NCBI GenBank assembly: GCA_964356815.1 | Contig: CAYHIR010000002.1 | Coordinates: 7,418 to 71,417, forward strand | DNA from: an uncultured Candidatus Saccharibacteria bacterium | GTDB taxonomy: Bacteria > Patescibacteriota > Minisyncoccia > Phycocordibacterales > DATGWK01 | Direction of reading: 5' to 3' | Length of the DNA: 64,000 nt | Shown: piece by piece, positions 1 through 64,000 of the stretch | Numbering within the stretch: position 1 is the first letter of the stretch | How the letters are laid out: every line of letters starts with the position of its first letter | Notes under the pieces: generated by a model | Database searches by the model: none | What the model was told of the DNA's origin: nothing | The model's input: only the letters and a program-made list of their open reading frames with translations | Translations under genes and position numbers: made by a program

Positions 1-657
1 CACGGCAAGGCGGAAATAAATGAAAATGTTACATACGCGGTGAGCGAAGATCCGATTGAGTCGATGTTTTTCTTGGCGGTCGCGGCGGTGACGAAATCTC
101 GCATCATTATTCGCCGCTGTCCGATAGAATTTTTGGAACTCGAACTTTTACGGCTGTCGAAAATGAATTTCAAATATAAAATCCTCGAGCGTTACGAAGC
201 AAAAAACGGCCGCACGAAACTCGTCGACATCGAAACGTTTCCGTCGAAGCTCGTCGCGCTCAAAGATAAAATCGAGTCGCGTCCATATCCTGGCTTAAAT
301 ATCGACAATTTGCCTTTTTTCGCCGTCATCGCCACGCAAGCCAAAGGCACCACCTTTATCCACGATTGGGTTTACGAAAAACGCGCCATTCATTATAAAG
401 AGCTCGACAAACTCGGCGCCGACACTCTGCTCGCCGATCCTCACCGTATTTATATAACCGGTCCGACAAAGCTCAAAGCTGCGGAAGTCATTTGCCCGCC
501 CGCACTTCGCCCGGCCGCCATCATTCTCATCGGCATGCTCGCGGCACCCGGCCGTTCTGTGCTTCGAAATATTTACAGCATCAACCGCGGTTATGAAGAC
601 ATCGTGAAGCGACTCGCCGCAATTGGCGCGGATGTAAAAATTGTTGAGGATTTATAA
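1..657 (+). CDS. murA: UDP-N-acetylglucosamine 1-carboxyvinyltransferase (MurA), C-terminal part; gene continues upstream of window
   Basis: Open frame from nt 1 with no stop. The C-terminal RGYEDIVKRLAAIGADVKIVED and HRIYITGP motifs are typical of the MurA/EPT-fold C-terminus. Confidence 0.55.
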   Translation, partial: HGKAEINENVTYAVSEDPIESMFFLAVAAVTKSRIIIRRCPIEFLELELLRLSKMNFKYKILERYEAKNGRTKLVDIETFPSKLVALKDKIESRPYPGLNIDNLPFFAVIATQAKGTTFIHDWVYEKRAIHYKELDKLGADTLLADPHRIYITGPTKLKAAEVICPPALRPAAIILIGMLAAPGRSVLRNIYSINRGYEDIVKRLAAIGADVKIVEDL

Positions 658-693
658 ACGCCGCGGCGAACTGGCGAAAATTTCGCGAAAAAT

Positions 694-2643
694 ATGAAAG
701 TCATTGAAGTCATCCCAATAGCTCGCGGTATTGGTAAGGAAACGCTCACCTATTTCACGAGCAGTCAGCCAAAAATCGGCTCGATAATTCCGGCCGTTCT
801 TCGTGGCAAAAAAATTCGCGGCGTAGTGATTTCGTCTGAAGACGCGAGCGCACGCCGAGCTGAGCTCCGCGACTCGCCTTTTGTGATTAAAAAAGCGGGC
901 GATGAAAAAAGTTTAAAACAATTTTTCCTGCCAGAATTTTTAACCGCGGCGAGCGATACAGCCAAATATTTTGCCGGGACAGTGGGCGGCGCGCTCCATC
1001 TGCTCGTGCCGAAAATAATTTTAGACAATATTGATGAACTCGACGGCGCAGACACGGGCGCGGATTCCGGCGGTGATGACGCGGTGGAAGACAGCGGTGC
1101 AAAAAACAGTGCGAAAACCGCTGGCAAAACCACCTCGCACCACGTCCTCATTCTCCAAGCCGAAGATAGCGAAAGAATTGCCAATTACAAAAGCATTGTG
1201 CGCGAAGAATTTGCTCGCGGAAGATCGGTTTTTATTTGCGCACCAACGACCGCCGACGCCATTCGCATTAAAAGTCATCTCGATCGCGGCATTGAAGACT
1301 ACTCACACATTTTTCATGGTCAACTTCGCAAAAAAAATCTCATCGAGGCGTGGAATAAAGCGCTAGATCACAAACATCCGATGCTCATTGTGGCCACGGG
1401 CTCGTTTCTCTGTTTGCCGAGACGCGACATAGGCACGATTTTGGTGGAGCGAGAATGCTCGCGTGGTTATAAAATGCAGACGCGGCCATTTATCGATGTG
1501 CGAATGTTTGTGGAAATTTTGGCCAAGAAAATAAATGCCCGGCTCATTTATGGCGACACACTGCTTCGCACGGAAACTATTTGGCGTTACAAACAAGACG
1601 AAATTCACGAGCTATCGCCACTTGCATTTCGTTCCACCACTTCTGCCCGTCAACAAATTATTGACGCACGCACCAGCGCCACCGATCGCACGATTCGTGT
1701 AGACACGCTTTCGCACACACTGGCCGACATTATTGAAAAAAGTAATGAACGGAACGAGCACACATTTCTTTTTGCCGCTCGGCGTGGCCTCTCCCCGCTC
1801 ACACTCTGCCAAGATTGTGGCTCGATTGTGAGTTGCAAAAATTGTCGCGCGCCGATTGTCCTTCATTCAAAGTCTACCGAGCGATTTTTTCTCTGTCATC
1901 ATTGTGGCGAACGCAGAAGCGCGGAAGAAAAATGTAAAAATTGCACGAGTTGGCGGCTCCGATCTTTCGGCGTAGGCATTGAGCTTGTGGCTGACGAAAT
2001 AAAGTCGCGTTTCCCCGATGTAAATTTATTCCGCATAGATTCAGATACCGTAAAAACAAATGCGCGTGCAACGGCGATTGCCAAAAAATTTAAAGAAAAA
2101 CCGGGTGCAGTGCTCCTCGGCACCGAAATGGCCATTGGCTATCTCGATATGCCGATAGAAAATACGGCTGTCGTGTCGCTAGACTCAATGTTTAGCATTC
2201 CCGATTTTCGAATCAATGAAAAAATTCTTTCCACACTTTTGAAACTGCGCGGCCTCGCCACAAAGCAATTTCTCATCCAAACCCGCGATCCAAAAAATCG
2301 TCTTTTCGAATATGCGCTCGCGGGCAATCTTCTCGATTTTTACAAAGAAGAACTCACCGAGCGCGAACGCTTCGATTATCCGCCGCTCGTTGTGCTAATA
2401 AAAATTAGTTTCACTGGCACGCCAAAACAAGTGAAAGACGAAATGGAAAAACTCAAAAATATTTTCGCCAATTACGCCGCCGAAAATTATCAAGCTTCCA
2501 CGCCCGCCCGCCGCGGCGCCTACACCGAGCATCTGCTCATCAAAATCGGTCGCACACGCTGGATCGACGAAGAACTTTTGCACCTGCTCAAATCTCTGCC
2601 GCCGCAATTTACGATTGAAGTGGAACCGGAGAGTGTTATGTAG
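694..2643 (+). CDS. priA: primosomal protein N' (PriA)-like helicase with degenerate ATPase motifs
   Basis: N-terminal 3'-DNA-binding-like domain, then the PriA Cys-rich zinc region CQDCGSIVSCKNCRAPIVLHSKS...CHHCG...CKNC. No canonical GxxxxGKT Walker A; only a degenerate SAKTAGKTT. Confidence 0.65.
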   Translation: MKVIEVIPIARGIGKETLTYFTSSQPKIGSIIPAVLRGKKIRGVVISSEDASARRAELRDSPFVIKKAGDEKSLKQFFLPEFLTAASDTAKYFAGTVGGALHLLVPKIILDNIDELDGADTGADSGGDDAVEDSGAKNSAKTAGKTTSHHVLILQAEDSERIANYKSIVREEFARGRSVFICAPTTADAIRIKSHLDRGIEDYSHIFHGQLRKKNLIEAWNKALDHKHPMLIVATGSFLCLPRRDIGTILVERECSRGYKMQTRPFIDVRMFVEILAKKINARLIYGDTLLRTETIWRYKQDEIHELSPLAFRSTTSARQQIIDARTSATDRTIRVDTLSHTLADIIEKSNERNEHTFLFAARRGLSPLTLCQDCGSIVSCKNCRAPIVLHSKSTERFFLCHHCGERRSAEEKCKNCTSWRLRSFGVGIELVADEIKSRFPDVNLFRIDSDTVKTNARATAIAKKFKEKPGAVLLGTEMAIGYLDMPIENTAVVSLDSMFSIPDFRINEKILSTLLKLRGLATKQFLIQTRDPKNRLFEYALAGNLLDFYKEELTERERFDYPPLVVLIKISFTGTPKQVKDEMEKLKNIFANYAAENYQASTPARRGAYTEHLLIKIGRTRWIDEELLHLLKSLPPQFTIEVEPESVM

Positions 2644-2696
2644 CGCGGCAAAATTTCGCCGCGCAAAAAAAGAACCCCGCAATCCATGCGGGGCCT
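2643..2696. terminator. two adjacent hairpins between convergent genes (bidirectional terminator region)
   Basis: GCGCGGC-aaaatttc-GCCGCGC followed by an A-run, then CCCCGCA-atcca-TGCGGGG. On the minus strand the second hairpin is followed by a T-run. Confidence 0.5.
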
Positions 2697-2718
2697 TGAG
2701 TGGTGCCAACCACTCCGA

Positions 2719-3288
2719 TCAGAGAACGGGCAAAGCTTGGGGATGAAAAACCTTGAGGCCGGCCTCGAACCATCGAGTACGCGGATCGCCGCGTGAGTTC
2801 TTTTCGGGACCGCCGTCTGTAAGAAAAGCATCGATATGCCAATTTCCCTCAGAAAGCGAAACCGTCACACCCCACAGTTGATCATGTCCGTCGAGCAGAT
2901 AGAACAAACCTCCGCCCCAATCACCTCGTCCGCGATTCGACTCAGTGATCAAATAGCAAATGTGCACAAGTTCGCAGTTGATGAAGCACTCATCTGGTTT
3001 TCCCAGCGTGTCACCGGCCACCGCATACAAAATCTCGTAGTCAGCCGCTCCTCTGGTAAGAATACTGCAGTTAAGCAACACTTCGTCCATGATTCCCTGC
3101 AAAACCCCAGATCGATGGAAAGCCAGCTCTTTGAAATTGTCTCCTAGAATGAATGGTCTTTGACCCCACCCATTTCGGGCGAAAAAATCTACAACATTTA
3201 CCATCCTGAGAGATGGACGCAGACTGATCCGACTGGAACTCTCGAGTAGCGGCAACGGCCGCTCGTTTTGAACGACCTCGGTGCTCAT
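2719..3288 (-). CDS. hypothetical protein (GC-rich cassette gene, Cys/His-containing; possible hydrolase)
   Basis: 190-aa ORF with strong SD (AAAGGAG 6 nt before ATG). Putative TTGACA-N17-TAAATA promoter at 3320-3348 and a terminator downstream. GC is well above neighbours. No family recognised. Confidence 0.5.
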   Translation of the reverse strand: MSTEVVQNERPLPLLESSSRISLRPSLRMVNVVDFFARNGWGQRPFILGDNFKELAFHRSGVLQGIMDEVLLNCSILTRGAADYEILYAVAGDTLGKPDECFINCELVHICYLITESNRGRGDWGGGLFYLLDGHDQLWGVTVSLSEGNWHIDAFLTDGGPEKNSRGDPRTRWFEAGLKVFHPQALPVL

Positions 3289-3377
3289 GATGACTCCTTT
3301 CTGTTTTCGTTCTGTCCAATATTTAATCACAAACCGCCACATTGTCAAATATGCCGAAAATGTGTCATAATGAACAA

Positions 3378-3953
3378 ATGTCAGACAAAATGGTCGAGAT
3401 TCTCCAAAAAGACGCGCCTGAGCTTCGTCTCGTGGCCGAGCCGGTCGCTCTTGCCGACATCAAATCGCCAAAAATCGCGGCGATTATTTCGCACATGAAA
3501 AAAGCCCTTCTCGAACAAGACGACGGCGTAGCTATCGCCGCACCACAGATTGGCGAGAGTTTGCGTATTTTTATCGTCGCCAGTCGCGCTTTAAAAATGA
3601 TTGCTGAAGATGAAGGACTTATTGCCCATGATGACACTGGTGGTCTCAATAACACCGACGCAAAATTTTCCGATTTAATTTTCATCAATCCCGAAATAAT
3701 TAAAGCCTCAAAAAAAACGGAATGGATGGAAGAGGGCTGTTTGAGCGTGCGTTATCTTTACGGCAAAGTGAAACGCTCACCGAAGGTGACTGTGAAAGCC
3801 CACGATGAAAACGGCAAAATTTTCACCCGCGGCGCATCTGGCCTGCTCGCTCAAATTTTTCAACACGAAATCGACCATCTCGACGGCACACTCTTTATCG
3901 ACAAAGCCAAAAACATCAAGGAAATTTTGCCAGAAAAACCCGACGCGCTTTAA
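3378..3953 (+). CDS. def: peptide deformylase
   Basis: Carries the three PDF motifs GVAIAAPQIG, EGCLSV and QHEIDHLDG. Confidence 0.9.
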   Translation: MSDKMVEILQKDAPELRLVAEPVALADIKSPKIAAIISHMKKALLEQDDGVAIAAPQIGESLRIFIVASRALKMIAEDEGLIAHDDTGGLNNTDAKFSDLIFINPEIIKASKKTEWMEEGCLSVRYLYGKVKRSPKVTVKAHDENGKIFTRGASGLLAQIFQHEIDHLDGTLFIDKAKNIKEILPEKPDAL

Positions 3954-3972
3954 ATTTGCCGCGATTTTATAA

Positions 3973-4941
3973 ATGAAAAAAATTAATTTCACATTTCTTG
4001 GCTCTTCCCGCTTTTCGCTCATCGTTTTGGAAGCGCTCGAACGCGCAGGCTTTTTGCCAACTCTCATCATTACTGCACCAGACCAAAAGAAAGATCGTGG
4101 GCAGAAAGTTCATTCCACACTCGTAAAAGATTGGGCCGAGGCGCGAAAAATTCCTGTTGAGACTCCGCTCACGCTCAAAAATAATTCTGAAATCGCGGAA
4201 AAACTCGCCGCGGTCAGCACAGCCGACGGAACAAAGCCGCAAGTTTTCGTTACTGCTTCATACGGCAAAATTATTCCCAAAAATATTTTAGACATTCCGA
4301 AACATGGCACATTAAATGTGCACCCCTCCCTTTTGCCAAAATTTCGCGGCCCAAGCCCACTCGAAACTTCGATTCTCGAACTCGGCACAGAAAAAAACGT
4401 TGATAAAAATTTGCCGCGCGGTGCCGACCAAAATCCTGTCACACCCACCGGCGTCACAATCATGCTTACAGATGAAGATATCGACCACGGACCGATCGTT
4501 GCTCAAATAGAAGTTCCGATAGATGGTTGGCCGCCTGTACCGCCATATACAGAACAACTCGAAACAATTCTCGCGCGTGCGGGTGGCAATTTGCTCGCTG
4601 AAATTTTGCCGAAATGGATTGCGGGTGAAATAAAACCGAAGCCGCAAAAACATTCCGAAGCAACATTTACAAAAAAGTTTGAAAAAGCCGACGGACTCGT
4701 TGATCTTTCCGACGACGCCGCAATGAACCTCCGCAAAATCCGCGCTCTTCACCGTTCGCCTGGGACGTATTTCTTTGTTAAGAAGTCCGACGAGAAAATC
4801 GCGGCTAGTGGTGGTGAAAATAATATCCGCATCCGCATAAAAAGCGCCGACATAAAAAACGGTGAATTAATGCTCGACAAAATCGTACCAGAAGGCAAAA
4901 AAGAAATGACTTTTAAAGATTTTTGGCGGGGGTTTAGGTAG
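3973..4941 (+). CDS. fmt: methionyl-tRNA formyltransferase
   Basis: Formyltransferase N-domain with the HPSLLPKFRG motif and a C-terminal Fmt domain. Conserved def-fmt adjacency. Confidence 0.85.
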   Translation: MKKINFTFLGSSRFSLIVLEALERAGFLPTLIITAPDQKKDRGQKVHSTLVKDWAEARKIPVETPLTLKNNSEIAEKLAAVSTADGTKPQVFVTASYGKIIPKNILDIPKHGTLNVHPSLLPKFRGPSPLETSILELGTEKNVDKNLPRGADQNPVTPTGVTIMLTDEDIDHGPIVAQIEVPIDGWPPVPPYTEQLETILARAGGNLLAEILPKWIAGEIKPKPQKHSEATFTKKFEKADGLVDLSDDAAMNLRKIRALHRSPGTYFFVKKSDEKIAASGGENNIRIRIKSADIKNGELMLDKIVPEGKKEMTFKDFWRGFR

Positions 4942-4942
4942 C

Positions 4943-4971
4943 TTGACAGATTTATAAAATCGTGCTAGCAT
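4943..4971 (+). promoter_or_regulatory. sigma70-like promoter TTGACA-N17-TAGCAT
   Basis: Consensus -35 box with 17-nt spacing, upstream of the SD-bearing ORF at 5008. Confidence 0.45.
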
Positions 4972-5007
4972 TGAGACAGCCTGAATAGATAGAAAGGAGC
5001 CGCAAAA

Positions 5008-5370
5008 ATGTGCACGGCAATACTGTCCACGGCCGATTTGCCCGCATACAACGTCGTATGCCGGACATGTAATCATGTCTTTTCACCGGCCCGCAAAAGT
5101 TCTTTGTGGTGGAGAGCGGCGAAGTGCGCCGAAGGAGGTCGACTCAATGCGATGATGATCAGCGGAGAAGAATGCGGATGCGTCAGCACACCCGTCGAAC
5201 CAAATGCTCCCTTCAGACTTTTCGGGTACGATGACCTGTGCAGGCCATTCGACATACCGCTCGCCAGATTCATCGATGCAGTGAGGGGGTTCAAGAAACT
5301 GGAACGTACGGGATGCACGGTCTTCATTTCCGGAATTTCCAAGGAGGTCAGAGACCGAATAGGTGCGTGA
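5008..5370 (+). CDS. hypothetical Cys-rich small protein (GC-rich cassette gene)
   Basis: 120-aa ORF with SD AAAGGAG 8 nt upstream and a TTGACA promoter. About 55% GC. An overlapping minus-strand ORF (5083-5493) has no SD, so strand choice is uncertain. Confidence 0.4.
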   Translation: MCTAILSTADLPAYNVVCRTCNHVFSPARKSSLWWRAAKCAEGGRLNAMMISGEECGCVSTPVEPNAPFRLFGYDDLCRPFDIPLARFIDAVRGFKKLERTGCTVFISGISKEVRDRIGA

Positions 5371-5470
5371 AAACAACCCGCCGTCGACAAAGAGAACCAA
5401 TCTCCATGTCGAGGGCGGTTTTCTTTTTGTAAAATAAACAGTATCTACAAATTTTTGATATGATTTGTAA

Positions 5471-5752
5471 ATGACAACAATCGGAATTATCACCGTTATT
5501 TTATCTCTAACAGTAACAGGCCTAGGTTTAACCTCTCAGGTTAGAAAGAATAGGAAAAGAAAAAGCATGGAGGGATTGTCTTTTTTCTACTTTTCAATTC
5601 TTGCCATATCTTATTCTTTTTGGGTTTTGTATGGAATCGTTTTAAGAGACTGGATTCTTATCATTCCAATGTCCATAGGAGCAATTATGTCTTGGGTTAT
5701 GGTGGTCCAATTTTTTATTTACAAAAATTCAAAAATCTCAATTCAATCCTAA
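5471..5752 (+). CDS. small integral membrane protein (3 predicted TM; SemiSWEET/LAB-N-like size)
   Basis: 93-aa hydrophobic ORF with three hydrophobic segments. No SD, like host genes. Confidence 0.4.
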   Translation: MTTIGIITVILSLTVTGLGLTSQVRKNRKRKSMEGLSFFYFSILAISYSFWVLYGIVLRDWILIIPMSIGAIMSWVMVVQFFIYKNSKISIQS

Positions 5753-6252
5753 TCCCGCCTCTTCTTCCTCCAGTTCAACTTTTTCAATTGTTTGTAGCCG
5801 ATTTCAAAACCACTGCCGATACCGCTACCAACACTACCGATTCCACTTCCGATACCGCTACTAATTCCACTGCCGATGCCCCAAATGCCGCTACCAGCGC
5901 TTCGCAAGATATTTTTCACAGCCGCACCACCGCGGCGAAGCATGGTGATTTGTTTGGTTTTGTAATTTGAAAGTTCGCGCGCCATTTCGTCTTTGGCATC
6001 GTCGATTGAAGAATTTGGCGTTGTGTCTTCGGCCACAGCGCGAAATTGTTTGCCGTCCATGCGAATGTTAATTTCGGTTCGAAAAATGTCACCCGATTTG
6101 TGATGATTGGAAGTGCGCCCAATTTCTACTTCGCACAGCGTGCTCGTGTCGGTAGGGTCAATAAATTTATCAAGCATATCGATCTTCTTCTGAAGATAAT
6201 CCGCGACCTCGTCGCTCACATTCATATTTGTGCCCTTGATGTGAAATTTCAT
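5749..6252 (-). CDS. hpf: ribosome hibernation promoting factor (HPF/RaiA family) with C-terminal Gly-Ser-Ile repeat tail
   Basis: MKFHIKGTNMNVSDEVADYLQKKIDMLDKF...VEIGRTSNHHKSGDIFRTEINIRMDG matches the YfiA/HPF fold. C-terminal GSGIWGIGSGISSGIGSGIGSVGSGIGSG is encoded by a DNA tandem repeat at 5790-5900. Confidence 0.8.
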   Translation of the reverse strand: MKFHIKGTNMNVSDEVADYLQKKIDMLDKFIDPTDTSTLCEVEIGRTSNHHKSGDIFRTEINIRMDGKQFRAVAEDTTPNSSIDDAKDEMARELSNYKTKQITMLRRGGAAVKNILRSAGSGIWGIGSGISSGIGSGIGSVGSGIGSGFEIGYKQLKKLNWRKKRRD

Positions 6253-6433
6253 GCTTGTGTGATATTTATTAACTGATAATCGATGACTACATTCTAACAG
6301 ATTTTGCACGGATTTAAAAAAGTGGAGGAGGTTAATATTTTGCTTTTTTTGTAAACTGTGTTATTATCCTTTTAGAGCATGGGGGTTGGAAGTTCCAACA
6401 CTCAACCTTGTTTTTTACAGAAGGAGGTCTACT

Positions 6434-6952
6434 GTGCGCATGAATGAGGTTTGTCATCGGATGAATGACGAGAAACTGGATTTCCAAACATTTCTCATCG
6501 GCTGTCTTAGCCACGGTAAGCCTTTCCAAGATGAAGATACATCTGAGATGCTGGCTGTTCTCGAGCGTGATTGGGCACTTAAACAAAAACAATCTCTCGA
6601 GCAGGCTGAGCATGGTGCGCTCTTCGAAATGGCCGTTGAAGAGCTCGAGCAAAAGAAGACCCGGATCAAACGGAGGGTTGATTTGTTTGAAAAGACAATC
6701 AATGACTCGGGCTTGCTGACTGGTGGAAGCATCTTCACAAACGCAATCGAATGTCTAAGGGGCATTCATGGTGTGCAGGGGTTGAAGATAAGTTCAATCG
6801 GGTTCGATTCCGAAAAGTATAGACAACTAAAACTCGAGGAGCTGAAGAAGTTCCTCGGAAAAAGGTGTCGTACTCTTGAAGATGTCTGGCCCCACAGTGA
6901 CGGACCTCGTCAATTTGCTCGCGTGGTATACGAACTGGCACGCACAATCTAG
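6434..6952 (+). CDS. hypothetical protein (GC-rich cassette gene)
   Basis: SD AGAAGGAGG 6 nt before GTG at 6434 (ATG at 6440 is an alternative start). An extended -10 sits upstream and a weak hairpin plus T-run at about 6970-7010. No recognisable family. Confidence 0.45.
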   Translation: MRMNEVCHRMNDEKLDFQTFLIGCLSHGKPFQDEDTSEMLAVLERDWALKQKQSLEQAEHGALFEMAVEELEQKKTRIKRRVDLFEKTINDSGLLTGGSIFTNAIECLRGIHGVQGLKISSIGFDSEKYRQLKLEELKKFLGKRCRTLEDVWPHSDGPRQFARVVYELARTI

Positions 6953-7067
6953 CCAAGAGAAAAGAGAAACTAGCCCACGTGGTCAAACACGGAGGGCTTT
7001 TTTATTAAAGATTTTCAACTTCATCCTGTTCTGCTATACTGCCCATGGTTCTTTCTAGAAACAACAT

Positions 7068-7376
7068 TCCGCGATAGCTCAGCTGGTAGAGCGAGCGACT
7101 GTGAACAAAATCGCAGCTTCCCGAAGTAATTCGGGTTGAAAAACGAGGTTAATTGCTGGAAGCCCACCCGATCGAAAGATCGCGGGTAATCAGCAGCCGA
7201 GCCTGTCATTCGACAGGAAGGTTCAGAGACTATCCCTAACGGGAGTACTTGGCCGAAAGGTCTAGGAAACACCTCGCGCCCCATTTATTGGGGCGATGAT
7301 ATAGTCCATCCCTTTAAGAAATTTTAGGATCGATGTAATCGCTTGGTCGCAGGTTCGAGTCCTGCTCGCGGAGCCA
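7068..7376 (+). tRNA. tRNA-Asn (anticodon GUU) interrupted in the anticodon loop by a group I intron
   Basis: 5' half 7068-7102: acceptor TCCGCGA, D-arm GCTC/AGCTGGTA/GAGC, anticodon stem AGCGA, loop CTGT. 3' half 7336-7376: TAA, TCGCT, variable TGGTC, T-arm GCAGG/TTCGAGT/CCTGC, acceptor TCGCGGA, discriminator G, CCA. The spliced anticodon loop is CUGUUAA. Confidence 0.75.
7103..7335 (+). ncRNA. group I self-splicing intron (233 nt, no ORF)
   Basis: R element GTTCAGAGACTA (7221-7232) and S element GATATAGTCC (7298-7307) form P7. The 5' exon ends in U and can pair with intron GCAG (7113-7116) as P1. The terminal nucleotide is G (omega-G) at 7335. Confidence 0.7.
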
Positions 7377-7380
7377 AAAC

Positions 7381-7409
7381 TTGACTTTTCTATGAAAACC
7401 TGCTATCAT
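7381..7409 (+). promoter_or_regulatory. sigma70-like promoter TTGACT-N17-TATCAT
   Basis: Consensus spacing, immediately downstream of the tRNA and upstream of the ORF at 7479. Confidence 0.5.
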
Positions 7410-7478
7410 GGTAGTAGCGTTTTCCAGTACCTTGTAACCCCGGGTTTAAACAAACCCATAAGAACCAAAGGAGTAGCC

Positions 7479-7775
7479 ATGAATATCTCACTCACGGATC
7501 CAAAAACTCTCGTGATCAATGGAGAAGATACTGAGGTCGGAGAAGTCGCACGCGCTGTGGCAATCTTGATGGAAGAAGGAAAGATTCCAAAAGGTTGCAC
7601 ACTGAAGTATGGCGGGTTCTCCGGCAGTGGCGTTGCCCTGTGTGTAGCACTTTGCAACGTGGTCCGTGATTTTTTTGTGGTGTTCCCAGTTTGCGCTGAA
7701 CAACAGCCCGATGGGAAGTACCTCGTTCAGGCAAGTTTCGACCCTACCGTGAAAACCGGTGCGATCATTGACTAA
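7479..7775 (+). CDS. hypothetical small protein (GC-rich cassette gene)
   Basis: 98-aa ORF with SD AAAGGAG 5 nt before ATG. Good promoter upstream and a long hairpin terminator downstream. Confidence 0.45.
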   Translation: MNISLTDPKTLVINGEDTEVGEVARAVAILMEEGKIPKGCTLKYGGFSGSGVALCVALCNVVRDFFVVFPVCAEQQPDGKYLVQASFDPTVKTGAIID

Positions 7776-7776
7776 C

Positions 7777-7833
7777 CCCACCATCAACACAAAGAACGGA
7801 AAGCCCGTCACAAGTGTTGAGGTGGGTTTTCTG
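7777..7833 (+). terminator. rho-independent terminator
   Basis: CCCACCATCAACAC...GTGTTGAGGTGGG long stem followed by TTTTCTGTT. Confidence 0.6.
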
Positions 7834-7868
7834 TTATACAAATTATTTCAATTTGATATCGTTAAAGT

Positions 7869-8330
7869 ATGACCACAATAAACCCTTGGATTAACTTCAA
7901 CGGCAATGCTGAAGAAGCATTTACATTTTACAAATCAGTTTTTGGCGGTGAGTTTACAAAAATTATACGTTTCAAAGACCTGGCGAGCGCTGAATTCAAA
8001 GTTGCAGAAAAGGAGGAAAATAAAATTATGCATATTGCTTTGCCTATCGGTAACGGCGCAAAGTTAATTGCAAATGATGTCCCAGAATTTATGGGAAAAG
8101 TTAACGAAAACGAAAACAGGAGTAAAATTTCGATAAACACAGAAAGCAAAGAAGAAGCGGATAGATTATTTAATGGTCTTTCTGCTGGAGGAACAGTAGA
8201 AGGGCCTATGGGTGATAGTCCTTGGGGAACATACGCTGGTATGTTTAGGGATAAATACGGTATTGAGTGGATAATTGAATTTTCTACCGATGCCCACACC
8301 CAGCCCAACAGCAATAAATCGATAAAATGA
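7869..8330 (+). CDS. VOC-family (PhnB/glyoxalase-like) protein
   Basis: N-terminal INPWINFNGNAEEAFTFYKSVFGGE is characteristic of the PhnB-like VOC / 3-demethylubiquinone methyltransferase-like family. Confidence 0.7.
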   Translation: MTTINPWINFNGNAEEAFTFYKSVFGGEFTKIIRFKDLASAEFKVAEKEENKIMHIALPIGNGAKLIANDVPEFMGKVNENENRSKISINTESKEEADRLFNGLSAGGTVEGPMGDSPWGTYAGMFRDKYGIEWIIEFSTDAHTQPNSNKSIK

Positions 8331-8494
8331 GCACCAAATCTATCATCTGGATTTTCATGTTTATTGGCTCGACAATCGGTGGCTTTATTCCGACTCTTTG
8401 GGACGCTGGTTTTCTGTCTTTCTCTTCCCTACTTCTTACGGCCGTCGGCGGTCTTTTGGGTATTTGGTTGGCGTTTAAGTTGAATCATGGGTAA
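8327..8494 (+). CDS. small membrane protein (55 aa, 2 TM)
   Basis: ATG overlaps the stop of the upstream gene (ATGA). Two hydrophobic helices. Not in the >=60-aa ORF track. Confidence 0.35.
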   Translation: MSTKSIIWIFMFIGSTIGGFIPTLWDAGFLSFSSLLLTAVGGLLGIWLAFKLNHG

Positions 8495-8525
8495 ATGAGG
8501 ACGCGCGTTGGTGTATAATTTACAC

Positions 8526-8945
8526 ATGAAAAAAGAAAAAATTGTTTTACTGCTTCTTCGTTTATCAATGGGTTTTATTTTCCTATGGGCGTTTTTTGAT
8601 AAGGTTTTTGGTTTGGGATTTGCCACAACAGCCGAAAAAGCGTGGATCAATGGCGGCTCACCGACTTTTGGTTTTCTCTCCAATGCCGCAAAGGGTCCGT
8701 TTGCGGATATTTTTCACAGTCTCGCTGGCATGCCTGCTGTCGACTGGCTATTTATGCTCGGCCTACTTTTCGTTGGCCTTACACTCATATTCAACAAATT
8801 CGTAAAGTGGGGATGCTTAGCTGGCAGTGTGATGCTCCTTCTTATGTACCTCGCCCTTCTCTTACCCGAAAATAATCCGATCATAGACGATCACCTTGTA
8901 TACATTCTTGTTTTGGCACTTGTGGCTTTTAGAAGCGAGAACTAA
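8526..8945 (+). CDS. DoxX-family membrane protein
   Basis: Four-TM pattern with a DoxX-like N-terminus (LLRLSMGFIFLWAFFDK). Start chosen at MKKEK. Confidence 0.6.
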   Translation: MKKEKIVLLLLRLSMGFIFLWAFFDKVFGLGFATTAEKAWINGGSPTFGFLSNAAKGPFADIFHSLAGMPAVDWLFMLGLLFVGLTLIFNKFVKWGCLAGSVMLLLMYLALLLPENNPIIDDHLVYILVLALVAFRSEN

Positions 8946-10006
8946 TTTCCCTCAAGTGGCCCCGACGAACCACCTCGCCCAGCAATAACCGAGACGCTAA
9001 TACCACTTTCATTTGCCACATACACTTTTTTACCAAAACCAAGCATTGCGAAAGGTTTTGATCCAACACCGAGAGTAGACACAGTATTGCTGTTCAAAGT
9101 ATCGATAACCGACACAGAATCGTCGGCAAGATTGGCGACATAAACCTTAGAGCCAAGTACGGCTATTTCTTTCGGCAGATTACCCACGGGGATAGTAGAG
9201 ACGGCGTTATCACTGGCAGTATCAATAATAGAAATCGTGTCATCGATACTGTTGGTAACATAAACTTTTTTACCCAAAGTAGCTAAAGCAGGACCGTAAA
9301 AAGAGCTCTGACCGACTGTTATAGAAGAAACGGAATAGTTGTTTGCGGGATCGATAATTGAAACAGTGTTACCAACATTGCCCACAAAGACCTTCCCGCC
9401 GAGTGTGGCTAGAGAATGAGGCTTAGTGCCAAGATCTATGCTCGTAACAGCATTGCCGTTGGCGATGTCGATAATAGACACACCACTACTTTCAGCCACA
9501 TAAACCTTTTTACCCACCACGAGTAAATCTTTCGGACCGAAGCCAACTTGAATGTTGGAGGCAGAATTACCATTGGCAGTGTCGATGATAGAAACCACAC
9601 CCTTGCTCTCACTTGCGACATAGACCTTAGAATCGGTGGCTGCTACGGCGTAAGGAAACTGACCAACTGTTACGGAAGTTACAGAGTTGGCATTTGCAGT
9701 ATCAATAACAGACACGGAATTGTCGCCACTGTTTACCACATACACCTTCGATCCGACACTGACCATAGACTGAGGCGCGGCTCCAACATTTACAGTCGAA
9801 ACTGAATTTGCATTGGCAGTGTCGATGACGGATACGGTCGCATCGTCAAAATTGGCTACAAAAACTTTAGAGCCTACGGTTGCAAAAGCTCGGGGTCCTC
9901 CACCCACAGGAATTGTGACCAAAACAGTATCTGCTGAAACTAGATTGGAAAATATACCGAAAAGTATGAGAACGAAGACAGCAATGAAGGGTAGAGATTT
10001 TTTCAT
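8942..10006 (-). CDS. secreted YVTN-family beta-propeller repeat protein
   Basis: Signal peptide followed by about 8 repeats of about 40 aa: VGxxPxxxxxxGSKVYVxNxxDxSVSVIDTANxNxV. Confidence 0.7.
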   Translation of the reverse strand: MKKSLPFIAVFVLILFGIFSNLVSADTVLVTIPVGGGPRAFATVGSKVFVANFDDATVSVIDTANANSVSTVNVGAAPQSMVSVGSKVYVVNSGDNSVSVIDTANANSVTSVTVGQFPYAVAATDSKVYVASESKGVVSIIDTANGNSASNIQVGFGPKDLLVVGKKVYVAESSGVSIIDIANGNAVTSIDLGTKPHSLATLGGKVFVGNVGNTVSIIDPANNYSVSSITVGQSSFYGPALATLGKKVYVTNSIDDTISIIDTASDNAVSTIPVGNLPKEIAVLGSKVYVANLADDSVSVIDTLNSNTVSTLGVGSKPFAMLGFGKKVYVANESGISVSVIAGRGGSSGPLEGN

Positions 10007-10146
10007 AATGAACAGACTGAGTGCAGTTTTTTAAATTATTAATAAAATAAACGACGACAAACGACCATGAACAGAAGTAACAGAATAATTCTAGCAAAAC
10101 CACTTAGAAGAGTATACTCGGCTCATTTCGTGTTATATTTCTAGGA

Positions 10147-11016
10147 ATGGAACCAGCCCAAAAAAATCGCGCCTTGGGTGTCGTCCTGATTGCTATTATT
10201 CTAATCGGTGGCTTTTTCTTCTACCGCACATACACCAAGCTAAGCGACGCTCGAAGCGAGCTCTCCTCTTCAACAGCCGCCGCAGAGGAGTTCCAATTTC
10301 AACTTTCTGAAGCGGGAGAAGAAAACGCTGAGCTTAAAGAATCACTAGAAAATGAGCGCGCTCGAGCCGAAGAGCTTTCGGAGAAATTGTCTGATGCAAC
10401 GGGCGCAATAGATGAATTTGAAAAATTGAGTCGCATCGATCCAGAGCTTCTCCAAAAATATTCCAAGGTCTTCTTTCTAAATGAAAATTACAAACCGGCA
10501 GATCTCCAAGACATAACCACAAAATATTTATACACACCCGCCAAGCCAGCTACGATTCACGATGAGGTTTGGTCGAATCTTCGCCGCCTTCTTGCCCGTG
10601 CCGAAAGAGACAAGGCGCCCTTAAAGGTCGTCTCGGGCTTTCGTTCCTTCGAAGATCAGACCACGCTAAAAGGTAAATACACAACCGTCTACGGTTCTGG
10701 CGCTAATCAGTTTTCCGCCGATCAAGGCTACTCCGAACATCAGCTTGGCACAGCCGTCGACTTTGCTACCGTCGACACTCCACCCGCTGAATTAATTTTT
10801 GAAAATACTGCCGGTTACAAATGGCTCCAGAAAAATGCTCACAATTACGGCTTCGTCCTTTCCTATCCAAAAGGCAATTCGTTCTACCAATTTGAGCCGT
10901 GGCACTGGCGCTTCGTCGGTGTTGACTTAGCTACGGATCTTTACAACGACGAGAAAAATTTCTACGAAATGGATCAGCGTGAGATTGATAAATATTTAAT
11001 TAAGATTTTCGATTAA
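10147..11016 (+). CDS. peptidase M15 (VanY/D-Ala-D-Ala carboxypeptidase family), membrane anchored
   Basis: N-terminal TM plus coiled coil. Motifs SGFRSFEDQ, SEHQLGTAVDF and EPWHWRFVG match zinc D,D-carboxypeptidases. Confidence 0.75.
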   Translation: MEPAQKNRALGVVLIAIILIGGFFFYRTYTKLSDARSELSSSTAAAEEFQFQLSEAGEENAELKESLENERARAEELSEKLSDATGAIDEFEKLSRIDPELLQKYSKVFFLNENYKPADLQDITTKYLYTPAKPATIHDEVWSNLRRLLARAERDKAPLKVVSGFRSFEDQTTLKGKYTTVYGSGANQFSADQGYSEHQLGTAVDFATVDTPPAELIFENTAGYKWLQKNAHNYGFVLSYPKGNSFYQFEPWHWRFVGVDLATDLYNDEKNFYEMDQREIDKYLIKIFD

Positions 11017-11129
11017 AGAATCGGCAGAGCGCGAGCGATATTGCGAGCGCGGAAAACTGGCTAATTTGAGCCGTTTTTTCATGCTTTTTATTGTATACCA
11101 AATTTACCTGTTTTCTTTGTGTTTTTTGC

Positions 11130-11390
11130 TTGACAAAAAGATTTAAGTATGATAAGCTAGTAATGGATCGGTAATCGCGATGTTAGCGAAAGATACTCGC
11201 GCGAAGGGGCCGCGTTTCATTTCACGCCCCTATCTCTTATCTCTCTGTGATTTACTCTTCCAAATCACAGAGGGGTGCTTAAATTGAAATCGGAGGGAGA
11301 CTCGGTGTCGTTCGTCCAACGACGCCTCGAGTAATGGGGTAAAGGACATGACCCTCGATTGCGCAAGCAACCGGGGGTCAATTTTTATAA
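11130..11390 (+). ncRNA. candidate structured small RNA of unknown class (promoter-like box, several hairpins, terminator)
   Basis: 380-bp non-coding gap between convergent genes. TTGACA at 11130 with a weak -10. Perfect hairpins AGGGGC...GCCCCT, CTGTGATTT...AAATCACAG and GGTGTCGTT...AACGACGCC. Ends with GACCCTCG...CCGGGGGTC plus AATTTTTAT. Confidence 0.35.
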
Positions 11391-11395
11391 ATGAT

Positions 11396-11638
11396 TTATA
11401 AATCAACAGAAAGAATTTTACTCGGCGAATGATGACCGCTAATTATGCGCACTTTACCAACTGGAATTTTATAATTTCTAGCCACCAACTCCACCACTCG
11501 ACTATTAGCCATATTTCTTTCGGCTTTTTGTTTTACAGATATTTCAAAATGGTCAGCACCATGCGCGGCTTCGTTCGTTGATTTTTTTGTAAACCTCTCT
11601 ACCTTTGCACTAGGAGTAACTCTGACCTTTACATACAT
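11396..11638 (-). CDS. DUF167 (YggU-like) family protein
   Basis: 80-aa protein whose VRVTPSAK...HGADHFEISVKQKAE pattern resembles UPF0235/YggU. Confidence 0.5.
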   Translation of the reverse strand: MYVKVRVTPSAKVERFTKKSTNEAAHGADHFEISVKQKAERNMANSRVVELVARNYKIPVGKVRIISGHHSPSKILSVDL

Positions 11639-11743
11639 AAATTGATATTAGCATGAAGCCTACGGTAAAGCGCCTGCCGAAGTGGTATACTTGATACAGA
11701 GTCGTTTTCGTTCTTTTCATCACCCAATACCCTGGAGGGGAAA

Positions 11744-12613
11744 ATGTACACAAGAAAAATCGCAGGTTTAGACCGTGAGCTTCATTGGCCGGCGGTGCTT
11801 GGCCTCGGATTTATTCATGTAGTAGCCCTATGCGCCATCTGGCCAGGCTTCTTTTCGTGGAGTGGTCTGATTATCGCCGTCTTTCTTGGCTGGCTTTCTG
11901 GCTGGCTTGGAATCACACTGTGCTTCCATCGTCTGCTCACCCACCGAAGCTTTGAGACGCCAAAATGGTTTGAATATTTTCTGACCATCTGCGGCACTCT
12001 GGCTTGGCAAGGTGGGCCGATCACTTGGGTCGGCACTCATCGCATTCACCACGCTTATTCCGACGAAGATGGCGACCCTCACTCGCCCCGACACGGACCT
12101 TGGTGGGCACATGTCTTTTGGACCGTCTTCAAGAGACCGATCGGTGCCAGAGATCCGTGGAGCGTTGCCAAAGATCTTTCGGGCGATAAAGGGACTTTCC
12201 TAATCGACCGATTTTTCGGGGCTCCGCAATTCGTTGTGACAATCGCTCTTCTCACCGCCGGTTACTTTCTCTACGGAGCCGAGACAGCACTTTCGTGGTT
12301 CGTTTGGGGTATTGGAGTCCGCACTTTCGTGATCTACCATATCACATGGGCAGTCAATTCGATTTGCCACATGTGGGGCTACAGAAACTTCGAAACCTCT
12401 GACCAGTCACGGAATAATCTACTGGTTGGCATCCTTTCAGCAGGAGAAGGTTTCCACAACAACCATCACCGCGACCAACGCTCCGCGAGACACGGCATGA
12501 AGTGGTGGGAAATTGATGTCACCTGGCTGACGATCAAAATCCTGTCCTTCCTCGGACTTGCTTGGAACATCAAACAACCCAACTCCGAGACGCTCACAAA
12601 ACTCGCCGGATAA
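11744..12613 (+). CDS. acyl-CoA/acyl-lipid delta-9 fatty acid desaturase (membrane, three His boxes)
   Basis: His boxes HRLLTH, HRIHHAYSD and HNNHHRD. SD GGAGGGG upstream. About 52% GC. Terminator at about 12640-12672. Confidence 0.75.
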   Translation: MYTRKIAGLDRELHWPAVLGLGFIHVVALCAIWPGFFSWSGLIIAVFLGWLSGWLGITLCFHRLLTHRSFETPKWFEYFLTICGTLAWQGGPITWVGTHRIHHAYSDEDGDPHSPRHGPWWAHVFWTVFKRPIGARDPWSVAKDLSGDKGTFLIDRFFGAPQFVVTIALLTAGYFLYGAETALSWFVWGIGVRTFVIYHITWAVNSICHMWGYRNFETSDQSRNNLLVGILSAGEGFHNNHHRDQRSARHGMKWWEIDVTWLTIKILSFLGLAWNIKQPNSETLTKLAG

Positions 12614-12715
12614 AAACTAAAAAACGCCAACACAGACAACAAAGAGCCGCCCACGGGCTCTTTTTTCATGCATTTTTAGCACATTTTCTTGTGCACAGGC
12701 GTAGCTTGTGCGGGC

Positions 12716-12744
12716 TTGACGAATTCCCTGATTTGTCCTAGTAT
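12716..12744 (+). promoter_or_regulatory. sigma70-like promoter TTGACG-N17-TAGTAT
   Basis: Consensus spacing, followed by the palindrome GACGAAACGTTCGTC, then an SD and the ORF at 12824. Confidence 0.45.
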
Positions 12745-12823
12745 ATCGTGAGAAAAGTAGCTATTTTGACGAAACGTTCGTCGAAGGTTGCGATTCGCAA
12801 ACCCCTTTGCAGGAGGCCTCCAA

Positions 12824-13327
12824 ATGATGAGCGGAGCTCATGGACAGATCTACCCCAGAGATTTCGGGGAGCTCGATGAAGACGACAGCGTGGGATTTTT
12901 CATGGAGCATGAGGGTGCTGTTTGCTCAATTGCGAAGGTCTTCTGGTTCTCATTCGCCGCCATCGCCCTCTGTCTCGGTCTCCTCCTCATGGCACAGAGG
13001 CCCACTGATCCAAACGGCCCAATGAGCTGGCAAGATGGCCAATTCTTCGTGGTCAACCGAAGCTTCGGAGACCTTCATGTTCTCAGGATCAACCGACTCT
13101 ACCGAGTCGTGGGAACTGATCAGGACAACAGCCTGCGCGTTGAATACATGTACGGGCCGTGGCCACTTAATAAGGAAAGGCGTGAGAGCACGCTTTCAGC
13201 CAAGTGGCTCAAAGAGAACGTGCGACGGTCAGACTGTACTGTGGTGAACGGGAGCGACCGCAAATACACCGAGCAGATAGCGGAGCTCACGGGTGTAATC
13301 AAAAACGCCGCTCTCGCTGGCAGATAA
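12824..13327 (+). CDS. hypothetical membrane-anchored protein (GC-rich cassette gene)
   Basis: SD AGGAGG 7 nt before ATG. One TM segment. Terminator downstream. Confidence 0.45.
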   Translation: MMSGAHGQIYPRDFGELDEDDSVGFFMEHEGAVCSIAKVFWFSFAAIALCLGLLLMAQRPTDPNGPMSWQDGQFFVVNRSFGDLHVLRINRLYRVVGTDQDNSLRVEYMYGPWPLNKERRESTLSAKWLKENVRRSDCTVVNGSDRKYTEQIAELTGVIKNAALAGR

Positions 13328-13343
13328 GATAGTCGCTCCAAAA

Positions 13344-13373
13344 CGCCCGATCGATCTGATCGGGTGTTTTTTC
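13344..13373 (+). terminator. rho-independent terminator
   Basis: CCCGATC-gatct-GATCGGG followed by TGTTTTTTC. Confidence 0.6.
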
Positions 13374-13406
13374 TTGACTTTTGTACATTGCTTCGCGACC
13401 CACGGC

Positions 13407-13808
13407 TCAATACCGCCGTAAACTCAAAACCCTACCAGTTCCCTTTTCTATTTCCGTTTCGATGTTATTTTCGATGCGAATTTTTAAATAATTTTGCGTT
13501 TCATCTATTTTTTCTATCTCACACTCACCGCCTCGCAATTGCCAAATTATCTCGTCGTCTGAAAATCCACCAATCGCGCCCGTCATGCCCATCGCGATTT
13601 TTTCGCGCGCAATCGAAATGCAGGACAAATAAAGTGTTTCTGCGATTCGCGCATTTTCATAATGACCGACATTTTCACGCATCATTATAGATTGACGACC
13701 CATGTCGACAGAAATCAAAAGCATAGCGAGAGAAATGGTTGAGATTATACCGAGAGCAATGTAGCCACCTTTTATCAAACGGCCGTTTTTTGTTTTTAAA
13801 TTATTCAT
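13407..13808 (-). CDS. pseudopilin / minor pilin (prepilin-type N-terminal domain)
   Basis: Starts MNNLKTKNGRLIKGGYIALGIISTISLAMLLI, a pilin-like hydrophobic N-terminal helix. Last gene of the pilus cluster. Confidence 0.45.
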   Translation of the reverse strand: MNNLKTKNGRLIKGGYIALGIISTISLAMLLISVDMGRQSIMMRENVGHYENARIAETLYLSCISIAREKIAMGMTGAIGGFSDDEIIWQLRGGECEIEKIDETQNYLKIRIENNIETEIEKGTGRVLSLRRY

Positions 13809-14298
13809 GAATAAAAATATGAGCCGACGAAGTGCCATATCCAAATCCGTATTCAAATATTTCAAAAGTATCCGAATCACTTTTTCTGTAGACATTAAAA
13901 TTTTGCGCAGAAAAACTGTTGCCATGAAGTAGCACAGGCTCGTCGTGATTTTCGGTTAGAAATAATTTTTGATCCTCGAGATTTATTTTTATTAAATCAC
14001 CACTAGAGCCGCCGCCACTACCGCCGAACAATCGGACCTCAAATGTGTCGGAGTCTTCGTCTAGTCCTGGCTCTAATATATCCCTCTGATTTTTAATCAG
14101 TTGACGAATGTTCGATTCGATAAAAATTCTGTCGGAAAGCTCTACGCTCGACCTACCAATTCGACCTCGCGTTTGTTCCAGAGCGTAAAATGTTGGCACA
14201 ATCGCCGTCATTATGATGGAAAGGATTGCAAGATAAATAAGTGTTTCCACCAAGCTAAAACCGGAATTGAAATTTGAATTGTAATTCGAAGTTTTCAT
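13801..14298 (-). CDS. pseudopilin (prepilin N-terminal cleavage/methylation motif)
   Basis: N-terminus NSGFSLVETLIYLAILSIIMTAI gives the G-F-S-L-V-E prepilin peptidase site. Confidence 0.6.
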   Translation of the reverse strand: MKTSNYNSNFNSGFSLVETLIYLAILSIIMTAIVPTFYALEQTRGRIGRSSVELSDRIFIESNIRQLIKNQRDILEPGLDEDSDTFEVRLFGGSGGGSSGDLIKINLEDQKLFLTENHDEPVLLHGNSFSAQNFNVYRKSDSDTFEIFEYGFGYGTSSAHIFIHE

Positions 14299-14304
14299 AA
14301 TTTT

Positions 14305-15690
14305 TTAGGGCATTAAGTTGACCATCGCAAAATATGGCTCGCCAAATATCGAAATCATAAGACGATTGTCTTCGTAGTCGACACCAGTTATTTTTTGCGC
14401 TGTAGACGCTGTTGCGACGGGTAAAATATTGGTTGTCGAGGCAATATTTAAAATTTGAAGAGTTGAGCTGTTTGAGGCAATTTTTGAAGTGCCGAGAATT
14501 GCCAAGTCGTGCTGAATGGAGATAGAATTTATATCGGCAAAAACTGTGTACGAGCCTAAAATTTCGGGCATTTCCCCGTCGAAAATTTTTGAAATATCAA
14601 TAATATAAAAATCTGGATGGATACTGCTGGCCGGACTTTTGAATCGCCCGAGATATAAAGTTTTACCAAGAAGGGCGAGTGAGCGACCGTCTTCATTACC
14701 TGGCAAATCCATTTCAGCAACCGGAAAAATGGCTTGCGGATTTAAAACATCGAGAACTATCAAATCGCGAGCATTACCTGATGTTGCCAAAAAAGCTAGG
14801 CCACTCTGCACAACGATGCTGTTTATATTGTGATTGATTTCCCGACTGCCTAGCCACACCGGTTCGTGCGGGTCACTAACATCAAAAATATGAAACTCGT
14901 GGCCGGCAGTGCGCCGTGTACCGATATAAATGCGATTGTCGTAATAAAAAATGCTCCAACCTTCCGGCCGCGAGCCCGCCACACCCGGCAAAGTGCTCGT
15001 GGCGATAAGAGAAGGTGACTCACTTAGATGAATCTTTGGATCAATTATTGCCAGCTGGCCTGTAGAATTTTTTAAGGCGGCGAAAATGGTTCCGTTTGCT
15101 ACGTCTAAAGCATTGATGCCAGAACCTAGGCCGGCGGCGAGGTGAAATTCATATAAAGAATCGTCAAAAGAGCCGGCGATTAGATCTGGCCGATCCTCGT
15201 CGGCTTCTGGACTAATTAGAGAAACGAAAAAATTTTGCCCCAAAATATCTACGCCAGTCGCCTCCACTGCACCAAAATTTTCTGCGGCGGAATCGAGCGT
15301 GGGATCAACATCGCCCGTTTTTATAAAATCGGGATAACCACCGCAATCTTCACCGCGCCGTTTGAGTTCGGGGATGTCGGCCACTAGCAAGCTTTCCGAA
15401 ATTTCCACCAAGCACGGCGTAATATTTCTAAATTTTTCTGAAATCCCCTCCACACCTGCCCATGATAAATCGAGCGACTTAAAAAAATAATTTTCGAGAG
15501 CATCGTGCGCGATGCCCACTGCAGAAAATCGCAAGCCCGTTCGTACTGAAATATCGTCAGATTGAAAAACTAACACCCAAACCGAGGAAGAAATCAAAGC
15601 AAAAAGCCCGAGAGCGATCATGGCTTCGATGAGGGCGATGCCTGCGCGCTTCGATCGTCCGCCGAAATTTTTAAATAATGGCACCGACAT
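14305..15690 (-). CDS. large minor pilin / pilus-associated protein with pilin-like N-terminus and beta-propeller-like (LVIVD-type) repeats
   Basis: N-terminal KRAGIALIEAMIALGLFAL pilin-like helix, then 430 aa with repeated hydrophobic beta-strand motifs. Confidence 0.5.
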   Translation of the reverse strand: MSVPLFKNFGGRSKRAGIALIEAMIALGLFALISSSVWVLVFQSDDISVRTGLRFSAVGIAHDALENYFFKSLDLSWAGVEGISEKFRNITPCLVEISESLLVADIPELKRRGEDCGGYPDFIKTGDVDPTLDSAAENFGAVEATGVDILGQNFFVSLISPEADEDRPDLIAGSFDDSLYEFHLAAGLGSGINALDVANGTIFAALKNSTGQLAIIDPKIHLSESPSLIATSTLPGVAGSRPEGWSIFYYDNRIYIGTRRTAGHEFHIFDVSDPHEPVWLGSREINHNINSIVVQSGLAFLATSGNARDLIVLDVLNPQAIFPVAEMDLPGNEDGRSLALLGKTLYLGRFKSPASSIHPDFYIIDISKIFDGEMPEILGSYTVFADINSISIQHDLAILGTSKIASNSSTLQILNIASTTNILPVATASTAQKITGVDYEDNRLMISIFGEPYFAMVNLMP

Positions 15691-16171
15691 GATTTATTTT
15701 TATTTCTTGATTACAGGCCGGGCCGCTTAGGCCCAGAGAAGCCTCGCTACTTCTTACCCCAGACTTGTCTATTACAAACTCAACGCGATTTTCCGGAAAA
15801 AATTCCGACGAAGATGTGGCGACGAAACCTTCGGAAAGTAAAAATGATTCAAGTAACACATCTCCGTTGTCACCATCGGCAAAAATTTTTATTTCATTTT
15901 CATCAAAAATAGCCACAATATTTTCATCCGTTTTTGCTGACGTCGCCGCTAAATTTCTAGCGCGCAAAATTGCGCCGTGAAGCAAATTGAATTCTGTGTG
16001 ACAAATATTTTTAGCTGCGGAACCAAGGCCGAGACCAACACCCATTGCCGCTATTGCTGCCGCGATTCCCATAACCACCACGATTTCTATCAAGGTGAAA
16101 CCACGCCGAACCGCGCGCCAAAGCCTCCGCGTGAGGCGCCACCTATCTCCTGACATTGCTCGTAATTTCAT
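15671..16171 (-). CDS. pseudopilin (type IV pilin N-terminal methylation motif)
   Basis: RRGFTLIEIVVVMGIAAAIAAM carries the canonical G-FTLIE motif. Confidence 0.65.
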   Translation of the reverse strand: MKLRAMSGDRWRLTRRLWRAVRRGFTLIEIVVVMGIAAAIAAMGVGLGLGSAAKNICHTEFNLLHGAILRARNLAATSAKTDENIVAIFDENEIKIFADGDNGDVLLESFLLSEGFVATSSSEFFPENRVEFVIDKSGVRSSEASLGLSGPACNQEIKINHVGAII

Positions 16172-17219
16172 AAATTGGCGTGATTATCGAGATGGCAATA
16201 AAACCAACGGCCAAGCCAAGAGCGATCATGAGTGCCGGCTCGATCATTTTGGAAAAAGTCTCGATGTCCGACTCAAATATCTCAGAATTTATTTTGGCAA
16301 TTTGCCCGCAAACATCCGAAAGTGAGCCGGTGCGTTCGCCTATTGCTAAAATATTTATATACATTTTTGGGAAAAGCCAAGTGCCAGTGCTTCCGAGTGC
16401 CTCCGCCAACTGTTCTCCTTGAGTGATTTCTTCTTTCGCACTTTCAAGAGCCTGCCTGTACAAATCACTCGTCACAGTGAGTTTCGTCACCTCTATCGCT
16501 TCGACCAAATTGGTTCCAGAAGATGTCAAAACGCTAATCGATTTAAAAATATGAGAGACGGAATACGCCCGATACAAACCACCAAAAAGCGGTGCAAGCA
16601 AAAGAAATTTTTCTAAAAATATTCGCACGCTGGAAAATTTTTTGACAAGAAAGAAAACCGCCGTCACAAAAACGCTTAATCCGAGCACCAAAAATACCCA
16701 GTAATGTTTCAAAAAATCAGCCAGAAATATTACGACCCGAGTCGAGATCGGCAAATCACCTCTCACACTCTGAAGAACAGGAATGATTTTTGGAAAAATA
16801 AAACTCACAATGCCAGTTATTAAAATAAGTGCGAAAACCGCCACGCACGATGGGTAAATAAGCGCACCAATAATTTTTTTGCGAATTTCATTAGAGCGAG
16901 AAAGTTCATCCGCGGCATTTCCAAAAGAATCGCCAAGCGAACCACTCACCTCCCCCACCCTCACCAAAGCCAAAACTATCGATCGCCAACCAGAACTTTT
17001 ACCACCAGCAACAAAAAATTCGCTCAAAGCTTCACCACGATTTACTTCATCCGCCGCTTCCACAAAAAACGCACTGACTTTTTTCGAATGCGATTCATCG
17101 GCCAAAGTCGTCAAGCTTTCGTGCAAAGTCAGGCCAGAGCCGATCAAAACAGAAAGCTGGCGCGAAATGTAAATTTGATCCGCGAGACTTAGTTTTTTAA
17201 AATTAAACATATTAAACAT
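16143..17219 (-). CDS. pilC: type IV pilus / T2SS inner-membrane platform protein (GspF/PilC family)
   Basis: Two T2SSF-like repeats and three TM segments. Lies between the ATPase and the pseudopilins. Confidence 0.75.
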   Translation of the reverse strand: MFNMFNFKKLSLADQIYISRQLSVLIGSGLTLHESLTTLADESHSKKVSAFFVEAADEVNRGEALSEFFVAGGKSSGWRSIVLALVRVGEVSGSLGDSFGNAADELSRSNEIRKKIIGALIYPSCVAVFALILITGIVSFIFPKIIPVLQSVRGDLPISTRVVIFLADFLKHYWVFLVLGLSVFVTAVFFLVKKFSSVRIFLEKFLLLAPLFGGLYRAYSVSHIFKSISVLTSSGTNLVEAIEVTKLTVTSDLYRQALESAKEEITQGEQLAEALGSTGTWLFPKMYINILAIGERTGSLSDVCGQIAKINSEIFESDIETFSKMIEPALMIALGLAVGFIAISIITPIYEITSNVRR

Positions 17220-18438
17220 GTAAAACTCTAAAAAGCTCTTCGAATGTCGTCACGCCTCCGGCCACGGCATCGACACCGCAACCAAGCAAGCTCCGCCAAC
17301 CAATTTTTTCAAAATAATTTTTCAGCGCGTCATAACCAGCGCTTGATCTTATAAGTTCGCGCAGTTCATCATCTACAAAAACAATTTCGTAAACTACCGA
17401 CCGGCCACGAAAACCAGTCTTGCCACAAGCTTCACAGCCAGTACCGCGCATTTCTTTTTCGAGTCCGATCGGCTTTTTTAGCTTTAGCTCAGCCGCTTTC
17501 AAGCACCAGTTTGGGATTGGCGAAGGCTTAGCACACACAGAACAAACTTTTCTAACCAACCTTTGCGACACAACCACCGAAAGTGATGGCGCTAGTACAA
17601 AGCTCGGCACACCCATCGTAATGAGCCTCACGATTGTCCGCGGTGCATCCATAGTGTGCAGAGTAGAAAGAACCAAATGACCAGTGAGCGCCGCCGAGGC
17701 CGCAAGCTCGGCAGTTTCTGCATCACGAATCTCGCCAACCATCACCACATCCGGATCCTGTCTCAAAAGAGCGCGAAGCGCGGTGCTGAATGTAAAATTG
17801 TGCCGATGATGAACGGGTATCTGGGTCACTTTGCCGAGCGCATACTCTATCGGATCCTCTAGCGAGACAACAGAAATGTCTTTTTCTGCGACCATTTCCA
17901 AAATTTCATAAAGAGTTGTCGTTTTTCCAGAGCCTGTTGGGCCGGTTATGAGTATTAGGCCATCAGGCTGGCCAATGGCCCGCTCTATGAGCACACAATC
18001 GGCACTGGAAAAACCAAGATCGTACAACTTTCTCCTACCAGACGGCTTCGTGAGCAAACGCATAACCGCCTTTTCGCCCCAATATGTGGGCATAATAGAA
18101 AGACGAATATCGGCGAGCAAGCCAGCATAACGAAAAGTGTATCGGCCATCTTGCGGCAGAGTGTGAATATCTGTACGGAGGCGTGCCAGCACCTTAAGCC
18201 TAGCAATTAAACTGTCGTGTAAAGCGGGCGCAGGCGAATCTACTTCTCGCAATAAACCATCGACACGAAAACGCACAAATGAAGCACCTTCGCGTCTCTC
18301 TATATGAATGTCTGAAGCGCCTTTTTTAAGCGCCGACTCAATAAGCGTGTCTAAAGCCCGGGCCACACCCGGCACAACGATAGAAGCCGCATGAAGCGAG
18401 ACACCAATTGGACGAATTGAGATCTTTTCGTTGCTCAC
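17212..18438 (-). CDS. pilB: type IV pilus assembly / T2SS ATPase (GspE/PilB family)
   Basis: Walker A LITGPTGSGKTTTLY, Asp box VVSLEDPIEY, Walker B VMVGEIRD, His box GHLVLSTLHT and a C-terminal tetra-Cys motif CSVC...CEAC. Confidence 0.85.
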   Translation of the reverse strand: MSNEKISIRPIGVSLHAASIVVPGVARALDTLIESALKKGASDIHIERREGASFVRFRVDGLLREVDSPAPALHDSLIARLKVLARLRTDIHTLPQDGRYTFRYAGLLADIRLSIMPTYWGEKAVMRLLTKPSGRRKLYDLGFSSADCVLIERAIGQPDGLILITGPTGSGKTTTLYEILEMVAEKDISVVSLEDPIEYALGKVTQIPVHHRHNFTFSTALRALLRQDPDVVMVGEIRDAETAELAASAALTGHLVLSTLHTMDAPRTIVRLITMGVPSFVLAPSLSVVVSQRLVRKVCSVCAKPSPIPNWCLKAAELKLKKPIGLEKEMRGTGCEACGKTGFRGRSVVYEIVFVDDELRELIRSSAGYDALKNYFEKIGWRSLLGCGVDAVAGGVTTFEELFRVLHV

Positions 18439-18493
18439 ACAACAGAGAGTAGCCGATCGACTTCAAGGAAAGTTTAATTTTTATTAAAAATTT

Positions 18494-19108
18494 TTAGCTC
18501 GTTTTTGTACAATAATCATTCATCGCAATGCCCGCCGCCACGGCGACATTTAAAGAGCGCACACTACCGCGCTGAGAAATAGCCACTGTCGCTTGGCATT
18601 TTTTTAAAATTTCTTCTGGTATACCAGCGCTTTCTTGACCGAAAATCATGAGCGTTTTACGCGCGCCGTCCCATGAAAAATCTTTAAGCGACACAGCGTC
18701 GGGTGTATTTTCAATAGCCACCACCGATTCATATTCAGCAAAAAGCGCGTCGAGATCTTCCACAAATTTTATATGTTTGAAACGAGAATAAAATTCCGCC
18801 CCCACGCTCGCGCGGCGATCAAATTTGCGGTGACCGTAGAGAATTATTTCCTGCGCACCAAAAGCATTAGCTGAGCGCACAATATTGCCGGCATTGTTGT
18901 CGTAAAGAACATTCAGAATGAGGACGCTAAAATTTAATTTCTGCTCGTTTAAATATTTTTCTGTTTCTTCTGCCGAAAGCCATTTCAAATGATCCGCCAC
19001 ATTTCGTGGTTTGTTTTCTTCGAAGGCTAGGGTTTTGCCGGCATCGACTTCGCCCGATTTGCCCGCGCCAAACTCTAGATCTTGCGCCGTCTTTACTTGC
19101 TTTTCCAT
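18494..19108 (-). CDS. RNA 2'-O-methyltransferase, TrmH/SpoU family
   Basis: SpoU motifs NAGNIVRSANAFG, IFGQESAGIP and VAISQRGSVRSLNVAVAAGIAM. Confidence 0.75.
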   Translation of the reverse strand: MEKQVKTAQDLEFGAGKSGEVDAGKTLAFEENKPRNVADHLKWLSAEETEKYLNEQKLNFSVLILNVLYDNNAGNIVRSANAFGAQEIILYGHRKFDRRASVGAEFYSRFKHIKFVEDLDALFAEYESVVAIENTPDAVSLKDFSWDGARKTLMIFGQESAGIPEEILKKCQATVAISQRGSVRSLNVAVAAGIAMNDYCTKTS

Positions 19109-19662
19109 AAGATTTTGTGCGGGCCAGTCACCTTATCGCCCTCGCGATTGTGATGAGAAAAAATCACTGAGCGCATTTTTTCTGGCTGGGCTACATTTTT
19201 TATTTGAAAACTCCGACTATCTTCAGCCGCAGTCTGCACGCGAATGTCGCCAAAATCTAAGAAGGTCGGGATTATGCCATTCACCTCGATAGAAATATCT
19301 TGAATTTTGTCGAAACGCAAATTGGAAACTTCGCGATGAAAAAGGCTTTTCTGATCAACATCAATAATTCTTTTTTCGGTGATGTACCAGACATCAAGAT
19401 AATAATTGGTCCATTTTATAAAAAACAAAACCCAAAAAAGGAGAAGCCACAGAGAATATAAAAAGAAAACCACAGCCAAATTTGCATTAAAAGTTTGGAC
19501 AATTTTTGCTGGCAAAAAATCGCTGGCCACCGCCCATATAAGAAGTGGGCCAAAAGCACCCAAAATGATGCCTGTGCTCTGCATCCAAAAAACAAACCAG
19601 TGGCGGCGCACCTCGAAAATAATTTTCTCTCCCGGATCTAAATTGAGTTTGGAAACAAGCAT
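19093..19662 (-). CDS. membrane-flanked bacterial PH domain protein (YdbT/DUF304-like)
   Basis: Two TM helices followed by a PH-like beta region. Overlaps the trmH-family gene by 16 nt. Confidence 0.5.
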   Translation of the reverse strand: MLVSKLNLDPGEKIIFEVRRHWFVFWMQSTGIILGAFGPLLIWAVASDFLPAKIVQTFNANLAVVFFLYSLWLLLFWVLFFIKWTNYYLDVWYITEKRIIDVDQKSLFHREVSNLRFDKIQDISIEVNGIIPTFLDFGDIRVQTAAEDSRSFQIKNVAQPEKMRSVIFSHHNREGDKVTGPHKILWKSK

Positions 19663-19983
19663 TTTGGGGTTAAATTATTTATAAAGATTTTTTAAAGATA
19701 ATGTAAAGAAATAAGACTAAAACAAATAAGCACAATGGAAGCCGTGAGATACACAACCTCAGCCGTAATAATCTGTTTACTACTTATGCCATATGTCCGC
19801 CAGTGATACAAGAGCACAAAGCTCGCACCGCCAAACAAGACCATAGAAATCACAAAAAACCCCCAAGCGGCGGCCGAAAAACTGTTGGAAGATATCGAGG
19901 GTAAAATTGATAAAACGCTTAGAGAACTTTCCATAACTCAATTCTATTGCATACTGTCTAAAAATGCTACAATCTATTCCAAC

Positions 19984-21342
19984 ATGACAAAAGAAAACAA
20001 AAAAGGGTCGGTCAAAAAGCTCTCCACCGAAAGCTACAAAGGTGTGCGCGATTTCTATCCCGAAGACATGTTTATTGAGAAATACATGTTTGAAAAAATG
20101 CGCGCGGCCGCAGAAAAGTTTGGCTATGTCGAATATAGCGCATCCATCCTCGAGCCCGCCGAGCTCTATCGCAGCAAAACGAGTGAAGAAATTGTAAACG
20201 ACCAGACTTATACTTTTAAAGATCGTGGCGACAGAGAAGTGACGCTCCGCCCAGAAATGACGCCTTCTGTAGCCCGCATGGTTGCCGACCGTAAACGCGA
20301 ACTCTCATTCCCCCTTCGTTGGTATTCTATCCCCAATGTTTTCCGTTATGAACAGCCCCAGCGCGGCCGTCTCCGCGAACATTGGCAGTGGAATGTCGAC
20401 ATTTTTGGCGACATGGGTGATGCAGCGGCCGAAACAGAAGCAGAAATAATTTCTCTCACCCACTCTTTCTTCACTTCGCTTGGTGCCACGGAAGAAAACT
20501 TTGAAATTTTGGTTAGCAATCGCAAAGCTTTGGGTGAACTTTGGGACAAATTTGCTATCGCTCCCGAAAAACGCGCCGAGCTCAATCGCCTCATCGACAC
20601 CAAAGAAAAAATGAGCGGCGAAAAATTTGCGGCGGCACTCACAGAAAAAATTGACAGTAGTGAAAGCGCGTCAAGCATTGCCGAGGCATTAGAATCCGCG
20701 GAGTCTTTTGTCGAAGCCCTCGGCGAAGATGGTGAAAGCGAAGCAATGAAGGAAATTGGCCAGCTTCTCACTCTTCTTGGTGAAATGGGTATCAAAAACG
20801 CTCGCTTCTCCCCCACTCTCGCCCGCGGTTTCGATTATTACACTGGTACCGTCTTTGAAATTTTCGACACCGACCCGAAAAATCGCCGCTCTCTCGCCGG
20901 TGGTGGCCGCTACGACAACCTACTCTCCATTTTCGGTGGCGACACGGTGCCAGCTTTCGGCTTTGGCTTGGGCGACGTCACTCTTCGCGATTTCCTCGAA
21001 AGTCACAATCTTCTACCCGAATACACTTCCACCGCCCAAATTTTCATCGCCGTAATGGGCGGCACGAGCGTGCCTGCCACCACATCTGCCGCCAATTCCC
21101 TTGCCACCAAGCTCCGCGCTCTCGGTGCGTCCGTCGTACTCGATTTTAGCGGCCGAACCTTTGGCGATTGCATTAAAAAAGCTTTAAAAGACGGCGTGCC
21201 ATTTTTTGCGGTGATGGGTGAAGACGAAGTAAACGAAAATTCAATCACCATAAAAAACTTGTCCGAAAAATCTGAGAAAAGTTTCACCCTCGACGAAACT
21301 GGCATCGCCTCTTTGGCGGAATTTTTGGCCAATAAAAATTAA
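19984..21342 (+). CDS. hisS: histidyl-tRNA synthetase
   Basis: Class II motifs including GGGRYD and RGFDYYTGTVFE, plus a C-terminal anticodon-binding domain. Start chosen at MTKENKK. Confidence 0.9.
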   Translation: MTKENKKGSVKKLSTESYKGVRDFYPEDMFIEKYMFEKMRAAAEKFGYVEYSASILEPAELYRSKTSEEIVNDQTYTFKDRGDREVTLRPEMTPSVARMVADRKRELSFPLRWYSIPNVFRYEQPQRGRLREHWQWNVDIFGDMGDAAAETEAEIISLTHSFFTSLGATEENFEILVSNRKALGELWDKFAIAPEKRAELNRLIDTKEKMSGEKFAAALTEKIDSSESASSIAEALESAESFVEALGEDGESEAMKEIGQLLTLLGEMGIKNARFSPTLARGFDYYTGTVFEIFDTDPKNRRSLAGGGRYDNLLSIFGGDTVPAFGFGLGDVTLRDFLESHNLLPEYTSTAQIFIAVMGGTSVPATTSAANSLATKLRALGASVVLDFSGRTFGDCIKKALKDGVPFFAVMGEDEVNENSITIKNLSEKSEKSFTLDETGIASLAEFLANKN

Positions 21343-21370
21343 GCGCGCAAACAGGCGCGCAAATAAACCG

Positions 21371-21955
21371 ATGAACAAAGTAGTTTTCGACATTGAAACA
21401 AGTAATATTTTTGCCGATGTTGGCAAACGCGACCCAGCCTTGCTCGACATTTCTATCGTCGGTCTTTACGACTACGCGACAGACAGCTACAAATCATTTG
21501 CTCAAAATGAGTTTGCCGGACTGTGGCCAATTCTCGAGCGCGCTGATTTGCTCATCGGCTTCAATTCCGAGCATTTTGATTTGCCACTTTTAAACAAATA
21601 TTATCAAGGCGACCTAAATCAGATCAGACACCTCGATTTACTCAAAGAAATCCGCGAATCTTTTGGTCGACGCATGAAGCTCGATCAGCTCGCCGAAGGC
21701 ACACTCGGCACCAACAAATCCGGCCACGGCCTCGAAGCCATAAAATGGTGGAAAAACGGCGAGCATCAGAAGGTGCGCGACTACTGTATAGATGACGTCA
21801 AAATCACCAAAGACATTTACGAATACGCCATCAAAAACAACATGCTGAAATTTAAAGAAGACGGTAAAATTCACGATATCAAGCTCGACACATCTAAATG
21901 GCAGTCGGCGGGGGCGGAGAAGAATCCACTCACGTTTTCGTTGCCGTTTTCTTAA
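21371..21955 (+). CDS. DEDD-family 3'-5' exonuclease (DnaQ/RNase T-like)
   Basis: Exo I VFDIETS, Exo II GFNSEHFDLPLL and Exo III YCIDDVKIT. Confidence 0.65.
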   Translation: MNKVVFDIETSNIFADVGKRDPALLDISIVGLYDYATDSYKSFAQNEFAGLWPILERADLLIGFNSEHFDLPLLNKYYQGDLNQIRHLDLLKEIRESFGRRMKLDQLAEGTLGTNKSGHGLEAIKWWKNGEHQKVRDYCIDDVKITKDIYEYAIKNNMLKFKEDGKIHDIKLDTSKWQSAGAEKNPLTFSLPFS

Positions 21956-22095
21956 AAATAAATCTGCCTTATATTTTTTCTTTGCTTATGACGCTACCTG
22001 TGGATAAGTCTCACCCCCCCTCATTTTTTGTTATGATTCATCTTGTAATCATTTAATCTTATCAGAAGCTAATTTTTGAAAAATAATTTACACTT

Positions 22096-22845
22096 ATGAA
22101 AGAATATAAATTAATCGCTTCTCTATTTATATTTACTGCAGGTTTAATTGTTGGGGTACAGCTTTTTAATATATCACCAAATCAGTTTTCATCCAGCACT
22201 TTTTCAGAGCAGTACAATAACACAGCCGCTGTTTTAAATGCTGAGAACAGCAAATTGTCACCCATAATCCGTGATTCTTATACACTCACACAACCCCACT
22301 CTTTTTTAATTCAACCATTTATCAACATAATTAAAGGTTTAGATTTTGGTTCTTCTAGCCAAAATGTCACTGTTCTTCAACAATTTCTTAATTCAATAGG
22401 TTATTTCCCGTCAAGCGTTGCACCTACTCAATATTTTGGACAAATTACTTCAAATGCTTTGAAGAACTTCCAAAAGACAAACAATCTTCCTCAAACTGGG
22501 GAGGTGGACAGTCCAACAGCTTCTGCTATTGAAAATTACTTTGGAGGTTCGTTTTCTTCTACAATGGACTTTGAACCAGGTGAAATTTCCACCAATCAAA
22601 ATGTTCCTGGACCCGAATTTGATTTTGGTGGCGTTTGCACAAATTATCCTCCTCCAGGTGGTTACGAACATTTTGGTGAGCAGTGTAATTGTATGCCGAC
22701 AGATATAGTTGCCAATTGGCAGGCTGTTGGTGAAGATGAATCAATTCTGGGCCCAGGAACATGTAAGGGCTTCGGTTATCGTCAAAGGTGCGATGGTAGT
22801 ATGTATGTTGGTTACTTTTTTAACTATTGTGAGGATGTGCTATAA
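22096..22845 (+). CDS. secreted/membrane-anchored hypothetical protein with putative peptidoglycan-binding domain and Cys-rich C-terminus
   Basis: N-terminal TM. VTVLQQFLNSIGYFPS...ITSNALKNFQKTNNLPQTGEVD resembles PG_binding_1. AT-rich; eight Cys in the last 70 aa. Confidence 0.5.
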   Translation: MKEYKLIASLFIFTAGLIVGVQLFNISPNQFSSSTFSEQYNNTAAVLNAENSKLSPIIRDSYTLTQPHSFLIQPFINIIKGLDFGSSSQNVTVLQQFLNSIGYFPSSVAPTQYFGQITSNALKNFQKTNNLPQTGEVDSPTASAIENYFGGSFSSTMDFEPGEISTNQNVPGPEFDFGGVCTNYPPPGGYEHFGEQCNCMPTDIVANWQAVGEDESILGPGTCKGFGYRQRCDGSMYVGYFFNYCEDVL

Positions 22846-22942
22846 AACCCAACAACCATAAACAACAAACTATAGAAAACCGTTGACTAATAAAGTGTGC
22901 TTGAGTGTGCTTGATTGCCAAGATTTGCTATAATATCCCCTT

Positions 22943-23758
22943 ATGGAAAAAAACACACTTTCAATGCCGATCGCGATTGTGATTGCAGGAATTATTATTG
23001 CCGGAGCTGTTTATTTTTCTAATGTAAATCGCCCTGCCGGGCCGACTGGAACAAACACTGCTACACCAACAGGCTTAGCAGAAGTGGCTCTAGAAATTAA
23101 ATCCGTATCAGCAAGCGATTACATCGTCGGCAATCCAGACGCGCCACTCGTGATCGTCGAATATTCAGATACAGAGTGCCCTTTTTGTAAAAATTTTCAC
23201 AATAGCCTAAACAAGCTAATGTCCGATCTTGGTAGCTCTGGCAAAGTGGCTTGGGTCTATCGCCACTTCCCGCTTTGGAAATCAGAAAGTGGTCGTCCAG
23301 CCCTCCATCCAGCAGCAGAGAAAGAGGCTCAGGCTTTTGAGTGTGCTGGTTTTCTCGGTGGCAATACTAAGTTTTGGGAATACGCCAATCGTCTATATTC
23401 GATAACTCCGTCAAACAATCAACTCGATCCAAAAGAATTGCCAAAAATCGCTGTGTATGTAGGCCTCAAAGAAGCCGACTTCAACACTTGCCTCGAAAGC
23501 GGTCGTTTCTCACCAAAAATTGAAGAGCAGTATCAGGAAGCCAAAAATGCTGGATCTAGTGGCACACCTTTCAGCATCATCGTCTCTCGCGAGCCACTCG
23601 ATAGAAAAAAGGTAGAAAAAACTTTAAAAGAATTGACTCTAAAATATCGTTCGGGTTTAGAAAATTTTGCTATGAGCCCTGACAATCGCCGAATAGGAAT
23701 GAACGGCGCACAGCCCTATGAGCTCGTTAAGGCGCTGATCGAAGCTCTCCAGCCGTAA
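22943..23758 (+). CDS. DsbA-family thiol:disulfide oxidoreductase
   Basis: N-terminal TM, thioredoxin fold with CPFC active site. TGnTATAAT extended -10 upstream. Confidence 0.8.
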   Translation: MEKNTLSMPIAIVIAGIIIAGAVYFSNVNRPAGPTGTNTATPTGLAEVALEIKSVSASDYIVGNPDAPLVIVEYSDTECPFCKNFHNSLNKLMSDLGSSGKVAWVYRHFPLWKSESGRPALHPAAEKEAQAFECAGFLGGNTKFWEYANRLYSITPSNNQLDPKELPKIAVYVGLKEADFNTCLESGRFSPKIEEQYQEAKNAGSSGTPFSIIVSREPLDRKKVEKTLKELTLKYRSGLENFAMSPDNRRIGMNGAQPYELVKALIEALQP

Positions 23759-26700
23759 GAAGCGTTTTTCGCAAAGCGCAAAATTCGCAATCGTTTTTGC
23801 CACAGTCTTTTTCAACAAAAGAAAGATTTAGAATGTCGCGTGCCGTTTGACGGATCGTTTCTGTGAGCTCTTCAATGTGTGCGTCTTCTATAAAAAACTT
23901 TTCTTTTTTATACTCTTTTTTACCGTCACTTTTTTCATTTGGTTCGACGAAATCAATCTCTCCTGATTCCATAAAATATTTACCGTCTTCATGACCATCG
24001 AGAAGCAATCGATAGAAAACAAGCTGGCGGAAATAATCGCCAGATGAATTTTTCGTTTCGCCGAGAATATCGTTTCTAGTTTTTGGCTTGGCAGTTTTAT
24101 AATCCACAACATTCACCCGAGCATCTGAGAGAAATTCTATTTTATCGAGTTTGCCACGAATAAGGATTTTTGTGCTTGCACCAGCGGCAAAATCGGGCAG
24201 ATCGACAAACACGCCGGCAATGCCGTATTCGGAAATAGTGTTAGTTATCCAAGAGCTACTGTATGCGTCGAAATAGCCACTTAGAGCATCGGTGCCGCGT
24301 TCGAGAAATACAGCCAAATCCTCATCTTTAAGCGGCTGGCGTGCGAGCATTTTTTTGAAACTGGCGATCAAATATTCTTTCGATGCTTCCGGACGAGTTT
24401 CATCCGCCGTGCTTTGCCACTCCGCTCCGCTTTCCATCCCACCATCCGCCAAACGACCGAAAAATTGCTTCAGTGCCGCATGAATAGCCACACCATAAAG
24501 CTGACTTCGATTTTGCGCGCTTGGCAAACGGATGAGGTTTAGGAAAAAATATTTCCACGGGCAGTCGAGAAAATTATTTAGAGCGGTCACAGAAAGACCC
24601 TGCTCCAAAAATCGCGCATTGAGAAAAGTTTTATCGAGCAAACGCGGCGCTGGCGAGGCGCTAAAATCTTTGACAATAGCCGGCGTAGCCGCGAGCTCAC
24701 GCACCGCGCTGGAAACATCTTCGTTTTTTATAAATATTGAATCGATTTCTTGAATAAACTGACTCGGCAATCTATCGCGCCCTTCTGCATCGCGTCGGGA
24801 AAAACTCACAAAAAGCGAGTGCTTGGCACGCGTGAGAGCAACATAAAAAAGACGGCGTTCGTCTTCGGTGCTATTTGCGGCAGAAGAATCATCCTTGGCA
24901 CCATCAGCCGCCGCACTTTCTGAGGCTGTGCTCGGCGCGGGAAAACGAAAAAGTTTATGATCTCTTTTATTACCCCAATGTTTATCAACGACACCCACAA
25001 TATAGACATGTTCAAATTCCAAACCCTTAGACTTGTGGGCAGTCATGAGCTCGACAGCGCTATCTAAAAGACCGGAGCGATCGGAGCGGATAAGCACATC
25101 GTAGTCATCGACCGTGTCGAGATATTTGGCAAAATCGTGGAGCGTGGCGGCGCGATTGATTTCCAAAAGTTTCCCTGCCTCGCGAAAAAGCGCATCAACC
25201 TTCAGAAGCAAATTTGGCGAATCGGCCGAGTCTAAAATGTGAGAAATAAAGCCTGAGTCTTTGGCGATTTTCTCAAAAGCCTTTGTGGCCGAAGAATTAC
25301 GAGCAATAACGCTCCAGCTTTTTATTTTTCGCGCCAATTCCTTAAATTTCCGCGCATCATCTTCGGCAATTTTAGGGTTTCTCTCGCTCGCCGATAGCGC
25401 CCGAAGAATTGGCTGGCGATTTTGCCTCGCCCAATCTGTTACCAAGCTAACTTCAAGCGGATCTAAATTTAGAAAATCAAAATATAAAATGTGGCCGATA
25501 AATTCGTCGCGTGACGGCTCAAGCACAGCCCGAAAAAGCGTAATGAGCTTTCGAATTTCCACATCGGCCAAAACATTCTGATCCGAACGCACCACATACG
25601 GCACGACCACTTTTTCAAAAGCGCGAATGATTGGAAAAGCATCGCGATTTTCGCGATAGATGACTGCGATCGAGCGCGGACTAGCTCCATTTTTTATTTT
25701 TTGCTCTATATCATGCGCGAGATAGGCAAACTCCAAGCTTTCCTCAGCAAATTCGCGGAGGTTTATGGCTGGGATCGGGCCGGCGGCGTCTGAAAGCGCA
25801 CCGGCGGCACCAACAGCATCTTTCTCTGCCCCACCAAAATCCCCCGCCGCGACGAGCTTCGCGCGAAGTGATTCGTCCTCTACGTTATTTTTCAAAATCA
25901 AGTTGTGAGCGGCGTCGAGGATGGGCTGGCGAGAGCGATAATTTTCTTCGAGTGAGACAATTTTTGCCTTCGGAAATTTTTTCTTGAAAGACAGGAAATT
26001 TTCGAGTGATGCACCTTGAAAACGAAAAATGGCCTGTTTCTCATCGCCCACTACGCAAATATTTGGACTGTCGTCGAAGCTAGCAAGCAATTCGAGGATG
26101 CGATTTTGCGCGGCATTGGCATCTTGATGCTCATCGGCCAAAATAAATTGATAATTTTCCTGAAGCTCCAAAAGTAAGCCGGCATTTTCTTCGAGTGTGC
26201 GAATAGTTTCCAAAATCATGTCTTCGTAGTCATATAAACGCTCTTCCAAAAGCACTTTTTCGTAAAGCGCATAGACGCGCACGAGCTCTTTGTTTTTTTC
26301 GATTTGTTTTTCGAGGTCGCGGTAGTCGGCTTTGAGTTTGCCTTTGTGGGCACCTTTTTCATGCAAACGATCCGGCGCATTTTTCACTCGTTCTTCTTCC
26401 GCCAAAACCAATTTTTCAAAATGAGCGGCCGAAATATTTTCGCGTTTGAGATTGCGAATCATGTGGAGCGACGGCAAAACATAATACGACGGATCACCAA
26501 ACGGTTTCAGAAGCGAAAAATTATTTTCTGCCGACAATTCCGCGGATCCCGCCGACAAAATTATTTTTTCAATAATGCCAATCTGCCGAATGTCGCTCGC
26601 AGGTCGCGCGCCAATGATACGCGGAAATTCGTCGGGAAAATCGCGAATGATGTTGTTGCAAAAGCTGTGGAATGTCGTGATGTTTACCCGATACGCCGCC

Positions 26701-26963
26701 GAGCCAATAATATCCACCAACCGCCGCCGCATGCTGTGCGCCGCCGACTCGGTAAACGTGAGGGCTAAAATGCTGTCGGGCGTGGTGTCTGTGAGCTGTA
26801 AAATATTGGCAATTCGAAGCGACAAAATCTGCGTCTTCCCCGTCCCTGGCCCAGCAATAATCATGAGCGGGCCATAAATAGTGTCGACCGCCTCTTTCTG
26901 ACGCGGATTGAGCTTTTTATAGAGGTCGACAAAAGTAGGGCTTGAGAGAGGCGCGGAGGACAT
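23727..26963 (-). CDS. UvrD/PcrA/AddA-type DNA helicase fused to C-terminal PD-(D/E)XK (RecB/Cas4-like) nuclease with Cys cluster
   Basis: Walker A AGPGTGKTQ and UvrD motifs through VALTRAK. C-terminal VDYKTAKP...CGKNDCEFC nuclease region. Confidence 0.8.
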   Translation of the reverse strand: MSSAPLSSPTFVDLYKKLNPRQKEAVDTIYGPLMIIAGPGTGKTQILSLRIANILQLTDTTPDSILALTFTESAAHSMRRRLVDIIGSAAYRVNITTFHSFCNNIIRDFPDEFPRIIGARPASDIRQIGIIEKIILSAGSAELSAENNFSLLKPFGDPSYYVLPSLHMIRNLKRENISAAHFEKLVLAEEERVKNAPDRLHEKGAHKGKLKADYRDLEKQIEKNKELVRVYALYEKVLLEERLYDYEDMILETIRTLEENAGLLLELQENYQFILADEHQDANAAQNRILELLASFDDSPNICVVGDEKQAIFRFQGASLENFLSFKKKFPKAKIVSLEENYRSRQPILDAAHNLILKNNVEDESLRAKLVAAGDFGGAEKDAVGAAGALSDAAGPIPAINLREFAEESLEFAYLAHDIEQKIKNGASPRSIAVIYRENRDAFPIIRAFEKVVVPYVVRSDQNVLADVEIRKLITLFRAVLEPSRDEFIGHILYFDFLNLDPLEVSLVTDWARQNRQPILRALSASERNPKIAEDDARKFKELARKIKSWSVIARNSSATKAFEKIAKDSGFISHILDSADSPNLLLKVDALFREAGKLLEINRAATLHDFAKYLDTVDDYDVLIRSDRSGLLDSAVELMTAHKSKGLEFEHVYIVGVVDKHWGNKRDHKLFRFPAPSTASESAAADGAKDDSSAANSTEDERRLFYVALTRAKHSLFVSFSRRDAEGRDRLPSQFIQEIDSIFIKNEDVSSAVRELAATPAIVKDFSASPAPRLLDKTFLNARFLEQGLSVTALNNFLDCPWKYFFLNLIRLPSAQNRSQLYGVAIHAALKQFFGRLADGGMESGAEWQSTADETRPEASKEYLIASFKKMLARQPLKDEDLAVFLERGTDALSGYFDAYSSSWITNTISEYGIAGVFVDLPDFAAGASTKILIRGKLDKIEFLSDARVNVVDYKTAKPKTRNDILGETKNSSGDYFRQLVFYRLLLDGHEDGKYFMESGEIDFVEPNEKSDGKKEYKKEKFFIEDAHIEELTETIRQTARDILNLSFVEKDCGKNDCEFCALRKTLLTAGELRSAP

Positions 26964-27121
26964 AGGAGAACTATAACATAAGGCAAAATATGGCTAGAAA
27001 TATGGGGTTTTAATCGAAACTCAAGGTATTGACTTTTTTCTCTGCTATGATACACTGTGCGCAGAAATCGAACGACTACTCATGGTGAGGAGTCGTAAAA
27101 GCACATTCAAGGAGATCAATC

Positions 27122-27748
27122 ATGAACATTTCGAGGAAAGGTCTCGCGTTCAAGATTCGCTGGTTTCTTTTTGAGCCCAGTGAAAAAATGCTGTGGCAGG
27201 ACAGTCTCTGCAAATTCTGGTGGATGTTCCTGTTCAGACTACTCTTGGTGATTCCAGTGGTGGTGGCCTTCTTCGCGATCGTCATGACTCTGATGATTTC
27301 GTGGGAGCTGTTCTGGATGATCGTCGGCTTGCCTTTTGGATTCAGAACTCTTCTGTTTTTTGAAGAACCACGAAGGGATGACGTTCCAGTGTACCTTGAA
27401 CCCGAACAGGAATGCTGGGGCATGACCTGGCGGAAAATTCCGTACTGGCCGCTCCGTGGCGGATGGCGTTTGCTACCCATCACACTGGTGTCGCTAACCA
27501 CCATCGTGGCCAGCCTCTTCATCTTCAGAGAACCGATCCTGCATTTTGTCTCGGCAGTTGGCATGTGGTCTGTCGAGACGATGCCGCGAATTGCCCTTAT
27601 GGGTATCGCCTTGGCTCTGTCCGTAACCGCTGGCATTGGCGCAATCAAGGTCTTCCGAGCCATCAAGCGGAGTGAAATCGGTCGAATCGGTCGCGCCAGG
27701 TACGACGCCTTCAAGCAAGGTGTTTGCCCGAAGATCAACTACGTCTAG
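27122..27748 (+). CDS. hypothetical polytopic membrane protein (GC-rich cassette gene)
   Basis: SD AAGGAGA 6 nt before ATG. Five or six TM segments. About 52% GC. Terminator downstream. Confidence 0.45.
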   Translation: MNISRKGLAFKIRWFLFEPSEKMLWQDSLCKFWWMFLFRLLLVIPVVVAFFAIVMTLMISWELFWMIVGLPFGFRTLLFFEEPRRDDVPVYLEPEQECWGMTWRKIPYWPLRGGWRLLPITLVSLTTIVASLFIFREPILHFVSAVGMWSVETMPRIALMGIALALSVTAGIGAIKVFRAIKRSEIGRIGRARYDAFKQGVCPKINYV

Positions 27749-27770
27749 CTAGTCCAACAAGCACCTACAT

Positions 27771-27800
27771 CGCCGCGACTCACACTCGCGGCGTTTTCAT
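27771..27800 (+). terminator. rho-independent terminator
   Basis: CGCCGCGA-ctcaca-CTCGCGGCG followed by TTTTCATTT. Confidence 0.6.
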
Positions 27801-27858
27801 TTGCAAAAATTATCTCCCCACTCCGAAATAAATAGTTTTGAGTAAGTATAAGAAATTA

Positions 27859-27968
27859 GAAAATCCCCCAAGTGTGTTGAAAAATGACTACGCAGGCCGA
27901 AGAGGCCGAGGACTAGGAAATTTCACCAGAAATTTCCGGTCATTTTGAAGCACACTTGGGGGATTTTC
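27859..27968. repeat. MITE-like palindromic element: 18-bp perfect terminal inverted repeats flanking a 70-bp core (copy 1 of 2)
   Basis: TIRs GAAAATCCCCCAAGTGTG / CACACTTGGGGGATTTTC. Core 27879-27948 differs at one base from 39128-39197. It contains GGCCGAAGAGGCC and GGAAATTTC-acca-GAAATTTCC. Confidence 0.6.
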
Positions 27969-27973
27969 TATTA

Positions 27974-29257
27974 CTAATAATTCCTCAACCTATTAATATC
28001 CGCATGTTGCCTAATCTTCTCATGCGCTTTTGCCTCAATCTGTCGAATACGCTCGCGAGTCACACCAAATTCCTTGCCCACCTCTTCAAGTGTGTGGGTG
28101 ATGCCGTCTACCAAACCGTGACGCATTTCGAGAATTTTGCGCTCTTTGGCTGGCAAGTGATCTAAGATTTGTTTAACTTGATCAGAAATAATTCGGCGAG
28201 AAGATTCTTGGTCGGGAGAAAGAATTTTGTCGTCGGCAATAAAATCGCCAAGAGTTGATTTGCCATCGTCGCTGTCGTCGCCTACCGGGCTTTCAAGTGA
28301 GACTGTGTTTTGGTCAATTTTTTCTATTTGATAAATTTTCTCCACATCCATATTCATTTCAGTGGCTACTTCTTCGGGCATCGGATCGCGGCCAAGGTCT
28401 TGAGAAAGTCGGCGTACGACTTGCTTGTATTTAGCAATCGTCTCCACCATATGCACCGGCACGCGAATGGTGCGCGACTGATCAGCTAACGCACGAGTAA
28501 TGGCCTGACGAATCCACCATGTGGCATAGGTAGAAAATTTATAACCCTTCGTCCAATCGAATTTGTCGACAGCTTTGAAAAGGCCGAGATTGCCTTCTTG
28601 AATGAGATCGAGCAAAGTGAGATCTGGGCTACGGCCAACATATTTTTTAGCGATAGAAACCACGAGGCGAAGATTTGAACGAGCGAGCAAATTTCGCGCC
28701 TCTTCTTCACCAGCGATAATGCGCCGAGCAAAATCTTTTTCTTGGGCGCCGGAAATGAGCGGATATTGGCCGATTTCTTTGAGATACATTTGAATGGAAT
28801 CGTACGAAGAACCCTCGCCACCGTAAGAATATTTCTTGCCCACGACAGGATCGTCTGGCGACATGTCAAGCAAGCCGCCGCTTTCAAGGACATCCACACC
28901 CGCTTCGGCGAGGCGCAAATATAGATCTTCGAGAAATACGAGGTCAGTTTCGATTGTTGGAAATTCTTTGAGAATTTCGTCGTAGGTAATGAAGCCGCGC
29001 TCTCTGCCCTTAGTGAGTAAGTGCTTCACACCAAGCTCGAGCTTTTGAGCCTTTTTCTGAAGTATTGGTGAGAGTTTTACTTTTGGTTTTGACGACTTTG
29101 ATTTTGAAACTTTTGCCAACTTCACTTTCTTCGCAGACTTGGCGACTGTTTTTTTCTTAGGAACTTTTTTCTTGGCCGGCTTTTTTGATTTATTTGACTT
29201 CTTTGCGTGAGTTGCCTTTTTTGCTGACTTTGTTTTTTTGTTTTTTTGTTTTTTCAT
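27974..29257 (-). CDS. rpoD: RNA polymerase sigma factor RpoD (sigma70) with lysine-rich N-terminal tail
   Basis: Regions 1.2 through 4 ([47 protein letters not shown]). First 65 aa are K-rich. Confidence 0.9.
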
Positions 29258-29267
29258 GTTTTTGGTT

Positions 29268-31028
29268 TTACTTCGCCGTGTTTTTTTCTGTTTTTTCTAA
29301 TTTTATCAAATGATTGCTAATTTCGTTACACTTTTTTAAAAGCTCCTCTATCTTTACTGGATCACGCGCCTGCTCGGCCACCCGAAGCTCAGCCATTGTT
29401 TTGGCAAATTGCATTTTAAATTCTTCAGCTTGTAAATCTCGGAGAAGTTCTTCAACGATCTCCGCCGCTCGATCGCTACCTTCCAAATATTTTTCGACTT
29501 CAAAAATCAATCTATCTTTCTCCAGAGCCACCTCGGCCTCAAGTGCCACAAATCTTTCTTTGCCAATTATTTCTTTGAGTTTATCCGCAAGCTCCACCTT
29601 GTCTCGCCAATAAAATACGCCAAGCAATGTGCGCTCGATCGAAAACTTGCGAGAGCCTTGAGGAACTTTTGGTGCGAGCGGTCCAGCCGTAGCTCGTCCG
29701 CCCTGACCCGCCGGCGAATTTTGCCCAGCTGGTGAAGCTTGTACCTTAGACGCCGCCTTTAGATCTTCCCACAGAGACTCCTCCCGTGTACCCAGTGCTG
29801 TAGCGACTTTTTTCAAGAAGTGCGCACGATCGACAGAATTTTTGAAAAACAAGAGAAGTGGAAAAACCTCTTCTCGTACTTTTCGAAGACGCTCGCGGTC
29901 GTTTGTGGTACTTCGCAATATTGCCGCCACAGAAAAATCGATGATGTGCTCGGCGGTTTTTAGAGATTGAGCATACGCCGCCGGCTTTTTTAGAAGAAGC
30001 GAGGCTGGATCTTCGCCCTCTGGCAGTGGCGCGATCTTCACCTCCATACCGAGGCCCAAACCAAGCTCCGCCGCGCGTCGCGCGGCGGAAATACCCGCCG
30101 TGTCGCTATCGAAAGCAAACATTACCTTCGGAGAAAGGCGCATCAAACGCTTCAAGTGCAAGTCCGTAAGAGCAGTGCCGGAGGTAGCCACCGTATTTTC
30201 GAAGCCAGCTTGATGCGACATTACGAGGTCCATCTGGCCTTCCACAACGATAGAATACTCTTTGCGACGAATAGCCGCTTTGGCACGGTCGAAGCCGTAC
30301 ATTGTGTCGGATTTTTTGAAAAGAACGGTTTCTGGGCTATTCAAATATTTCGGTGCAGAATCGTCGTTGGGAAAAATTCGCCCCGAGAAAGCCACGATCT
30401 TTCCGCTGGCATTCCAAATCGGGAAAACAATTCGACTTCGGAAAACGTCGTAGTAGCCGGCGTGCGAATCGCGACCTGCGCTTTCGTTTGCCGTCTTCTT
30501 TATGAGCCCAGCCGCCAGCATGTCTGGCACTTTGAAGCCGTTCGACAATAAATAATCATACAGGGAGCGCCACTCATTGCTCGCGTAACCAACGCGCCAA
30601 TCGCGAATAGTTTTTTCTTTGAGGCCACGGCCGAGCAAATACCTCTGAGCTTCGGGCGCGCCTTGCAATCCCCGCTCGAAGAAAATTGTCGCCGCTTCCA
30701 TCACGGTGTAAAGATTTTGTTTGTCTTTATCGTGAGAGACGCTTTGTTCGTCGAGAGACACATGCGCTCGTTCGGCCAAAATTTTGAGAGCCTGAGGAAA
30801 GTCGAGGCCATCAAATTGCTGAATAAAACTAAATATGTCGCCCTTCGCGCCACAACCAAAACAATAGAAAGTACTGCGATCGGGCGAGACGAAGAACGAT
30901 GGCGTTTTCTCGTTGTGAAATGGGCATCGGCCTTTGAGATTTGCCCCCGCCTTTTCCAATTTCACGAAAGATGACACCACTTCCACTATCCCCACTCGTT
31001 CTTTTATTTGTTCAACGACTGACGACAT
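29268..31028 (-). CDS. dnaG: DNA primase
   Basis: CHC2 zinc finger [11 protein letters not shown]...CFGC, TOPRIM EGQMD. dnaG-rpoD adjacency. Confidence 0.9.
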
Positions 31029-31078
31029 ATTTTTTACTCACCATGTCGCACGTTATCGCACACCGCCCGCGAAAAATC

Positions 31079-34000
31079 TTACAAGTTCTGCTGTCGTTTC
31101 TTTTCTTCGAGAATAAGGGCGTGCTTTGGACCACCGACGAAACCCGTACCGGCCGGAATCAAATTTCCAATGATAACGTTTTCTTTCAAACCAATGAGGC
31201 GATCTTCGTGACACTTCACCGCACCACCAATGAGCACGCGAGTAGTGTGTTGGAATGAAGCAGAAGAAAGGAAGCTTCGGCGTGAAAGAGAGACTTCAGT
31301 GATACCCATAATAATGAGCTCGCTTTTTGCTTCAGCACCGCCAGTAGCTTTCACACGCTTATTTTCTTCGAGGAACTCTGAGAGCTCAACAACATCACCA
31401 GTAGAGAAATTGGTTGCACCTTCTTCTTTGATGCGACGGCGCGCAAACATTTGGCGAACGATAACCTCAATGTGCTTTCGAGAAACATTTTCTCCCTGAA
31501 GCTCGTAGAGCTTGCTGATTTCACGAATAATGTATTGCTCTGTGCGCTCACGGCCAGCGTAACGGAAGAGTTCGTCGAGATCGGCTGAGCCGTCGGTGAG
31601 AAGGTTGCCCATCGCTACTTTGTCACCAGTGCGAACAAGAATAGTACGGACCATATTGACCTCATGCTCCACAACTTCACCCTTCTCGCCGCTCTCGAGC
31701 TCAGGCATAATGCGAATCATTTTCTCTGTACCGTTTTGAACAACTTCCAAAACTACGCCATCTACATGGCTCACGACAGCAGGATTTTTTGGCTTTCGTT
31801 TCTCAAAGACTTCCTCAACGCGAGGTAGACCCTGAGTGATGTCGCCACCAACAGAAGCGGTACCACCGGCGTGGAATGTACGCATTGTAAGCTGTGTACC
31901 TGGCTCACCAATAGCTTGAGCGGCTACAGTTCCCACAGCTTCACCAAGGCCGATAGGCTTATTGTTTCCAAGGTCAGCACCGTAACAAATTTGGCAAATA
32001 CCTTGAAGTGTCTTACAGCCAAGTGGAGAACGAACAGAAACACCCTCTACACCAGCGTGCTCGATAGCCAAAGCCAATTCTTTTGTAATGTATTCGCCTT
32101 TCTTAGCGATGAGCTCGCCTTCTTTTTCGCCTTTGGCGCCCTTGCCAGCCTTCGCAAAAACATTTTCCGCCAAGTATCGGCCTTTAATATTTCTTGATAG
32201 TGGGAGCTCGATACCAGAAGCGGTTTCTTTTACGATTCTAATGCCCTCTTTAGCACCGCAATCGTCTTCGGTGATGATGATATCTTGAGCAACATCAAAG
32301 AGGCGGCGTGTGAGATAACCAGCTTTAGCGGTGTTCAAGGCTGTGTCGGTGAGACCTTTGCGTGAACCGTGAGTGGTAATGAAGTACTCGATCGGTGTGA
32401 GACCTTCTTTTGAAGATGAGAGAATTGGAAATTCGATCGTTTCGCCAGCAGTGTTTTGGATCAAACCTTTCATACCACTCATCTGAGTGATGTTTGAAAG
32501 TGAACCTCGAGCACCGGAAGAAATCATATCGCCGAGAGAGCTGCGCTTGTCGAGATTTTCGGAAATGAGTTTTTCAACTTCATTTTTTGCGCCGTGCCAA
32601 ATCTCAATATTTTTTCGCATGCGCTCTTCTTCAGAAATGAGACCGTCGTTGAACTGATCGCCGATAACTTCCGACTTGGCTTTAGCGCGATCAATAATCT
32701 CATGTTTACCTTTTGGCACAATAACTTCATCGATACCCCAAGTGGTACCAGAGTGAGTGGCATATTTGAAACCGAAATTTTTCACGCTGTCCATAATCGC
32801 CGGCACCGCACCAACACCGTAGCGGTCGATAAGATCGTCCACCATAGCCGACATTTTTTTGCGATCGATCTCGAAGTTCATGTAAGGATAATCGGCAGGC
32901 AAAACTGCATTGAATAGCAGGCGGCCGACAGTCGTTTCGAAGAGTTTTCCTTCAAATTGCCCGTACTTAGGATCGCCCTCTGGTGGCAAAACTTTTATTT
33001 TTGCTCTGTAGCCCACCGCGCCAAAAGAGCGAGTGGTGATGGCTTGGTCTGGGCTCGCAAAATGCAGACCCTCACCTTTCTCTCCTGTAACATTTTTGGT
33101 CATCCAAAAAGCGCCGAGCACGATGTCGAGTTTGTTGATGGATGCGATAAGGTCGCCGCTTCCTGGCTTTAGAATGTTTTTATCTGATGCCATGATCTCA
33201 CGAGCTTCCATTTGAGCTTCGAAAGAAAGAGGCACATGTACGGCCATCTGATCACCGTCGAAGTCGGCGTTGAAAGCTGTACAAACGAGTGGATGCACGC
33301 GGATAGCATCACCTTCGATAAGGATAGGCTTGAAAGCTTGAATACCAAGACGATGTAAAGTTGGCGCGCGGTTTAAGAGAACATATTTGTCTTTAATCAC
33401 CTCTTCAAGGATTGCCCACACTTCTGGAATTCCGTCTTCGATGAGGCGACTAGCGCCACGAATGTTGAAAGCTAATTCTTTTTTGAGTAGACCAGAAATG
33501 ACGAACGGCTTAAAGAGTTCGAGGGCCATGTGCTTTGGCAAACCACATTGGTCGAGATAAAGCTCAGGACCAACGACAATAACGGAACGACCAGAATAAT
33601 CTACACGCTTACCCAAAAGATTGGCACGGAAAAGACCGCGTTTGCCTTTGAGATTGTCGGAAAGCGATTTGAGCGGACGGCGTTGTAGCTGACTCACAGC
33701 AGAAGACTGAGAATTGCTGTGACGGATTGTGTTGTCGATTAGAGAATCAACAGCTTCTTGCAAAATACGCTTTTCGTTGCGCAAGATAACCTCTGGTGCA
33801 TTAATTTCTTTGAGCTTTTTGAGGCGATTGTTGCGATTGATGACGCGTCGGTAAAGATCGTTTACATCTGATGTAGCATAACGACCGCCGTCGAGAGGCA
33901 CCATCGGGCGAAGCGCTGGTGGAATAACTGGAATACGAGTCATAAACATCCACTCTGGGCGAATGTTGTTGCGGATCATGGCACGAATAAAAGAGATACG

Positions 34001-34804
34001 CTTTTGAGCTTTTTCGGTCTCCATTGCACCAGCTTTTTCGAGCGACGCAACAAGGTTGGCTTCGAGTTTCTTGAGATCGAGCTTCTTGAAAATGTTGAAA
34101 ATAGCTTCAGCGCCGATTTCTGCTTCGAAAAGACCGCCATATTTCATCGAGAACGAATGATATTTCACTTCGTCGAGCACCACACCTTCTTCAATGCCAT
34201 CAATCTCAGACTTAGCCGCCGTGAGAAGTTCACGGAGAGCCTCTTTTGTCTTTTCGTCGGCAGAAGATTTCATCTTCGACTTAAACTCGCTGTCCAAATC
34301 TTTCAAAATGCGAGTGCGCTCTTCTTCTGAGACGCTCGTGACGATATAGCCCGCGAAATAAATTACCTTTTCTATTTCACCTGTAGGCAAACCCATAACC
34401 AAGCTCACGCGTGAAGGCATACTTCGGAGAAACCAAATATGAGACACCGGTGAAGCGAGCTCAATGTGACCCATGCGTTCACGGCGCACGATAGAGCGAG
34501 TGATTTCCACACCACATTTTTCACACACAATGCCTTTGTAACGAATACCGCGATATTTTCCACAATAACATTCGAAATCTTTGTCCGGACCGAAAATTTT
34601 CTCATCGAAGAGGCCGCTTCTTTCGCTTCTTTGTGTGCGGTAATTGATAGTTTCAGGTTTTGTAACTTCACCGAAAGACCACTCTCTGATTTTTTCCGGT
34701 GAAGCAAGCTTCAACACGATAGTGTCGAAACGCTCAGCACCTTGGCCAGGAACTCGCGCTTTTGTCTTTGCCCCAAACTTTGATTCAAATTTTGATGTTT
34801 GCAT
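31079..34804 (-). CDS. rpoC: DNA-directed RNA polymerase subunit beta'
   Basis: NADFDGDQM catalytic motif, zinc-binding Cys, 1241 aa. Confidence 0.95.
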
Positions 34805-34830
34805 GTTGTTTTTTTAATTATTTGGGACTA

Positions 34831-37800
34831 TTAAGCGTCGAGTTCTCCACTTGCTTGGGCATCAGCATTCGAGGCGGTCGACTTATCCGCTTTTTCTGCA
34901 CCAGCACCAGCGCCAAGTTTGTCTATTTTCTTAAGATCGATATCCAAGCCAAGACCACGAAGATTGTTCAAAAGCACATTGAAAGAGGCGGGAATATTTA
35001 GCTCACGGATCGGCTCACCTTTGACGATCGCATCGAAAGCGGCTGAGCGACCAGGGATGTCGTCGGATTTGATTGTGAGCATTTCACGAAGTGTGTACGC
35101 GGCGCCATGACCAAGAAGTGCCCAAACTTCCATTTCTCCAAATCGCTGACCTCCAGCTTGGGCTTTTCCACCGAGAGGTTGCTGAGTGATGAGAGAGTAC
35201 GGACCAATAGATCGCATGTGAATTTTGTCTTCAACCATGTGATGAAGCTTCAAGACATACATGTAACCAATTGCAATTTTCTGACCAAATTCTTCGCCAG
35301 TGCGTCCATCGAAAAGAGTGACTTTGCCATCTGCTTCGAAGCCAGCTTTCACCAATTCTTCTTTAATTTCAATATCACTCGCGCCAGTAAACGGAGGCAC
35401 GATAGCTTGGTAGCCAAGAGTGTGAGCGGCAAGACCAAGATGAAGCTCGAGAATTTGTCCAAGGTTCATACGAGAAGGCACGCCGAGAGGAGTAAGAATC
35501 ACATCCACAGGTGTACCGTCGGCCATGTAAGGCATATCTTCTTCAGGCAAGATGCGAGAAATAACACCTTTATTGCCGTGGCGGCCAGCGAGTTTGTCAC
35601 CCACAGACACATTTCGGAGTTGGGCGACTTCAATATGAATACGCTTGATAATGCCCGAGTCGAGCTTGTCGCCGCGCTCGCGTGAGAAGACCTGCACATT
35701 TATAATACGACCGCGCTTGCCACCTTCCATGCGCTTTGATGTGTCTTTGACATCGCGAGCTTTTTCACCAAATAGAGATCGGAGCAAACGCTCTTCAGGA
35801 GTAAGTTGTGTCTCACCTTTTGGTGTAATTTTTCCTACCAAAATATCACCCGGACGGACTTCTGCACCGATGCGAATGATGCCGTCTTCAGCCAAGTTTT
35901 TTAGCTTCGCTTCGCCAACGTTTGGAATGTCGCAGGTTGTAACTTCCGGACCGAGTTTTGTATCGCGCACATTCACGACAAATTCTTCAATATGAATAGT
36001 TGTAAATTTGCTGTCTTTTACGAGGCGCTCAGAAAGGATAATGGCGTCTTCATAATTTGATCCAGACCATGACATGAAAGCCACCAAAACGTTTTGGCCG
36101 AGTGCCATTTCGCCGCGATCGCTAGAAGATGTATCAGCAAGGACATGGCCTTTCTTCACTTTCTCACCAAGGCCAACGCTCGGTCGTTGATGGAAACATG
36201 TAAAGCCGTTTGTGCGTGAGAATGTGACGAGCTTATATTCTTTTTCTTTACCCTTTTCGTTTTTCACAGTAATGCTTTTCGCATCTACTTGAGTGACAGT
36301 CCCCGCTTCTTCTGCAAGAACGAGGCGGCCAGTGTCGCGGACAGCGCGAGCTTCGATGCCAGTGGCAACGAGTGGCGCTTCAGGCACGATACAAGGTGTA
36401 GCTTGTTTCTGCATGTTTGAACCCATGAGTGCGCGATTGGCATCGTCGTGATTCAAGAAAGGAATCATGGAAGTAGCAACAGAGAAAGCTTGGTTTGTAT
36501 CGACATCTATATAGTCGACCTTATCGGCAGTGACCATACCCGGCTCGCCAGCAATGCGTACCTCGACATTTTTATCAATAATTTTTCCACTTTCATCTAC
36601 AGGCGTCGCGGCGTGAGCGATGTTGCATTGCTCTTCTTCGAGAGCGTTCAGGTAAGAAATTTCGGTTGTCACAACGCCATTTTTCACGCGGGCGTACGGC
36701 GTTTCGATCATGCCGAATTCGTTGAGACGAGCGTACAAGCTCAAGCGCAAAATGAGACCGATGTTTGGACCTTCAGGTGTGTGAATTGGACAAAGACGAC
36801 CGTAATGAGAGGGGTGAACATCGCGCACCTCGAAGCCGGCGCGAGCGCGATTCAAACCACCAGGGCCGAGTGCGGAAAGTGTACGCAAATGCTCAATTTC
36901 TGAAAGCGCATTTTCCTGTTGCATGAATTGCGAAAGCTGATTGGTCGTGAAAAATTCTTTAATGCGAGCTTGGAGAGGCTTTGGGCTGATGAATTGCACA
37001 GGCAAAGTGACATCGCTCTCAACGGTCGACATTCGGTTTTGAATGTTGCGCTTAATCTGCGTCATACCAACACGAATCTTTTGCTGGAACATTTCGCCCA
37101 CAAAGCGCACGCGGCGTGAACCGAGATGATCGATATCATCTTCCATCGCGCCAGGGGTCGTGTTGAGTTTAATAATATTAGAAACAATTGTCTTCAAATC
37201 TTCGAGAGAAATAGTCTTTCGAGAAAGCTCGGGCTCTGTGAGCTTCTTTTCAAAACGCTGATTGAAGCGGAAACGACCGACGCGAGAAAGATCGTAGCGT
37301 TCTTCGTCAAAAATAGATTTTACAAATTCGCGGGCATTGTCGGCTGTTGCCAAATCGCCGTCGCGAAGGCGTTTGTGAATTTCAATAAAAGCTTCTTCAG
37401 GAGTTTTGGCGTGATCTTTGGCGAGAGTCTTCTCAATAAATTGCTTGGCGGCAGGATTGTCCTCAAAAAGCGCCGAAATGTCTTTATCTGTAGACGCACC
37501 ACGGACACGAAGGAGAGACGTGACCGGGAACTTTCGCTTGCGATCGATGCGTACATATAGAGTGTGATCGCCATCTGTCTCGATTTCTACCCAAGCACCG
37601 CGAGCAGGAATGATCTTCGCACCAAAAACCATTTTGCCCTTCGCTTCTTGAGATGTGAAGAAAACACCGAAAGAACGAGCGAGCTGTGGCACCACCACGC
37701 GCTCAATACCACCCACGACGAATGTACCGTGACTCGTCATCATCGGAAAATCGGTCATGAAAATCTCTTGCTCTTTTGTGGTGCCGAGTGTGAGATTTTT

Positions 37801-38130
37801 TAGCTTCACAATCACCTTAAGCGGTGCTTCGTAGGAGAGTTTATTGTCTTTGGCGTAGTATTCGTCAAACTTGGGCTGTGCCAACTCAAACTTCACAAAT
37901 TCAAACTCAAACTTTTTACCAGAATAATCTTTAATAGAAGAAAATTCTGCAAACACATCTTTGAGGCCTTTCTCAATAAGCCAATTGAAAGAGTTGATCT
38001 GAGACTCAACCAAATTTGGCATTGGCGAAAGAGCTTTCTTCCACTTGCCGAAATATTTCTTCTTGAGCTCTTTCGGTGCGTTTGTGAGAGCAACACTAGC
38101 GCCGCCTTTTTCTTCAGTGTGAGTGGTCAT
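34831..38130 (-). CDS. rpoB: DNA-directed RNA polymerase subunit beta
   Basis: Conserved rpoB blocks throughout 1099 aa. Immediately upstream of rpoC. Confidence 0.95.
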   Translation of the reverse strand: MTTHTEEKGGASVALTNAPKELKKKYFGKWKKALSPMPNLVESQINSFNWLIEKGLKDVFAEFSSIKDYSGKKFEFEFVKFELAQPKFDEYYAKDNKLSYEAPLKVIVKLKNLTLGTTKEQEIFMTDFPMMTSHGTFVVGGIERVVVPQLARSFGVFFTSQEAKGKMVFGAKIIPARGAWVEIETDGDHTLYVRIDRKRKFPVTSLLRVRGASTDKDISALFEDNPAAKQFIEKTLAKDHAKTPEEAFIEIHKRLRDGDLATADNAREFVKSIFDEERYDLSRVGRFRFNQRFEKKLTEPELSRKTISLEDLKTIVSNIIKLNTTPGAMEDDIDHLGSRRVRFVGEMFQQKIRVGMTQIKRNIQNRMSTVESDVTLPVQFISPKPLQARIKEFFTTNQLSQFMQQENALSEIEHLRTLSALGPGGLNRARAGFEVRDVHPSHYGRLCPIHTPEGPNIGLILRLSLYARLNEFGMIETPYARVKNGVVTTEISYLNALEEEQCNIAHAATPVDESGKIIDKNVEVRIAGEPGMVTADKVDYIDVDTNQAFSVATSMIPFLNHDDANRALMGSNMQKQATPCIVPEAPLVATGIEARAVRDTGRLVLAEEAGTVTQVDAKSITVKNEKGKEKEYKLVTFSRTNGFTCFHQRPSVGLGEKVKKGHVLADTSSSDRGEMALGQNVLVAFMSWSGSNYEDAIILSERLVKDSKFTTIHIEEFVVNVRDTKLGPEVTTCDIPNVGEAKLKNLAEDGIIRIGAEVRPGDILVGKITPKGETQLTPEERLLRSLFGEKARDVKDTSKRMEGGKRGRIINVQVFSRERGDKLDSGIIKRIHIEVAQLRNVSVGDKLAGRHGNKGVISRILPEEDMPYMADGTPVDVILTPLGVPSRMNLGQILELHLGLAAHTLGYQAIVPPFTGASDIEIKEELVKAGFEADGKVTLFDGRTGEEFGQKIAIGYMYVLKLHHMVEDKIHMRSIGPYSLITQQPLGGKAQAGGQRFGEMEVWALLGHGAAYTLREMLTIKSDDIPGRSAAFDAIVKGEPIRELNIPASFNVLLNNLRGLGLDIDLKKIDKLGAGAGAEKADKSTASNADAQASGELDA

Positions 38131-38456
38131 GATTAATTATTTAGCGATTGATAAGTTCTAAACCGACGGTCAGACCGGCAAACGCACCGGCAAAAACAAC
38201 AAATTTCGCACAAACAAACAAAAACACGCCCTATCCACAATAGGGGCTTGTTAACCTCTTAAATATTTATCTATTAAAATGGGACAAAATACCGAAAGGA
38301 TTAAAACGCCTTGCTAATCCTTCATTTTCTAGCCGTAACTCAATCGTATTTGAAGTATCGCGATTATAGTCGACTATCAATTTTCTGTCAAGAAGGGTTA
38401 AAGGAGGGTGTGGGGATAGCCCAGTTTGCTATATGTCTCGAAATGACCATGGCGAG

Positions 38457-39107
38457 CTAACCCCTCCTCCACCCCTCTATCCTCTTATGATCCCCCGATA
38501 GCAAAACTTTCGGCACATTATATTTTTTTCCTTTATAAACGAGCTTTTCCGGGCGCGTATACACATCCGAGCTGGCGGCGCGCGACTCTTCAATAGACTC
38601 GGCATTGCCGAGGACTTCTGGCACTTGGCGGGCGACAGCATCTAAGATAATCATGGCTGGCAATTCCCCACCAGTGAGCACGAATGGGCCAACAGAAATT
38701 TCTTCAGCGCGGAAAATTTTTCTCACGCGAGCGTCGACACCTTCATAACGACCGCAGATGATAATTATGTCTGTGAATTTTTTAGAAAATTGCGAGGCGA
38801 CTTCGTTTGTAAATTGTTTGCCGGACGGCGAGAGAAAGACGATCTTCGGCTTCTTTTTAGATTTTTTGGCTGCAGTGCCGAGGGCTTTTTCAATTGCCTT
38901 AATAATCGGCTCGGCACGCATCACTCGGCCGGGGCCGCCGCCGTAGGGTTTGTCGTCGGCACGCTTGGCAGAACCTTTCGGCTCAAAATCTTTTGGATCG
39001 TAAAATTTGACCGCGATTTTTTTGTCTTCTATCGCACGCTTAATAATCGACTCGCCGAGGTATGAGTCAAATGATTTTGGGAAAAGGGTGATTATATGAA
39101 AAATCAT
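38457..39107 (-). CDS. trmD: tRNA (guanine37-N1)-methyltransferase
   Basis: SPOUT/TrmD motifs (ICGRYEGVDARV, GGELPAMII). Short form of 216 aa. Confidence 0.8.
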   Translation of the reverse strand: MIFHIITLFPKSFDSYLGESIIKRAIEDKKIAVKFYDPKDFEPKGSAKRADDKPYGGGPGRVMRAEPIIKAIEKALGTAAKKSKKKPKIVFLSPSGKQFTNEVASQFSKKFTDIIIICGRYEGVDARVRKIFRAEEISVGPFVLTGGELPAMIILDAVARQVPEVLGNAESIEESRAASSDVYTRPEKLVYKGKKYNVPKVLLSGDHKRIEGWRRG

Positions 39108-39127
39108 TTTGGTTTTTTCGTTTGTAA

Positions 39128-39197
39128 ATAATGTATCGAAAAATGACTACGCAGGCCGAAAAGGCCGAGGACTAGGAAATTTCACCAGAAATTTCCG
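39128..39197. repeat. 70-bp palindromic repeat core (copy 2 of 2), without outer TIRs
   Basis: 69 of 70 nt identical to 27879-27948. Lies between trmD and the upstream KH-domain gene. Confidence 0.6.
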
Positions 39198-39233
39198 GTC
39201 ATTTTGAGATATTTTATTTACAAACGAAACTAA

Positions 39234-39545
39234 CTAAAGCTTGAGATCCGCCATCGCCTCATCTACCGTCTTCGAAGCCTTAACACCCTTTGTACTACCT
39301 TCAGGTTCGTTGATTTTTAGATTGACACGAGCGTTGTTTTTCATACCGACGACTCGGAGAAGGGTGCGGACGGCCTTTGCGGTGTTGCCTTCGCGACCGA
39401 TGACTTTGCCCATGTCGGCGGAGTGGACATCGAGGGTGAGGAGAACGCCCATTTCGTCTACCGTGCGCTGAATCTTGACATCATTTGGATTATCTACTAG
39501 AGATTTGATTACAAATTCCAAAAACTGTGCGTCGTTTTCCATCAT
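39234..39545 (-). CDS. KH-domain RNA-binding protein (YlqC/UPF0109 family)
   Basis: VIGREGNTAKAVRTLL KH motif. Lies between rpsP and trmD as in many bacteria. Confidence 0.75.
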   Translation of the reverse strand: MMENDAQFLEFVIKSLVDNPNDVKIQRTVDEMGVLLTLDVHSADMGKVIGREGNTAKAVRTLLRVVGMKNNARVNLKINEPEGSTKGVKASKTVDEAMADLKL

Positions 39546-39683
39546 ATTGGTTTGGGTTAGATCGTTAAATCAGTTAATTACCGATATTTGATTAAAAAGT
39601 CGGGCAGTAATGTAGGAATGTACTGCTATTAAAAGAGTACAAATAAAAGACGGCTTGGTCAACTGACTTAACCACAGGAGAAC

Positions 39684-40127
39684 TTAGGCGGCGACTTCAG
39701 CTGGAGCTGGTTCTGCAGGAGCAGATTCGATGGAGGCCTCTTGGGCGGCCTCGGCGACAGGAGCTTCGGCGACAGGAGCTTCGGCGCTAGCGGCTGGTGC
39801 CTCGGCGACAGCAACAGGAGCAGATGCAGCAGCGTCACCCTCTTTCTTAATCGGGCGTTTGAGAGGAAGAACGTTGATCTTTTTGCCGGCGATGACTTTT
39901 CGGGTGACCAAAAGATTGTGGACGGTGTCGGAAACTTGAACGCCTTTAGACATCCAGTGTTTGATTTTTTCGACATCAAAAGTGGCCTGTTCGGCGCGGC
40001 GAGAATCGAAAGAGCCGAGGACTTCGAGAGATTTGCCGCTCTTTGGACCATTTTTAGAGTCGGTCAAAACAAGCCGGAATGACGGCTCGTTCTTTCGTCC
40101 AACTCTCTGTAAACGGATTTTTAGCAT
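39684..40127 (-). CDS. rpsP: 30S ribosomal protein S16 with Ala/Pro-rich C-terminal extension
   Basis: MLKIRLQRVGRKNEPSFRLV S16 signature. C-terminal 60 aa are APAEV repeats. Confidence 0.9.
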   Translation of the reverse strand: MLKIRLQRVGRKNEPSFRLVLTDSKNGPKSGKSLEVLGSFDSRRAEQATFDVEKIKHWMSKGVQVSDTVHNLLVTRKVIAGKKINVLPLKRPIKKEGDAAASAPVAVAEAPAASAEAPVAEAPVAEAAQEASIESAPAEPAPAEVAA

Positions 40128-40175
40128 TCGGGTATGGTAACAGAAGATACAAAAAGGGTCAACGATGGCAACAAA

Positions 40176-40757
40176 CTAGCTTGTTGCCTGTAGACCCTTT
40201 CTTTTACCAAGCAAAATTGCTGCAACTATCGAATAATTGGCAACTATTATGTAAATCGGAAAGGCAAGAAGAATTGGATTGAGGCTTCCGACAGCGAGCA
40301 GGCCAAATATGCCTGATGTTCCAGACATAACGAAAGTGCTTGTGGTTTCTGTTTCGGGTTCTTGATACGCCTTGATGACAGTAAGAAATGTGCCGATCGC
40401 GTCAATGATGATGGCAATAAATAGAGCGTAGGCTGGCTCGTCTGTTAAATACCAAATCACTAAGCCGATACCCGCCGCAATTAGAGCTTTGATGTCTCGT
40501 TTTGTCAGACCGCCGACACCGTATTTAGTTGATAAGATAAAAACAATCAAAACCGCAAGTGTTTGACCGCCCGAAAGCCAAAGAGAATCTGTTGCGCCTT
40601 TTGCCAATTGAGAAAAGAAAGCGATTGAGGTGAGAACTGTCCAAATAAACCATGATGCGCGCTCGGGTTTTGTTTCTTTAAGAAAAATATCCCGAATATA
40701 AGGCGCGACCATTATTACACTGAGAAAGGCAGATATGTAGCCGAAGATTTGGAGCAT
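40176..40757 (-). CDS. hypothetical integral membrane protein (about 6 TM)
   Basis: Hydrophobic 193-aa ORF. No confident family assignment. Confidence 0.45.
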   Translation of the reverse strand: MLQIFGYISAFLSVIMVAPYIRDIFLKETKPERASWFIWTVLTSIAFFSQLAKGATDSLWLSGGQTLAVLIVFILSTKYGVGGLTKRDIKALIAAGIGLVIWYLTDEPAYALFIAIIIDAIGTFLTVIKAYQEPETETTSTFVMSGTSGIFGLLAVGSLNPILLAFPIYIIVANYSIVAAILLGKRKGLQATS

Positions 40758-40766
40758 GTTGATTAA

Positions 40767-41483
40767 TTATCTCTTTTCGGCTATCACAATGGCATCAGTT
40801 AGGTGTCGGAACGAAAGTGAGATATTAATAAACCCAGACTTCTCCAATAAGTTTATTTGATCACTTTCCGTCATTTTTATTTTGTCATCTTCTAAGTAGT
40901 GTTTTGTCCACTGTTCTGCGAGTTCGGGTTGACCTTTTTGGGTAAAAATTTTAAGAGCCTCTAATTGTGCATCGAGGTCTTTTTTGTGTGCCTCCAAATC
41001 GTTCTGAGCAATCTTATCTCCATTTATAAGCAGCCCTCCCGATTTCATTTTTTCACCAATTTTTCCAAATAGATTTTCTCGATACTCGGGAAGCATGTTA
41101 TGAATCGTAAATACAGAAACAAAAATGTCCAACTCATTTAGATTTTCTATTGCTTCTAGCAGATCAGACTCGATGAAATTAACTCTTTCTCCGTATTCCT
41201 TAAAAGATTCTCGAGCTTGATCCAACAACACAGGTTCATTATCAATAGCAAAAACACGAACTCTCGGATCAATATCTAAAAGAACTTTTGTCGTAAGGCC
41301 GGTCCCACAGCCACCTTCATATACATTAATTGGTCCCAAATAATCACTCGGATAACGAGACTTAATATATTTAGCTAATAGATTTCCTGCCTCTTGCTCA
41401 AAAGCATCATAATAAGGCGCGGCGAGTTTAAACATGTTGTAATCATGTCCGATCGATCCAGAAAATCTTTTATCTTGTTGCAT
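40767..41483 (-). CDS. class I SAM-dependent methyltransferase
   Basis: Motif I VYEGGCGTGLTT and post-I D-x-E (FAIDNEP). Confidence 0.7.
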   Translation of the reverse strand: MQQDKRFSGSIGHDYNMFKLAAPYYDAFEQEAGNLLAKYIKSRYPSDYLGPINVYEGGCGTGLTTKVLLDIDPRVRVFAIDNEPVLLDQARESFKEYGERVNFIESDLLEAIENLNELDIFVSVFTIHNMLPEYRENLFGKIGEKMKSGGLLINGDKIAQNDLEAHKKDLDAQLEALKIFTQKGQPELAEQWTKHYLEDDKIKMTESDQINLLEKSGFINISLSFRHLTDAIVIAEKR

Positions 41484-41487
41484 GGAT

Positions 41488-42189
41488 TTAGAAGAATGCC
41501 AGGAACTCTTTTGTTCGAGCTTCCTTAGGGTCCGAGAGTACTTCCTTACCCCCGATCTCGATTATTCGACCTTTATCCATGAAGACAATTTGGTCACTAA
41601 TACGTTTAGCAAAATGAAGAAGGTGTGTGACGGCCACAATTCCTGTTCCATTTGATCTTAACTTCTCAAGATATTTCACAACCGATTCGATTTGTTCAAT
41701 ATCAAGAGCAGAAGTTACTTCATCCAAAAGTAGGTAGCGTGGCTTAAGAGCTATAGCTCGTGCCAAAGCAGCACGCTGGCGCTGACCTAAAGAGGTTTGA
41801 TTTGGATACCGGTCAATAAAACCTTCCATGCCGAAAGCTGAAATTAATTCCCTAACTTCTGACTCACTTGATTTGTTTGATATGGTTATATTTTCACGCA
41901 AAGTAAGATGCGGCCACAAAAATAGCTGCTGGAAAACCATCGCGACCGATGAAGATGCGTGTGGTGTTAATTCACCATTAATAGGAAAAGAGAATTTTTT
42001 ATCATCAATAGTAATTTCACCTTTATCGGGAAACGCTGAGAATGCCATAACATTCAAGAGAGTTGTTTTACCGGCCCCACTAGGACCGATAAGAGAAGTT
42101 ATGGTCCCTGGCTTTACCTCAATATCCACTGATTCGAGTACAGTGGTCTTTTCTTGATTATATTTAGTAATATTTTTTGTGGTAAGCAT
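41488..42189 (-). CDS. ABC transporter ATP-binding protein (polar amino acid type)
   Basis: Walker A GPSGAGKTT, signature SLGQRQR and Walker B LLLDE. Confidence 0.85.
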   Translation of the reverse strand: MLTTKNITKYNQEKTTVLESVDIEVKPGTITSLIGPSGAGKTTLLNVMAFSAFPDKGEITIDDKKFSFPINGELTPHASSSVAMVFQQLFLWPHLTLRENITISNKSSESEVRELISAFGMEGFIDRYPNQTSLGQRQRAALARAIALKPRYLLLDEVTSALDIEQIESVVKYLEKLRSNGTGIVAVTHLLHFAKRISDQIVFMDKGRIIEIGGKEVLSDPKEARTKEFLAFF

Positions 42190-42190
42190 A

Positions 42191-42853
42191 TTAGTAATCT
42201 GAAAAATCTCTAGTGAATCGTTTCTTTAAAACAAATGCCGCATAGTTTATCGGTGCAAGAGTTATGATAAAGAAAACGGCAAGTGCTGTATAAATCTCAA
42301 TCGGTTTGTAGATTGCTGCGTTGATATTTTGAGCCACTCGAAGTATTTCTGGTACTGCAATCAAACTTGCAAAGAGAGTAGCTTGAATAATGAATATTTG
42401 GTTTGTCAGCAAAGAAGGAATGATCTGTCTAAAAATCATTGGAAATTGGATCTTATAGAATATCTGTTTTGGTGTTAATCCAGACATTTGTGCGACAAAA
42501 ATATACTGTCTAGGAAAATCCACCAGCACTCCTCGAATAAGCTCGGCAATCGCGGCAATATTAACCAAAGCAAGCGCAAAAACGGCTGTAGAAAAAGCAG
42601 ATATGGAGATCCCAAGAATAGTCTGAAACGGATAGTAAAACCAAAACAAAATTACCAATAACGGAATGCTCGCAAACACGAAAGAAGCGAGCCTAACAAC
42701 TACGCCAAATTCTTTGTAACGTGCACCCAGTGCTCCAAAAAGAATACCGAGGACAATACCAATAGCAGATGTTATCAGGAAAAGCTCAATCGTTACCCAT
42801 AATCCACTTAATAGCTGAGAGTGATAATTAATAATTATGTCGAGAACAGACAT
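42191..42853 (-). CDS. amino acid ABC transporter permease (HisM/GlnP family)
   Basis: 220 aa, five TM segments, EAA-like loop. Adjacent to the ATPase and binding protein. Confidence 0.75.
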   Translation of the reverse strand: MSVLDIIINYHSQLLSGLWVTIELFLITSAIGIVLGILFGALGARYKEFGVVVRLASFVFASIPLLVILFWFYYPFQTILGISISAFSTAVFALALVNIAAIAELIRGVLVDFPRQYIFVAQMSGLTPKQIFYKIQFPMIFRQIIPSLLTNQIFIIQATLFASLIAVPEILRVAQNINAAIYKPIEIYTALAVFFIITLAPINYAAFVLKKRFTRDFSDY

Positions 42854-42855
42854 TT

Positions 42856-43710
42856 TTATTTCGTGTAAGGTGGAGCAACTTGCAATGCAGTTGGATCATA
42901 CTTTTCGAGAATTTGTTTAACCGTTCCTGTGGTAATAAGCTCCTTTACAACAACATCGAGCATATTTTTAAGATTTGTTTCACCTAATTTAACTCCGATA
43001 GTTATTTCATAAATTCTCACAGGAGTATCAGACACCCTCTTAAGAGTTCCAGGGTTTGCTTTCGAGAATGCGAGAGCTGAAGCTGGTGGAAGAAACGTAA
43101 TATCAGCTTTGTTTGAGATGACTTGCAATGCAAGCTGATCAAAAGGAGCTGTTTGAGGAAGACTAACTCTCTGGGCACTTGAGAAAGTCTCTCTTGCAAT
43201 AGTATCGGCCAGTTCTCCATCGATGGTAGAAATTTTAATCTGGGATGAGTTAATTGCGTCAAGATTGTTATTGAACCTCTGATCATTATTTCTTGCATAT
43301 GCATAGATAGCGTCGTAATAAATTGGAGCACTGAAAGTTATGGCTTTTGAACGATCCGCGCTTGGCCAAAGGCCTGCATATAGATCATAACGACCCGCCT
43401 CAAGACTGGTTGATATAGTTCCGTATCCAGCCTCCTCAACCCACTCAACTTTTACGCCGAGTCTTTTTCCAACATCGTTTGTGAGGTCATAAAGGATTCC
43501 GGAAAGTTCGCCGTTTTTCGGGTCTTTAGCAATATAAGGAGCATAAACGATGTAGCCCGCCTTTAATGTGCCGGATGAGAGAATTTTATTGAAAGCGACA
43601 TCTGATACTGCGTTCTGCTTTGAGCCGCCGCCAAATGCAAGGAGGGACATAAGAAGAGCGACCGCTGCAAGACCAATGCCCACATATGAAAGCGTTTTGT
43701 TATTATTCAT
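42856..43710 (-). CDS. amino acid ABC transporter substrate-binding protein (family 3)
   Basis: N-terminal anchor/signal then SBP_bac_3-like fold. Start chosen at MNNNKT. Confidence 0.7.
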   Translation of the reverse strand: MNNNKTLSYVGIGLAAVALLMSLLAFGGGSKQNAVSDVAFNKILSSGTLKAGYIVYAPYIAKDPKNGELSGILYDLTNDVGKRLGVKVEWVEEAGYGTISTSLEAGRYDLYAGLWPSADRSKAITFSAPIYYDAIYAYARNNDQRFNNNLDAINSSQIKISTIDGELADTIARETFSSAQRVSLPQTAPFDQLALQVISNKADITFLPPASALAFSKANPGTLKRVSDTPVRIYEITIGVKLGETNLKNMLDVVVKELITTGTVKQILEKYDPTALQVAPPYTK

Positions 43711-43852
43711 AAACTTATAATTGTATTTTTTATAATGACCTGACACCGAACACCTAATATCCAACAAAATACCATGTTTTTGCAAAATCAGGAAGTTGTC
43801 TGCCCTTAAAACATAATTCTAATTTTCCCCCAACTCTGCTATAGTTTCCTCA

Positions 43853-45880
43853 ATGAAAGAAAGTGGTAAAAATGCCGGGCAGTCGCAAAGTCCACTCCAA
43901 GGCCTAGTATCCGTCAGCTCAAAAGGCATCGGGTATTTTCGTTTGCCGGAGGCGAAGGCGGATGATGAATCTGTCGAGATAGACACAGCCGGGCTCAAAA
44001 CAGCTCTCAATCGCGACCTCGTGGAGATAGTCCTCCATCCTGCCGTAGCTGGCCGAAAGCAGACGGGCGAAGTGGTGAAAATTGTAAAGCGCAATAAGAC
44101 GCGTTTTGTGGGTATTGCTCAGAAAAATGGTGGGCTCTATGTGGTGCCGGATGATCGCCGCATGTATCGCGACATTTTGATTACGGAAAAGGCGGCCGCG
44201 GCGAGTGGTGCGAAAGTTGGCGACAAAGTGCTCGCGCAGATTGTTGATTGGACCGACTCGGCGAAAAGTCCGATGGGTGAAATTGTTTCTGTTATTGGAC
44301 GCGCGGGCGAACACGATGCCGAGATGCGAGCGATCGTTGCTGAAAGCGGTTTTGATATTTCTTTTCCGCCAGAAGTGGAACACGAAGCAGAAACAATTGC
44401 CGCGGAGGAACGCGCCCGCCTCGACGAAGAAGTAAAACTCCGTCGTGATTTCCGCGACATCACCACCTTCACCATCGACCCTGCCGACGCAAAAGATTTT
44501 GACGATGCGCTTTCTGTGCGTGAGTTGAGCGCGGCAGAAGTGGCAAAAAAGTACGCCTCCCGCGGCGAAAATTCTCCCGGAAAAATTTACGAAATCGGCG
44601 TCCACATTGCCGATGTCTCCCACTACGTCCGCCCCGGCACAGCGCTCGACGATGAAGCAATAAAGCGCGGGCTTTCTGTGTATCTCGTTGATCGCACTAT
44701 CCCGATGTTGCCCGAAGTGCTTTCAAACGATCTCTGTAGCCTAAATCCAAATGTCCCCCGCCTATCTTTCAGCGCCGTTTTTGAGATGAACGGAGAGGGC
44801 GAAATTTTAAACGAATGGTTTGGCAAAACGGTCATCAATTCCGACAAACGCTTTAGCTATGAAGATGCGCAGAAAGTCCTCAATGCCGGCGCAGGAGAAT
44901 ATTTCGATGAACTTAGTTTGCTCAATCGCATTGCCAAAAAATTGCAGGCGAAAAAATTTGCGGCGGGAGCGATTGATTTTGAGACGGAAGAAGTGAAGTT
45001 TCGCCTCGACGAGCACGGCGTGCCAATAGAAGTGTATAGAAAAGAGCGACTCGAAACGCACAAACTGATCGAAGAATTTATGTTGCTCGCCAATCGCCGC
45101 GTGGCCGAGCATGTTTTCAAAGCAAATAAAAATAAAGGCGCGACGTTTATCTATCGCATTCACGATTTGCCAAACCCAGACAAAATTGCCGACCTCGAAA
45201 CTTTTCTTAAGGCGCTCGATATTGATCTCGTTGCCGGCGCGAGTGGCAAAAAAGGCAAAGGTTCGGGCAACATCAGCTCAAAAGATATAAATAATTTGCT
45301 CAAACGCATTGAAGGCACACCACACGAGTCGCTTATAAAGACAGCTGCCATTCGCTCGATGGCCAAAGCGATTTATTCTACAAAAAATATTGGTCATTTT
45401 GGTTTGGCTTTTGAATATTACACACACTTCACATCGCCGATTCGTCGTTATCCTGATCTTTTGGTGCATCGTTTGCTTCAACGCGAACTCACGGGCGGCA
45501 AAATCAAGCAAGATGAATTTGCTTTTTATGAACGCATTGCCGCCGACGCCTCTGAAAAAGAAATTTCTGCGTCTGAAGCTGAGCGCACATCTATTAAATA
45601 CAAACAAGTTGAATACATGTCGAAACACATCGGCGAAGTTTTTTCTGGCACGATCACCGGCGTGGCCGACTGGGGCATTTTTGTGGAAGAAAAAAATACT
45701 AAGTGCGAAGGTCTCGTGCGCATGCGCGATCTCGGCAACGACTTTTGGAATCTCGATAAAAAACGCTACGCAGTCATCGGCGAACGCACCAAAAAAACTT
45801 TTTCTCTCGGTGATGAAGTAAAATTTAAAGTTGTTGGTGCGGATTTGGAGAAAAGGATGTTGGATTATGTGTTTGTCTAA
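43853..45880 (+). CDS. rnr: ribonuclease R (RNB-family 3'-5' exoribonuclease)
   Basis: Cold-shock/OB N-terminus, RNB domain with DPADAKDFDDALSV, and a C-terminal S1 domain. Confidence 0.85.
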   Translation: MKESGKNAGQSQSPLQGLVSVSSKGIGYFRLPEAKADDESVEIDTAGLKTALNRDLVEIVLHPAVAGRKQTGEVVKIVKRNKTRFVGIAQKNGGLYVVPDDRRMYRDILITEKAAAASGAKVGDKVLAQIVDWTDSAKSPMGEIVSVIGRAGEHDAEMRAIVAESGFDISFPPEVEHEAETIAAEERARLDEEVKLRRDFRDITTFTIDPADAKDFDDALSVRELSAAEVAKKYASRGENSPGKIYEIGVHIADVSHYVRPGTALDDEAIKRGLSVYLVDRTIPMLPEVLSNDLCSLNPNVPRLSFSAVFEMNGEGEILNEWFGKTVINSDKRFSYEDAQKVLNAGAGEYFDELSLLNRIAKKLQAKKFAAGAIDFETEEVKFRLDEHGVPIEVYRKERLETHKLIEEFMLLANRRVAEHVFKANKNKGATFIYRIHDLPNPDKIADLETFLKALDIDLVAGASGKKGKGSGNISSKDINNLLKRIEGTPHESLIKTAAIRSMAKAIYSTKNIGHFGLAFEYYTHFTSPIRRYPDLLVHRLLQRELTGGKIKQDEFAFYERIAADASEKEISASEAERTSIKYKQVEYMSKHIGEVFSGTITGVADWGIFVEEKNTKCEGLVRMRDLGNDFWNLDKKRYAVIGERTKKTFSLGDEVKFKVVGADLEKRMLDYVFV

Positions 45881-45887
45881 GCGCACC

Positions 45888-45916
45888 TTGACAGAAAGAA
45901 TTTCATATGCTAGGAT
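45888..45916 (+). promoter_or_regulatory. sigma70-like promoter TTGACA-N17-TAGGAT
   Basis: Consensus -35 box and spacing, upstream of the SD-bearing ORF at 45989. Confidence 0.45.
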
Positions 45917-45988
45917 GGATTGGGATTTATTGAGCCATTTTGGTTCAAAATCTGCACATTCCAAACTTCAAACAAAGGGAGATAGGAC

Positions 45989-46516
45989 ATGAATCGCATG
46001 AACCTCGATAGAATGTATCAGATTCTTCAGGAAACCACTGTTCAGCTTCGAAAGGGCGAGGAAATCGAGGGCGACCCGAAACTCGTCGGTGCCGTCAAAA
46101 ACCTCAAAGAGGGCGACGACATCAGCAAACTCCCCGGCGGCGTGGTGCACATCTACGCCATGCCGCACGAGGCAGAAGCGAAGAATGGTGTTGAGAAAGT
46201 GGATTGCCACTTCATCATCATCGGTGTGGACAAAGCCAAAGCGAAGACGCACAAGGACGAACTCGTTGCCATCCTAAAGGACTGGCCCTCGGAAGCACAC
46301 GGTAGCACCATTCCAAAACTGTCGGAGGGTCCGAGCTACATCCATGTCGGTGGTGCGATCGGAAGCCAAGGGGCGGCGTTCCAGTTGTTCGCTCTCGGTA
46401 AGGTTCTCGGTCTCTGGGACATCATCACACCCGCAAAGCTCGGTATCACCGGACCTAATGCGGATCGGATGGCTGGTTCAGGATTCGTGATGATCGACGG
46501 TTTCAAGGCAGCATGA
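45989..46516 (+). CDS. hypothetical protein (GC-rich cassette gene)
   Basis: SD AAGGGAGA upstream. About 56% GC. Strong terminator downstream. No recognised family. Confidence 0.45.
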   Translation: MNRMNLDRMYQILQETTVQLRKGEEIEGDPKLVGAVKNLKEGDDISKLPGGVVHIYAMPHEAEAKNGVEKVDCHFIIIGVDKAKAKTHKDELVAILKDWPSEAHGSTIPKLSEGPSYIHVGGAIGSQGAAFQLFALGKVLGLWDIITPAKLGITGPNADRMAGSGFVMIDGFKAA

Positions 46517-46545
46517 CTCATCTTTCTGTTCTATAAATCAACCAT

Positions 46546-46583
46546 AGGCGCACGACTCTCGAGTATGTGCGCCTTTTATTTTG
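46546..46583. terminator. rho-independent terminator (bidirectional, between convergent genes)
   Basis: AGGCGCAC-loop-GTGCGCCT followed by TTTTATTTT. Confidence 0.65.
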
Positions 46584-48885
46584 CCACCGCGACGGCCTCG
46601 TCAAATTTTATAGAAAGCAATTTTGAAATGCCGGTCGCCATCGTCACGCCATAAAGCACGCCAGCGCGCGACATTGTTTCGCGATTGTGGGTGATAAGAA
46701 TGAGTTGAGAAAGTTTGGAAAGATTTTCGATCATGTCGCCGTATTTGCGCGAATTGGCTTCGTCGAGAGCAGCATCGGTTTCGTCGAGAATAATAAACGG
46801 TGGCGGCTTCACCTGCGACATGGCAAAAATGAGCGCGATGGATGTGAGCGCGCGTTCGCCACCAGAAAGCATCATGAGACCCTTCACCTTTTTCTTCGGC
46901 AAAGAAACACTGATGTCGATGCCGATATCTTCTGCTTCATCGCCTTCCATTTCGCCCATCACACTCGCACTTGCAACACCGCCCGATTCTAAATTTTCTC
47001 CGTCTAAGAGAGACGACAAATCAGTATCGCGCTTTTTGTGCTTCACAGGCCGCGAGACATCGAGCGACGCTGAGCCACCACCAAACATAAGGGTGAAAAA
47101 GTTTTGAAATTGTTTATTTATTTTCTCAATTCCCTCTTTAAATTCTGTTTCGATTTTTTCTTCGAGTTCGTCGATGAGTTTTTTGAGCGACTCCGACGAC
47201 TTTTCCAAATCCTCTATTTCGCGCATTAAAAACGTGTCGCGTTCAGAAACCTCTCTGTATTCTTTGAGAATTTCATCGCTCGATCCGAGGCCGCTGTCTT
47301 CTAAGCGAATTTTTATTTTTTCTATCGCTCGTCGGCGGTCTGCTTGAGCGGCGCGAGATTCGGCGGCACTAGCGACACCCTCGCCCACTGCAATCTCAAA
47401 ATTTTCATAATCCAAAACTTCGCGGCCGATGAGAGCACCGGCTTCGCCGAGTTCACGTTTAAAATCTTCGGTTTCGATTTTGAGTGTCTCTTCGCGAGCA
47501 GAAAAAGTGGCGAGTTCGGCTGTGAGCTGATTTTTCTTGGCGTGAATTTCAAAAACTTTTTTCTCGGCTTCGCGATTGCTGTCTTTTTCTTTTTCAATTT
47601 CATCTTGGAGAGCAGAATATTTGGCGGAAATTTTTACCTCATCGGCAGACAAAGCGGCAGAAATGCGCTCGAGCTCGGCTTTGCGCGCCAAAAGTTTTTC
47701 AATAATTTCTTTTGAGTCGTTTTCTGAAGCTACACCAGCAGACGATCGACTGTGCTCAACAACAAACTTTTTAAACATTTCGCGCACCGTGGAAATGATT
47801 TTTCGCAGAGCATTGATGTCGTTTTCGTTCGCCGCAGAAGTAGTTGCGCTTTCTATTTGCTCGGTGATTTTTTTGAGTTCGGAAAGAGGGACGGTCTGCG
47901 TTTCGCTGGCTTCTGCCATCTCTTTTTGTTTGGCTTGTAAGCGTTTTTCAGCCGAAAGCTCGCCTTCTACCTGGCCGAGCTCGCGAGCACGGGCGTCGCG
48001 TTCGGTGCGGATAGCGCGTAAATTTTCTTCGAGGGCGATTATTTCTTTGCTCTTGGCATCGAAAGTTTTTGATGATTCAAGAATCGTTTTTGCGGCCGCA
48101 AATTCTTTTTCGAGCCTGCGGAGCTCATCTAGTGCAGGCTTTTTTTCGTAATCAATTCGCACCCGCTCGCTGTCGAGAAAAATCTTTTCACGCTTGAAAT
48201 ATTCTTTGTAGAGCAATGCGAGCTGGGATTTTTGTTCTATCGCCTGCTCCACTTTTTCGACCTGTTTTTTGAGAAATTTGAGATGCGGCAAAATTTCGCG
48301 ACGCAAAGATTCTACGGACTTAATATTTTCCTCCGTTTTTTCGAGCTTTCGCTCGCTCTCTTGCCTTTTGTATTGATAAATTTTCAAGCCAAGCGCCTCT
48401 TCGATCATACTTTTGCGCTCTTTTGGATTGGAATTGAGCACGCGATCAGCTTCACCTTGAGAAATAATGTGGTGTCCTGATGGACCAATGTGCGCCACAG
48501 AAAGAAGCTCGATCACATCGCGAAGACGCACCACCGAGCCGTTGATCAAATATTCATTTACACCATCGCGATACACAATGCGCTCCACAGACACTTCGTC
48601 AAAATCAACATTCAAAAAACGGCGAGAATTATCGAAAATGATTTTCACTGCCGCGCGATTGCCGCGTGCTGAGTCGCCGCTACCGTTGAAAATGAGATCT
48701 TCACCTCTCTTACCACGCAAAGATTTTATAGATTGCTCGCCAAGTACAAAACGAAATGCCTCCGCGATATTTGATTTGCCCGAACCGTTTGGACCGACGA
48801 CAGCCGAAATTGGCACATTAAAATGAAGCTCGCTCTTTTTGGCGAAAGATTTGAAACCCGAAATTTCGAGAGACTTTAAGTACAT
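46576..48885 (-). CDS. smc: SMC-family chromosome segregation ATPase (short, 769 aa)
   Basis: N-terminal Walker A GPNGSGKSN, long coiled coils, C-terminal signature LSGGERALTSIALIFA and D-loop ILDETDAALD. Confidence 0.75.
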   Translation of the reverse strand: MYLKSLEISGFKSFAKKSELHFNVPISAVVGPNGSGKSNIAEAFRFVLGEQSIKSLRGKRGEDLIFNGSGDSARGNRAAVKIIFDNSRRFLNVDFDEVSVERIVYRDGVNEYLINGSVVRLRDVIELLSVAHIGPSGHHIISQGEADRVLNSNPKERKSMIEEALGLKIYQYKRQESERKLEKTEENIKSVESLRREILPHLKFLKKQVEKVEQAIEQKSQLALLYKEYFKREKIFLDSERVRIDYEKKPALDELRRLEKEFAAAKTILESSKTFDAKSKEIIALEENLRAIRTERDARARELGQVEGELSAEKRLQAKQKEMAEASETQTVPLSELKKITEQIESATTSAANENDINALRKIISTVREMFKKFVVEHSRSSAGVASENDSKEIIEKLLARKAELERISAALSADEVKISAKYSALQDEIEKEKDSNREAEKKVFEIHAKKNQLTAELATFSAREETLKIETEDFKRELGEAGALIGREVLDYENFEIAVGEGVASAAESRAAQADRRRAIEKIKIRLEDSGLGSSDEILKEYREVSERDTFLMREIEDLEKSSESLKKLIDELEEKIETEFKEGIEKINKQFQNFFTLMFGGGSASLDVSRPVKHKKRDTDLSSLLDGENLESGGVASASVMGEMEGDEAEDIGIDISVSLPKKKVKGLMMLSGGERALTSIALIFAMSQVKPPPFIILDETDAALDEANSRKYGDMIENLSKLSQLILITHNRETMSRAGVLYGVTMATGISKLLSIKFDEAVAVAK

Positions 48886-48940
48886 CTTTTAAACCGCGTC
48901 GGTGCGACACATTGCCGCACGACGCAGACACATCGCACCG

Positions 48941-49639
48941 CTAAAACTTTTTCGTCGTAAGCGCCTTTTCGGCCGCCGCTTGTTCGGCATCTTGTTTTGA
49001 TTTGCCTTCACCGGTCGCCACGAGTTCACTGCCGAGATACACACCGACGGTAAACTTTTTATCGTGATCAGGACCGGTCTCCTTCATTGTACGATATACA
49101 GGGGTCTGACTGGTAGCATCTTGTGCTTGTTCCTGAAAAAGACTTTTCGAGTCAATCCACTCACCTTTTTTAATAATGTCTTCAATGAGCGGTGAAATGT
49201 TGTCTAAAATAAATTTTTTAACCACGTCAAAACCCTGATCCATATAAATCGCGCCGATTATTGCTTCGAGAGTGTTGGCTAAGATAAATTGACGAGCCCG
49301 ACCTTCGGAATCTTTGGCCTCGCCGCGAGAAAGACGGAGAAAATCATTCACTTCGAGCTCTGTAGCTACGTGTGCGCAAGTGGTGGCATTTACGAGCGCC
49401 GAACGGTAGGCAGTGAGATCGCCTTCGTTGGCCTTTGGATATTTTTTGTAAAGAAAATCGGTAATAACGAGCTCGAGTACTGCATCACCCAAAAATTCGA
49501 GGCGTTCATTATGATCGTTCGCGGTGTCTTTGTTTTCGTTTATAAAAGAGCGGTGCGTAAAAGCCTGCTCTAAAAGAGCCTTGTTTTCAAAAGATATACC
49601 AATCTTTTTTTCAAAAATTCCGAAATCAATCTGAATCAT
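48941..49639 (-). CDS. rnc: ribonuclease III
   Basis: ERLEFLGDAVLEL signature plus a C-terminal dsRBD. Confidence 0.9.
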   Translation of the reverse strand: MIQIDFGIFEKKIGISFENKALLEQAFTHRSFINENKDTANDHNERLEFLGDAVLELVITDFLYKKYPKANEGDLTAYRSALVNATTCAHVATELEVNDFLRLSRGEAKDSEGRARQFILANTLEAIIGAIYMDQGFDVVKKFILDNISPLIEDIIKKGEWIDSKSLFQEQAQDATSQTPVYRTMKETGPDHDKKFTVGVYLGSELVATGEGKSKQDAEQAAAEKALTTKKF

Positions 49640-49643
49640 AAAC

Positions 49644-50543
49644 CTATTTTTTCAATAAAATATTTATAGCTTTTGTAACGATCGGTAAAATGTCGTTGTA
49701 AAAATTGAGATCGAGAATGTCGGCGAGCTTAAACCACTTTGCGTCGTCGAGACCACCGTTGCCTTCTTCGAGCTTTAGATCTGTGAACTTTGCTTCGGCG
49801 AGGAAATACATAACGTGCTTTTTCTTTTTGCCAGTTTCAGGATGAAACGCAATGTATTCGTTTTCGCCGAGTTTTTCCTTTATCTCCACATCGAGACCAA
49901 TCTCCTGCTTAAGCTCACGCTTGGTACCGGCATCATCGGCCTCCCCTGGCTCAATATGGCCCTTAGAAAGCGTCCAGTGGCCGAAAACGTCGTGAACGAG
50001 CGCTAGATAAATGTCGCCCTCGTGGTGAGCATATACGATAGCGCCGCCCAATTTTTCCACCGGAAGCTGATCATCGGGCACGTCTTTAAATTTCTTTTTT
50101 TTTGAGACTTCGTTTTTGCCCGGCTCGCCCATTTCCTTATAAACAGCACCGAGCACGCCGTTTACAAACTTACTACTCGTGTCGCCACCAAAAGTTTTTG
50201 CAAGCTCGATAGCTTCGTTGATGGCAACCTTCGGCGGCACTTCTTTATGGTCGGCAAAAATGAGTTCGTACAAGCCGAGTCGAAGAATATTTCGATCAAC
50301 GACAGAAATTTTTTCTAGTGGCCACTCAGGAGCGGCTTTGACAATAATATTGTCTAGATCGGGCTTTTTGCGAAAAACCTGACGCATCAGATTTTCCATA
50401 AAAGAAAAATCGTTCATTCCAGGAGCGAATTCCTGGACGTTTCGAGAAAAAATCTCCATAGCCTCGGCTTCAGTTTTGACGTTGAAGTCGGCTTCGAAAA
50501 GTGATTGTACAACTATAGATCTTGCAAGGTGTCTATTTGCCAT
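49644..50543 (-). CDS. nusB: NusB-like antitermination domain fused to a C-terminal NUDIX hydrolase domain
   Basis: N-terminal 140 aa are NusB-like (ARSIVVQSLFEADF...FVNGVLGAVYKEM). C-terminal domain has the Nudix box GHIEPGEADDAGTKRELKQEIGL. Confidence 0.7.
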   Translation of the reverse strand: MANRHLARSIVVQSLFEADFNVKTEAEAMEIFSRNVQEFAPGMNDFSFMENLMRQVFRKKPDLDNIIVKAAPEWPLEKISVVDRNILRLGLYELIFADHKEVPPKVAINEAIELAKTFGGDTSSKFVNGVLGAVYKEMGEPGKNEVSKKKKFKDVPDDQLPVEKLGGAIVYAHHEGDIYLALVHDVFGHWTLSKGHIEPGEADDAGTKRELKQEIGLDVEIKEKLGENEYIAFHPETGKKKKHVMYFLAEAKFTDLKLEEGNGGLDDAKWFKLADILDLNFYNDILPIVTKAINILLKK

Positions 50544-50610
50544 CGGCTATTTGAGTATATTTTTTTGACAAGAAACCGAGCGCTTTCCCCTTTTTGGCTT
50601 AGGCTCTCGG

Positions 50611-50838
50611 CTACGCCCTAACCTTGGCCTTCTCCTTAACCTTTTTGGCCTTTTTAGCGAGCTTGGCGGCCATATCTATGACCTTTTTACCCCTATACAT
50701 GCCGCAATTTAAGCAAACCGCATGAGGGAGCTTTGAGGCTTTGCAATTTGTACATGTCAAAAACTGACCAGCCTTTAAAGCGTGATGGGATCGGCGGTTG
50801 CCGGTATGGGATCTAGTTGAACGCATTCTGACTACCAT
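50611..50838 (-). CDS. rpmF: 50S ribosomal protein L32 with lysine-rich C-terminal tail
   Basis: RSTRSHTGNRRSHHAL plus the CxxC...CxxC zinc ribbon. Confidence 0.75.
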   Translation of the reverse strand: MVVRMRSTRSHTGNRRSHHALKAGQFLTCTNCKASKLPHAVCLNCGMYRGKKVIDMAAKLAKKAKKVKEKAKVRA

Positions 50839-50887
50839 GGGTTGGATTGTACACGATTATTTAATAAAGACAATGCTCACAGCAGAA

Positions 50888-51000
50888 AGTATGACTGAAG
50901 TAACCGGCGTAGATTTCTACTGAAATCTCGCCTCACTCGGAGCCGCCTACGCGGCTTCCGAGAGTTACTTCAGTCATACTTTCTGCTGTGGCCACTAGTT
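50888..51000. repeat. 113-bp nested palindrome: 27-bp perfect inverted repeats enclosing two internal hairpins
   Basis: Arms CACAGCAGAAAGTATGACTGAAGTAAC / GTTACTTCAGTCATACTTTCTGCTGTG. Internal AGATTTC/GAAATCT and CTCGGAGCCGC/GCGGCTTCCGAG hairpins. Confidence 0.6.
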
Positions 51001-51053
51001 ATTAAAATAATTGTTAAAAAACTGGCAAGAAAAAACTCCCTGGGTCCACGGAC

Positions 51054-51377
51054 TCAGGGAGCTTGGTTCAAATTGCACAGGAGACCTTGGCCACTGTGGC
51101 GTTGGTCGAACAGGTGAAGCTTCGGGGGAGCTCTGGACCGGCGTGGAGAGAAAATGCGAGTTGACAACACACGGCTCCTACTCATTGAGAGTTTGGAGCT
51201 CTCACTCTCACGGTTAGGAAATTGCCATTCAGCAACCCCCTTTCCGCCGTAAGAGTATCGCAGCAAGGGACAGAACGCCCAATCTTCAGTGATGTATCCC
51301 GCCACTGCCCCAGGAGCAACGAAAATGAGGCAGATTGCCGGAAACAATGCATCGACGATGCCAGATGTATCGATCAC
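51054..51377 (-). CDS. hypothetical small protein with hydrophobic N-terminus (GC-rich cassette gene)
   Basis: GTG start preceded by AAAGGAGGAAGG. TTGACA-N16-TAAATT promoter overlaps the rnhB 3' end. About 56% GC. Confidence 0.35.
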   Translation of the reverse strand: MIDTSGIVDALFPAICLIFVAPGAVAGYITEDWAFCPLLRYSYGGKGVAEWQFPNRESESSKLSMSRSRVLSTRIFSPRRSRAPPKLHLFDQRHSGQGLLCNLNQAP

Positions 51378-51478
51378 AACCTTCCTCCTTTCTGTGTCTG
51401 AGGTTAATGGTCAAGATGACGACAGAAAACGCTAGAGAACGCGCCTAGTAAAGAAATTTACTCCAAAAGATTTTTCTG

Positions 51479-52123
51479 TCAAGTAAAATTTTTCACAAAA
51501 CTCCTCCGATGCAAATCGCAGAGGCCATTTTCGCGGATTTTTTTAATATGAAAACTGGTGCCATAACCCTTGTGTTTTTCAAAACCAAACTCGGGATAAA
51601 TTTTGGCGAGCTTGCACATTTTTCTGTCGCGCAAAACTTTGGCCGCGATGGAAGCCAAAGAAATTATTGGTTCGAGTCGGTCACCGCCGCTAATTGTTTC
51701 TTGAAATAAAAAATATTCGGGCGCTTTGAGGCCGCCGTCAAGCAGAATAAGTGTCTGACTCGGATTAAGATTGAGCCTGTCGAGAGCACGACGCATGGCG
51801 AGAGAGATGGAATGAGTCAGACCGTGAGTGTCAACTTTTTCTGCGCCAACAAATGCCACGCGAAAATCGAGCAGACCATCGCGCTGACCAATGCGAATTT
51901 TTTTAAACCATTCGTCGCGAGCATCTGGTGAAAGTTGTTTTGAATCGCGAGCTTGACGGAAATTTTTGGGCAATTTACCCACCGCAAAAACCATCGCGCC
52001 AACTGCAACCGGCCCTGCGAGTGGACCACGGCCAACTTCATCGACACCAACGATGTATTTGATTTGACTTGGCTTTTGTGTTTTAAAAATGAGGCGCATA
52101 CGATTAGTGTATAATTTTATCAT
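51479..52123 (-). CDS. rnhB: ribonuclease HII
   Basis: VGVDEVGRGPLAGPV active-site motif. Confidence 0.85.
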   Translation of the reverse strand: MIKLYTNRMRLIFKTQKPSQIKYIVGVDEVGRGPLAGPVAVGAMVFAVGKLPKNFRQARDSKQLSPDARDEWFKKIRIGQRDGLLDFRVAFVGAEKVDTHGLTHSISLAMRRALDRLNLNPSQTLILLDGGLKAPEYFLFQETISGGDRLEPIISLASIAAKVLRDRKMCKLAKIYPEFGFEKHKGYGTSFHIKKIRENGLCDLHRRSFVKNFT

Positions 52124-55100
52124 GTCTCGTTTTACACACCTGCATGTCCATAGCCATTACAGCTTGCTCGAAGCGGTACCAAAAATCTCGGATCTAATAG
52201 AGAACGCGAAAAAGTTTGACATGAAGGCGCTGGCTCTTACAGACAATTGCAATCTCTATGGCACGATTGAGTTTTATAAAGAATGCACAGCGGCTGGTAT
52301 AAAGCCGATCATTGGCATTGATGCTTATGTGGCGCCGCGAAGCAGACTGAGTAAAGAAAATATGGTGGATGCAACCCGCAGCCGTTTGATTCTTTTGGCA
52401 AAAAATGTGACGGGTTATAAAAATCTCATCAAGCTCGTCACAGCCGCACACTTCGAAGGTTTTTACTACAAACCGCGTATTGATAAAGAATTAATTGAGA
52501 AATACAAAGATGGTCTCATCGCTATTTCAGCCGCCACAAACGGAAGCATTGCCCGTGCCTTAAAAAGCGACGATCGCGAACGCGCCACAGAAGAAGCCAG
52601 ATGGTACAGCCACACTTTCGGACCGGATAATTTTTTTATCGAAATCACCGAGCCAGCCAAAATGAAGTCGCTCATCGATTTTGCACACGAAGTTGGCGTG
52701 CCGATTGTTGCTTCGCAAGATGTCTACTACATCCACGAAGATGATCGCGCCGCTCGCAATACCCTTCTCTCGATTCAAAATACAAATTGGGGCAATCACG
52801 GCGATATTGGCAACGAAGAGGAAGACTTATCTTTCGGTTCGCCGGAAAAAATTGCGAAAAATTTTGAGAAAATTTTGGGCGCGGAAGCGGCGGAACAGGC
52901 CATCGCAAACAACGAAAAAATCGCAGCTATGTGCGACTTGAAACTCGAGCTTGGTAAGTGGCTGTTTCCGGCATTTGTGGTTGAAAGCGGTCTCTCGCAC
53001 GACGATGAGCTTCGCCGGCTCGCATATGAAGGTTTGGAAAGACGCGGTATGGAAAAATCGCCCGAGGTGCTCACGCGTCTCGAGTATGAGCTCAAGGTTA
53101 TTAAAGACAAAGGTTATGCGCCGTACTTTTTGGTGGTGGGCGACCTCATGGATTTCGCGCATAAAAATAATATTCTCACGACCATTCGAGGTTCGGTCGC
53201 TGGCTCACTCGTCACCTACTGCGCGCACATTACAAACGTCGATCCGCTCAAATATAAATTGCCTTTCGAGCGATTTCTAAATCCCGAGCGTCCATCTGCT
53301 CCCGATATCGACATGGATTACGCCGACAACAGACGTGATGAAATGATTGCCTATGCCAAAGAAAAATATGGCCACGACAACGTCGCCCAGATTGGTACAT
53401 TCGGTACGATGGCGGCGCGCGGTGCTGTGCGCGACGTGACACGCGCGCTCGGCTATCCTTACACACTCGGTGACACACTTTCCAAACTCATTCCGATCGG
53501 CGCGCAGGGTTTCCCAATGACCATCGACCGCGCACTCAAAGAAGCGCCAGACTTTGCAAAAATGTACAAAGACAATGAAGACGCGACAGACATTATCGAC
53601 ATGGCGAAAAAAATCGAAGGCGGTGCGCGACACATTTCCGTGCACGCCGCGGGTGTCGTTATTTCTCCCGTGCATCTCACCGAGCTCGTGCCGCTACAGT
53701 ACGACACAAAAAGTGCGGAAAATATTATCACTCAGTACGACATGTATTCGGTGGAAGAAGCCGGCCTTTTGAAGTTCGACTTTCTTGGCATTAAAAATTT
53801 GGCCATTCTCGCCGACGCTGTGCGCTTGGTGAAAAAGCTCGATGACATAGAAATCGACATTGAAAACGTACCGATAGACGACAAAAAAACTTTTGAAATG
53901 CTCGCGCGCGGCGAAACGATCGGCCTTTTTCAGCTAAATGGTTCGGGTATGACAAAATTTTTGAAAGAATTGAAACCGAGCTCCATCCTCGACATCAATG
54001 CCATGGTCGCCCTCTATCGTCCTGGCCCGATGGAATCTATCCCTCAATATATTGAACGCAAACACAATCCCGCGCTCGTCACCTTCCTCGATCCACGTCT
54101 CAAAGATATTTTGTCGCAATCGTACGGCGTCATCACCTATCAAGACGATGTGATGCTCACCGCTATTCACCTCGCCGGCTACTCGTGGCTCGAGGCCGAC
54201 AAACTCCGCAAAGCCATGGGTAAAAAAATTCCCGCGGAAATGGAAGCCCAGAAAGGCAAATTGCTCGAAGGCTTGGTGAAAAACGGTCTGAGCGCCGCCA
54301 AAGCCGATCAGCTATGGAAACTCATCGAACCTTTTGCCGCTTATGGTTTCAACAAAGCTCATGCCGCAAGCTACGGCAAAGTGGCCTATCAAACCGCCTA
54401 CATGAAGGCCAATTTTCCGGTCATTTATATGTCTGCTGTGCTCACCGCCGACTCTGGCGATGTGGATAAAATCGCCGAAACAATCGCCGAGTGTAAGCGC
54501 ATGAAAATTCCGGTTTTGCCGCCGAGCGTCAATGAAAGCTTTTCTGAATTTACGGTGGTGCGGGAAAGTGCGCAAAAAAACGTCGCGGGTGGCACTGACG
54601 GCGCCGAAAAAATCCGCTTCGGTCTTTACACAATAAAAAATTTCGGTGAGACAGTTGGCGAAACGATAATCACCGAGCGCGAGAAAAATGGCCGCTTCAC
54701 ATCTATCTCGAATTTTTTGAATCGCATCAAAGATAAAAATTTAAATAAAAAATCACTTGAGTCGCTTATTAAAACCGGGGCACTCGATGAATTCGGCGAA
54801 CGCGGGCTTCTTCTTGGCAATCTCGATCGTCTGCTTGCCTACAGCAGAGAAAAACATCGCGGACCAGAAAATCAAGAGTCACTTTTCGGCCTCATGACCG
54901 ATCAAAAAGCGGCGAGTGCCATGAGCGACATTTCTCTCGACCCAGCGCCACCTGCGACACAAGAAGAAAAACTCGCCTGGGAACGCGAACTCCTCGGCCT
55001 CTATGTTTCCGGCCATCCACTTGATCGTTTCAAAGAAAAAATTGAAAAACACGGCGGCTCGATTGCCAAGGTGAAAGAGAGCGGCATCAACGGCTCGACG

Positions 55101-55337
55101 ATCGTCGTCGCTGGCCTCATCGAAGAAATAAAAGAATTTAGCACCAAAAATGGCGAGATGATGGCCTTCATAAAAATCGCCGACTACTCCGGCAACATGG
55201 AAGCTGTCGCCTTCCCCCGCACCAAAACCGAATTCGCCTCCATCCTTGTGGCGGAAAATTGCGTGGCGATAAAGGGAAAAATGTCCAACAGAAACGGCGT
55301 GCCGAGTGTTTTGATTGAGAAGGTGAAGGTGTTGTAG
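52122..55337 (+). CDS. dnaE: DNA polymerase III alpha subunit (DnaE-type, PHP domain)
   Basis: PHP motif HLHVHSHYSLLEA, polymerase core and OB domain; 1072 aa. Its ATG overlaps the divergent rnhB ATG (CATG). Confidence 0.85.
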   Translation: MSRFTHLHVHSHYSLLEAVPKISDLIENAKKFDMKALALTDNCNLYGTIEFYKECTAAGIKPIIGIDAYVAPRSRLSKENMVDATRSRLILLAKNVTGYKNLIKLVTAAHFEGFYYKPRIDKELIEKYKDGLIAISAATNGSIARALKSDDRERATEEARWYSHTFGPDNFFIEITEPAKMKSLIDFAHEVGVPIVASQDVYYIHEDDRAARNTLLSIQNTNWGNHGDIGNEEEDLSFGSPEKIAKNFEKILGAEAAEQAIANNEKIAAMCDLKLELGKWLFPAFVVESGLSHDDELRRLAYEGLERRGMEKSPEVLTRLEYELKVIKDKGYAPYFLVVGDLMDFAHKNNILTTIRGSVAGSLVTYCAHITNVDPLKYKLPFERFLNPERPSAPDIDMDYADNRRDEMIAYAKEKYGHDNVAQIGTFGTMAARGAVRDVTRALGYPYTLGDTLSKLIPIGAQGFPMTIDRALKEAPDFAKMYKDNEDATDIIDMAKKIEGGARHISVHAAGVVISPVHLTELVPLQYDTKSAENIITQYDMYSVEEAGLLKFDFLGIKNLAILADAVRLVKKLDDIEIDIENVPIDDKKTFEMLARGETIGLFQLNGSGMTKFLKELKPSSILDINAMVALYRPGPMESIPQYIERKHNPALVTFLDPRLKDILSQSYGVITYQDDVMLTAIHLAGYSWLEADKLRKAMGKKIPAEMEAQKGKLLEGLVKNGLSAAKADQLWKLIEPFAAYGFNKAHAASYGKVAYQTAYMKANFPVIYMSAVLTADSGDVDKIAETIAECKRMKIPVLPPSVNESFSEFTVVRESAQKNVAGGTDGAEKIRFGLYTIKNFGETVGETIITEREKNGRFTSISNFLNRIKDKNLNKKSLESLIKTGALDEFGERGLLLGNLDRLLAYSREKHRGPENQESLFGLMTDQKAASAMSDISLDPAPPATQEEKLAWERELLGLYVSGHPLDRFKEKIEKHGGSIAKVKESGINGSTIVVAGLIEEIKEFSTKNGEMMAFIKIADYSGNMEAVAFPRTKTEFASILVAENCVAIKGKMSNRNGVPSVLIEKVKVL

Positions 55338-55424
55338 GAATTTTTGACAGATAACCGACAAACAAAATGACGGCGTCTTGACTTTTTGATTGATATTTGA
55401 TAGCATATGCATATTACGACGAAA

Positions 55425-55462
55425 AAGGTTCCGAACGGCTAATTACCTAAGGAGCCTTTTTC
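55425..55462. terminator. bidirectional rho-independent terminator
   Basis: AAAAAGGTTCC-loop-GGAGCCTTTTT between convergent dnaE and the NYN gene. Confidence 0.55.
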
Positions 55463-55980
55463 ATTTCTATTTTTCTTCTGGTGTCCCCATCATCAAGCGC
55501 CGCAAAACATGGTGCGCCAAGCTTGTCGTACAACGATGAAGCTCTCTCGCCGTCAGGAAAAAGAATTTTTTCAAGCTTTTGCTCGGTGATTAAAAAATCA
55601 ACAAGCTGTCTGTAGTCACCATCCCCAGAAACCAGCACGATTTTATCAAACAATTCTTTATAGTAGAGTTTTTTCATAACATTAAAAATAATGTCGGAAT
55701 CAACATTTCCTTTCTTTTTGCCAAGCATAAGTGATGTGTGTTCACGAAATAGCAAAATGAACCCGGCACTTTGTATGTTTTCATACAATGATTGCTGTGA
55801 TTCATCTAGATATCCCAAAAAATAAAAGGCTTTTGATACATCGTATTTTTTCTCAAGATAAACACGAAATCGCGCAAGATCAACTTTCCATGGGTCAATT
55901 TCTCGCTTTGCAGTACCTAGGTAAAGATTTTGTCCATCTATGAATGCGAGGTTTTTTATTTGTTCATCGTTTGTGGCCAT
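55447..55980 (-). CDS. NYN-domain (LabA-like, PIN-fold) protein
   Basis: AFIDGQNLY and LVSGDGDY acidic motifs of NYN nucleases. Confidence 0.65.
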   Translation of the reverse strand: MATNDEQIKNLAFIDGQNLYLGTAKREIDPWKVDLARFRVYLEKKYDVSKAFYFLGYLDESQQSLYENIQSAGFILLFREHTSLMLGKKKGNVDSDIIFNVMKKLYYKELFDKIVLVSGDGDYRQLVDFLITEQKLEKILFPDGERASSLYDKLGAPCFAALDDGDTRRKIEMKKAP

Positions 55981-56089
55981 TTTGGTATTACAAAACAGCA
56001 ATATAACAAAAGTTGGCTCAATATTTTTTTAAGAAATAATAAAGAATGAACGATTTGGCCTTTTACCCTAAAAAAGCTATTATTTTGAA

Positions 56090-57907
56090 ATGAAAAAAGA
56101 AAATTCTGACCCCAACTCCCTACCCGCCAAGCGCCACTCGCTCGCCCATCTTTTGGCCGCGGCTGTGCTTGAAATTCGCCCCGACACTCTCCCTTCCATC
56201 GGTCCAGCAATAGACGACGGTTTTTACTACGATTTTGATTTCAGCAACGGCGAGCCGATTTCTGAAAAAGATTTGGTGGCAATAGAAAAACGAATGCGAA
56301 AAATTTTGCCGTCGTGGAAAGAATTTTCACACAAAGAAGTTTCGGCGGCCGAGGCACGTGAAGTGTTTGCAAACAATCCATACAAACTTGAGCTCATAGA
56401 AGAAATAGAAAACGGCGCGGTGCAAACCGGCGAAAAAATTACTCTTTATACGATCGGCGAATTTACCGATCTTTGTCGTGGCGGTCATGTTGAAAATCCA
56501 GCGAAAGAAATCGATCCAGAATCTTTCAAACTCGATCGTGTGGCTGGTGCGTATTGGCGTGGTGATGAAAAAAATAAAATGCTTACACGCATTTACGGCC
56601 TCGCGTTTGAAACCGGTGCAGAGCTTGCGAGCCACATTGCGATGCGTGAAGAAGCTAAAAAGCGCGATCACAAAAAACTCGGCAAGGAGCTCGGGCTTTT
56701 CATTTTCTCCGATCTCGTTGGTCCTGGCCTGCCACTTTGGACACCGAAGGGCACAATCGTGCGAAATTTGCTCGACGATTATGTTTGGTCGCTCCGTCGC
56801 GAAAAAGGTTTCATGAAAGTTACAATCCCCCACATCACCAAAAAAGATCTTTACGAAACTTCTGGCCACTGGGGGAAATATGCTGACGGACTTTTCAAAA
56901 TTACCACGCGCGAAAATCATCTCTATGCCATGAAGCCAATGAATTGCCCGCATCATGCTCAAATTTTCGCCGCCACTCCAAAAAGCTACCGCGACATGCC
57001 ACAGCGCTACAGCGAAACCACCATGGTCTATCGCGATGAACAGTCTGGCGAGCTCTCCGGCCTCTCCCGCGTGCTTTCTATTACTCAAGACGACGCGCAT
57101 GTTTTCTGCCGTCAGAGCCAGATCGAGCAAGAAGTTTTTGCTATTTGGGACATCATCGATGAATTTTATGGCGTTTTTGGTTTTGAAGATTTAAAAATTC
57201 GCCTCTCGCGCCACGATCCATCACACTTCGAAAAATATCTCGGTACACCAGAGATCTGGAAAAACTCTGAAGCCGCGCTAACGAAACTGATCGAAAAGCG
57301 AGGTATCAAAGAATGGGTAGACGGCCTCGGTGAAGCTGCTATCTACGGCCCCAAGATCGATTTCATTGCCAAAGATTCTATCGGCCGCACGCTGCAAGTG
57401 GCCACAATCCAACTCGACTTCAATCAACCAAAAAACTTCGGTCTCACCTGCACAAATGAAAAAGGTGAGAAAGAAGATGTTGTGATGATTCACTGCGCCA
57501 TCATGGGATCAATCGAACGCTTCATGAGTGTACTTATCGAACACTACGCCGGTGCATTTCCATTCTGGCTCGCGCCTGTCCAAGTGGCCATCGTTCCCGT
57601 CTCCGAAGCACACGAAGAATACTCTCGCCAAATTTTAGAAAAAATAAAGGCGGAGAAAATCGACGGCGCCCAAATCCGCGCAGAACTTTTTCTCGCCGAC
57701 GATTCTCTTGGCAAACGCATCCGCGAAGCTAAAGTACAAAAAATTCCTTACACTCTCATCATTGGCGACAAAGAAATTGCAAACAGCGACGCAAGCGAAG
57801 CCAACCTAAACGCCACACTAGAAAACCGCGATAAAGGCAATCTCGGCGCCCTCTCCGTAGAAGAAATCATCGCGAAATTTAGAAAAGAAATTGAGGAGAA
57901 GAAATAG
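56090..57907 (+). CDS. thrS: threonyl-tRNA synthetase (lacks N-terminal TGS domain)
   Basis: Editing-domain remnant, class II core (HRDEQSGELSGLSRV), anticodon-binding C-terminus. Confidence 0.85.
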   Translation: MKKENSDPNSLPAKRHSLAHLLAAAVLEIRPDTLPSIGPAIDDGFYYDFDFSNGEPISEKDLVAIEKRMRKILPSWKEFSHKEVSAAEAREVFANNPYKLELIEEIENGAVQTGEKITLYTIGEFTDLCRGGHVENPAKEIDPESFKLDRVAGAYWRGDEKNKMLTRIYGLAFETGAELASHIAMREEAKKRDHKKLGKELGLFIFSDLVGPGLPLWTPKGTIVRNLLDDYVWSLRREKGFMKVTIPHITKKDLYETSGHWGKYADGLFKITTRENHLYAMKPMNCPHHAQIFAATPKSYRDMPQRYSETTMVYRDEQSGELSGLSRVLSITQDDAHVFCRQSQIEQEVFAIWDIIDEFYGVFGFEDLKIRLSRHDPSHFEKYLGTPEIWKNSEAALTKLIEKRGIKEWVDGLGEAAIYGPKIDFIAKDSIGRTLQVATIQLDFNQPKNFGLTCTNEKGEKEDVVMIHCAIMGSIERFMSVLIEHYAGAFPFWLAPVQVAIVPVSEAHEEYSRQILEKIKAEKIDGAQIRAELFLADDSLGKRIREAKVQKIPYTLIIGDKEIANSDASEANLNATLENRDKGNLGALSVEEIIAKFRKEIEEKK

Positions 57908-57987
57908 CTATTATCCAATTAAAATTAAAAGCCGTCCGTATGCAATGCCAATTGCTACGGACGGCTGTTCAGAAAGCCACAGAGACA

Positions 57988-58236
57988 TCACTCGATTTCT
58001 TTGATGATGACGTACACGACCCTACTCATTTCCGGCTTGGCGACTTGGGCCACCCTCACTTTTTCGCCCCTGTGGTAGAGATGATAGATTCCCCCAAGAG
58101 TCACCTTCATACCCGGTTGAAAATACTGGAGTTGAATAAGGTGATCACTAGCAGGATCCTGCCTCACAAAAACCCTGAGCTCCTTGCCAATCACAACCAC
58201 AGAACCACTACCTAGATTTGCATGAACAATGCCCAT
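57988..58236 (-). CDS. hypothetical small protein, paralog of 58549-58812 (GC-rich cassette gene)
   Basis: SD AAAGGAGAAAG 7 nt before ATG. C-terminal half aligns with the neighbour: PGMKVTLGG...RGEKVRVAQVAKPEMSRVVYVIIKEIE. Confidence 0.5.
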   Translation of the reverse strand: MGIVHANLGSGSVVVIGKELRVFVRQDPASDHLIQLQYFQPGMKVTLGGIYHLYHRGEKVRVAQVAKPEMSRVVYVIIKEIE

Positions 58237-58325
58237 CGTTCGCTTTCTCCTTTCATTTTAGATGGTTTCGATACACCCTCAACACATCTAATCTTATAAA
58301 AACAAAATAGTCAATAATTTTGGGC

Positions 58326-58372
58326 AAAAAAAAGCCCCCGAGACCAAAAATCGCGTTAGGCGTTCTCGGGGG
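58326..58372 (-). terminator. rho-independent terminator (minus strand) between the two paralog genes
   Basis: CCCCCGAGA-20 nt-TCTCGGGGG. On the minus strand it is followed by TTTTTTTT. Confidence 0.55.
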
Positions 58373-58548
58373 ACTTTGAGGGTCACAAGTAAAAATAATT
58401 GCGAAAGGGATAAACGGACACCTCCCGAAGAGCCATGCCCTTGCACTCTCCGAGAGGGTCCGCCACAGAAGGAAGGACTTATTACACTCCTGTTTACAGT
58501 TTATACGAGAGTTGAACCATCTGTCAACAAAAGCTTGGGGTGACACTC

Positions 58549-58812
58549 TCACTCAAGATCGTCAACGATCACAAAACTTGCCTGCGGCATCGCAGGAGCA
58601 ATGATCTGAGCAACTTTTCTCGTTGAGCCATCGCAGTGCTCTGTTCTGGATTCTCCAAGAGTGACCTGAGTACCCCACGGAATCAGACCATGATAAGAAA
58701 GTCCCTTTCTACTTCCCCCCCCTTCGCTTCTTCTAAAAAATCTGGCATCCTTGGTGAGCTTGAACACTGGCCCTTCTTTCTTTGGCTTTCGATACTTTTT
58801 CCTAGCACCCAT
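58549..58812 (-). CDS. hypothetical basic small protein, paralog of 57988-58236 (GC-rich cassette gene)
   Basis: SD AAGGAGAAAAC before ATG (MGARKKY). C-terminus WGTQVTLGE...STRKVAQIIAPAMPQASFVIVDDLE. Upstream the TGTGATTAAATAT motif is shared with the 2719-3288 gene. Confidence 0.5.
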   Translation of the reverse strand: MGARKKYRKPKKEGPVFKLTKDARFFRRSEGGGSRKGLSYHGLIPWGTQVTLGESRTEHCDGSTRKVAQIIAPAMPQASFVIVDDLE

Positions 58813-58950
58813 CGTTTTCTCCTTGTTAAAACGTCCCGCCATATTTAATCACACACAGTAAAAAAGTCCATACCCAGGCAAACTTATTGAGCCCAAAAAA
58901 AATTTGCGCCATGGTTTGCGAAAACTGCCGCAGAAAAATTTGTTTGGGCG

Positions 58951-61089
58951 TTAGATATCAATCGTCGCCTTCTTAGCATTCGACTGAATGAACGACTTTC
59001 GCGCTGGCACATCAGTACCCATGAGAATGTCGAAAACCTTGTCGGCATCTTGGGCGTCTACCACACCCACACGCTTCATCACGCGACGCTTTGGATCCAT
59101 GGTCGTCTCCCACAACTCTTCGGAATTCATTTCTCCAAGACCTTTGTAACGTTGAATTGAAATTTTATCTTTCTTTGGTGCGAGTTTGGATTTTTTGCCC
59201 GAAGCATCTTCGTCGGCGGCTTCTTCATTCTCTTCACCGTTTGCATTTTCTCCGTCACCTTCGCCATTCGCATCTTCCTCATCCCCAGCAATATCCTCCA
59301 TCTGCATACTAGCTTCTTTGCCGATGATGGCGATTTTTTCGTCGTCGTTGTAGGCGTAGAAAATTTCTTTACCTTTTTTTATTTTATAAAGCGGCGGCTG
59401 AGCGATGTAGATGTGGCCGGCATCGATAAGCGGACGGAAGAAACGATACAAAAGTGTGAGAATGAGTGTGCGAATGTGCGCACCGTCAACGTCGGCATCG
59501 GTAGCGATGACGATTTTGTGATAACGAAGCTTAGTGATATCGAAAGTGTCGCCAATGGCTGTGCCAAGTGCGAGCACGAGATTTTTGATCTGCTCAGAAC
59601 CGAGCATGCGGTCGAGCCTAGCGCGCTCAATATTTAAAATTTTACCGCGAAGTGGTAGCACCGCTTGCGTACGACGATCGCGACCGCTTTTGGCAGTACC
59701 ACCAGCAGAATCTCCTTCCACAATGAAGAGTTCGCTTTCTTCGGCGCTCGTGCCAGCTTGGCAATCGGCGAGCTTACCAGGCAAAGTCATGCCTTCGAGT
59801 GCGCCTTTGCGGAGCACGCTGTCTTTGGCGGCCTTGGCGGCTTTGCGGGCCTTCATGGCGAGCGTCACTTTGCCAATGATAGCCCGCGCATCTTCAGGGT
59901 TTTCTTCTAGGAAATAGGCAAACGCTTCGCTGAAAACTGTCTCCACCATACCGCGAGCTTCCACCGTACCAAGCTTGGCCTTTGTCTGACCTTCAAACTG
60001 CACTTCGCGAAGCTTTAAAGAAATAACGGCCGTGAGACCCTCCATCACATCGTCGCCAGTGAAAGAGTCGTCTTCTTTGCCGCCGCTCTTGCTACCACTG
60101 CCGCTGCCTCCCGCACTTTTGCGCACCAAAGTATTTATTGTGCGAGTGAGAGCCGTCTTAAAACCAGTGACATGCGTACCACCTTCGGAATTGTAGATAT
60201 TGTTGGCAAACGCGTTGAGACGGCTAGAAATGTCGTCGACATATTGGAGTGAAATTTCGACAGACTCATATTCATTGGTTTTTTTCTCAATGTAAAAAAT
60301 GTTTTTGTGAATTGGTTTGAGAGCGTTGTTGTAAAACTTTACGAGCGAATAGAGACCACCCTCAAAATAGAAAGATTGGGACGGCGCATTTGGCTTTAAA
60401 TCGCGCAAATAGAAAACTTCGTCTTCGAAAAAATCGCCTTTCATTGAGCCATCAGCCGCAACTTCGCGAGCATCGATGACGCTAATTCGCAAACCTTTCA
60501 CGAGGTAGGCTTGCTGGCGCATGTGAGACACGATGCGATTGAAATCGAAATCTTGTTTGCCGAAAATTTGCTCATCGGGCTGAAAGAAAACGATCGTGCC
60601 GTTTTGCTTCGTTGAAGCCACTTTTTTCACAGTCGCTTTTCTCTTGCCACGCACATATTCCTGCATATAAATGCCGCCCTCTTTGTGCACCACGACTTTT
60701 GTATATTCTGAAAGCGCGTTTACAACAGACGCGCCCACGCCGTGCAAACCGCCAGATACTTTATAACCTTCGCCACCAAATTTTCCTCCGGCATGCAAAG
60801 TGGTCATGATCGTCTCGAGCGCTGAAACTTTCGTTTGCTTATGCATATCGACAGGAATACCGCGGCCGTTGTCTACTACACGCACATGATTGTCGGGCAA
60901 AAGGGCGATCTCGATGTCGTTCGCAAAACCACCCATCGCTTCGTCGCGGGAATTGTCGAAAATTTCGGTGACCAAATGATGAAAACCGTCCGGACCCGTT
61001 GTACCAATGTACATACCCGGCCTCTTGCGTACTGGCTCTAAGCCCTCAAGTACGGAAATATCCGACGCTGTATAGTTTGATTTGGCCAT
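58951..61089 (-). CDS. gyrB: DNA gyrase subunit B (type IIA topoisomerase B) with Gly/Ser and acidic low-complexity insertions
   Basis: GHKL ATPase N-terminus, TOPRIM EGDSAGG and PLRGKILN. Acidic insert GDEEDANGEGDGENANGEENEE near the C-terminus. Confidence 0.85.
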   Translation of the reverse strand: MAKSNYTASDISVLEGLEPVRKRPGMYIGTTGPDGFHHLVTEIFDNSRDEAMGGFANDIEIALLPDNHVRVVDNGRGIPVDMHKQTKVSALETIMTTLHAGGKFGGEGYKVSGGLHGVGASVVNALSEYTKVVVHKEGGIYMQEYVRGKRKATVKKVASTKQNGTIVFFQPDEQIFGKQDFDFNRIVSHMRQQAYLVKGLRISVIDAREVAADGSMKGDFFEDEVFYLRDLKPNAPSQSFYFEGGLYSLVKFYNNALKPIHKNIFYIEKKTNEYESVEISLQYVDDISSRLNAFANNIYNSEGGTHVTGFKTALTRTINTLVRKSAGGSGSGSKSGGKEDDSFTGDDVMEGLTAVISLKLREVQFEGQTKAKLGTVEARGMVETVFSEAFAYFLEENPEDARAIIGKVTLAMKARKAAKAAKDSVLRKGALEGMTLPGKLADCQAGTSAEESELFIVEGDSAGGTAKSGRDRRTQAVLPLRGKILNIERARLDRMLGSEQIKNLVLALGTAIGDTFDITKLRYHKIVIATDADVDGAHIRTLILTLLYRFFRPLIDAGHIYIAQPPLYKIKKGKEIFYAYNDDEKIAIIGKEASMQMEDIAGDEEDANGEGDGENANGEENEEAADEDASGKKSKLAPKKDKISIQRYKGLGEMNSEELWETTMDPKRRVMKRVGVVDAQDADKVFDILMGTDVPARKSFIQSNAKKATIDI

Positions 61090-61246
61090 TTATATAAGAT
61101 TTATGAGGATTTGCAACACTTTTAGAACACTTATTGTAGCAAAATTACCCCCTTAAAACAAGCTCAAAACAGACCCCTTTATACACAATAATAAGCCCCA
61201 TTTTGGGCCTTTTTTCGGCTTTTATCAATTTAAATCGATTTCATGC

Positions 61247-61275
61247 TTGACAGAATATACATAGTATGATATGAT
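61247..61275 (+). promoter_or_regulatory. strong sigma70-like promoter TTGACA-N17-TATGAT
   Basis: Perfect -35 box, 17-nt spacer, 5/6 -10 match. About 80 nt upstream of the SD-preceded small ORF. Confidence 0.6.
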
Positions 61276-61356
61276 TAAAGCAGAAGAAGTTTGGTTTGTC
61301 TAGCACAGCGTTTGTGCAAGACACTCCGAACAAGGCTCCACAGAAGGAGTTTGTCC

Positions 61357-61467
61357 ATGTATTACGACTCATTCACCGGCCTCTACTTCAACCCCACCAC
61401 CGGAATGGTCTTCACCGCCGCCGAGATCATCGGCTTCGCCTCGGGCGACGGCGAGTGGGGCAGGTAA
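61357..61467 (+). CDS. 36-aa small ORF (possible leader peptide or small protein)
   Basis: SD GAAGGAG 7 nt before ATG. Sequence MYYDSFTGLYFNPTTGMVFTAAEIIGFASGDGEWGR. About 60% GC. Terminator 35 nt downstream; pheS starts at 61583. Confidence 0.35.
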   Translation: MYYDSFTGLYFNPTTGMVFTAAEIIGFASGDGEWGR

Positions 61468-61502
61468 GCCCAACCGCCCGACAACATGGGGAAGAAGAGA
61501 TT

Positions 61503-61538
61503 AGACCACGCTACTTTGTACGGCGTGGTCTTCTTTTT
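61503..61538 (+). terminator. rho-independent terminator just upstream of pheS
   Basis: AGACCACGC-tactttgtacg-GCGTGGTCT followed by TCTTTTTG. Confidence 0.6.
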
Positions 61539-61582
61539 GCCAATTTTTGTAAAATCGCGGTGGCTGGTGTATATTTTAAGCC

Positions 61583-62734
61583 ATGAAAAGAACGCAATAT
61601 AATGTCTCACTCGACGAGCAGACGCAGATTCTAAAGACACTAGACGACCGAGCAGACACTCAAGCTGAGCGACTCAAGCGTTACATTGCTCTCCCCGACC
61701 TCACTCGCACTGAGGGTGGGCCACTGAAAGTCATTACCGACACAATCATCAGTCTGCCGAGCTTAAAAGATTTCGATATTATTGAGACACCAGAAGTTAT
61801 TTCCCCATCTATCGTCTTCGACCTTTTTAATTTTCCCAAAGATCATCCCGCTCGCACCCAGAGCGACACATATTATGTAGACGACACGCACATTCTCCGC
61901 CCGCACACGAGTCTCATGTGGAAATATTACCTTGAGATTCCAGAGGTTTTGGAAAAACTCGAAAAAGACGGCCAAGTGGGCGCGCTATGCTACGGCACTG
62001 TATATCGTCGTGACGAAATAGATTGGCAACACACAAACGTCCTTCATCACATCGACGGTCTTTATCTTTGCAAAAAATCGGTGAAAGAACTCGGTCAGCC
62101 AGACCTCGAAAACATTCTATGGGAAGTGGCACGACAAATTTTCGGCAAAGATGTAAAAGCAGAGTTTCGTGTAGATCATTTCCCTTACACCGATCCGAGT
62201 CTCGAAATGAATATTGCTTGGGGTGAAAAATGGATTGAAATTTTGGGCGCAGGTATCGTCCATCCGGCGGTTATAAAAAATCTCGGCCTCGACCCAGAAA
62301 TTTACAATGGCTGGGCATTCGGTTTTGGTGTCGATCGTCTTGCAATGATCAAAATGCAAATTCCCGACATTCGCCTCCTCCGATCTGAAGATGAGCGCGT
62401 AAAAAAACAACTCGCCGACATAAATCACAAATATCAAGCGGTGAGCAAATATCCGTCAGTGGTGCGCGATATTTCTTTCGTTGTAGACAAAGCTTCATTC
62501 AACGAATTCCGTTATTACGAAATCGTTCGCGAAATTGGCGACGATCTTATTGAAGAAGTTAAACTGCTCGACAAATACGAAAGCGAGAGCAAATTCGGCG
62601 CCGGAAAAATTAGTTACACATTCCGAATCACCTATCGCGACCTAGACCGCACACTCACAAGCGAAGAAGTTGATGTTGTACACAAAAATATCGAGAACAA
62701 AACCACTGAGGAATTTGGCGCGATGATCAGATAA
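61583..62734 (+). CDS. pheS: phenylalanyl-tRNA synthetase catalytic (alpha) chain fused to a C-terminal FDX-ACB anticodon-binding domain
   Basis: Class II core (FPYTDPSLEMNIAWGEKWIEILGAG, GWAFGFGVDRLAM). C-terminal 95 aa match the ferredoxin-fold anticodon-binding domain normally found at the PheT C-terminus. No pheT adjacent. Confidence 0.8.
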   Translation: MKRTQYNVSLDEQTQILKTLDDRADTQAERLKRYIALPDLTRTEGGPLKVITDTIISLPSLKDFDIIETPEVISPSIVFDLFNFPKDHPARTQSDTYYVDDTHILRPHTSLMWKYYLEIPEVLEKLEKDGQVGALCYGTVYRRDEIDWQHTNVLHHIDGLYLCKKSVKELGQPDLENILWEVARQIFGKDVKAEFRVDHFPYTDPSLEMNIAWGEKWIEILGAGIVHPAVIKNLGLDPEIYNGWAFGFGVDRLAMIKMQIPDIRLLRSEDERVKKQLADINHKYQAVSKYPSVVRDISFVVDKASFNEFRYYEIVREIGDDLIEEVKLLDKYESESKFGAGKISYTFRITYRDLDRTLTSEEVDVVHKNIENKTTEEFGAMIR

Positions 62735-62774
62735 AATTGCCACGGTCGATGACGCGACGTGCTTAGTAAGCTAC

Positions 62775-63563
62775 CTAGAGCTCCGTCGTGGCAATATAGG
62801 CTCCGTCTTTTACATATACGAAACCACCACTAATTCTAAAGTCTGGGTTTTGGCCGCGAAAAATGGGGTAAATATTTTGGTAGGCAGAAGTGTCGAGCTC
62901 GAGAGCGTAAATGCCGTTGTCGAAAGAAATCAACACTGCGTCTTCCCTGCCGGGGAAAAAGTCGAGGGTGTCGATTTTAGAATTGGCTGTCCAGATATTT
63001 ATGTTTTTTTGGCAAACTGCTCGCTCTTCGCAGAAATAGTATGGTGCAGTGCTCGTAGCCTCGAGCCACTCAGCACGAATGCTCGGACCAGATGCAGAGA
63101 CTCGTATATCACCGCCCACTTTTAAGGCAGGTGTAGATGTGGCAAAAAGTTTGGCCGCGATCAAATAATCGGAAGAATTTTTTAAAACTTCTTCAAACTG
63201 CATAATTTTTGGCACAAGGAGTGGAAACCGAGCGGCCACTTCTCCCTTTTTTACATCCACAAACTTTGCCCATGGCCAAAAATTTTCGTGGGAAACTAAG
63301 AGCAAATAATTTTTAGCCTCCAAATTTTTTACCAAAACTTCTTTTTCAAAACGGCTCGTAGTGGCACGCAAATCGTCACCGATAAAAATCTGCGCTCCAA
63401 TCTCCGGTACATACACATACACACCACCACGGCGCGTGAGATTGAACGCATCGTCGAGCGAGTAGCCAGTGGCGTAAAGCAAAAGTGTGGGAATGGCAAC
63501 GATAAAAATAAAAGCAAAAAACAGAAAATAGGCTATTCGAACTTTTTTTGGCATCGCTCCCAT
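62775..63563 (-). CDS. hypothetical membrane-anchored protein
   Basis: N-terminal TM followed by a 230-aa soluble region. No family recognised. Confidence 0.4.
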   Translation of the reverse strand: MGAMPKKVRIAYFLFFAFIFIVAIPTLLLYATGYSLDDAFNLTRRGGVYVYVPEIGAQIFIGDDLRATTSRFEKEVLVKNLEAKNYLLLVSHENFWPWAKFVDVKKGEVAARFPLLVPKIMQFEEVLKNSSDYLIAAKLFATSTPALKVGGDIRVSASGPSIRAEWLEATSTAPYYFCEERAVCQKNINIWTANSKIDTLDFFPGREDAVLISFDNGIYALELDTSAYQNIYPIFRGQNPDFRISGGFVYVKDGAYIATTEL

Positions 63564-63587
63564 GTGTTTTTTATGAGATTAAGTATA

Positions 63588-64000
63588 TCAAGATTTGAGC
63601 TTCTGATGTTTCGGCGTAACCCAAAAGCCCATATAGCGACCAAACATTAGCCGTGTCTGAGATTCAAGGCCAGGAATAGAACCGAAGACGGTGATGGTGA
63701 TCGGAATCAAAATCCACTGCAGAATCATAATGAGGAAATTGCCACGACTTTTCCCGACTGGTCGTTTTGGGATGAGGCTAAAAGAAATAATGGCTGAAAT
63801 AATGAGGCCAGACATTGCGGCAATCATCAGACTGCGGGTGAAAATTGGCAGATTGTAGGAAAGAATTGTCGTGTTGAACTTCGCACCGCCGAGCCAGAGA
63901 GGTAGCCAACCGAGCATGAAAATGATTATCGGATTGGTGGCCAAAGACCAGTAACCCTCGAGCTGAATAAGGGCCACTTTTATTCTCTGCCAGAGCGGAA
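63588..64000 (-). CDS. polytopic membrane protein, C-terminal part (ORF continues beyond window end)
   Basis: Hydrophobic ORF with no stop upstream to nt 64000. Confidence 0.35.
   Translation of the reverse strand, partial: PLWQRIKVALIQLEGYWSLATNPIIIFMLGWLPLWLGGAKFNTTILSYNLPIFTRSLMIAAMSGLIISAIISFSLIPKRPVGKSRGNFLIMILQWILIPITITVFGSIPGLESQTRLMFGRYMGFWVTPKHQKLKS

Follow-up and report, generated by a model that had tools for sequence, protein, structure and literature searches.

In the Juhala/Hendrix definition, a phage moron is one added gene that brings a sigma-70 promoter and a factor-independent terminator of its own, and its function is usually unknown. Morons display an atypical base composition, and the genes that flank them are adjacent or otherwise separated in related genomes. 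The 64 kb stretch of DNA analyzed here (the window) is part of the chromosome of an ultra-small Parcubacteria (Patescibacteria/CPR) bacterium from Hainich groundwater and contains 12 cassettes (C1–C12) that resemble morons in several respects. They carry their own predicted promoter (with a TTGAC[ATG] -35 box in nine of the 12) and terminator (11 of 12), their composition differs from that of the flanking genes (a codon ratio separates all 12, although three overlap the core genes in GC), and the slots near gyrB, thrS, dnaE and rnhB are differently occupied in three related contigs, L135, L136 and L137 (compared for C9–C12). Unlike morons, the cassettes are not in a phage genome but in a CPR chromosome among rpoBC, gyrB, dnaE and aminoacyl-tRNA synthetase genes, there are 12 units in 64 kb, they are GC-richer than the host, and they are led by a Shine-Dalgarno (SD) sequence whereas their neighbors look leaderless.

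In leaderless-rich genomes (GeneMarkS-2 group C, with Actinobacteria and Deinococcus, for example D. deserti, PMC4007540), first-in-operon genes likewise have a -10 box just ahead of the start codon, and many housekeeping mRNAs would lack a leader. In that group, however, leadered and operon-internal genes normally bear an SD, while in the window the operon-internal core genes are SD-free and SD use is limited to an accessory class of distinct composition. No paper linking "leaderless" with Parcubacteria was found in a literature search. SD-free core genes with a strong SD on a few genes are also features of the SD-poor translation of Bacteroidetes and of those Parcubacteria that have lost the anti-SD motif (Tsurumaki 2022, PMC9297842). 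However, the SD-bearing genes here are accessory ORFans and putative imports, and not autoregulated ribosomal genes.

The cassettes also resemble integron cassettes and genomic islands in being small, apparently mobile accessory units of atypical composition. Integron cassettes are promoterless, have attC sites and are arrayed beside an integrase gene (intI), whereas the units in the window are dispersed and promoter-bearing, have no recombination site in common, no repeat family common to their ends and no integrase in the window; this identity was rejected. Genomic islands, which are multi-gene blocks with integrases and often near tRNA genes, were also rejected, as the units here are dispersed singles, only C4 is at a tRNA gene and no integrase was found.

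Two Classes of Genes

The genes of the window split into two sharply separated classes. The core class (n = 49) includes rpoBC, rpoD, gyrB, dnaE, aminoacyl-tRNA synthetases, ribosomal proteins and type IV pilus genes. The cassette class consists of the 12 open reading frames, which had been flagged in a sequence-only reading of the window, and one unit without an open reading frame; all are singly dispersed between core genes. Each cassette is predicted to be an autonomous one-gene transcription unit with a sigma-70 promoter, a 5′UTR, an SD, a short open reading frame and an intrinsic terminator. The 5′UTR, as estimated by promoter scoring, is ~20–75 nt long and sometimes structured, with the promoter choice uncertain for C1, C10 and C11.

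The motif TTGAC[ATG] is present 30–130 nt upstream of nine of the 12 cassettes versus 5% expected per gene (p 7e-10), and a hairpin with a T-run is found at the 3′ end of all except C11. Near-consensus promoters on most units and terminators of their own had both been claimed in the sequence-only reading, and both are borne out. A generic promoter and terminator scan displayed no window-wide enrichment; its best matches include the promoters of C2, C4, C8, C9 and C12.

The GC content of the cassettes is 0.476–0.604 (mean 0.523) and that of the other genes 0.37–0.54 (mean 0.446); GC3 is 0.59 versus 0.44 (p about 1e-5). Thus the cassettes are richer in GC as had been proposed, but the gap is about 8 points and not 10–15, and C3, C10 and C11 (GC 47.6–48.2%) are inside the core range. 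Codon usage gives a complete separation. On synonymous codon usage alone, leave-one-out log-likelihood ratios are above zero in each of the 12 cassettes and below zero in each of the 49 core genes. The cassette dialect favors AGR, GGR, CTG, ATC and NNG codons, and its use of Arg and Gly codons is flatter and less focused than in the core. Among the core genes, rpmF, hpf, an ABC-transporter substrate-binding protein (SBP) gene, a KH-domain protein gene and rpsP are nearest to this dialect. Of these, rpmF, hpf, rpsP and the KH-domain protein gene have the ATC and AAG/GAG preferences in common with the cassettes. Four of the five have links to translation and presumably high expression, a hint of an expression-linked component. 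RNA polymerase and ribosomal protein genes lack the CTG, AGR and GGR usage of the cassettes. In relatives, at loci L032, L034, L036 and L135–L137, the SD and GC3 split recurs.

The Cassettes

C1 (positions 2665–3348, minus strand) displays the promoter TTGACA-16-TTAAAT with a TG extension, a 5′UTR, the SD AAAGGAGT (dG −8.5) and a 189-codon open reading frame at 2719–3288 (GC 0.512), followed by the terminator GGCCCCGC...GCGGGGTT and T7. Among 1.84 billion representative proteins no relative other than C1 itself was found, and it is thus an ORFan. C2 (4943–5428, plus strand) has TTGACA-17-TAGCAT with TG, the SD AAAGGAGC, a 120-codon Cys-rich open reading frame at 5008–5370 (GC 0.540, GC3 0.595) and a long-loop terminator. 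Its family search gave a sub-threshold zinc-ribbon match only.

C3 (6339–7015, plus strand) shows an extended -10 sequence, TGTGTTATTAT, with a weak -35 box, the SD GAAGGAGG (dG −12.9), a 172-codon open reading frame at 6434–6952 (GC 0.476) and a terminator. The start is a GTG at 6434; public gene callers take the ATG at 6440. C4 (7381–7830, plus strand) is directly 3′ of an intron-containing tRNA gene and has TTGACT-17-TATCAT with TG, the SD AAAGGAGT, a 98-codon open reading frame at 7479–7775 and a terminator.

C5 (11680–12666, plus strand) has the extended -10 sequence TGGTATACT, the SD CTGGAGGGG, an open reading frame at 11744–12613 (GC 0.524) and a terminator at 12641–12666. The product is an acyl-CoA/lipid delta-9 desaturase with a PF00487 match, a domain present in every one of its 7751 homologues. 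The closest named homologues are from Phycisphaerae/Planctomycetota and Acidobacteriota (52%–57% identity), and other Patescibacteria are absent from the best 120 of the 7751. C5 has a foreign affinity, and its horizontal transfer is inferred from the taxonomy of these matches.

C6 (12716–13382, plus strand) has TTGACG-17-TAGTAT, the SD CAGGAGG, a 167-codon open reading frame at 12824–13327 (GC3 0.643) with one predicted membrane helix, and a terminator; no family match was found in Pfam, PHROG or PADLOC. C7 (27029–27797, plus strand) has TTGACT-16-TACACT with TG, the SD AAGGAGA, a 208-codon open reading frame at 27122–27748 (GC3 0.665) and a terminator at 27771–27797. It is a predicted multi-pass membrane protein, and a search for relatives on viral contigs found none.

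C8 (45888–46582, plus strand) occupies the entire gap between convergent rnr and SMC-like genes. It displays TTGACA-17-TAGGAT with TG, a 5′UTR with a hairpin and the motif CACATTCC, the SD AAGGGAGA, a 175-codon open reading frame at 45989–46516 and a terminator. C9 (51030–51482, minus strand) has TTGACA-16-TAAATT, the SD AAAGGAGG, a 107-codon open reading frame at 51054–51377 with a GTG start, and a terminator that overlaps the stop codon; no Rfam match was found.

C10 (57921–58314, minus strand) has TTGACT-17-TTAGAT, the SD AAAGGAGA, an 82-codon open reading frame at 57988–58236 and a strong terminator. It is a paralogue of C11 (30% identity, E 3e-7), which is at 58549–58870 on the minus strand and has TGGACT-16-TTAAAT, the SD AAGGAGA and an 87-codon open reading frame at 58549–58812 but no terminator of its own. 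The sequence TGTGATTAAATAT is common to the C11 and C1 promoters. Although GC3 of C11 is as low as 0.43, the gene has the codon dialect of the SD-led type. Between C11 and C10 is the unit without an open reading frame (58326–58527, minus strand), with the promoter TTGACA-18-TAAACT, a GC-rich stretch of ~170 nt with a structured appearance, and the terminator CCCCCGAGA...TCTCGGGGG followed by T8. This unit, for which no Rfam match was found, is a candidate small RNA with cassette-type architecture.

C12 (61247–61548, plus strand) has TTGACA-17-TATGAT with TG (promoter score 12.5 on a scale of 12 hexamer positions plus TG and spacer bonuses), a leader of ~75 nt with a predicted CUCC-loop-GGAG hairpin that sequesters the SD, a 36-codon open reading frame at 61357–61467 (GC3 0.89) and a terminator. 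Apart from the desaturase, no recognized family had been seen among the cassettes; this holds for 10 of the 11 others, C1–C4 and C6–C11, which were scanned against Pfam, PHROG and PADLOC.

Translation Initiation

An AGGAG, GGAGG or GGGAG sequence is located 5–10 nt before the start codon of all 12 cassettes. The strong SDs read earlier are therefore all present, with a spacing slightly wider than the 5–8 nt listed. The dG of pairing with ACCUCCUUU, used as the measure of SD strength, ranges from −8.2 to −12.9 in the cassettes (n = 12) and never goes below −5.6 in the other genes scored (n = 48; Mann-Whitney U = 0, p 1e-7), with zero overlap. Thus the reported absence of an SD from core genes applies to 48 of 48. 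The list of SD cassettes also proved complete, as an intergenic scan of the whole window for an SD plus start codon added essentially no units. Core genes just beyond the window edges are likewise SD-free. Operon-internal core genes are preceded by A-rich, SD-free spacers, and the dG reaches −6 in none of 17.

A -10 box (at least five of six matches) is found 5–9 nt before the ATG in 13 of 31 first-in-unit core genes, compared with 2% of all ATGs and none of the 12 cassettes. Many core genes look leaderless on this basis, with transcription starts predicted from the position of the -10 box. A distinct mode of initiation, which the sequence-only reading had offered as an alternative to acquisition, is correct as a description: the core appears leaderless or SD-free, and an SD is found on the 12 cassettes only.

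Translation of the cassettes would proceed by canonical SD:anti-SD 30S initiation, which means that the ribosome must retain a functional anti-SD. In Parcubacteria 16S sequences the CCTCCT motif is undetectable in about half (PMC9297842). Unlike those anti-SD-less Parcubacteria, the present organism appears on indirect evidence to have a working anti-SD; no 16S gene was found in the window or at the other loci retrieved. Three features point that way. The AAGGAGA core is kept across 11 C8 leaders that have diverged to a mean column identity of 45%, the predicted SD-sequestering hairpin is kept in the C12 leaders of four genomes, and SD-like 5-mers are depleted within core coding regions (157 observed versus 209 in synonymous shuffles, z −3.5). 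Such internal depletion is a disputed indicator (PMC6107199).

Sister Genomes

The three syntenic sister contigs L135, L136 and L137 display GyrB identities of 78%–85% and ThrS identities of 73%–76% with the window, and the core order GT-orf262-pheS-gyrB-thrS-dnaE-rnhB-nusB is conserved. In the window the gyrB-thrS slot contains C11, the sRNA-like unit and C10; it is occupied by an IS605 TnpB in L135, a 131-aa gene in L136 and a 94-aa gene in L137. The genes in the sisters are unrelated and all are SD-led. The rnhB-nusB slot contains C9 in the window and an unrelated 234-aa gene in L137. Homologues of C9, C10 and C11 are not found in the three contigs, and the presence/absence comparison proposed earlier, made here for C9–C12, thus displays turnover of these three.

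C12 is a different case. A C12-type unit with a divergent peptide is also upstream of gyrB in L135–L137 (GC3 0.81–0.86). The unit is therefore in place in four genomes with a GC3 of 0.81–0.89, while the core GC3 of these genomes goes from 0.31 to 0.58. Thus, for C12 at least, GC-richness results from selection or another process and not from recent import.

The C8 Family

C8 has more than 343 homologues, mostly in Patescibacteria. The cassette, ~0.9 kb from promoter to terminator, is the sole DNA homology between otherwise unrelated loci, and is non-syntenic even between homologues of 80% identity. C8 identity is 75%–77%, compared with 33%–47% for def, fmt and DsbA on those contigs. The synonymous sites of def, fmt and DsbA are at chance, whereas those of C8 are unsaturated (synonymous codon identity 0.52–0.82 versus 0.43–0.55 expected). 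The GC of the C8 gene is 0.55–0.63 in host contexts of 0.33–0.55, and distant homologues match the GC of their own contigs. These comparisons demonstrate horizontal transfer of the C8 cassette at the sequence level. A prophage relative (41%) is in a recombination module and adjoins a RecE/YqaJ exonuclease. The AF2 model of C8 has a pLDDT of 94.5 and displays a weak winged-helix similarity only.

Origin of the Cassettes

The cassettes are probably moron-like accessory units within a leaderless, SD-free core, which have been gained or replaced by horizontal transfer. They would constitute an accessory, fast-turnover part of the genome located in single intergenic slots between conserved core genes, with other Patescibacteria, phages and GC-richer SD-using bacteria as possible sources. 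An insert among leaderless neighbors would have neither read-through transcription nor a 5′-terminal AUG, and so would be expressed only with its own promoter and SD. The cassette terminator would insulate the neighboring genes. Horizontal transfer is evident in two to three of the 12 cassettes and turnover in three more; a foreign origin of cassettes other than C8 and C5 is presumed. The repeated, independent acquisition suggested earlier is directly supported by the transfer of C8, the foreign relatives of C5, the ORFan C1 and the slot turnover of C9–C11, but not by C12, which is no recent import. No integrase, transposase or target-site duplication was found beside any cassette in the window. 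Imported and mobile DNA is reportedly AT-richer than its host as a rule, and not GC-richer, a point attributed to Rocha and Danchin in 2002, and this counts against import. The single dialect of the 12 also counts against many unrelated donors, whose imports should differ from one another.

That single dialect would instead suit a native, vertically inherited class of strongly or conditionally expressed small proteins, in which promoters, SD and C/G-ending codons are under translation selection and GC-richness is a by-product. The syntenic C12 agrees with this, with its high GC3 whatever the core GC3 and a conserved leader hairpin that suggests regulated translation, as do the near-consensus promoters and the nearness of the L32, S16, HPF and KH-domain protein genes to the dialect, with the codon preferences they have in common with the cassettes. 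Against this class, the CTG, AGR and GGR usage is missing from RNA polymerase and ribosomal protein genes, and the use of Arg and Gly codons is flatter than in the core rather than more focused. In addition, C9–C11 are replaced by unrelated genes in syntenic sisters, C1 is without homologues, C8 is non-syntenic and outconserves core genes with its synonymous sites unsaturated, and the closest named relatives of C5 are outside the CPR. A native class is thus rather unlikely as the general explanation.

Debris from at least one degraded prophage, or from a genomic island scattered by rearrangement, is an improbable source. The C8 family does have prophage members, and a group I intron, MITE-like repeats and the IS605 TnpB of a sister genome indicate that mobile DNA is active in the lineage. 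But phage structural, integrase and recombinase genes are absent from the 64 kb, none of the 10 cassette proteins scanned has a PHROG match, and the cassettes are single genes with intact signals among core genes whose order is kept in sisters. An intact promoter and terminator on each would be unexpected for decay products. It is more improbable still that several units are structured small RNAs, or spurious open reading frames in GC-richer DNA whose SD-like motifs have another RNA function. Public gene callers do not report C9 and C12, and they place C10 on either strand depending on the assembly (standard pipelines also missed rpmF), and the coding status of these three is uncertain, its basis being promoter, SD, terminator and codon usage only. 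The unit without an open reading frame has a similar promoter and terminator design, most cassettes are overlapped by long antisense open reading frames, and the C12-type peptides of the sister genomes are barely alignable. Against this, all 12 units have the SD at 5–10 nt from a start codon, GC3 is far above GC1 and GC2 in C12, C7, C8 and C6, which indicates a translation-phase constraint, the codon dialect is tied to the reading frame, conservation at the protein level is seen in C8 and C5 with a confident model for C8, and Rfam families are unmatched.

Beyond the preferred reading of moron-like cassettes, initiation may be two-tiered along the core/accessory line. The core would be leaderless or SD-independent and actively avoid SD-like sequence, and a small mobile or fast-evolving pool would be SD-dependent and keep a G/C-ending dialect even when vertical, as with C12. 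This proposal is speculative and rather unlikely. If true, SD dependence and codon dialect would be traits under selection in the class rather than donor relics, and the whole accessory set would be tunable via anti-SD availability or 30S versus 70S initiation.

Significance

CPR/Patescibacteria account for much of bacterial diversity, with a gene content that is mostly uncharacterized. In the window, a simple sequence rule (an SD, own promoter and terminator, and the codon dialect) separated accessory from core genes. The SD and GC3 part of the rule recurred in six related loci, and the rule, if genome-wide, would give a cheap map of the flexible genome and better gene calling. C8 and the C12-type leaders are conserved families that make targets for functional study. 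Complete expression units, one gene family with prophage relatives among them, are documented to flow horizontally between Patescibacteria. The anti-SD motif is reported to be frequently absent in this lineage, yet SD pairing is apparently still in use, for a minority gene class only, and the part played by the anti-SD in reduced ribosomes can thereby be tested.

Signals of the cassette genes

Twelve open reading frames (C1–C12) had been singled out in the sequence-only reading as cassettes, i.e. genes led by a Shine-Dalgarno (SD) sequence and carrying their own promoter and terminator. All 12 are open where that reading placed them, and all 12 display AGGAG, GGAGG or GGGAG 5–10 nt upstream of the start codon. 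SD strength was scored as the energy predicted for pairing with the canonical anti-SD (SD dG) for a 60-gene table, which combines the public gene calls with the open reading frames of that reading. The cassettes have values of −8.2 to −12.9 and the other 48 genes never fall below −5.6, thus the two ranges are disjoint and the proposed lack of SDs in housekeeping genes is borne out. A scan of every intergenic SD and start codon combination gave no further convincing SD-led unit, and the list of 12 is therefore essentially complete.

The sequence TTGAC followed by A, T or G is located 30–130 nt upstream of 9 of the 12 cassettes, versus 5% expected per gene (p 7e-10). A hairpin with a T-run is found downstream of 11 of the 12, and the proposal of individual promoters and terminators is upheld. 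Promoter and terminator scans over the whole window show no enrichment over shuffled sequences, thus these scans alone lend no support to the cassettes. As judged from these signals, the cassettes are real, sharply defined and autonomous expression units.

The promoters of C1 (2665–3348, minus strand; promoter at 3310–3348) and C11 (58549–58870, minus strand; promoter at 58841–58870) have the 13-mer TGTGATTAAATAT in common around the −10 box. A motif common to the C7 and C8 leaders, GCACATTC, was dropped; its 5 matches in the window versus 2.5 expected are not significant.

Composition and codon usage

The difference in GC content between cassettes and other genes is real (mean 0.523 versus 0.446) but had been exaggerated, and C3, C10 and C11 are within the core range. 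GC3 is 0.59 in the cassettes and 0.44 in the other genes (p about 1e-5). Synonymous codon usage is a stronger separator than GC. By leave-one-out codon log-likelihood ratio the 12 cassettes all score higher than +0.06 and each of the 49 core genes scores below 0; C11 is separated despite a GC3 of only 0.43. AGA and AGG make up 41% of Arg codons in the cassettes versus 13% in the core, and CTG usage is 23% versus 5%. GGA/GGG, ATC/TTC/TAC and the G-ending Gln, Lys and Glu codons are also preferred, and the cassette proteins are richer in Trp and Cys. Simple translational selection was rejected as the cause of the GC3 values, since the RNA polymerase genes do not display the AGR, GGR and CTG usage and the ribosomal-protein group also largely lacks it.

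Core genes

Standard core genes surround the cassettes: def-fmt, hpf, type IV pilus genes, hisS, a UvrD-family helicase-nuclease, rpoD-dnaG-rpoC-rpoB, trmD, rpsP, rnr, rnc, a nusB-NUDIX fusion, rnhB, dnaE, thrS, gyrB and pheS. In many core genes the ATG is directly preceded by a TATAAT-like box, often with a TG extension. A box with at least 5 of 6 matches and a 5–9 nt spacer is present in 13 of 31 first-in-unit core genes versus 2% of all ATG trinucleotides; none of the 12 cassettes has a −10 box 5–9 nt before its start. This position of the −10 box is the predicted signature of leaderless mRNAs in many core genes. Operon-internal genes, e.g. fmt, rpoC, dnaG and rpoD, have an A-rich spacer upstream and no SD. 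Within the literature library searched, nothing ties the term leaderless to Parcubacteria, and the two papers that pair it with Patescibacteria are on other subjects.

rpmF encodes the 75 aa ribosomal protein bL32 at 50611–50838 (minus strand) and is missing from the public gene calls for the contig. The spacer scan places a TACAAT box 8 nt 5′ of its ATG, and the gene appears to be leaderless. Between its promoter and the C9 terminator is an inverted repeat (50878–50990, no Rfam match) whose 27-bp arms match perfectly across a 59-nt spacer. About 225 nt upstream of rpoB is a perfect TTGACA-17-TATAAT promoter (38363–38391, minus strand), which predicts a long leader, still without an SD. The rplKAJL genes are not neighbors of rpoB in the window.

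The C8 cassette

C8 (45888–46582, plus strand) has more than 343 homologues, nearly all in Patescibacteria MAGs. Its surroundings change from genome to genome, even at 80% identity, and the DNA common to these loci is the cassette alone, a stretch of about 0.9 kb that begins with the −35 box and ends with the terminator. C8 copies have a GC content of 0.55–0.63 (GC3 0.65–0.84) in host contexts of 0.33, 0.42, 0.46 and 0.55; distant homologues have the GC content of their own contigs. Where contigs carry both C8 and def/fmt or DsbA, the core proteins are 33–47% identical to those of the window, C8 is 75–77% identical, and the four-fold sites of def/fmt and DsbA are at chance. Synonymous codon identity among CPR copies of C8 is 0.52–0.82 versus 0.43–0.55 expected when amino-acid-specific codon bias is controlled, a control that makes the excess of unsaturated sites smaller but does not remove it. 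In distant homologues observed and expected values are equal. C8 has thus moved horizontally among Patescibacteria since the divergence of their genomes.

The C8 leaders (45917–45988 in the window, and the 5′UTRs of four related loci, L033, L036, L040 and L043) display a conserved stem-loop, followed by the motif CACATTCC and then the SD. Base changes in the stem appear to be compensatory: CCACGA/TCGTGG, CGCGA/TCGCG and TTGAGCC/GGTTCAA.

The C12 unit and the anti-SD

All four related genomes have the C12 unit (61247–61548, plus strand) upstream of gyrB, with similar promoters (CTTGACA...TATGAT), and the unit is vertically inherited. The leader is about 75 nt long (61280–61356 in the window) and folds into two hairpins, first a long one and then a CUCC-loop-GGAG hairpin in which the SD is sequestered. 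This architecture is common to the window and the sister contigs L135, L136 and L137, four sequences only, and the pairing suggests a translational switch. The open reading frame has 35–43 codons and its peptides are hardly alignable across genomes. Its GC3 is 0.81–0.89, even with a core GC3 of 0.31.

Among 16S sequences of Parcubacteria, just 48% were reported to have a detectable CCTCCT motif (Tsurumaki et al., PMC9297842). No 16S 3′ region was found in the window or the retrieved loci. The AAGGAGA core is retained in 11 C8 leaders, where mean column identity is 45%. SD-like 5-mers in core coding regions number 157 versus 209 in synonymous shuffles, i.e. about 25% depleted (z −3.5), and are 2.3-fold rarer per kb than in the cassettes; as an indicator, such depletion is disputed in the literature (PMC6107199). 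The retained AAGGAGA, the conserved C12 hairpins and the internal depletion argue, indirectly, for a functional anti-SD in this bacterium.

Related loci and sister contigs

By exact sequence match the window belongs to a 110-kb contig (Hain_H41_01um_R2_150) that derives from the 0.1-µm filter fraction of groundwater from well H41 at Hainich; its proteins are entered at NCBI under 'Patescibacteria group bacterium'. The nearest GyrB relatives carry the labels Parcubacteria, Zambryskibacteria or Minisyncoccia. In a related locus of 55% GC (L032), holA, rpsT, uvrB, ruvA and femAB have no SD, and a run of hypothetical genes has SD dG values of −8.6 to −12.4 and GC3 of 0.64–0.88. The pattern is the same in L034, L036 and L135–L137. 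SD-led genes have higher GC3, CTG and NNG usage than their neighbors in 6 of 6 loci, and higher ATC in 5 of 6. The division into genes with and without an SD is thus, as far as these loci display it, a property of the lineage.

A search of genome contigs with fmt gave only distant relatives (at most 41% identity), which were of no use for synteny. Syntenic contigs were found through GyrB homologues: L135 (85%), L136 (82%) and L137 (78%). Sister identities to the window are 73–76% for ThrS, 64% for DnaE and 78% for NusB. The core order GT-orf262-pheS-gyrB-thrS-dnaE-rnhB-nusB is conserved and the intergenic slots vary. Between gyrB and thrS the window has C11, a unit lacking an open reading frame, and C10 (57921–58314, minus strand). 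In the closest sister, L135, this slot holds an IS605 TnpB (HTH_OrfB_IS605, 9177–10445) with a strong SD (−11.8) and a GC content above that of its neighbors. L136 has an unrelated 131-aa gene (SD −12.5) and L137 an unrelated 94-aa gene (SD −7.4). The thrS-dnaE slot, covered among the sisters in L136 and L137, has an SD-less NYN gene in the window and two SD-led genes in each of these two. The rnhB-nusB slot, covered among the sisters in L137 only, has an unrelated gene there and C9 (51030–51482, minus strand) in the window. Homologues of C9, C10 and C11 were not found in the sister loci, nor, TnpB aside, were Pfam families among their SD-led slot occupants. The presence/absence comparison of sister genomes proposed in the sequence-only reading thus reveals turnover at fixed slots.

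PheRS is encoded in the window by one gene of the monomeric type (383 aa; 61583–62734, plus strand; tRNA-synt_2d and FDX-ACB), which shares only 30–33% identity with the sister-contig pheS and has the opposite orientation. L135 (3093–6338) and L136 (2475–5672) have separate pheS and pheT genes, and L137 has a 400-aa form with a weak FDX-ACB match. It looks like the PheRS type has been replaced within the family.

Other cassettes and elements

C5 (11680–12666, plus strand) is an acyl-CoA desaturase (PF00487). Its nearest named relatives are Phycisphaerae/Planctomycetota and Acidobacteriota sequences (52–57% identity), and no other Patescibacteria are among its best 120 matches. Ten other cassette proteins were scanned and none matches a family in Pfam, PHROGs or PADLOC, in agreement with the initial impression that they belong to no recognizable family. 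A search of 1.84 billion representative proteins gave no relative of C1. Scans of viral contigs with the C1, C6 and C7 proteins gave no real relatives; the two C6 matches span a membrane segment only. C10 and C11 are paralogues. The unit between them (58326–58527, minus strand) has a TTGACA-18-TAAACT promoter, a GC-rich, apparently structured stretch of about 170 nt and a strong terminator, and is a candidate small RNA of cassette-like design. Rfam scans of the whole window, with sensitive scans of 50500–51500 and 58240–58560, gave no match at C9, C12 or this unit.

C4 begins directly 3′ of a tRNA gene (7068–7376, plus strand) whose anticodon loop is split by a group I intron at about 7093–7328 (RF00028, 70.9 bits). 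The 5′ exon is TCCGCGATAGCTCAGCTGGTAGAGCGAGCGACTGT and the 3′ exon ends in GGTTCGAGTCCTGCTCGCGGAGCCA. ARAGORN reports no tRNA at this position; the splice junction, read with some uncertainty, probably gives the anticodon GUU (Asn). A MITE-like palindromic element of 115–130 nt has two copies, one at 27857–27970 between C7 (27029–27797, plus strand) and rpoD, the other at 39107–39238 between trmD and the KH-domain gene. Their 76-nt cores are 96% identical, each within a 32–41-nt inverted repeat. orf354 (8942–10006, minus strand) has no Pfam family; five diverged DNA repeats of about 53 nt within 9135–9835, spaced mostly by 120 nt, point to a product with repeats of about 40 residues.

Origin of the cassettes

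Horizontal transfer has been demonstrated for C8 and is indicated for C5 by its nearest named relatives, and the slot comparisons show turnover of C9–C11. The remaining cassettes are assigned to the class by their common architecture and codon dialect, i.e. the synonymous usage typical of cassettes. The possibility that the cassettes are instead a native, selected gene class is kept alive by several observations. One dialect is common to all 12, and the five core genes closest to it include those for L32, S16, HPF and a KH-domain protein. C12 is GC3-rich although vertically inherited, thus its richness is not a relic of import, and its persistence would be compatible with a translation regime that is selected and specific to the class.

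The cassettes work similarly to phage morons, however they are not in a phage and thus are not members of that category. The cassettes would represent the accessory, rapidly replaced genes of a Parcubacteria genome in which the core genes are leaderless or have no SD.

Follow-up and report, generated by a model that had tools for sequence, protein, structure and literature searches.

In all probability, the DNA analyzed here (a stretch of 64,000 nucleotides, referred to below as the window) carries a chromosomal Patescibacteria tRNA-Asn(GUU) gene into which a 233-nt group I intron, free of any open reading frame and probably of subgroup IA, is inserted at 35/36. Such introns are already known. 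Nakagawa, Amikura, Omae, and Suzuki (mSystems 2026, PMC13011429; preprint of July 2025, bioRxiv 10.1101/2025.07.03.662931) have described group I introns at position 35/36 of tRNA-Asn(GUU) in Patescibacteria, and the window intron is an ordinary member of that published and experimentally validated class.

The two halves of the gene are 35 and 41 nt long, the second ending in GCCA, and the gap between them is exactly 233 nt (Table 1). An initial, sequence-only reading of the window had these coordinates exactly right, as direct reading and ARAGORN both show. Run on the joined exons, ARAGORN returned a tRNA-Asn(gtt) of 76 nt whose acceptor stem has 7 bp, which is the cloverleaf that reading had claimed; run in intron mode on the genomic sequence, it placed a 233-nt intron at 35-36 of a tRNA-Asn(gtt) ("actgt-Intron-taatc"). 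The spliced anticodon loop reads CUGUUAA, which we take to be the same as the loop of E. coli tRNA-Asn. With default settings ARAGORN reported no tRNA anywhere in the window, nor did the Rfam tRNA model; default ARAGORN is blind to the split gene because its default mode permits no intron. Even with intron-aware settings, this is the sole tRNA gene detected in the 64 kb, and no second or uninterrupted tRNA-Asn was found within the window by ARAGORN in default or intron mode or by a permissive Rfam scan.

The 36-mer that spans the spliced junction is present, identical and uninterrupted, on 14 metagenome contigs, and ARAGORN reads 13 of the 14 as tRNA-Asn genes. Several of these copies sit in multi-tRNA clusters, their contexts are unrelated to the window locus, and a tblastx comparison of the 14 contigs with the first 16 kb of the window found no similarity. 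The uninterrupted copies support the exon boundaries of the split gene; they speak to those boundaries and not to an empty site in this lineage.

The assignment of the intervening sequence to group I, also part of the initial reading, was confirmed by a significant match to the Rfam model Intron_gpI (RF00028) at 7093-7328, which covers the full model (1-253) and scores 70.9 bits (E = 5.6e-16; gathering score, 50). No other Rfam match in the 64 kb exceeds its threshold, and the permissive scan brought no further meaningful match; that scan, ARAGORN in intron mode, and Tandem Repeats Finder, each applied to the whole window, brought up nothing else of note. By direct reading, the R element (GTTCAGAGACTA) lies at 7221-7232 and the S element (GATATAGTCC) at 7298-7307, and the P7 helix that the initial reading had drawn between them folds with canonical pairs. 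We derived a full structure of the intron by hand, guided by the Rfam alignment (Table 1). All of its 70 pairs are canonical and they make up a complete P1-to-P9 core with P7.1 and P7.2, so that the P3-to-P9 core on which the initial reading had staked its case can indeed be folded.

TABLE 1 Coordinates of the split tRNA-Asn gene, its intron, and neighboring features of the window
Feature	Position	Strand	Basis or description
Promoter-like TTTTCA-17-TATACT	7012-7040	+	TG-extended -10; consensus scan, 9/12 matches
tRNA-Asn 5' exon, positions 1-35	7068-7102	+	TCCGCGATAGCTCAGCTGGTAGAGCGAGCGACTGT; ARAGORN, spliced sequence and intron mode; acceptor 5' strand, D arm, anticodon stem 5' strand, loop C32 U33 G34 U35
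Group I intron	7103-7335	+	233 nt, no ORF, probable IA-type architecture; Rfam, hand-derived structure, covariation
P1 hairpin	7099-7104 / 7111-7116	+	Exon CUGU (7099-7102) and intron GA (7103-7104) against UC (7111-7112) and GCAG
Internal guide GCAG	7113-7116	+	Pairs with exon CUGU; U7102 (U35)-G7113 wobble at 5' splice site
P2	7120-7125 / 7130-7135	+	6 bp; GUAA tetraloop 7126-7129; in free-energy fold
P3	7144-7149 / 7271-7276	+	Hand-derived structure, alignment of relatives
P4	7154-7159 / 7190-7195	+	Rfam alignment, structure
P5	7163-7165 / 7184-7186	+	Joining segments J4/5 AAG and J5/4 UAA
P5a	7169-7173 / 7178-7182	+	GAAA loop
P6	7196-7198 / 7220-7222	+
P6a	7202-7207 / 7212-7217	+
P7	7226, 7228-7232 / 7302-7307	+	5' strand G7226, bulged A7227, GACUA; predicted guanosine-binding helix
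P7 3' strand	7302-7307	+	Within the S element (7298-7307)
P7.1	7233-7236 / 7241-7244	+
P7.2	7248-7254 / 7259-7265	+	GAAA loop
P8	7277-7282 / 7290-7295	+	6 bp, 7-nt loop
P9.0	7308-7309 / 7333-7334	+	Encloses P9
P9	7311-7317 / 7322-7328	+	GAAA loop
Terminal G	7335	+
tRNA-Asn 3' exon	7336-7376	+	TAATCGCTTGGTCGCAGGTTCGAGTCCTGCTCGCGGAGCCA; ARAGORN; U36 A37 A38, anticodon stem 3' strand, variable loop UGGUC, T arm, acceptor 3' strand, discriminator G, encoded CCA (7374-7376)
Promoter-like TTGACT-17-TATCAT	7381-7409	+	TG-extended -10; consensus scan, 10/12 matches
def-fmt(-hpf) neighborhood	3342-6309

Several details of this structure correspond to what the initial reading had picked out by eye. The last exon nucleotide is a U that forms a wobble pair with the first G of the guide within the CUGU/GCAG pairing of P1, the last intron nucleotide is the terminal (omega) G, and the intron is free of a homing endonuclease gene, the longest open frame on its coding strand being only 45 amino acids. 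The predicted guanosine site in P7 has the pairs G7226-C7307 and G7228-C7306 on either side of the bulged A7227. An unconstrained minimum-free-energy fold independently gives P1, P2, P3, P4, P5, P5a, P6, P6a, P7.1, P7.2, and P8; it draws other pairings for P7, P9.0, and P9. P7.1 and P7.2 show up in the Rfam alignment as 35 nt that the consensus lacks, between P7 and the 3' strand of P3, and helices in this place are reportedly a hallmark of subgroup IA in the 1990 classification of Michel and Westhof. Their presence, taken with the published classing of relatives, would make the window intron IA-type. A search for a P10 helix joining the 3' exon to the guide region gave no convincing pairing; alignment of the exons probably relies on the anticodon stem instead. 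Elsewhere in the intron, AUCG at 7110-7113 is complementary to CGAU at 7331-7334, just 5' of the terminal G, and the two segments may represent an alternative pairing to P1 and P9.0.

To place the intron among its relatives, we scanned 185,579 species genomes with a pattern that combined the S element with the G/TAA of the 3' junction (the slash marking the splice site here and below) and the T arm; at least 120 matches resulted. Strict exon rules left a family of 110 loci, comprising at least 105 GTDB species genomes, the window, and its four copies. Among the matches listed, all 110 loci read CTGT/intron...G/TAA, G73 is present in 110 of 110, and U1-A72 is present in 109 of 110. Going by the labels of their records (L007-L126), the listed bins belong mostly to Patescibacteria lineages. 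A minority bear other labels as deposited, namely, Omnitrophota (L016, L018, L057, and L088), Elusimicrobia (L073), Planctomycetales (L036), and "Gammaproteobacteria" (about 12 bins). Among the at least 105 species representatives listed, the introns nearest to that of the window belong to Kaiserbacteria and Paceibacterota bins and are about 72%, and at most about 73%, identical to it. Introns of 511 to 630 nt occupy 30 of the 110 listed loci (L010, L015, L033, L035-L037, L039, L040, L055, L056, and about 20 more), and most of these contain an HNH-like open reading frame of about 100 to 125 amino acids, the frame being broken or absent in some. The motif of these frames is C..CGY...HH...CANCHRE.H, and the Pfam HNH matches of four of them (E of about 1e-3) fall below the curated cutoff.

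Covariation was assessed in 65 distinct introns of at most 300 nt, aligned with MAFFT from sequence only, with no use of the structure. Under the proposed structure, 89.4% of alignment cells are paired, versus 35 to 43% after a shift of the 3' partners by 1 to 3 positions, and for 48 of the 70 pairs both partners change (compensatory changes) in at least three sequences. Covariation is strong in P2, P4, P6a, P7.2, P8, P9, and the second pair of P9.0, and P3 and P6 covary too. Among the 65 relatives, P2 is paired in 96% of cells, with compensatory changes in all six of its pairs; P4 is paired in 99%, its pair 53-92 (intron numbering) being GC in 32 relatives and CG in 32; and P8 is paired in 83%, with five of six pairs compensatory. 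P3 (85% of cells), P6 (94%), and P6a (84%) are likewise largely paired, the latter two with compensatory changes. P7.1 and P7.2 are paired in 97% and 82% of cells where they are present and are absent from about 20 of the 65 relatives, and P5a is variable, with 50% paired. In P9.0, the pair 207-231 covaries (CG in 46, TA in 11, and AT in 5), which fixes the terminal G at 7335.

P7 is invariant in 65 of 65 relatives and thus draws no support from covariation, in part because the search pattern itself fixed its 3' strand. The CUGU/GCAG pairs of P1 are kept in 64 to 65 of the 65 relatives and the wobble at the splice site in all 65, so the exon part of P1, being invariant, is uninformative in this respect; the intron pair 1-10 of P1 does covary (GC in 25, CG in 17, and AT in 10).

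The host is a Paceibacteria-like bacterium of the Patescibacteria, its RpoB being 78 to 81% identical to proteins labeled Paceibacterota, Parcubacteria, Zambryskibacteria, Taylorbacteria, and Patescibacteria. Genes such as rpoB, rpoC, rpoD, dnaG, dnaE, gyrB, thrS, def, and fmt mark the window as part of a bacterial chromosome. The Fmt protein encoded at 3973-4941 is also found on contigs from the 0.1-µm fraction of Hainich groundwater well H41, and the window chromosome derives from this groundwater. The split gene recurs in four independent assemblies, where it is either identical to that of the window or different at 2 nt outside the catalytic core. In the strain variant (L004, 4056-4364), A7105U lengthens the P1 extension by one pair, and U7130A disrupts the pair that closes the P2 loop.

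Two promoter-like sites flank the gene (Table 1). The upstream one ends 28 nt before tRNA position 1 and is a candidate whose function is suggested by its consensus match. The downstream one, correctly described in the initial reading as TTGACT-N17-TATCAT, probably serves the next gene and is not a part of the intron or the tRNA. The small open reading frame that follows has two gene-caller starts, giving proteins of 127 amino acids (7392-7775) or 98 amino acids (7479-7775); a GGAG ribosome-binding site precedes the shorter version, which also leaves space for the promoter-like site. Its protein has no Pfam match.

If the reading is shifted by two bases, the gene becomes a tRNA-Thr(UGU) with its intron at 33/34, and ARAGORN reports exactly this, Thr(tgt) with an intron at position 33, in 67 of 117 related loci among the matches listed. 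Nakagawa et al. document the same ambiguity between Thr and Asn, with mislabeling as Thr(UGU) by both ARAGORN and tFind. In the window, however, such a shift would make A7333, and not a G, the last nucleotide of the intron, and we rejected the Thr reading for the window on account of this required terminal A. ARAGORN itself calls the window gene Asn. The guide GCAG pairs with CUGU, which makes the wobble U U35 and argues against Thr, and U1-A72 together with G73 fits the 13 uninterrupted tRNA-Asn genes that have the identical 36-nt junction. The in vitro products of homologues were sequenced as Asn (Nakagawa et al.). A tRNA-Thr is thus next to impossible here, and the Thr(tgt) labels of the relatives are an artifact of the ambiguity of CT/GT...G/TGTAA.

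Granting that the gene is a tRNA-Asn, the intron could still be a decayed relic that no longer splices, in a pseudogene copy with an intact tRNA-Asn elsewhere in the genome. Our view is limited to 64 kb of that genome, and the Rfam score of 70.9 bits is lower than the 90 to 96 bits of some relatives. We nevertheless consider decay highly improbable, given that all core helices are intact, that the U-G wobble at the splice site, the terminal G, and P9.0 are present, and that the exons give a flawless cloverleaf. The locus has also been kept in four assemblies with only two substitutions, none of them in the core, and a promoter-like site lies upstream of the gene. Moreover, a genome seldom has one copy with an intron and another without for a given anticodon (Nakagawa et al.). 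A separate matter is whether the intron is a recent mobile arrival, by homing or by phage, and not a vertically inherited resident. Mobility of some kind is suggested by the HNH-like frames of the long-intron relatives, by two phage-like contigs that have the same split tRNA-Asn, and by 71% identity over a 132-nt core stretch to an intron in a coliphage terminase gene. The window copy, on the other hand, has no open reading frame; its nearest listed relatives are only about 72% identical and reside in related Paceibacteria and Kaiserbacteria genomes; and the flanking def-fmt-hpf synteny is common to intron-bearing species. About 18 other loci, in Patescibacteria species, have def-fmt(-hpf) beside the split tRNA-Asn (L023, L028, L035, L046, L048, L051, L062, L064, L074, L082, L098, L105, L114, and others), and this shared synteny points to vertical inheritance and to an old resident of the locus. 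We therefore regard a recent arrival as unlikely.

Taking the preferred reading, that of a resident group I intron in a functional tRNA-Asn gene, splicing of the window copy would be expected to follow the guanosine-dependent self-splicing seen with its homologues. Transcription would yield a precursor of about 330 nt, in which the intron would fold into P1 to P9 and the guide GCAG would pair with C32 to U35, so that the U35-G wobble would come to lie at the 5' splice site. P7 would bind a free guanosine, which would then attack after U35. G7335, positioned by P9.0, would next take the guanosine site, and the freed 3'-OH of U35 would attack after G7335, ligating the exons into the loop CUGUUAA. 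RNase P would trim the leader to give the mature 76-nt tRNA, whose CCA is already encoded, and the spliced product would presumably be the working tRNA-Asn of the cell. From the fact that the guide reads CUGU, we infer that this type of intron is confined to tRNAs with GUN anticodons, a limit that fits the hosts reported at 35/36 by Nakagawa et al. (Asn, Asp, and Tyr).

It is conceivable, though a decidedly long shot, that the intron, far from being a neutral passenger, is kept as a gate at the RNA level, with splicing dependent on a free guanosine nucleotide and on correct folding. Nakagawa et al. raise this idea as a speculation. If it were true, the supply of what is possibly the only tRNA-Asn would track GTP or growth state in a regulator-poor cell.

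The window intron opens no new question. It is one more well-supported member of a class typical of Patescibacteria, and the family alignment, spanning at least 105 species, adds independent covariation support for the published structure. There is also a practical side: because default tRNA finders are blind to introns of this kind, a genome bin can seem to be without tRNA-Asn and be scored as less complete than it is.

Among known systems, the classical bacterial tRNA introns are those of subgroup IC3, which interrupt tRNA-Leu(UAA) at 34/35 (cyanobacterial and plastid), tRNA-fMet at 33/34, and tRNA-Arg(CCU) at 36/37; the intron of Azoarcus tRNA-Ile(CAU) is another classical IC3 member. The window intron resembles these in being small, in lying in a bacterial tRNA anticodon loop, in forming P1 from nucleotides of that loop, and in leaving the tRNA body to hold the exons. 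It differs from them in its host tRNA, in its site at 35/36, which is none of the IC3 sites 34/35, 33/34, or 36/37, and in having P7.1 and P7.2, both of which IC3 introns lack.

Group I introns also occur in protein-coding genes of phages, as with the IA2 introns in td and nrdB of T4. Our search of a phage collection with the locus and its surroundings (3 kb) produced only the 132-nt core match mentioned above, to the terminase intron of Escherichia phage RudolfGeigy (MZ501102.1). This coliphage intron, unlike that of the window, interrupts a protein-coding gene, and its exons are unrelated; the match shows a common core and not the source of the window intron. The RudolfGeigy gene for the terminase large subunit is annotated in three pieces separated by two group I introns (843-1121 and 1479-1705 of L149), and both match RF00028, with 84 and 95.6 bits.

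A closer phage parallel is provided by two phage-like IMG/VR contigs with a tRNA-Asn(GUU) that is itself split at 35/36 (129-428 on the minus strand of L141 and 5522-5813 on the minus strand of L145). The tRNA arrays of the contigs number 10 and at least 15 genes, the encoded proteins have matches in PHROG families of tail fibers, baseplate wedges, HNH endonucleases, and phosphoesterases, and their introns score 96 and 90 bits with Rfam while being about 60 to 65% identical to the bacterial ones. Phages may thus move the intron between phyla, as these tRNA arrays with the same split gene suggest; the available portion of the paper by Nakagawa et al. makes no mention that we found of phage carriage of the split tRNA-Asn.

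The site itself was, according to Nakagawa et al., first listed by Williams (2020; bioRxiv 10.1101/2020.01.27.920355) as the tFind class "Asn.4Ug." The window intron has the features of that class, an insertion after the fourth nucleotide of the anticodon loop with U at -1 and G at the 3' end; the listing is a bioinformatic catalog only. The nearest known system is the Patescibacteria class of Nakagawa et al. The initial reading had cautiously called Asn an unusual host, which does not hold for this phylum: tRNA-Asn(GUU) is the commonest host of tRNA group I introns there, since 22 tRNA genes in 95 complete genomes carry an intron and 15 of these are tRNA-Asn. Of the 28 introns at 35/36 in that study, 25 were classed as subgroup IA, and no Patescibacteria tRNA intron was assigned to IC; homing endonucleases are few, with HNH frames in four long Asn introns. 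Precise self-splicing in vitro was demonstrated for two 35/36 homologues by sequencing and with a mutant in which the terminal G was changed to C, and the copy of GCA_016700035.1 spliced in vitro. The window genome apparently falls outside the 95 complete genomes of that study. In all other respects compared (host tRNA, anticodon, site, U at -1, terminal G, a probable IA-type architecture, phylum, and the absence of an open reading frame that is usual in the class), it corresponds to the published introns, down to being a gene that default annotation tools miss or mislabel.

Follow-up and report, generated by a model that had tools for sequence, protein, structure and literature searches.

Correia elements (CREE), ERIC/IRU, RUP and RPE are repeats whose transcripts form long stem-loops and can supply terminators or RNase III sites. 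In being non-autonomous, intergenic, about 100-130 bp long and folded into long hairpins, they resemble the repeat family described here. By analogy, however, REP/REPIN-type elements appear to be the closest known biology. REP, BIME and REPIN elements (PMC3116915, PMC3733652, PMC8049555) share much with the present family: they are short non-coding palindromes located between genes or at gene 3' ends, occur in many copies and in either orientation relative to genes, form classes that are homogeneous within a genome but differ between genomes, persist at orthologous sites, and are recognised as a folded single strand with conserved mismatches. The layout is inverted here. REP and REPIN elements have a conserved stem with a GTAG or CGTC foot tag, whereas our family has a locus-specific stem and a conserved apical three-way junction, with GTAG present only as the hairpin-1 loop of the B type and GACG as the hairpin-1 loop of one diverged element (L099). 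REP and REPIN elements also come with a RAYT (a Y1 transposase), whereas no Y1_Tnp domain was found among the called genes of the window, by which we mean the whole 64-kb stretch of DNA analysed, or of the partial contigs of its relatives.

Two further systems invite comparison. Elements derived from IS200/IS605 (PATEs and single-stranded DNA elements) are like this family in having neither terminal inverted repeats (TIRs) nor target duplications and in forming strand-specific hairpins; they are bounded by short tetranucleotides, and here TYGA adjoins both module ends. They differ in that their two subterminal hairpins resemble each other, insertion takes place 3' of a fixed target and one replication strand is favoured; our elements have one three-way junction, no pair of matching hairpins at the ends and no uniform orientation. 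Template switching between the arms of an inverted repeat is reported to homogenise the arms and invert spacers (PMC8604942), and also to create and maintain hairpins (PMC8794818). The homogenised arms, symmetric multi-nucleotide changes and spacer inversion produced by such quasipalindrome mutagenesis resemble the changes that we observe between the window and two of its relatives (L090 and L091); as a general mutational process, it explains neither the conserved module nor its copying to new loci. We read the family as a new REP/MITE-like, non-autonomous repeat of nested palindromes in which DNA template switching keeps the arms complementary, a reading to which we give a probability of roughly one half.

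CPR (Patescibacteria) genomes are tiny and gene-dense, and to our knowledge their repeats and non-coding RNAs are almost unknown territory. Contigs identical to that of the window originate from Hainich H41 groundwater metagenomes, and the closest species-representative genomes are Paceibacteria-type CPR metagenome-assembled genomes, with a DnaG identity of only 44%. The minus-strand genes of the window include rpoB, rpoC, dnaG, rpoD, trmD and a gene for a KH-domain protein; the genes of the 64 kb yielded no transposase, integrase or reverse transcriptase.

A preliminary description had reported a 70-nt core, GAAAAATGAC...GTCATTTTGA, in two copies. We found the core at 27879-27948 and at 39138-39207 (the second copy had been placed 10 bp too low, at 39128-39197), with a single-base difference, GAAGA versus GAAAA, located in a hairpin loop. 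A search with 66 nt of the core, allowing up to three mismatches, returned exactly these two sites and none in 100 shuffled sequences. As had been noted, each copy is found 3' of a minus-strand gene. Copy 1 occupies 27857-27970 (plus strand), 3 nt from the stop codon of rpoD (27974-29257, minus strand; Pfam Sigma70 domains), and its module (27879-27948) is enclosed by arms at 27857-27876 and 27951-27970 that are indeed perfect, as first described, and 20 rather than 18 bp long. On the plus strand, the module consists of GA, the 5' strand of helix P1 (AAAATGAC), junction J1 (TACGCA), hairpin 1 (GGCC-GAAGA-GGCC), J2 (GAGGACTA), hairpin 2 (GGAAATTTC-ACCA-GAAATTTCC), J3 (G), the 3' strand of P1 (GTCATTTT) and a second GA. 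Thus the bounding AAAATGAC/GTCATTTT inverted repeats and hairpin 2 are present as originally read. So is GGCC-N5-GGCC, which had been taken for an SfiI-type site; it is the stem-loop of one hairpin, and it is not conserved as a site because the corresponding loop in relatives measures about 2-5 nt.

Copy 2 (39116-39229, plus strand), which had been thought to lack flanking inverted repeats, has its own 16-bp perfect pair (TTTCGTTTGTAAATAA/TTATTTACAAACGAAA, 39116-39131 and 39214-39229) followed by five inner pairs around the module (39138-39207). It fills the 126-nt spacer between the gene for the KhpA-like KH-domain protein (39234-39545, minus strand), whose stop codon lies 4 nt from its arm, and trmD (38457-39107, minus strand), whose start codon lies 8 nt from its arm, and is antisense to both genes. 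The arm sequences of copies 1 and 2 are unrelated. A covariance model of the family (R1, see below) matches copy 1 at 27877-27950 (plus strand, 102 bits) and copy 2 at 39136-39209 (plus strand, 102.6 bits), the whole structures of both fold with z-scores of -9 to -11 relative to shuffled sequence, and the minimum free energy of copy 1 is -65 kcal/mol on the strand as written (plus) versus -58 kcal/mol on its complement.

A scan for long inverted repeats revealed a third, divergent member of the window, termed B type (50878-50990, minus strand), with 27-bp perfect arms and a three-way junction whose apex comprises hairpin 1 (CUCGGAAGCCGC-GUAG-GCGGCUCCGAG), UGA, hairpin 2 (GGCGAGAUUUC-AGUA-GAAAUCUACGCC) and G. 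It matches the covariance models at 50893-50975 (minus strand) with 22 bits (R1) and 52 bits (R2), and lies between a promoter-like site upstream of rpmF and a T-run, terminator-like hairpin (about 51024-51052, minus strand) that was read by eye at a place where the site scan flagged no terminator. In addition, alignment with L090 identified the 3' half of an element of a further type, A2, directly after the trmD stop codon (38421-38458, minus strand). This relic keeps the 3' strand of hairpin 2, J3, the 3' strand of P1, GA and the 3' arm, and the element here decays like dispensable DNA. At 20-27 bp, the arms of the elements are far longer than the other hairpins of the window, and the scan for long inverted repeats found no long perfect hairpin without a module in the window.

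Searching with one 21-mer of the core recovered four further distinct copies. Three lie on further contigs of the groundwater sample to which the window belongs, with matching coverage: one at the stop codon of bipA (L005), one about 10 nt after 5S rRNA (L006/L009) and one after tRNA-Arg (L007/L008). The fourth, from a JGI metagenome (L004), is 2-3 nt upstream of tRNA-Glu, and a sixth near-identical copy is truncated by a contig end. Contigs of that sample and coverage hold at least six copies of the type found at copies 1 and 2 (A1), one B-type copy and one relic, and the A1 copies probably belong to one genome; L005-L009 were assigned to the genome of the window by shared sample and similar coverage, and by nothing else. 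Diverged relatives were recovered at L090 (two elements), L091, L092, L093, L099, L018 and L016. The family therefore extends well beyond the two sites first described and totals 14 distinct full-length members and two cut by contig ends, with elements of 98-130 nt and a conserved module of about 70-86 nt. Four contigs (L003, L004, L009 and L016) end inside the repeats, which thus probably break assemblies of such genomes.

Covariance model R1, built from five copies, recovered the remaining identified members except L093 and placed each on the strand that the order of its hairpins predicts; when run over the whole window with filters off it returned nothing beyond the known members. Model R2, which adds the two truncated copies to the R1 set, found no new member in the other GTDB loci and relatives within the 0.93 Mb searched; because nothing new emerged there, the family appears to be confined to a narrow Paceibacteria (CPR) clade. 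Among 185,579 species-representative genomes, none matched a strict core pattern. Viral contigs gave no match to the A1 21-mer or to an A2 pattern, and phage and plasmid collections contained no match to the family. A loose J1-hairpin-J2 pattern did hit at least 120 stretches in G+C-rich phage contigs, which were set aside as a different 'hairpin + Shine-Dalgarno' repeat or chance. Searching the three sub-families against Rfam (release 15, gathering and E-value thresholds) gave nothing but matches below threshold to models of generic hairpins (miRNA precursors), and when the junctions of the hammerhead, hairpin and twister ribozymes and of the purine riboswitch were compared by eye, no known RNA family fitted. 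Literature searches on comparable repeats or structured RNAs in CPR bacteria turned up nothing relevant. A common neighbouring protein was also considered and rejected, as the two 391-aa open reading frames beside copies are unrelated (BipA and YibE/F). These sequences are a previously uncatalogued repeat family that is absent from Rfam.

All members are built alike: after GA comes an 8-bp helix (P1), then a three-way junction bearing two hairpins, then the second strand of P1 and another GA. This module forms the apex of a near-perfect Watson-Crick stem of 16-27 bp that is specific to each locus. The unpaired junction bases are invariant: CGCA (CGGA in the B type) precedes hairpin 1, GAG follows it, and G precedes the closing helix. 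Hairpin-1 loops are GNRA-like (GAAGA, GAAAA, GUAA), and hairpin-2 loops are ANYA in most members. Of the 14 members, 10 are A-type, and 7 have a tandem GA/GA situated 8 bp below the junction. Compensatory (double) changes were observed in 20 of 23 pairs, and 98.2% of cells pair in the covariance-model alignment, a percentage inflated by the fitting of that alignment to the model. None of 500 shuffles reached this level of pairing and covariation, and slid controls paired only 23-62%. Apart from loop bases, the A1 copies agree throughout a core of about 50-58 nt, and their basal stems share no sequence; the three substitutions among copies of the same genome all fall in loops (p ~0.004, our own calculation).

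The two strands are not equivalent. In 14 of 14 members the strand as written is the more stable, by 1.5-10.4 kcal/mol, and it carries 23 G·U pairs compared with one on the complement; the locus-specific arms alone contain 12 G·T and no A·C. Because both stability and the G·U bias favour the same strand, we conclude that one defined single strand, RNA or single-stranded DNA, is under selection, the alternative being an equally asymmetric mutational process. A structured RNA family with a host role is a strong rival, one that we consider possible rather than probable. The three-way junction would then be the active part, and the long stem would present or insulate it. As a small RNA it might cleave itself or bind a protein, or it might be an element for processing or stability or a scaffold that acts in trans; the copies would be paralogous genes or cis-elements and not mobile DNA. 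Such a role would fit the strong covariation, the unpaired junction bases that stay invariant across sub-families with changed helices, the confinement of G·U pairs to the strand that also has the tandem GA and the GNRA-like and ANYA loops, and the restriction of substitutions among copies to loops.

Orientation and surrounding signals argue the other way. In five cases (both L090 elements, L093, L004 and the B-type member of the window) the folded strand has the sense of its co-directional neighbours, and in five others (copy 2, L005, L006/L009, L091 and L092) it is antisense to co-directional genes that are tightly packed; copy 1 and L007 lie between convergent genes. At both sites first reported, copies 1 and 2, the conserved strand is antisense to the flanking genes, and the plus-strand open reading frame opposite copy 1 has its own terminator (27771-27793). 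No shared promoter was found upstream of the elements, nor was any consistent promoter or terminator consensus found around the three elements of the window.

The arms of copy 1 and L005 have a matching A-tract, stem and U-rich tract. From sequence, those of copy 1, with a G+C-rich stem between A-tract and U-tract, resemble a bidirectional intrinsic terminator. Like intrinsic terminators, members of the family stand directly after stop codons or RNA genes; unlike them, they have 20-27-bp stems with a 70-nt structured insert, and most copies are without a U-tract, which is missing at copy 2, L006, L007, L091, both L090 elements and the B-type member of the window. A terminator scanner flagged only hairpin 2 plus GGTCATTTTG.

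We then compared the ends of the elements. The outer arms are unrelated at every distinct locus, and are related only in orthologous or tandem copies (the spacer between the KH gene and trmD in the window, L090 and L091; L016/L018). As arms differ at each copy, the outer repeats cannot be TIRs recognised by a transposase, and as the stem differs at every site, the family is not an ordinary miniature transposon. MITEs have TIRs common to all copies and target-site duplications, whereas here the outer repeats are unique to each copy and no direct repeats occur outside the arms, where duplications had been proposed as a check. The MITE-like label of the preliminary description therefore holds for its 'dispersed non-autonomous repeat' part, in that the element is multi-copy and intergenic, and fails on the defining features of a classical MITE. 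That the outer 18-20-bp repeats are TIRs, with copy 2 a truncated element, is scarcely credible to us despite the perfect 20-bp inverted repeats at copy 1 and the small size, intergenic location and multiple copies of the element: copy 2 has a wholly different set of its own, and even AAAATGAC/GTCATTTT varies with compensation between copies, L004 being without TGAC/GTCA. In 7 of the 14 members P1 has GA on either side, which can be read as a 2-bp duplication or as tandem G·A pairing. Cut-and-paste movement would leave ends that are sharp and always the same; among the A1 copies, by contrast, only about 58 nt are common to all, and similarity fades outward through the 8-bp helix. Furthermore, no related autonomous insertion sequence was found in the window, the retrieved loci or the phage and plasmid collections.

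To follow the elements at orthologous sites, contigs of relatives were reached through TrmD, RpoD and a vWA protein. In the KH-trmD spacer of L090 (TrmD 89% identical), the arms are homologous to those of copy 2 with three positions changed on both arms, while the module belongs to the diverged A2 sub-family and points in the opposite direction to copy 2. L091 (TrmD 84%) again has homologous arms, with an indel present in both, and an A2 module that is inverted relative to L090, has identical J2, J3 and P1, and shows two compensatory changes in hairpin 2. The same spacer thus holds an antisense A1 module in the window, a sense A2 module in L090 and an antisense A2 module in L091. In L092 (TrmD 80%) it is occupied by a B-type element with unrelated arms, and in L093-L097 (TrmD 71-73%) it has only ordinary hairpins of 11-15 bp and no element, the related element of L093 lying in the rpsP-KH spacer instead.

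Other sites show similar turnover. After trmD, an intact A2 element in L090 (966-1074 of that contig) corresponds to the half-deleted relic of the window, and after rpoD, L099 has a diverged element in the position and orientation of copy 1 while L098 has a plain hairpin. The site after 5S rRNA, filled in L009, is empty in a relative from the L091 sample (L220), which has no hairpin there; comparison of the filled and empty sites revealed no target duplication, and the difference between them may be an insertion or a precise loss. The ancestral flank, a T-run, contributes only the outer T7/A7 pair to the filled site, where the inner 11 bp of the arm are without a local source. Because cores are homogeneous within the genome and unlike their positional orthologs, because a relic shows that the element can decay, and because related species have the same spacers occupied repeatedly, these observations suggest spread or exchange of the module among hairpins.

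These sites cut both ways for a host function of the RNA. Several species have the same spacers occupied (KH-trmD in four relatives, the 3' end of rpoD in two), and the orthologous L090 and L091 modules, with junctions that are identical and hairpin 2 changes that are compensatory even though the modules are inverted, look more like functional constraint acting in situ than like selfish DNA. On the other hand, the relic indicates that loss is tolerated, homogeneous cores that differ from the positional ortholog point to spread or conversion rather than vertical descent, and there is no match to an Rfam family.

A different possibility is a mobile module that targets the loops of hairpins already in place, for instance those of terminators or attenuators, so that the arms would be old stems; the agent might be a single-strand-specific (HUH/Y1-type) enzyme acting on the strand as written. 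Copies do occupy exactly the places at which one would look for terminator or attenuator hairpins (after rpoD, 5S rRNA, tRNA-Arg, bipA and trmD, and in the rpsP-KH-trmD spacers), the copy 1 arms have their terminator-like appearance, and relatives without the element have their 11-15-bp hairpins in the same spacer. The presence of the same arms around different modules in the window and L090 fits as well, as do the TYGA at both module ends and the strand-specific folding, which is also a property of IS200/IS605 and REP substrates. We nonetheless find this unlikely, since the empty site after 5S rRNA has no hairpin, the 20-27-bp arms far exceed other hairpins of the window, in which module-free long perfect hairpins are absent, and no gene for a candidate enzyme was seen. 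Nor is orientation uniform with respect to the apparent direction of replication: copies 1 and 2 are opposite to the B-type member, and GC skew in the window shows no switch.

The combination of a constant scaffold with unique, perfect duplexes of 16-27 bp could also be taken for a programmable hairpin, in which arms acquired as 'spacers' (guide and passenger) on a constant apical handle would yield duplexes of about 20-25 bp for an shRNA-type defence or regulation. Cleavage might be marked by the GA/GA loop, whose distance from the junction is fixed; the window contains a gene for RNase III (48941-49639), and the inner arm at the filled 5S rRNA site is without a local source. However, searching the arms against the other retrieved loci gave self matches only, with no flank of another copy, and three arms searched against viral contigs gave a single 18-19-mer at chance level. 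The KH-trmD arms are vertically inherited and drifting, and outer parts of arms overlap local flank or stop codons. A 13-nt match between a copy 2 arm and trmD does not covary in L090. Taken together, we regard this explanation as very improbable.

We return to the reading of the family as a REP/MITE-like repeat with arms maintained by template switching. In this model, the element would be propagated or exchanged as a hairpin, and replication template switching between the arms would preserve their complementarity at the DNA level, extend them partly from the flank and invert the module. Template switching is invoked because of the symmetric indels, the double changes on both arms, the near-perfect arms and the inverted module within inherited arms. 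Since the inner arm at the filled 5S rRNA site has no local source, it would explain the upkeep of the arms and the inversion, not their full origin. No mobilising enzyme or mechanism was identified in the sequence examined. At the RNA level, whichever strand is transcribed would form at least 20 bp of double-stranded stem. RNase III could plausibly cut this stem, or it could plausibly act as a barrier at 3' ends, and at rpoD it could plausibly serve as a terminator.

A bolder proposal, which we consider rather doubtful, is that the module is an active structured nucleic acid: it would be a small ribozyme of a new type or a handle that some as yet undescribed enzyme recognises, and its mode of propagation, likewise undescribed, would cap or seed hairpins and generate inverted copies of adjacent sequence. 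If so, the family would represent a class of hairpin elements, mobile or programmable, that is new and restricted to CPR bacteria, the orientation of the module might act as an invertible switch, and a ribozyme or enzyme handle of this kind would point to a new mechanism of mobility or RNA processing.

Palindromic intergenic repeats are a known kind of element, and within that kind a family with a conserved apex and variable stems appears to be new. The usual palindromic repeats have conserved ends and a variable middle; here, the middle is conserved and the stems are variable yet perfectly paired, with purifying selection acting on one folded strand irrespective of how the host genes run, and with modules exchanged and inverted within inherited arms. 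Model R2 can be used to annotate these repeats in related genomes, and the family offers a natural system for the creation and upkeep of long hairpins by replication template switching.

The sub-families of the element, a conserved three-way-junction module of two hairpins atop a long locus-specific stem, are represented in the window by more than intact A1 copies. An element of the B type, a second sub-family with the same architecture, lies on the minus strand at 50878-50990 and has perfect 27-bp arms; it is flanked by a terminator-like hairpin, found by eye, and by a promoter-like site upstream of rpmF. The loop of its hairpin 1 is GUAG, as it is in L092, a relative whose TrmD is 80% identical. 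Elsewhere, two B-type elements stand in tandem on the minus strand of contig L016 (1-197) and a single one lies on the plus strand of L018 (48-166). The arms of the tandem pair are almost identical to each other and to those of the L018 element, so entire elements, arms included, were duplicated or inherited in this lineage.

Directly 3' of the trmD stop codon, we found the relic of an A2-type element, half deleted (38421-38458, minus strand), whose deletion junction now coincides with that stop codon. Its intact counterpart is present at 966-1074 of L090, a relative with an 89% identical TrmD. On the other side of trmD, 13 nt (TTCGTTTGTAAAT) of the arm of copy 2, the A1 element filling the KH-trmD spacer, are shared between 39117-39129 and the neighbouring trmD coding sequence (38802-38814; codons QFTNE). 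As no covariation of this match was seen in L090, it is probably due to chance.

Four of the metagenomic contigs compared (L003, L004, L009 and L016) end inside elements. The elements therefore probably break assemblies, and their copy number is probably underestimated.

In L007, where an A1 copy follows a tRNA-Arg gene, the region downstream of the tRNA (200-420) also contains a hairpin (252-326). Its 5' arm is formed by the 3' T-arm/acceptor portion of the tRNA itself (TTCGATTCCTGCC), and an inverted copy of this sequence lies farther downstream. The last 19 nt of the tRNA, GATTCCTGCCGGGAGGATA, recur as a direct repeat (255-273 and 401-419) just upstream of the A1 element. This arrangement looks like the trace of an integration or duplication that took place long ago at the 3' end of the tRNA. 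Within the window, a plus-strand tRNA gene at 7068-7376 carries a group I intron in its anticodon loop (Rfam Intron_gpI, 7093-7328, 70.9 bits). ARAGORN called it as tRNA-Asn(gtt) with a 233-nt intron in intron mode only; the default run over the entire window returned zero tRNA genes.

A ACCGCAGG-hairpin-CCGAGGAAC motif with covarying stems occurs in several copies per contig in four G+C-rich IMG/VR contigs (L162, L185, L210 and L170), and the hairpin motif matched no Rfam family. Its likeness to hairpin 1 of the module with the adjoining unpaired stretches J1 and J2 is superficial. At least one copy lies directly 5' of an ATG, so the motif may be a hairpin plus Shine-Dalgarno sequence.

The window also encodes an RNase R/II-type exonuclease (43853-45880), an NYN-domain nuclease (55447-56001) and RNase III (48941-49639). 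If the 20-27-bp element stems are transcribed, RNase III would be an obvious candidate to act on them.

What the first reader, a model, noticed from the sequence alone, without database searches (positions are those of the whole stretch)
49644..50543. NusB antitermination domain fused to a NUDIX hydrolase, adjacent to RNase III
Residues 1-140 are NusB-like. Residues about 160-299 carry a canonical Nudix box (GHIEPGEADDAGTKRELKQEIGL). The fusion is a single uninterrupted ORF; there is no stop or frameshift between the domains. NusB is normally a standalone rRNA antitermination factor. A covalently attached Nudix domain would place a pyrophosphohydrolase activity in the antitermination complex or at nascent rRNA. 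RppH-like RNA 5'-pyrophosphohydrolase activity is a possibility.
Basis: partly seen in the sequence, partly recalled or inferred. Interest (0 to 1): 0.55.

Follow-up and report, generated by a model that had tools for sequence, protein, structure and literature searches.

The report
NusB fused to a Nudix domain
This gene really does encode the rRNA transcription factor NusB joined to a Nudix domain, a fusion shared by hundreds of ultra-small Paceibacteria, but the Nudix catalytic residues are lost in about half or more of the relatives while its nucleotide-binding residues stay fixed, so the domain more likely binds a nucleotide or RNA 5' end than acts as an obligatory hydrolase.

Summary
Window 49644-50543 (-) is one 299-aa ORF with three parts: a true NusB domain (aa 1-140), a disordered Lys-rich linker (aa 141-162) and a Nudix domain (aa 163-299). 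RNase III starts 4 nt after its stop codon.

It is not an assembly artefact. At least 591 species-level genomes of Paceibacteria/Parcubacteria encode the same fusion. Even 33-39%-identical versions keep rnc immediately downstream.

The Nudix box is not strictly canonical here, because the third Glu is Gln213. It is also poorly conserved across the family:
- Only 24-41% of non-redundant members keep all catalytic residues.
- The 'RE' glutamate (window E210, equal to RppH E53) switches at least 49 times on the tree.
- The phosphate- and adenine-binding-type residues (K194, Y230, K242, Y282) are nearly invariant.

My best reading is a NusB whose tethered Nudix module binds a nucleoside polyphosphate, probably the 5' end of the nascent rRNA leader, in RNase III-coupled rRNA maturation. 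Hydrolysis would be optional. This is inferred, not shown.

I found no paper describing the fusion. I rate it a new variant of a known kind, of moderate interest.

The parts
49644..50543 (-). nusB-nudix fusion gene (299 aa plus stop codon)
   Evidence: The ORF is listed. Pfam finds both domains. More than 8000 database homologues were found, and the top 120 all carry both domains.
50124..50543 (-). NusB domain, aa 1-140
50058..50123 (-). Flexible Lys-rich linker, aa 141-162 (PGKNEVSKKKKFKDVPDDQLPV)
   Evidence: AF2 pLDDT is below 50 for aa 142-152, and pTM is 0.52. The family median length is 22 aa with 25% K+R, and mean pairwise identity is 0.41. The translation was checked.
49647..50057 (-). 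Nudix-fold domain of ApnA-hydrolase type, aa 163-299
49893..49961 (-). Nudix box, aa 195-217: G195 x5 E201 x7 R209 E210 L K Q213 E214 I G216 L
   Evidence: The translation was checked. It deviates from the consensus at Q213. Family-level variability of the box is shown.
48941..49639 (-). rnc (RNase III), probably co-transcribed; starts 4 nt after the fusion's stop codon
   Evidence: Pfam PF14622, PF00636 and dsrm. It lies immediately downstream of the fusion in all 80 related loci and in the three most divergent fusions.
50611..50838 (-). rpmF (ribosomal protein L32), upstream neighbour on the same strand
   Evidence: Pfam PF01783. The synteny is conserved.
46576..48885 (-). smc (769 aa), downstream of rnc on the same strand
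   Evidence: Pfam SMC_N. The synteny is conserved.

Best explanation
The gene encodes the NusB subunit of the Paceibacterial rRNA transcription and processing complex.

Its N-terminal domain is an ordinary NusB. I infer that it pairs with S10/NusE and binds BoxA in nascent pre-rRNA.

A flexible, Lys-rich tether of about 22 residues carries a Nudix domain derived from an ApnA (Ap4A/Ap6A) hydrolase. Selection has kept this domain's nucleoside-polyphosphate pocket: the His/Lys phosphate clamp before the box, the Tyr and Lys on the L5 loop, and a second stacking Tyr. The Mg-binding catalytic glutamates are only facultatively retained.

I infer that the conserved job of the module is to bind a purine nucleoside polyphosphate. 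The most likely ligand is the 5'-triphosphate or Np4-capped end of the rRNA leader that NusB is already holding. This would assist the leader handling that precedes RNase III cleavage, and rnc is encoded immediately downstream.

In variants with an intact or nearly intact box, possibly including this one (only E213Q), the bound 5' end may also be hydrolysed to a monophosphate.

Shown here: the architecture, the conservation of the fusion, its subfamily affinity, the pattern of relaxed catalytic against fixed binding residues, and the rnc linkage.

Inferred: the identity of the ligand, the S10 and BoxA partners, and the role in rRNA maturation.
For: 1. True NusB:
- TIGR01951 equivalog above its cut-off.
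- F126, equivalent to the BoxA-contacting F122, is invariant (PMC3177189).

2. Real and ancient fusion:
- At least 591 species genomes.
- 148 clusters (50% identity) at E<=1e-30, many of them full-length fusions, the most distant at 33% identity.
- All named sources are Parcubacteria/Paceibacteria lineages.

3. Two independent domains on a disordered tether.

4. The Nudix domain belongs to the ApnA-hydrolase clade by sequence and by fold.

5. Catalysis is relaxed:
- The full set E201/R209/E210/E213/E214 is present in only 41%, 24% and 12% of representatives filtered at <90%, <70% and <50% identity, and in 41 of 80 species loci.
- Column 210 takes 80 parsimony steps (81st percentile) with at least 49 E/non-E switches.
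- Proteins 96% identical differ E against K at this position.
- The equivalent RppH E53A mutant is inactive (PMC6061791).

6. Binding-type residues are fixed:
- K194 94%, Y230 88%, K242 83%, Y282 93%, W190 93%, D185 91% and W270 96% in representatives below 70% identity. They take 3-12 parsimony steps.
- They align with the His/Lys/Tyr/Lys P1-phosphate site and the stacking Tyr residues of Ap4A hydrolases (PMC4734340).

7. Link to RNase III:
- rnc overlaps or lies within 30 nt of the fusion in 37 of 71 loci.
- It stays adjacent in the most divergent fusions even though their upstream genes differ.
- A standalone-NusB relative has neither a Nudix nor an rnc neighbour.
- In E. coli, nus defects are suppressed by rnc mutations, and the antitermination complex boosts co-transcriptional RNase III cleavage (PMC4807359; bioRxiv 10.64898/2026.03.17.712431).

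8. Precedent: CF Im25 is a Nudix protein that binds Ap4A, does not hydrolyse it, lacks two box glutamates and works in RNA processing (PMC2425470).
Against: - No ligand, partner or activity was measured.
- The box is not random. E214 is kept in 82-93% of members, E201 and R209 in about 72-90%, and 24-41% keep the full set. Some lineages may therefore be true enzymes, perhaps including this one, which lacks only the third Glu. From memory, Harris et al. 2000 found that this substitution in MutT lowered kcat only about 25-fold.
- Some Nudix enzymes place their general base outside the box, so loss of E210 need not abolish all activity.
- The residue equivalences rest on sequence alignment to solved structures.
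- The NJ tree is crude, so the number of switches is approximate.
- I could not check whether these genomes hold a second NusB, an RppH, ApaH or SuhB, or whether their rRNA leaders have a BoxA.
Confidence: 0.4

Rival explanations
1. The Nudix domain is an active RNA 5'-pyrophosphohydrolase or decapping enzyme, acting on pppRNA or Np4A-capped RNA. NusB delivers it to nascent rRNA, and catalysis is its selected function.
For: - The window protein keeps E201, R209, E210 and E214.
- 24-41% of the family keep the full set.
- The clade's relatives include enzymes that act on RNA 5' ends: Dcp2 matches the domain profile at about 5e-12, and RppH itself is a Nudix enzyme.
- NusB would place the domain on the rRNA leader.
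Against: - The RppH-E53-equivalent Glu is absent in 55-82% of the non-redundant sets and flips between near-identical proteins. RppH E53A is inactive (PMC6061791).
- The box is less conserved than the rest of the domain, 0.43 against 0.53. This is the opposite of what active Nudix families show.
- RppH family models are far below their cut-off, 26 against 118 bits.
Confidence: 0.25
2. The domain senses or hydrolyses free nucleotides (Ap4A/ApnA, ATP/GTP or an alarmone). This tunes NusB and rRNA synthesis to the cell's nucleotide or stress state. No RNA 5' end is involved.
For: - The closest relatives are free-ApnA hydrolases.
- The adenine- and phosphate-binding-type residues are fixed.
- CF Im25 binds Ap4A with a Kd of 2.4 uM without hydrolysing it (PMC2425470).
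Against: - AF2 shows no fixed contact between the two domains (disordered linker, pTM 0.52), so there is no obvious route for allosteric control of NusB.
- The tight rnc linkage points to RNA handling rather than metabolite sensing.
- There is no direct evidence either way.
Confidence: 0.15
3. The Nudix fold is a protein-protein adaptor, a SuhB-like bridging module. It docks NusB/S10-BoxA onto RNA polymerase, NusA/NusG or RNase III. The pocket residues would then be conserved for structural or interface reasons.
For: - In E. coli an enzyme-fold protein, SuhB, bridges NusB/E-BoxA to RNAP (PMC4807359).
- The C-terminal helix LNFYNDILPIVTKAINILL is extremely conserved among close relatives.
- rnc is apparently translationally coupled to the fusion.
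Against: - The residues that stay fixed down to about 33% identity are the ones that bind substrate in Ap4A hydrolases.
- The C-terminal helix sequence is not conserved in distant fusions.
- No interaction data exist.
Confidence: 0.12
4. The fusion is fortuitous. A housekeeping Ap4A hydrolase gene became joined to nusB and is now decaying, with no functional link between the two halves.
For: - Catalytic residues are being lost repeatedly.
- The two domains do not contact each other in the model.
Against: - The domain is retained full-length in at least 591 species with very small genomes and down to 33% identity.
- About 15 non-catalytic positions are nearly invariant. That is purifying selection, not decay.
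Confidence: 0.05
5. An assembly or sequencing artefact joined two separate genes.
For: None was found.
Against: The same ~300-aa single ORF occurs in independent assemblies from NCBI, JGI, ENA and Logan. These include contigs of about 1 Mb and 80 distinct species genomes with ORF lengths of 296-333 aa.
Confidence: 0.01

Closest known systems
NusB (transcription antitermination factor; TIGR01951 / PF01029)
   Different: Known NusB proteins are standalone and 130-160 aa long. This one carries an extra 160 aa (tether plus Nudix domain) and is encoded directly upstream of rnc.
ApnA hydrolases of the Nudix superfamily (Thermus Ndx1 Ap6A hydrolase, Aquifex Ap4A hydrolase, Chlamydia CT771, NUDT2)
   Same: These are the best sequence and structure matches over the whole domain. 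They share the xWTxxKG motif before the box, a Tyr 13 residues after the box as in Ndx1, a Lys on loop L5 and a C-terminal stacking Tyr.
   Different: Those are free-standing enzymes with strictly conserved box glutamates. Here the domain is fused to NusB, and the 'RE' glutamate is among the fastest-evolving positions in the protein.
CF Im25 / NUDT21
   Same: It has a Nudix fold that binds Ap4A/ATP but does not hydrolyse them. It lacks box glutamates, including the second one, and it acts in RNA processing (PMC2425470).
   Different: It is eukaryotic, acts in 3'-end processing, is a dimer that recognises UGUA, and has no relation to NusB. Its box loss is fixed rather than polymorphic across the family.
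RppH (bacterial RNA 5'-pyrophosphohydrolase)
SuhB in the E. coli rRNA antitermination complex
   Same: It is an enzyme-fold accessory component that works with NusB/NusE-BoxA in rRNA maturation linked to RNase III (PMC4807359).
   Different: It has a different fold (inositol monophosphatase) and is a separate polypeptide. A bridging role for the Nudix domain is only a hypothesis.
RsmB/Sun (NusB-like N-terminal domain fused to a 16S rRNA methyltransferase)
   Different: The N-domain here is a true NusB and not the RsmB type: RsmB models score 50 bits or less against cut-offs of 269 or more. The partner domain is a Nudix, not a methyltransferase.

Membership tests
NusB (TIGR01951 / PF01029) | Sequence match above the curated family threshold | tested here: met
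   TIGR01951 scores 120.9 bits against a cut-off of 88.35. PF01029 scores 114.3 bits against 23.1.
NusB (TIGR01951 / PF01029) | All-helical NusB fold | tested here: met
NusB (TIGR01951 / PF01029) | Conserved BoxA-contact aromatic in helix 7 (NusB F122) | tested here: met
   F126 aligns with Aquifex F122 (offsets). It is invariant in the family. Its role is described in PMC3177189.
NusB (TIGR01951 / PF01029) | Forms a heterodimer with S10/NusE and binds BoxA RNA | not testable with these tools
   This needs biochemistry. No rRNA leader was present in the fetched DNA.
NusB (TIGR01951 / PF01029) | Single-domain protein of about 130-160 aa | tested here: not met
   The protein is 299 aa and carries an extra Nudix domain.
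Nudix hydrolase superfamily (PF00293) | Alpha/beta/alpha Nudix fold | tested here: met
Nudix hydrolase superfamily (PF00293) | Nudix box GX5EX7REUXEEXGU with all four glutamates | tested here: not met
   The window protein has Q213 at the third Glu. Family-wide, the full set is present in only 24-41% of non-redundant members.
Nudix hydrolase superfamily (PF00293) | Mg2+-dependent pyrophosphohydrolase activity | not testable with these tools
   This needs an enzyme assay.
ApnA (Ap4A/Ap6A) hydrolase subfamily of Nudix | Closest sequence and structure relatives are ApnA hydrolases | tested here: met
ApnA (Ap4A/Ap6A) hydrolase subfamily of Nudix | Phosphate-binding His/Lys before the box, a Tyr and Lys downstream of the box, and a second stacking aromatic residue | tested here: met
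   H189, K194, Y230, K242 and Y282 align with these residues (PMC4734340, PMC2425470). K194, Y230, K242 and Y282 are 83-94% conserved. H189 itself is variable (H/K/Y/F).
ApnA (Ap4A/Ap6A) hydrolase subfamily of Nudix | Hydrolysis of Ap4A/Ap5A/Ap6A | not testable with these tools
   This needs an assay. Loss of the catalytic Glu in many members argues against it as a family-wide property.
RppH (RNA pyrophosphohydrolase; NF001936 and related models) | Sequence match above the curated family threshold | tested here: not met
   NF001936 scores 26.2 bits against a cut-off of 118. The other RppH models score 14 bits or less.
RppH (RNA pyrophosphohydrolase; NF001936 and related models) | Conserved catalytic Glu (E. 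coli E53, box position 16) | tested here: inconclusive
   It is present in the window protein as E210. In the family it is present in only 18-45% of the non-redundant sets (30% at <70% identity) and in 42 of 80 species genomes.
RsmB-type NusB-like domain fusions | Sequence match to RsmB family models and a C-terminal methyltransferase domain | tested here: not met
   RsmB models score 24-50 bits against cut-offs of 269-540. There is no methyltransferase domain.

The most novel reading that the evidence does not exclude
In Paceibacteria, NusB has acquired a built-in, largely non-catalytic nucleotide or 5'-end reader, a pseudo-Nudix module. It captures the 5'-polyphosphate or Np4-capped end of the nascent rRNA leader, or an ApnA alarmone. 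It thereby does part of the looping and bridging job that a separate enzyme-fold protein, SuhB, does in E. coli. This would couple rRNA transcription, RNase III processing and nucleotide status in one polypeptide.
Probability: 0.2. Interest if true: 0.7.

Novelty: new variant of a known kind. Interest (0 to 1): 0.5.

Why it matters
NusB is one of the most conserved and best-studied bacterial transcription factors, and it is normally a single small domain.

A whole major lineage of uncultivated, ultra-small bacteria has fixed a version that carries an ApnA-hydrolase-derived domain and is encoded directly upstream of RNase III. That suggests their rRNA transcription and processing machinery is built differently from the E. 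coli model.

The pattern found here, with binding residues frozen and catalytic residues drifting, is a natural experiment in an enzyme turning into a binding module. It yields concrete tests:
- which 5'-end or nucleotide ligand the domain binds;
- whether it helps RNase III processing;
- whether it substitutes for factors such as SuhB that reduced genomes may lack.

There is also a practical point. Public annotation calls all of these proteins simply 'NusB', which hides the extra domain.

Tried and rejected
- Assembly artefact: rejected.
- RppH membership: rejected on HMM thresholds and structural ranking.
- Split-gene check: a standalone-NusB relative (P0195, L081) has no Nudix or rnc neighbour. 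The short 'Nudix-only' and 'NusB-only' database entries look like fragments, or like true standalone NusB from other lineages.
- Literature: three searches found no paper that treats a NusB-Nudix fusion or NusB in CPR bacteria.
- BoxA and rRNA leader: no rRNA genes occur in the window or in about 1 Mb of fetched related DNA. Loose BoxA pattern hits there are scattered and uninformative.
- Promoter and terminator scan of the operon: hit counts were at chance level.
- Second NusB or Nudix in the window: none. The whole genome could not be checked.
- AFDB fold search, intended to find the architecture in other phyla: the library was unavailable.
- NusB proteins with long low-complexity tails (P0265, P0269, P0250): only weak, non-significant colinear similarity to the Nudix C-terminal half. 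Not used as evidence.
- Compensatory acidic residues when E210 is lost: none is obvious in the box patterns.
- Co-folding the fusion with RNase III: considered but not run. The tool returns no inter-chain confidence or coordinates, so the result could not have been evaluated.

Full report
**Observation**

Window 49644-50543 (minus strand) is one uninterrupted ATG-initiated ORF of 299 aa. Pfam places NusB (PF01029) at residues 7-136 (E 6.7e-33) and NUDIX (PF00293) at residues 186-283 (E 6.2e-13). The quoted box GHIEPGEADDAGTKRELKQEIGL is encoded at 49893-49961, aa 195-217.

The neighbours on the same strand are:
- rnhB at 51479-52123 and rpmF at 50611-50838, upstream;
- rnc at 48941-49639, starting 4 nt after the fusion's stop codon;
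- smc at 46576-48885.

All four were confirmed with Pfam. dnaE is divergent at 52089-55337. The observation therefore stands, with one correction. Measured against GX5EX7REUXEEXGU, the third glutamate is Gln213, so the box is near-canonical rather than canonical.

**Not an artefact, and clade-wide**

A search of 5.8 billion proteins saturated at 8000 hits. The best 120 are 68-87% identical (one 251-aa fragment is 100% identical over 84% of the query) and mostly about 300 aa long, and 119 of them carry both Pfam domains in the precomputed annotation. They come from independent NCBI, JGI, ENA and Logan assemblies, including contigs of about 1 Mb.

Their titles name Kaiser-, Lloyd-, Adler-, Zambryski-, Taylor-, Campbell- and Nomurabacteria, Paceibacteria and Minisyncoccia. 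A profile of the most divergent fusions again found only Parcubacteria-type names: Giovannoni-, Niyogi- and Nomurabacteria and Paceibacter. One protein carried a 'Marinimicrobia' label.

An exhaustive search of 1.84 billion cluster representatives gave 148 clusters at E<=1e-30. Many of them are full-length fusions, the most distant at 33% identity. Every source that names the protein calls it simply 'NusB'. No paper in the library discusses the fusion.

**What the two halves are**

The N-terminal half is a true NusB:
- It exceeds the NCBIfam equivalog cut-off, 120.9 against 88.35 bits.
- NusB F122 stacks on BoxA U8, and F122D is defective in vivo (PMC3177189). It corresponds to F126 (alignment offsets), which is invariant in the family.

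The C-terminal half is a Nudix fold of the ApnA-hydrolase type, not the RppH type:
- A profile of the domain matches Aquifex Ap4A hydrolase over its full length (E 1.8e-21). Next come Thermus Ndx1, Chlamydia CT771 and the C. elegans and human Ap4A hydrolases, then Dcp2.
- RppH family models score 26 bits against a cut-off of 118.

The two domains are each modelled with high confidence. They are joined by a disordered, Lys-rich linker: aa 142-152 have pLDDT below 50, and pTM is 0.52. Across the family the linker has a median length of 22 aa and is 25% K+R. The Nudix domain is therefore tethered to NusB, not docked on it.

**The unexpected part**

In active Nudix families the box is the best-conserved segment. 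Here it is the opposite.

In 257 full-length family members the mean pairwise identity is 0.63 for NusB and 0.53 for the Nudix domain. For the box it is only 0.43, about the same as the disordered linker at 0.41.

The complete catalytic set (E201, R209, E210, E213, E214) is present in 41% of representatives filtered at <90% identity, 24% at <70% and 12% at <50%. It is present in 41 of 80 species genomes.

The 'RE' glutamate, E210, is box position 16, the same position as E. coli RppH E53. The E53A mutant of RppH is inactive in vitro and in vivo (PMC6061791; motif residues 38-60).
- In the family it is replaced by V, K, G, N, A or S in more than half of the non-redundant sets (55% at <90% identity, 70% at <70%) and in 38 of 80 species genomes.
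- Proteins 88-96% identical differ at this site, for example P0006 (E) against P0007 (K) at 96% identity.
- On a neighbour-joining tree the column needs 80 parsimony steps (81st percentile of all columns) and at least 49 E/non-E switches.

By contrast a set of residues outside the catalytic core is almost frozen. D185, W190, T191, K194, Y230, K242, Y246, W270 and Y282 are each 83-96% conserved among representatives below 70% identity. They need only 3-12 steps, the 3rd to 15th percentile.

By alignment to solved Ap4A hydrolases, K194, Y230, K242 and Y282 correspond to known substrate-binding residues. These are the Lys just before the box and the Tyr and Lys of loop L5, which hold the P1 phosphate, together with the two aromatic residues that sandwich the adenine (PMC4734340; PMC2425470). 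H189 aligns with the His of that phosphate site but is itself variable (H/K/Y/F). Y230 lies 13 residues after the box, the same spacing as in Ndx1.

The simplest reading is that ligand binding is under strong selection and hydrolysis is not.

The window protein itself retains E201, R209, E210 and E214 and has Q at 213. That state is rare, seen in about 5 of 257 sequences (4 with Q213 in the patterns listed). From memory, Harris et al. 2000 (Biochemistry 39:1655) found that the equivalent MutT E56Q mutation costs about 25-fold in kcat, against about 10^4.7-fold for E53Q. This copy could therefore still be a weak enzyme.

**Genomic context**

All 80 related species loci show dnaE | rnhB-rpmF-nusB/nudix-rnc-smc. 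In 37 of 71 loci rnc overlaps or lies within 30 nt of the fusion's stop codon, and in 53 of 71 it lies within 150 nt.

In the three most divergent fusions examined (33-39% identity), the upstream genes differ: murB-rpmF, leuS and dnaX. Even so, rnc is still immediately downstream, with a 4-nt overlap, a 3-nt gap and a 20-nt overlap respectively.

A standalone 152-aa NusB from another lineage, about 56% identical over the NusB part, has neither rnc nor a Nudix gene nearby. The nusB/nudix-rnc pair is therefore the conserved unit.

This fits established biology. E. coli nusB and nusA defects in 30S biogenesis are suppressed by rnc mutations. Nus factors loop BoxA to RNA polymerase (PMC4807359). 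[quoted passage not shown]

**Most likely mechanism**

My confidence in this model is about 0.4.

- Shown: a genuine NusB; a flexibly tethered ApnA-hydrolase-type Nudix domain; conserved pocket-type residues with facultative catalytic residues; an operon-like linkage to RNase III.
- Inferred: NusB-S10 binds BoxA in the nascent rRNA leader. The tethered domain binds a purine nucleoside polyphosphate, most plausibly the 5'-ppp or Np4-capped end of that same leader. The basic tether helps on the RNA. This holds or marks the leader during formation of the helix that RNase III cuts. In box-intact variants the 5' end may additionally be converted to a monophosphate.

**Rivals**

- A truly catalytic RppH-like or decapping enzyme (0.25).
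- A sensor or hydrolase of free ApnA or NTP that modulates NusB (0.15).
- A SuhB-like protein-protein adaptor (0.12).
- A fortuitous, decaying fusion (0.05). This is contradicted by retention in at least 591 reduced genomes and by the invariant non-catalytic sites.
- An artefact (about 0).

**Comparison with known systems**

- The protein is a member of the NusB family in every tested feature except domain count.
- It is a member of the Nudix fold superfamily and of the ApnA-hydrolase clade by sequence and structure. It fails the strict box definition, and its activity is untested.
- It is not an RppH by family thresholds.
- Functionally, the nearest precedents are three. CF Im25 is an Ap4A-binding, non-hydrolytic Nudix protein in RNA processing (PMC2425470). 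SuhB is an enzyme-fold accessory factor of the rRNA antitermination complex. RsmB is a NusB-like domain fused to an rRNA-modifying enzyme.

**Novelty and score**

The architecture has been sitting in public databases since at least the RIFCSP genomes, under the name 'NusB'. It appears undescribed in the literature searched. The relaxed-catalysis and fixed-pocket pattern and the invariant rnc coupling are new observations made here.

I rate it a new variant of a known kind, with interest 0.5. It is a clade-defining modification of a core transcription factor with a testable, non-obvious function, but it is a domain fusion of two familiar modules and no mechanism has been demonstrated.

**Limits**

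- No whole-genome check was possible for a second NusB, SuhB, RppH or ApaH.
- No rRNA leader or BoxA was available.
- The tree is a simple NJ tree.
- The AFDB library was unavailable.

Noticed in passing
window 7093-7328 (+): There is a Group I catalytic intron here (Rfam RF00028, 70.9 bits, E 5.6e-16). ARAGORN and Rfam find no tRNA or rRNA gene anywhere in the window. The intron lies between ORFs 6386-6952 and 7392-7775, so its host gene is unknown.
   Followed up: partly
window 46576-48885 (-): The SMC protein is only 769 aa. The Pfam SMC_N match spans residues 2-752, and no hinge-domain family was reported. The related loci have SMC matches of the same short length. This may be a shortened or hinge-less SMC typical of this clade.
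   Followed up: no
window 50839-51478: A gap of about 640 bp between rnhB and rpmF has no convincing ORF. A permissive Rfam search found nothing credible (best hit 27.5 bits, E 0.17, to a plastid element). The corresponding spacer varies from about 50 to about 3500 bp in the related loci.
   Followed up: partly
proteins P0265, P0269, P0250: These are NusB proteins of 268-345 aa from AT-rich genomes. They have a long Lys/Glu-rich low-complexity insert and a C-terminal tail. The tail shows only weak, non-significant colinear similarity to the C-terminal half of this Nudix domain and has no Nudix box. They may be an extreme, box-less remnant.
   Followed up: partly
protein P0229: This 142-aa standalone Nudix protein has an N-terminal half that looks like an ordinary MutT-type Nudix with a canonical box. 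Its C-terminal half is nearly identical to the NusB-fused family. It may be a recombinant or a chimeric assembly.
   Followed up: no
loci L002, L015, L019, L020, L041: In a minority of related genomes, 0.5-1.4 kb of extra DNA, apparently an inserted gene, separates the fusion from rnc. I did not examine what is inserted.
   Followed up: no
window 45989-46516 (+): A 175-aa ORF lies convergent with smc and has no Pfam match at E<=0.001.
   Followed up: no
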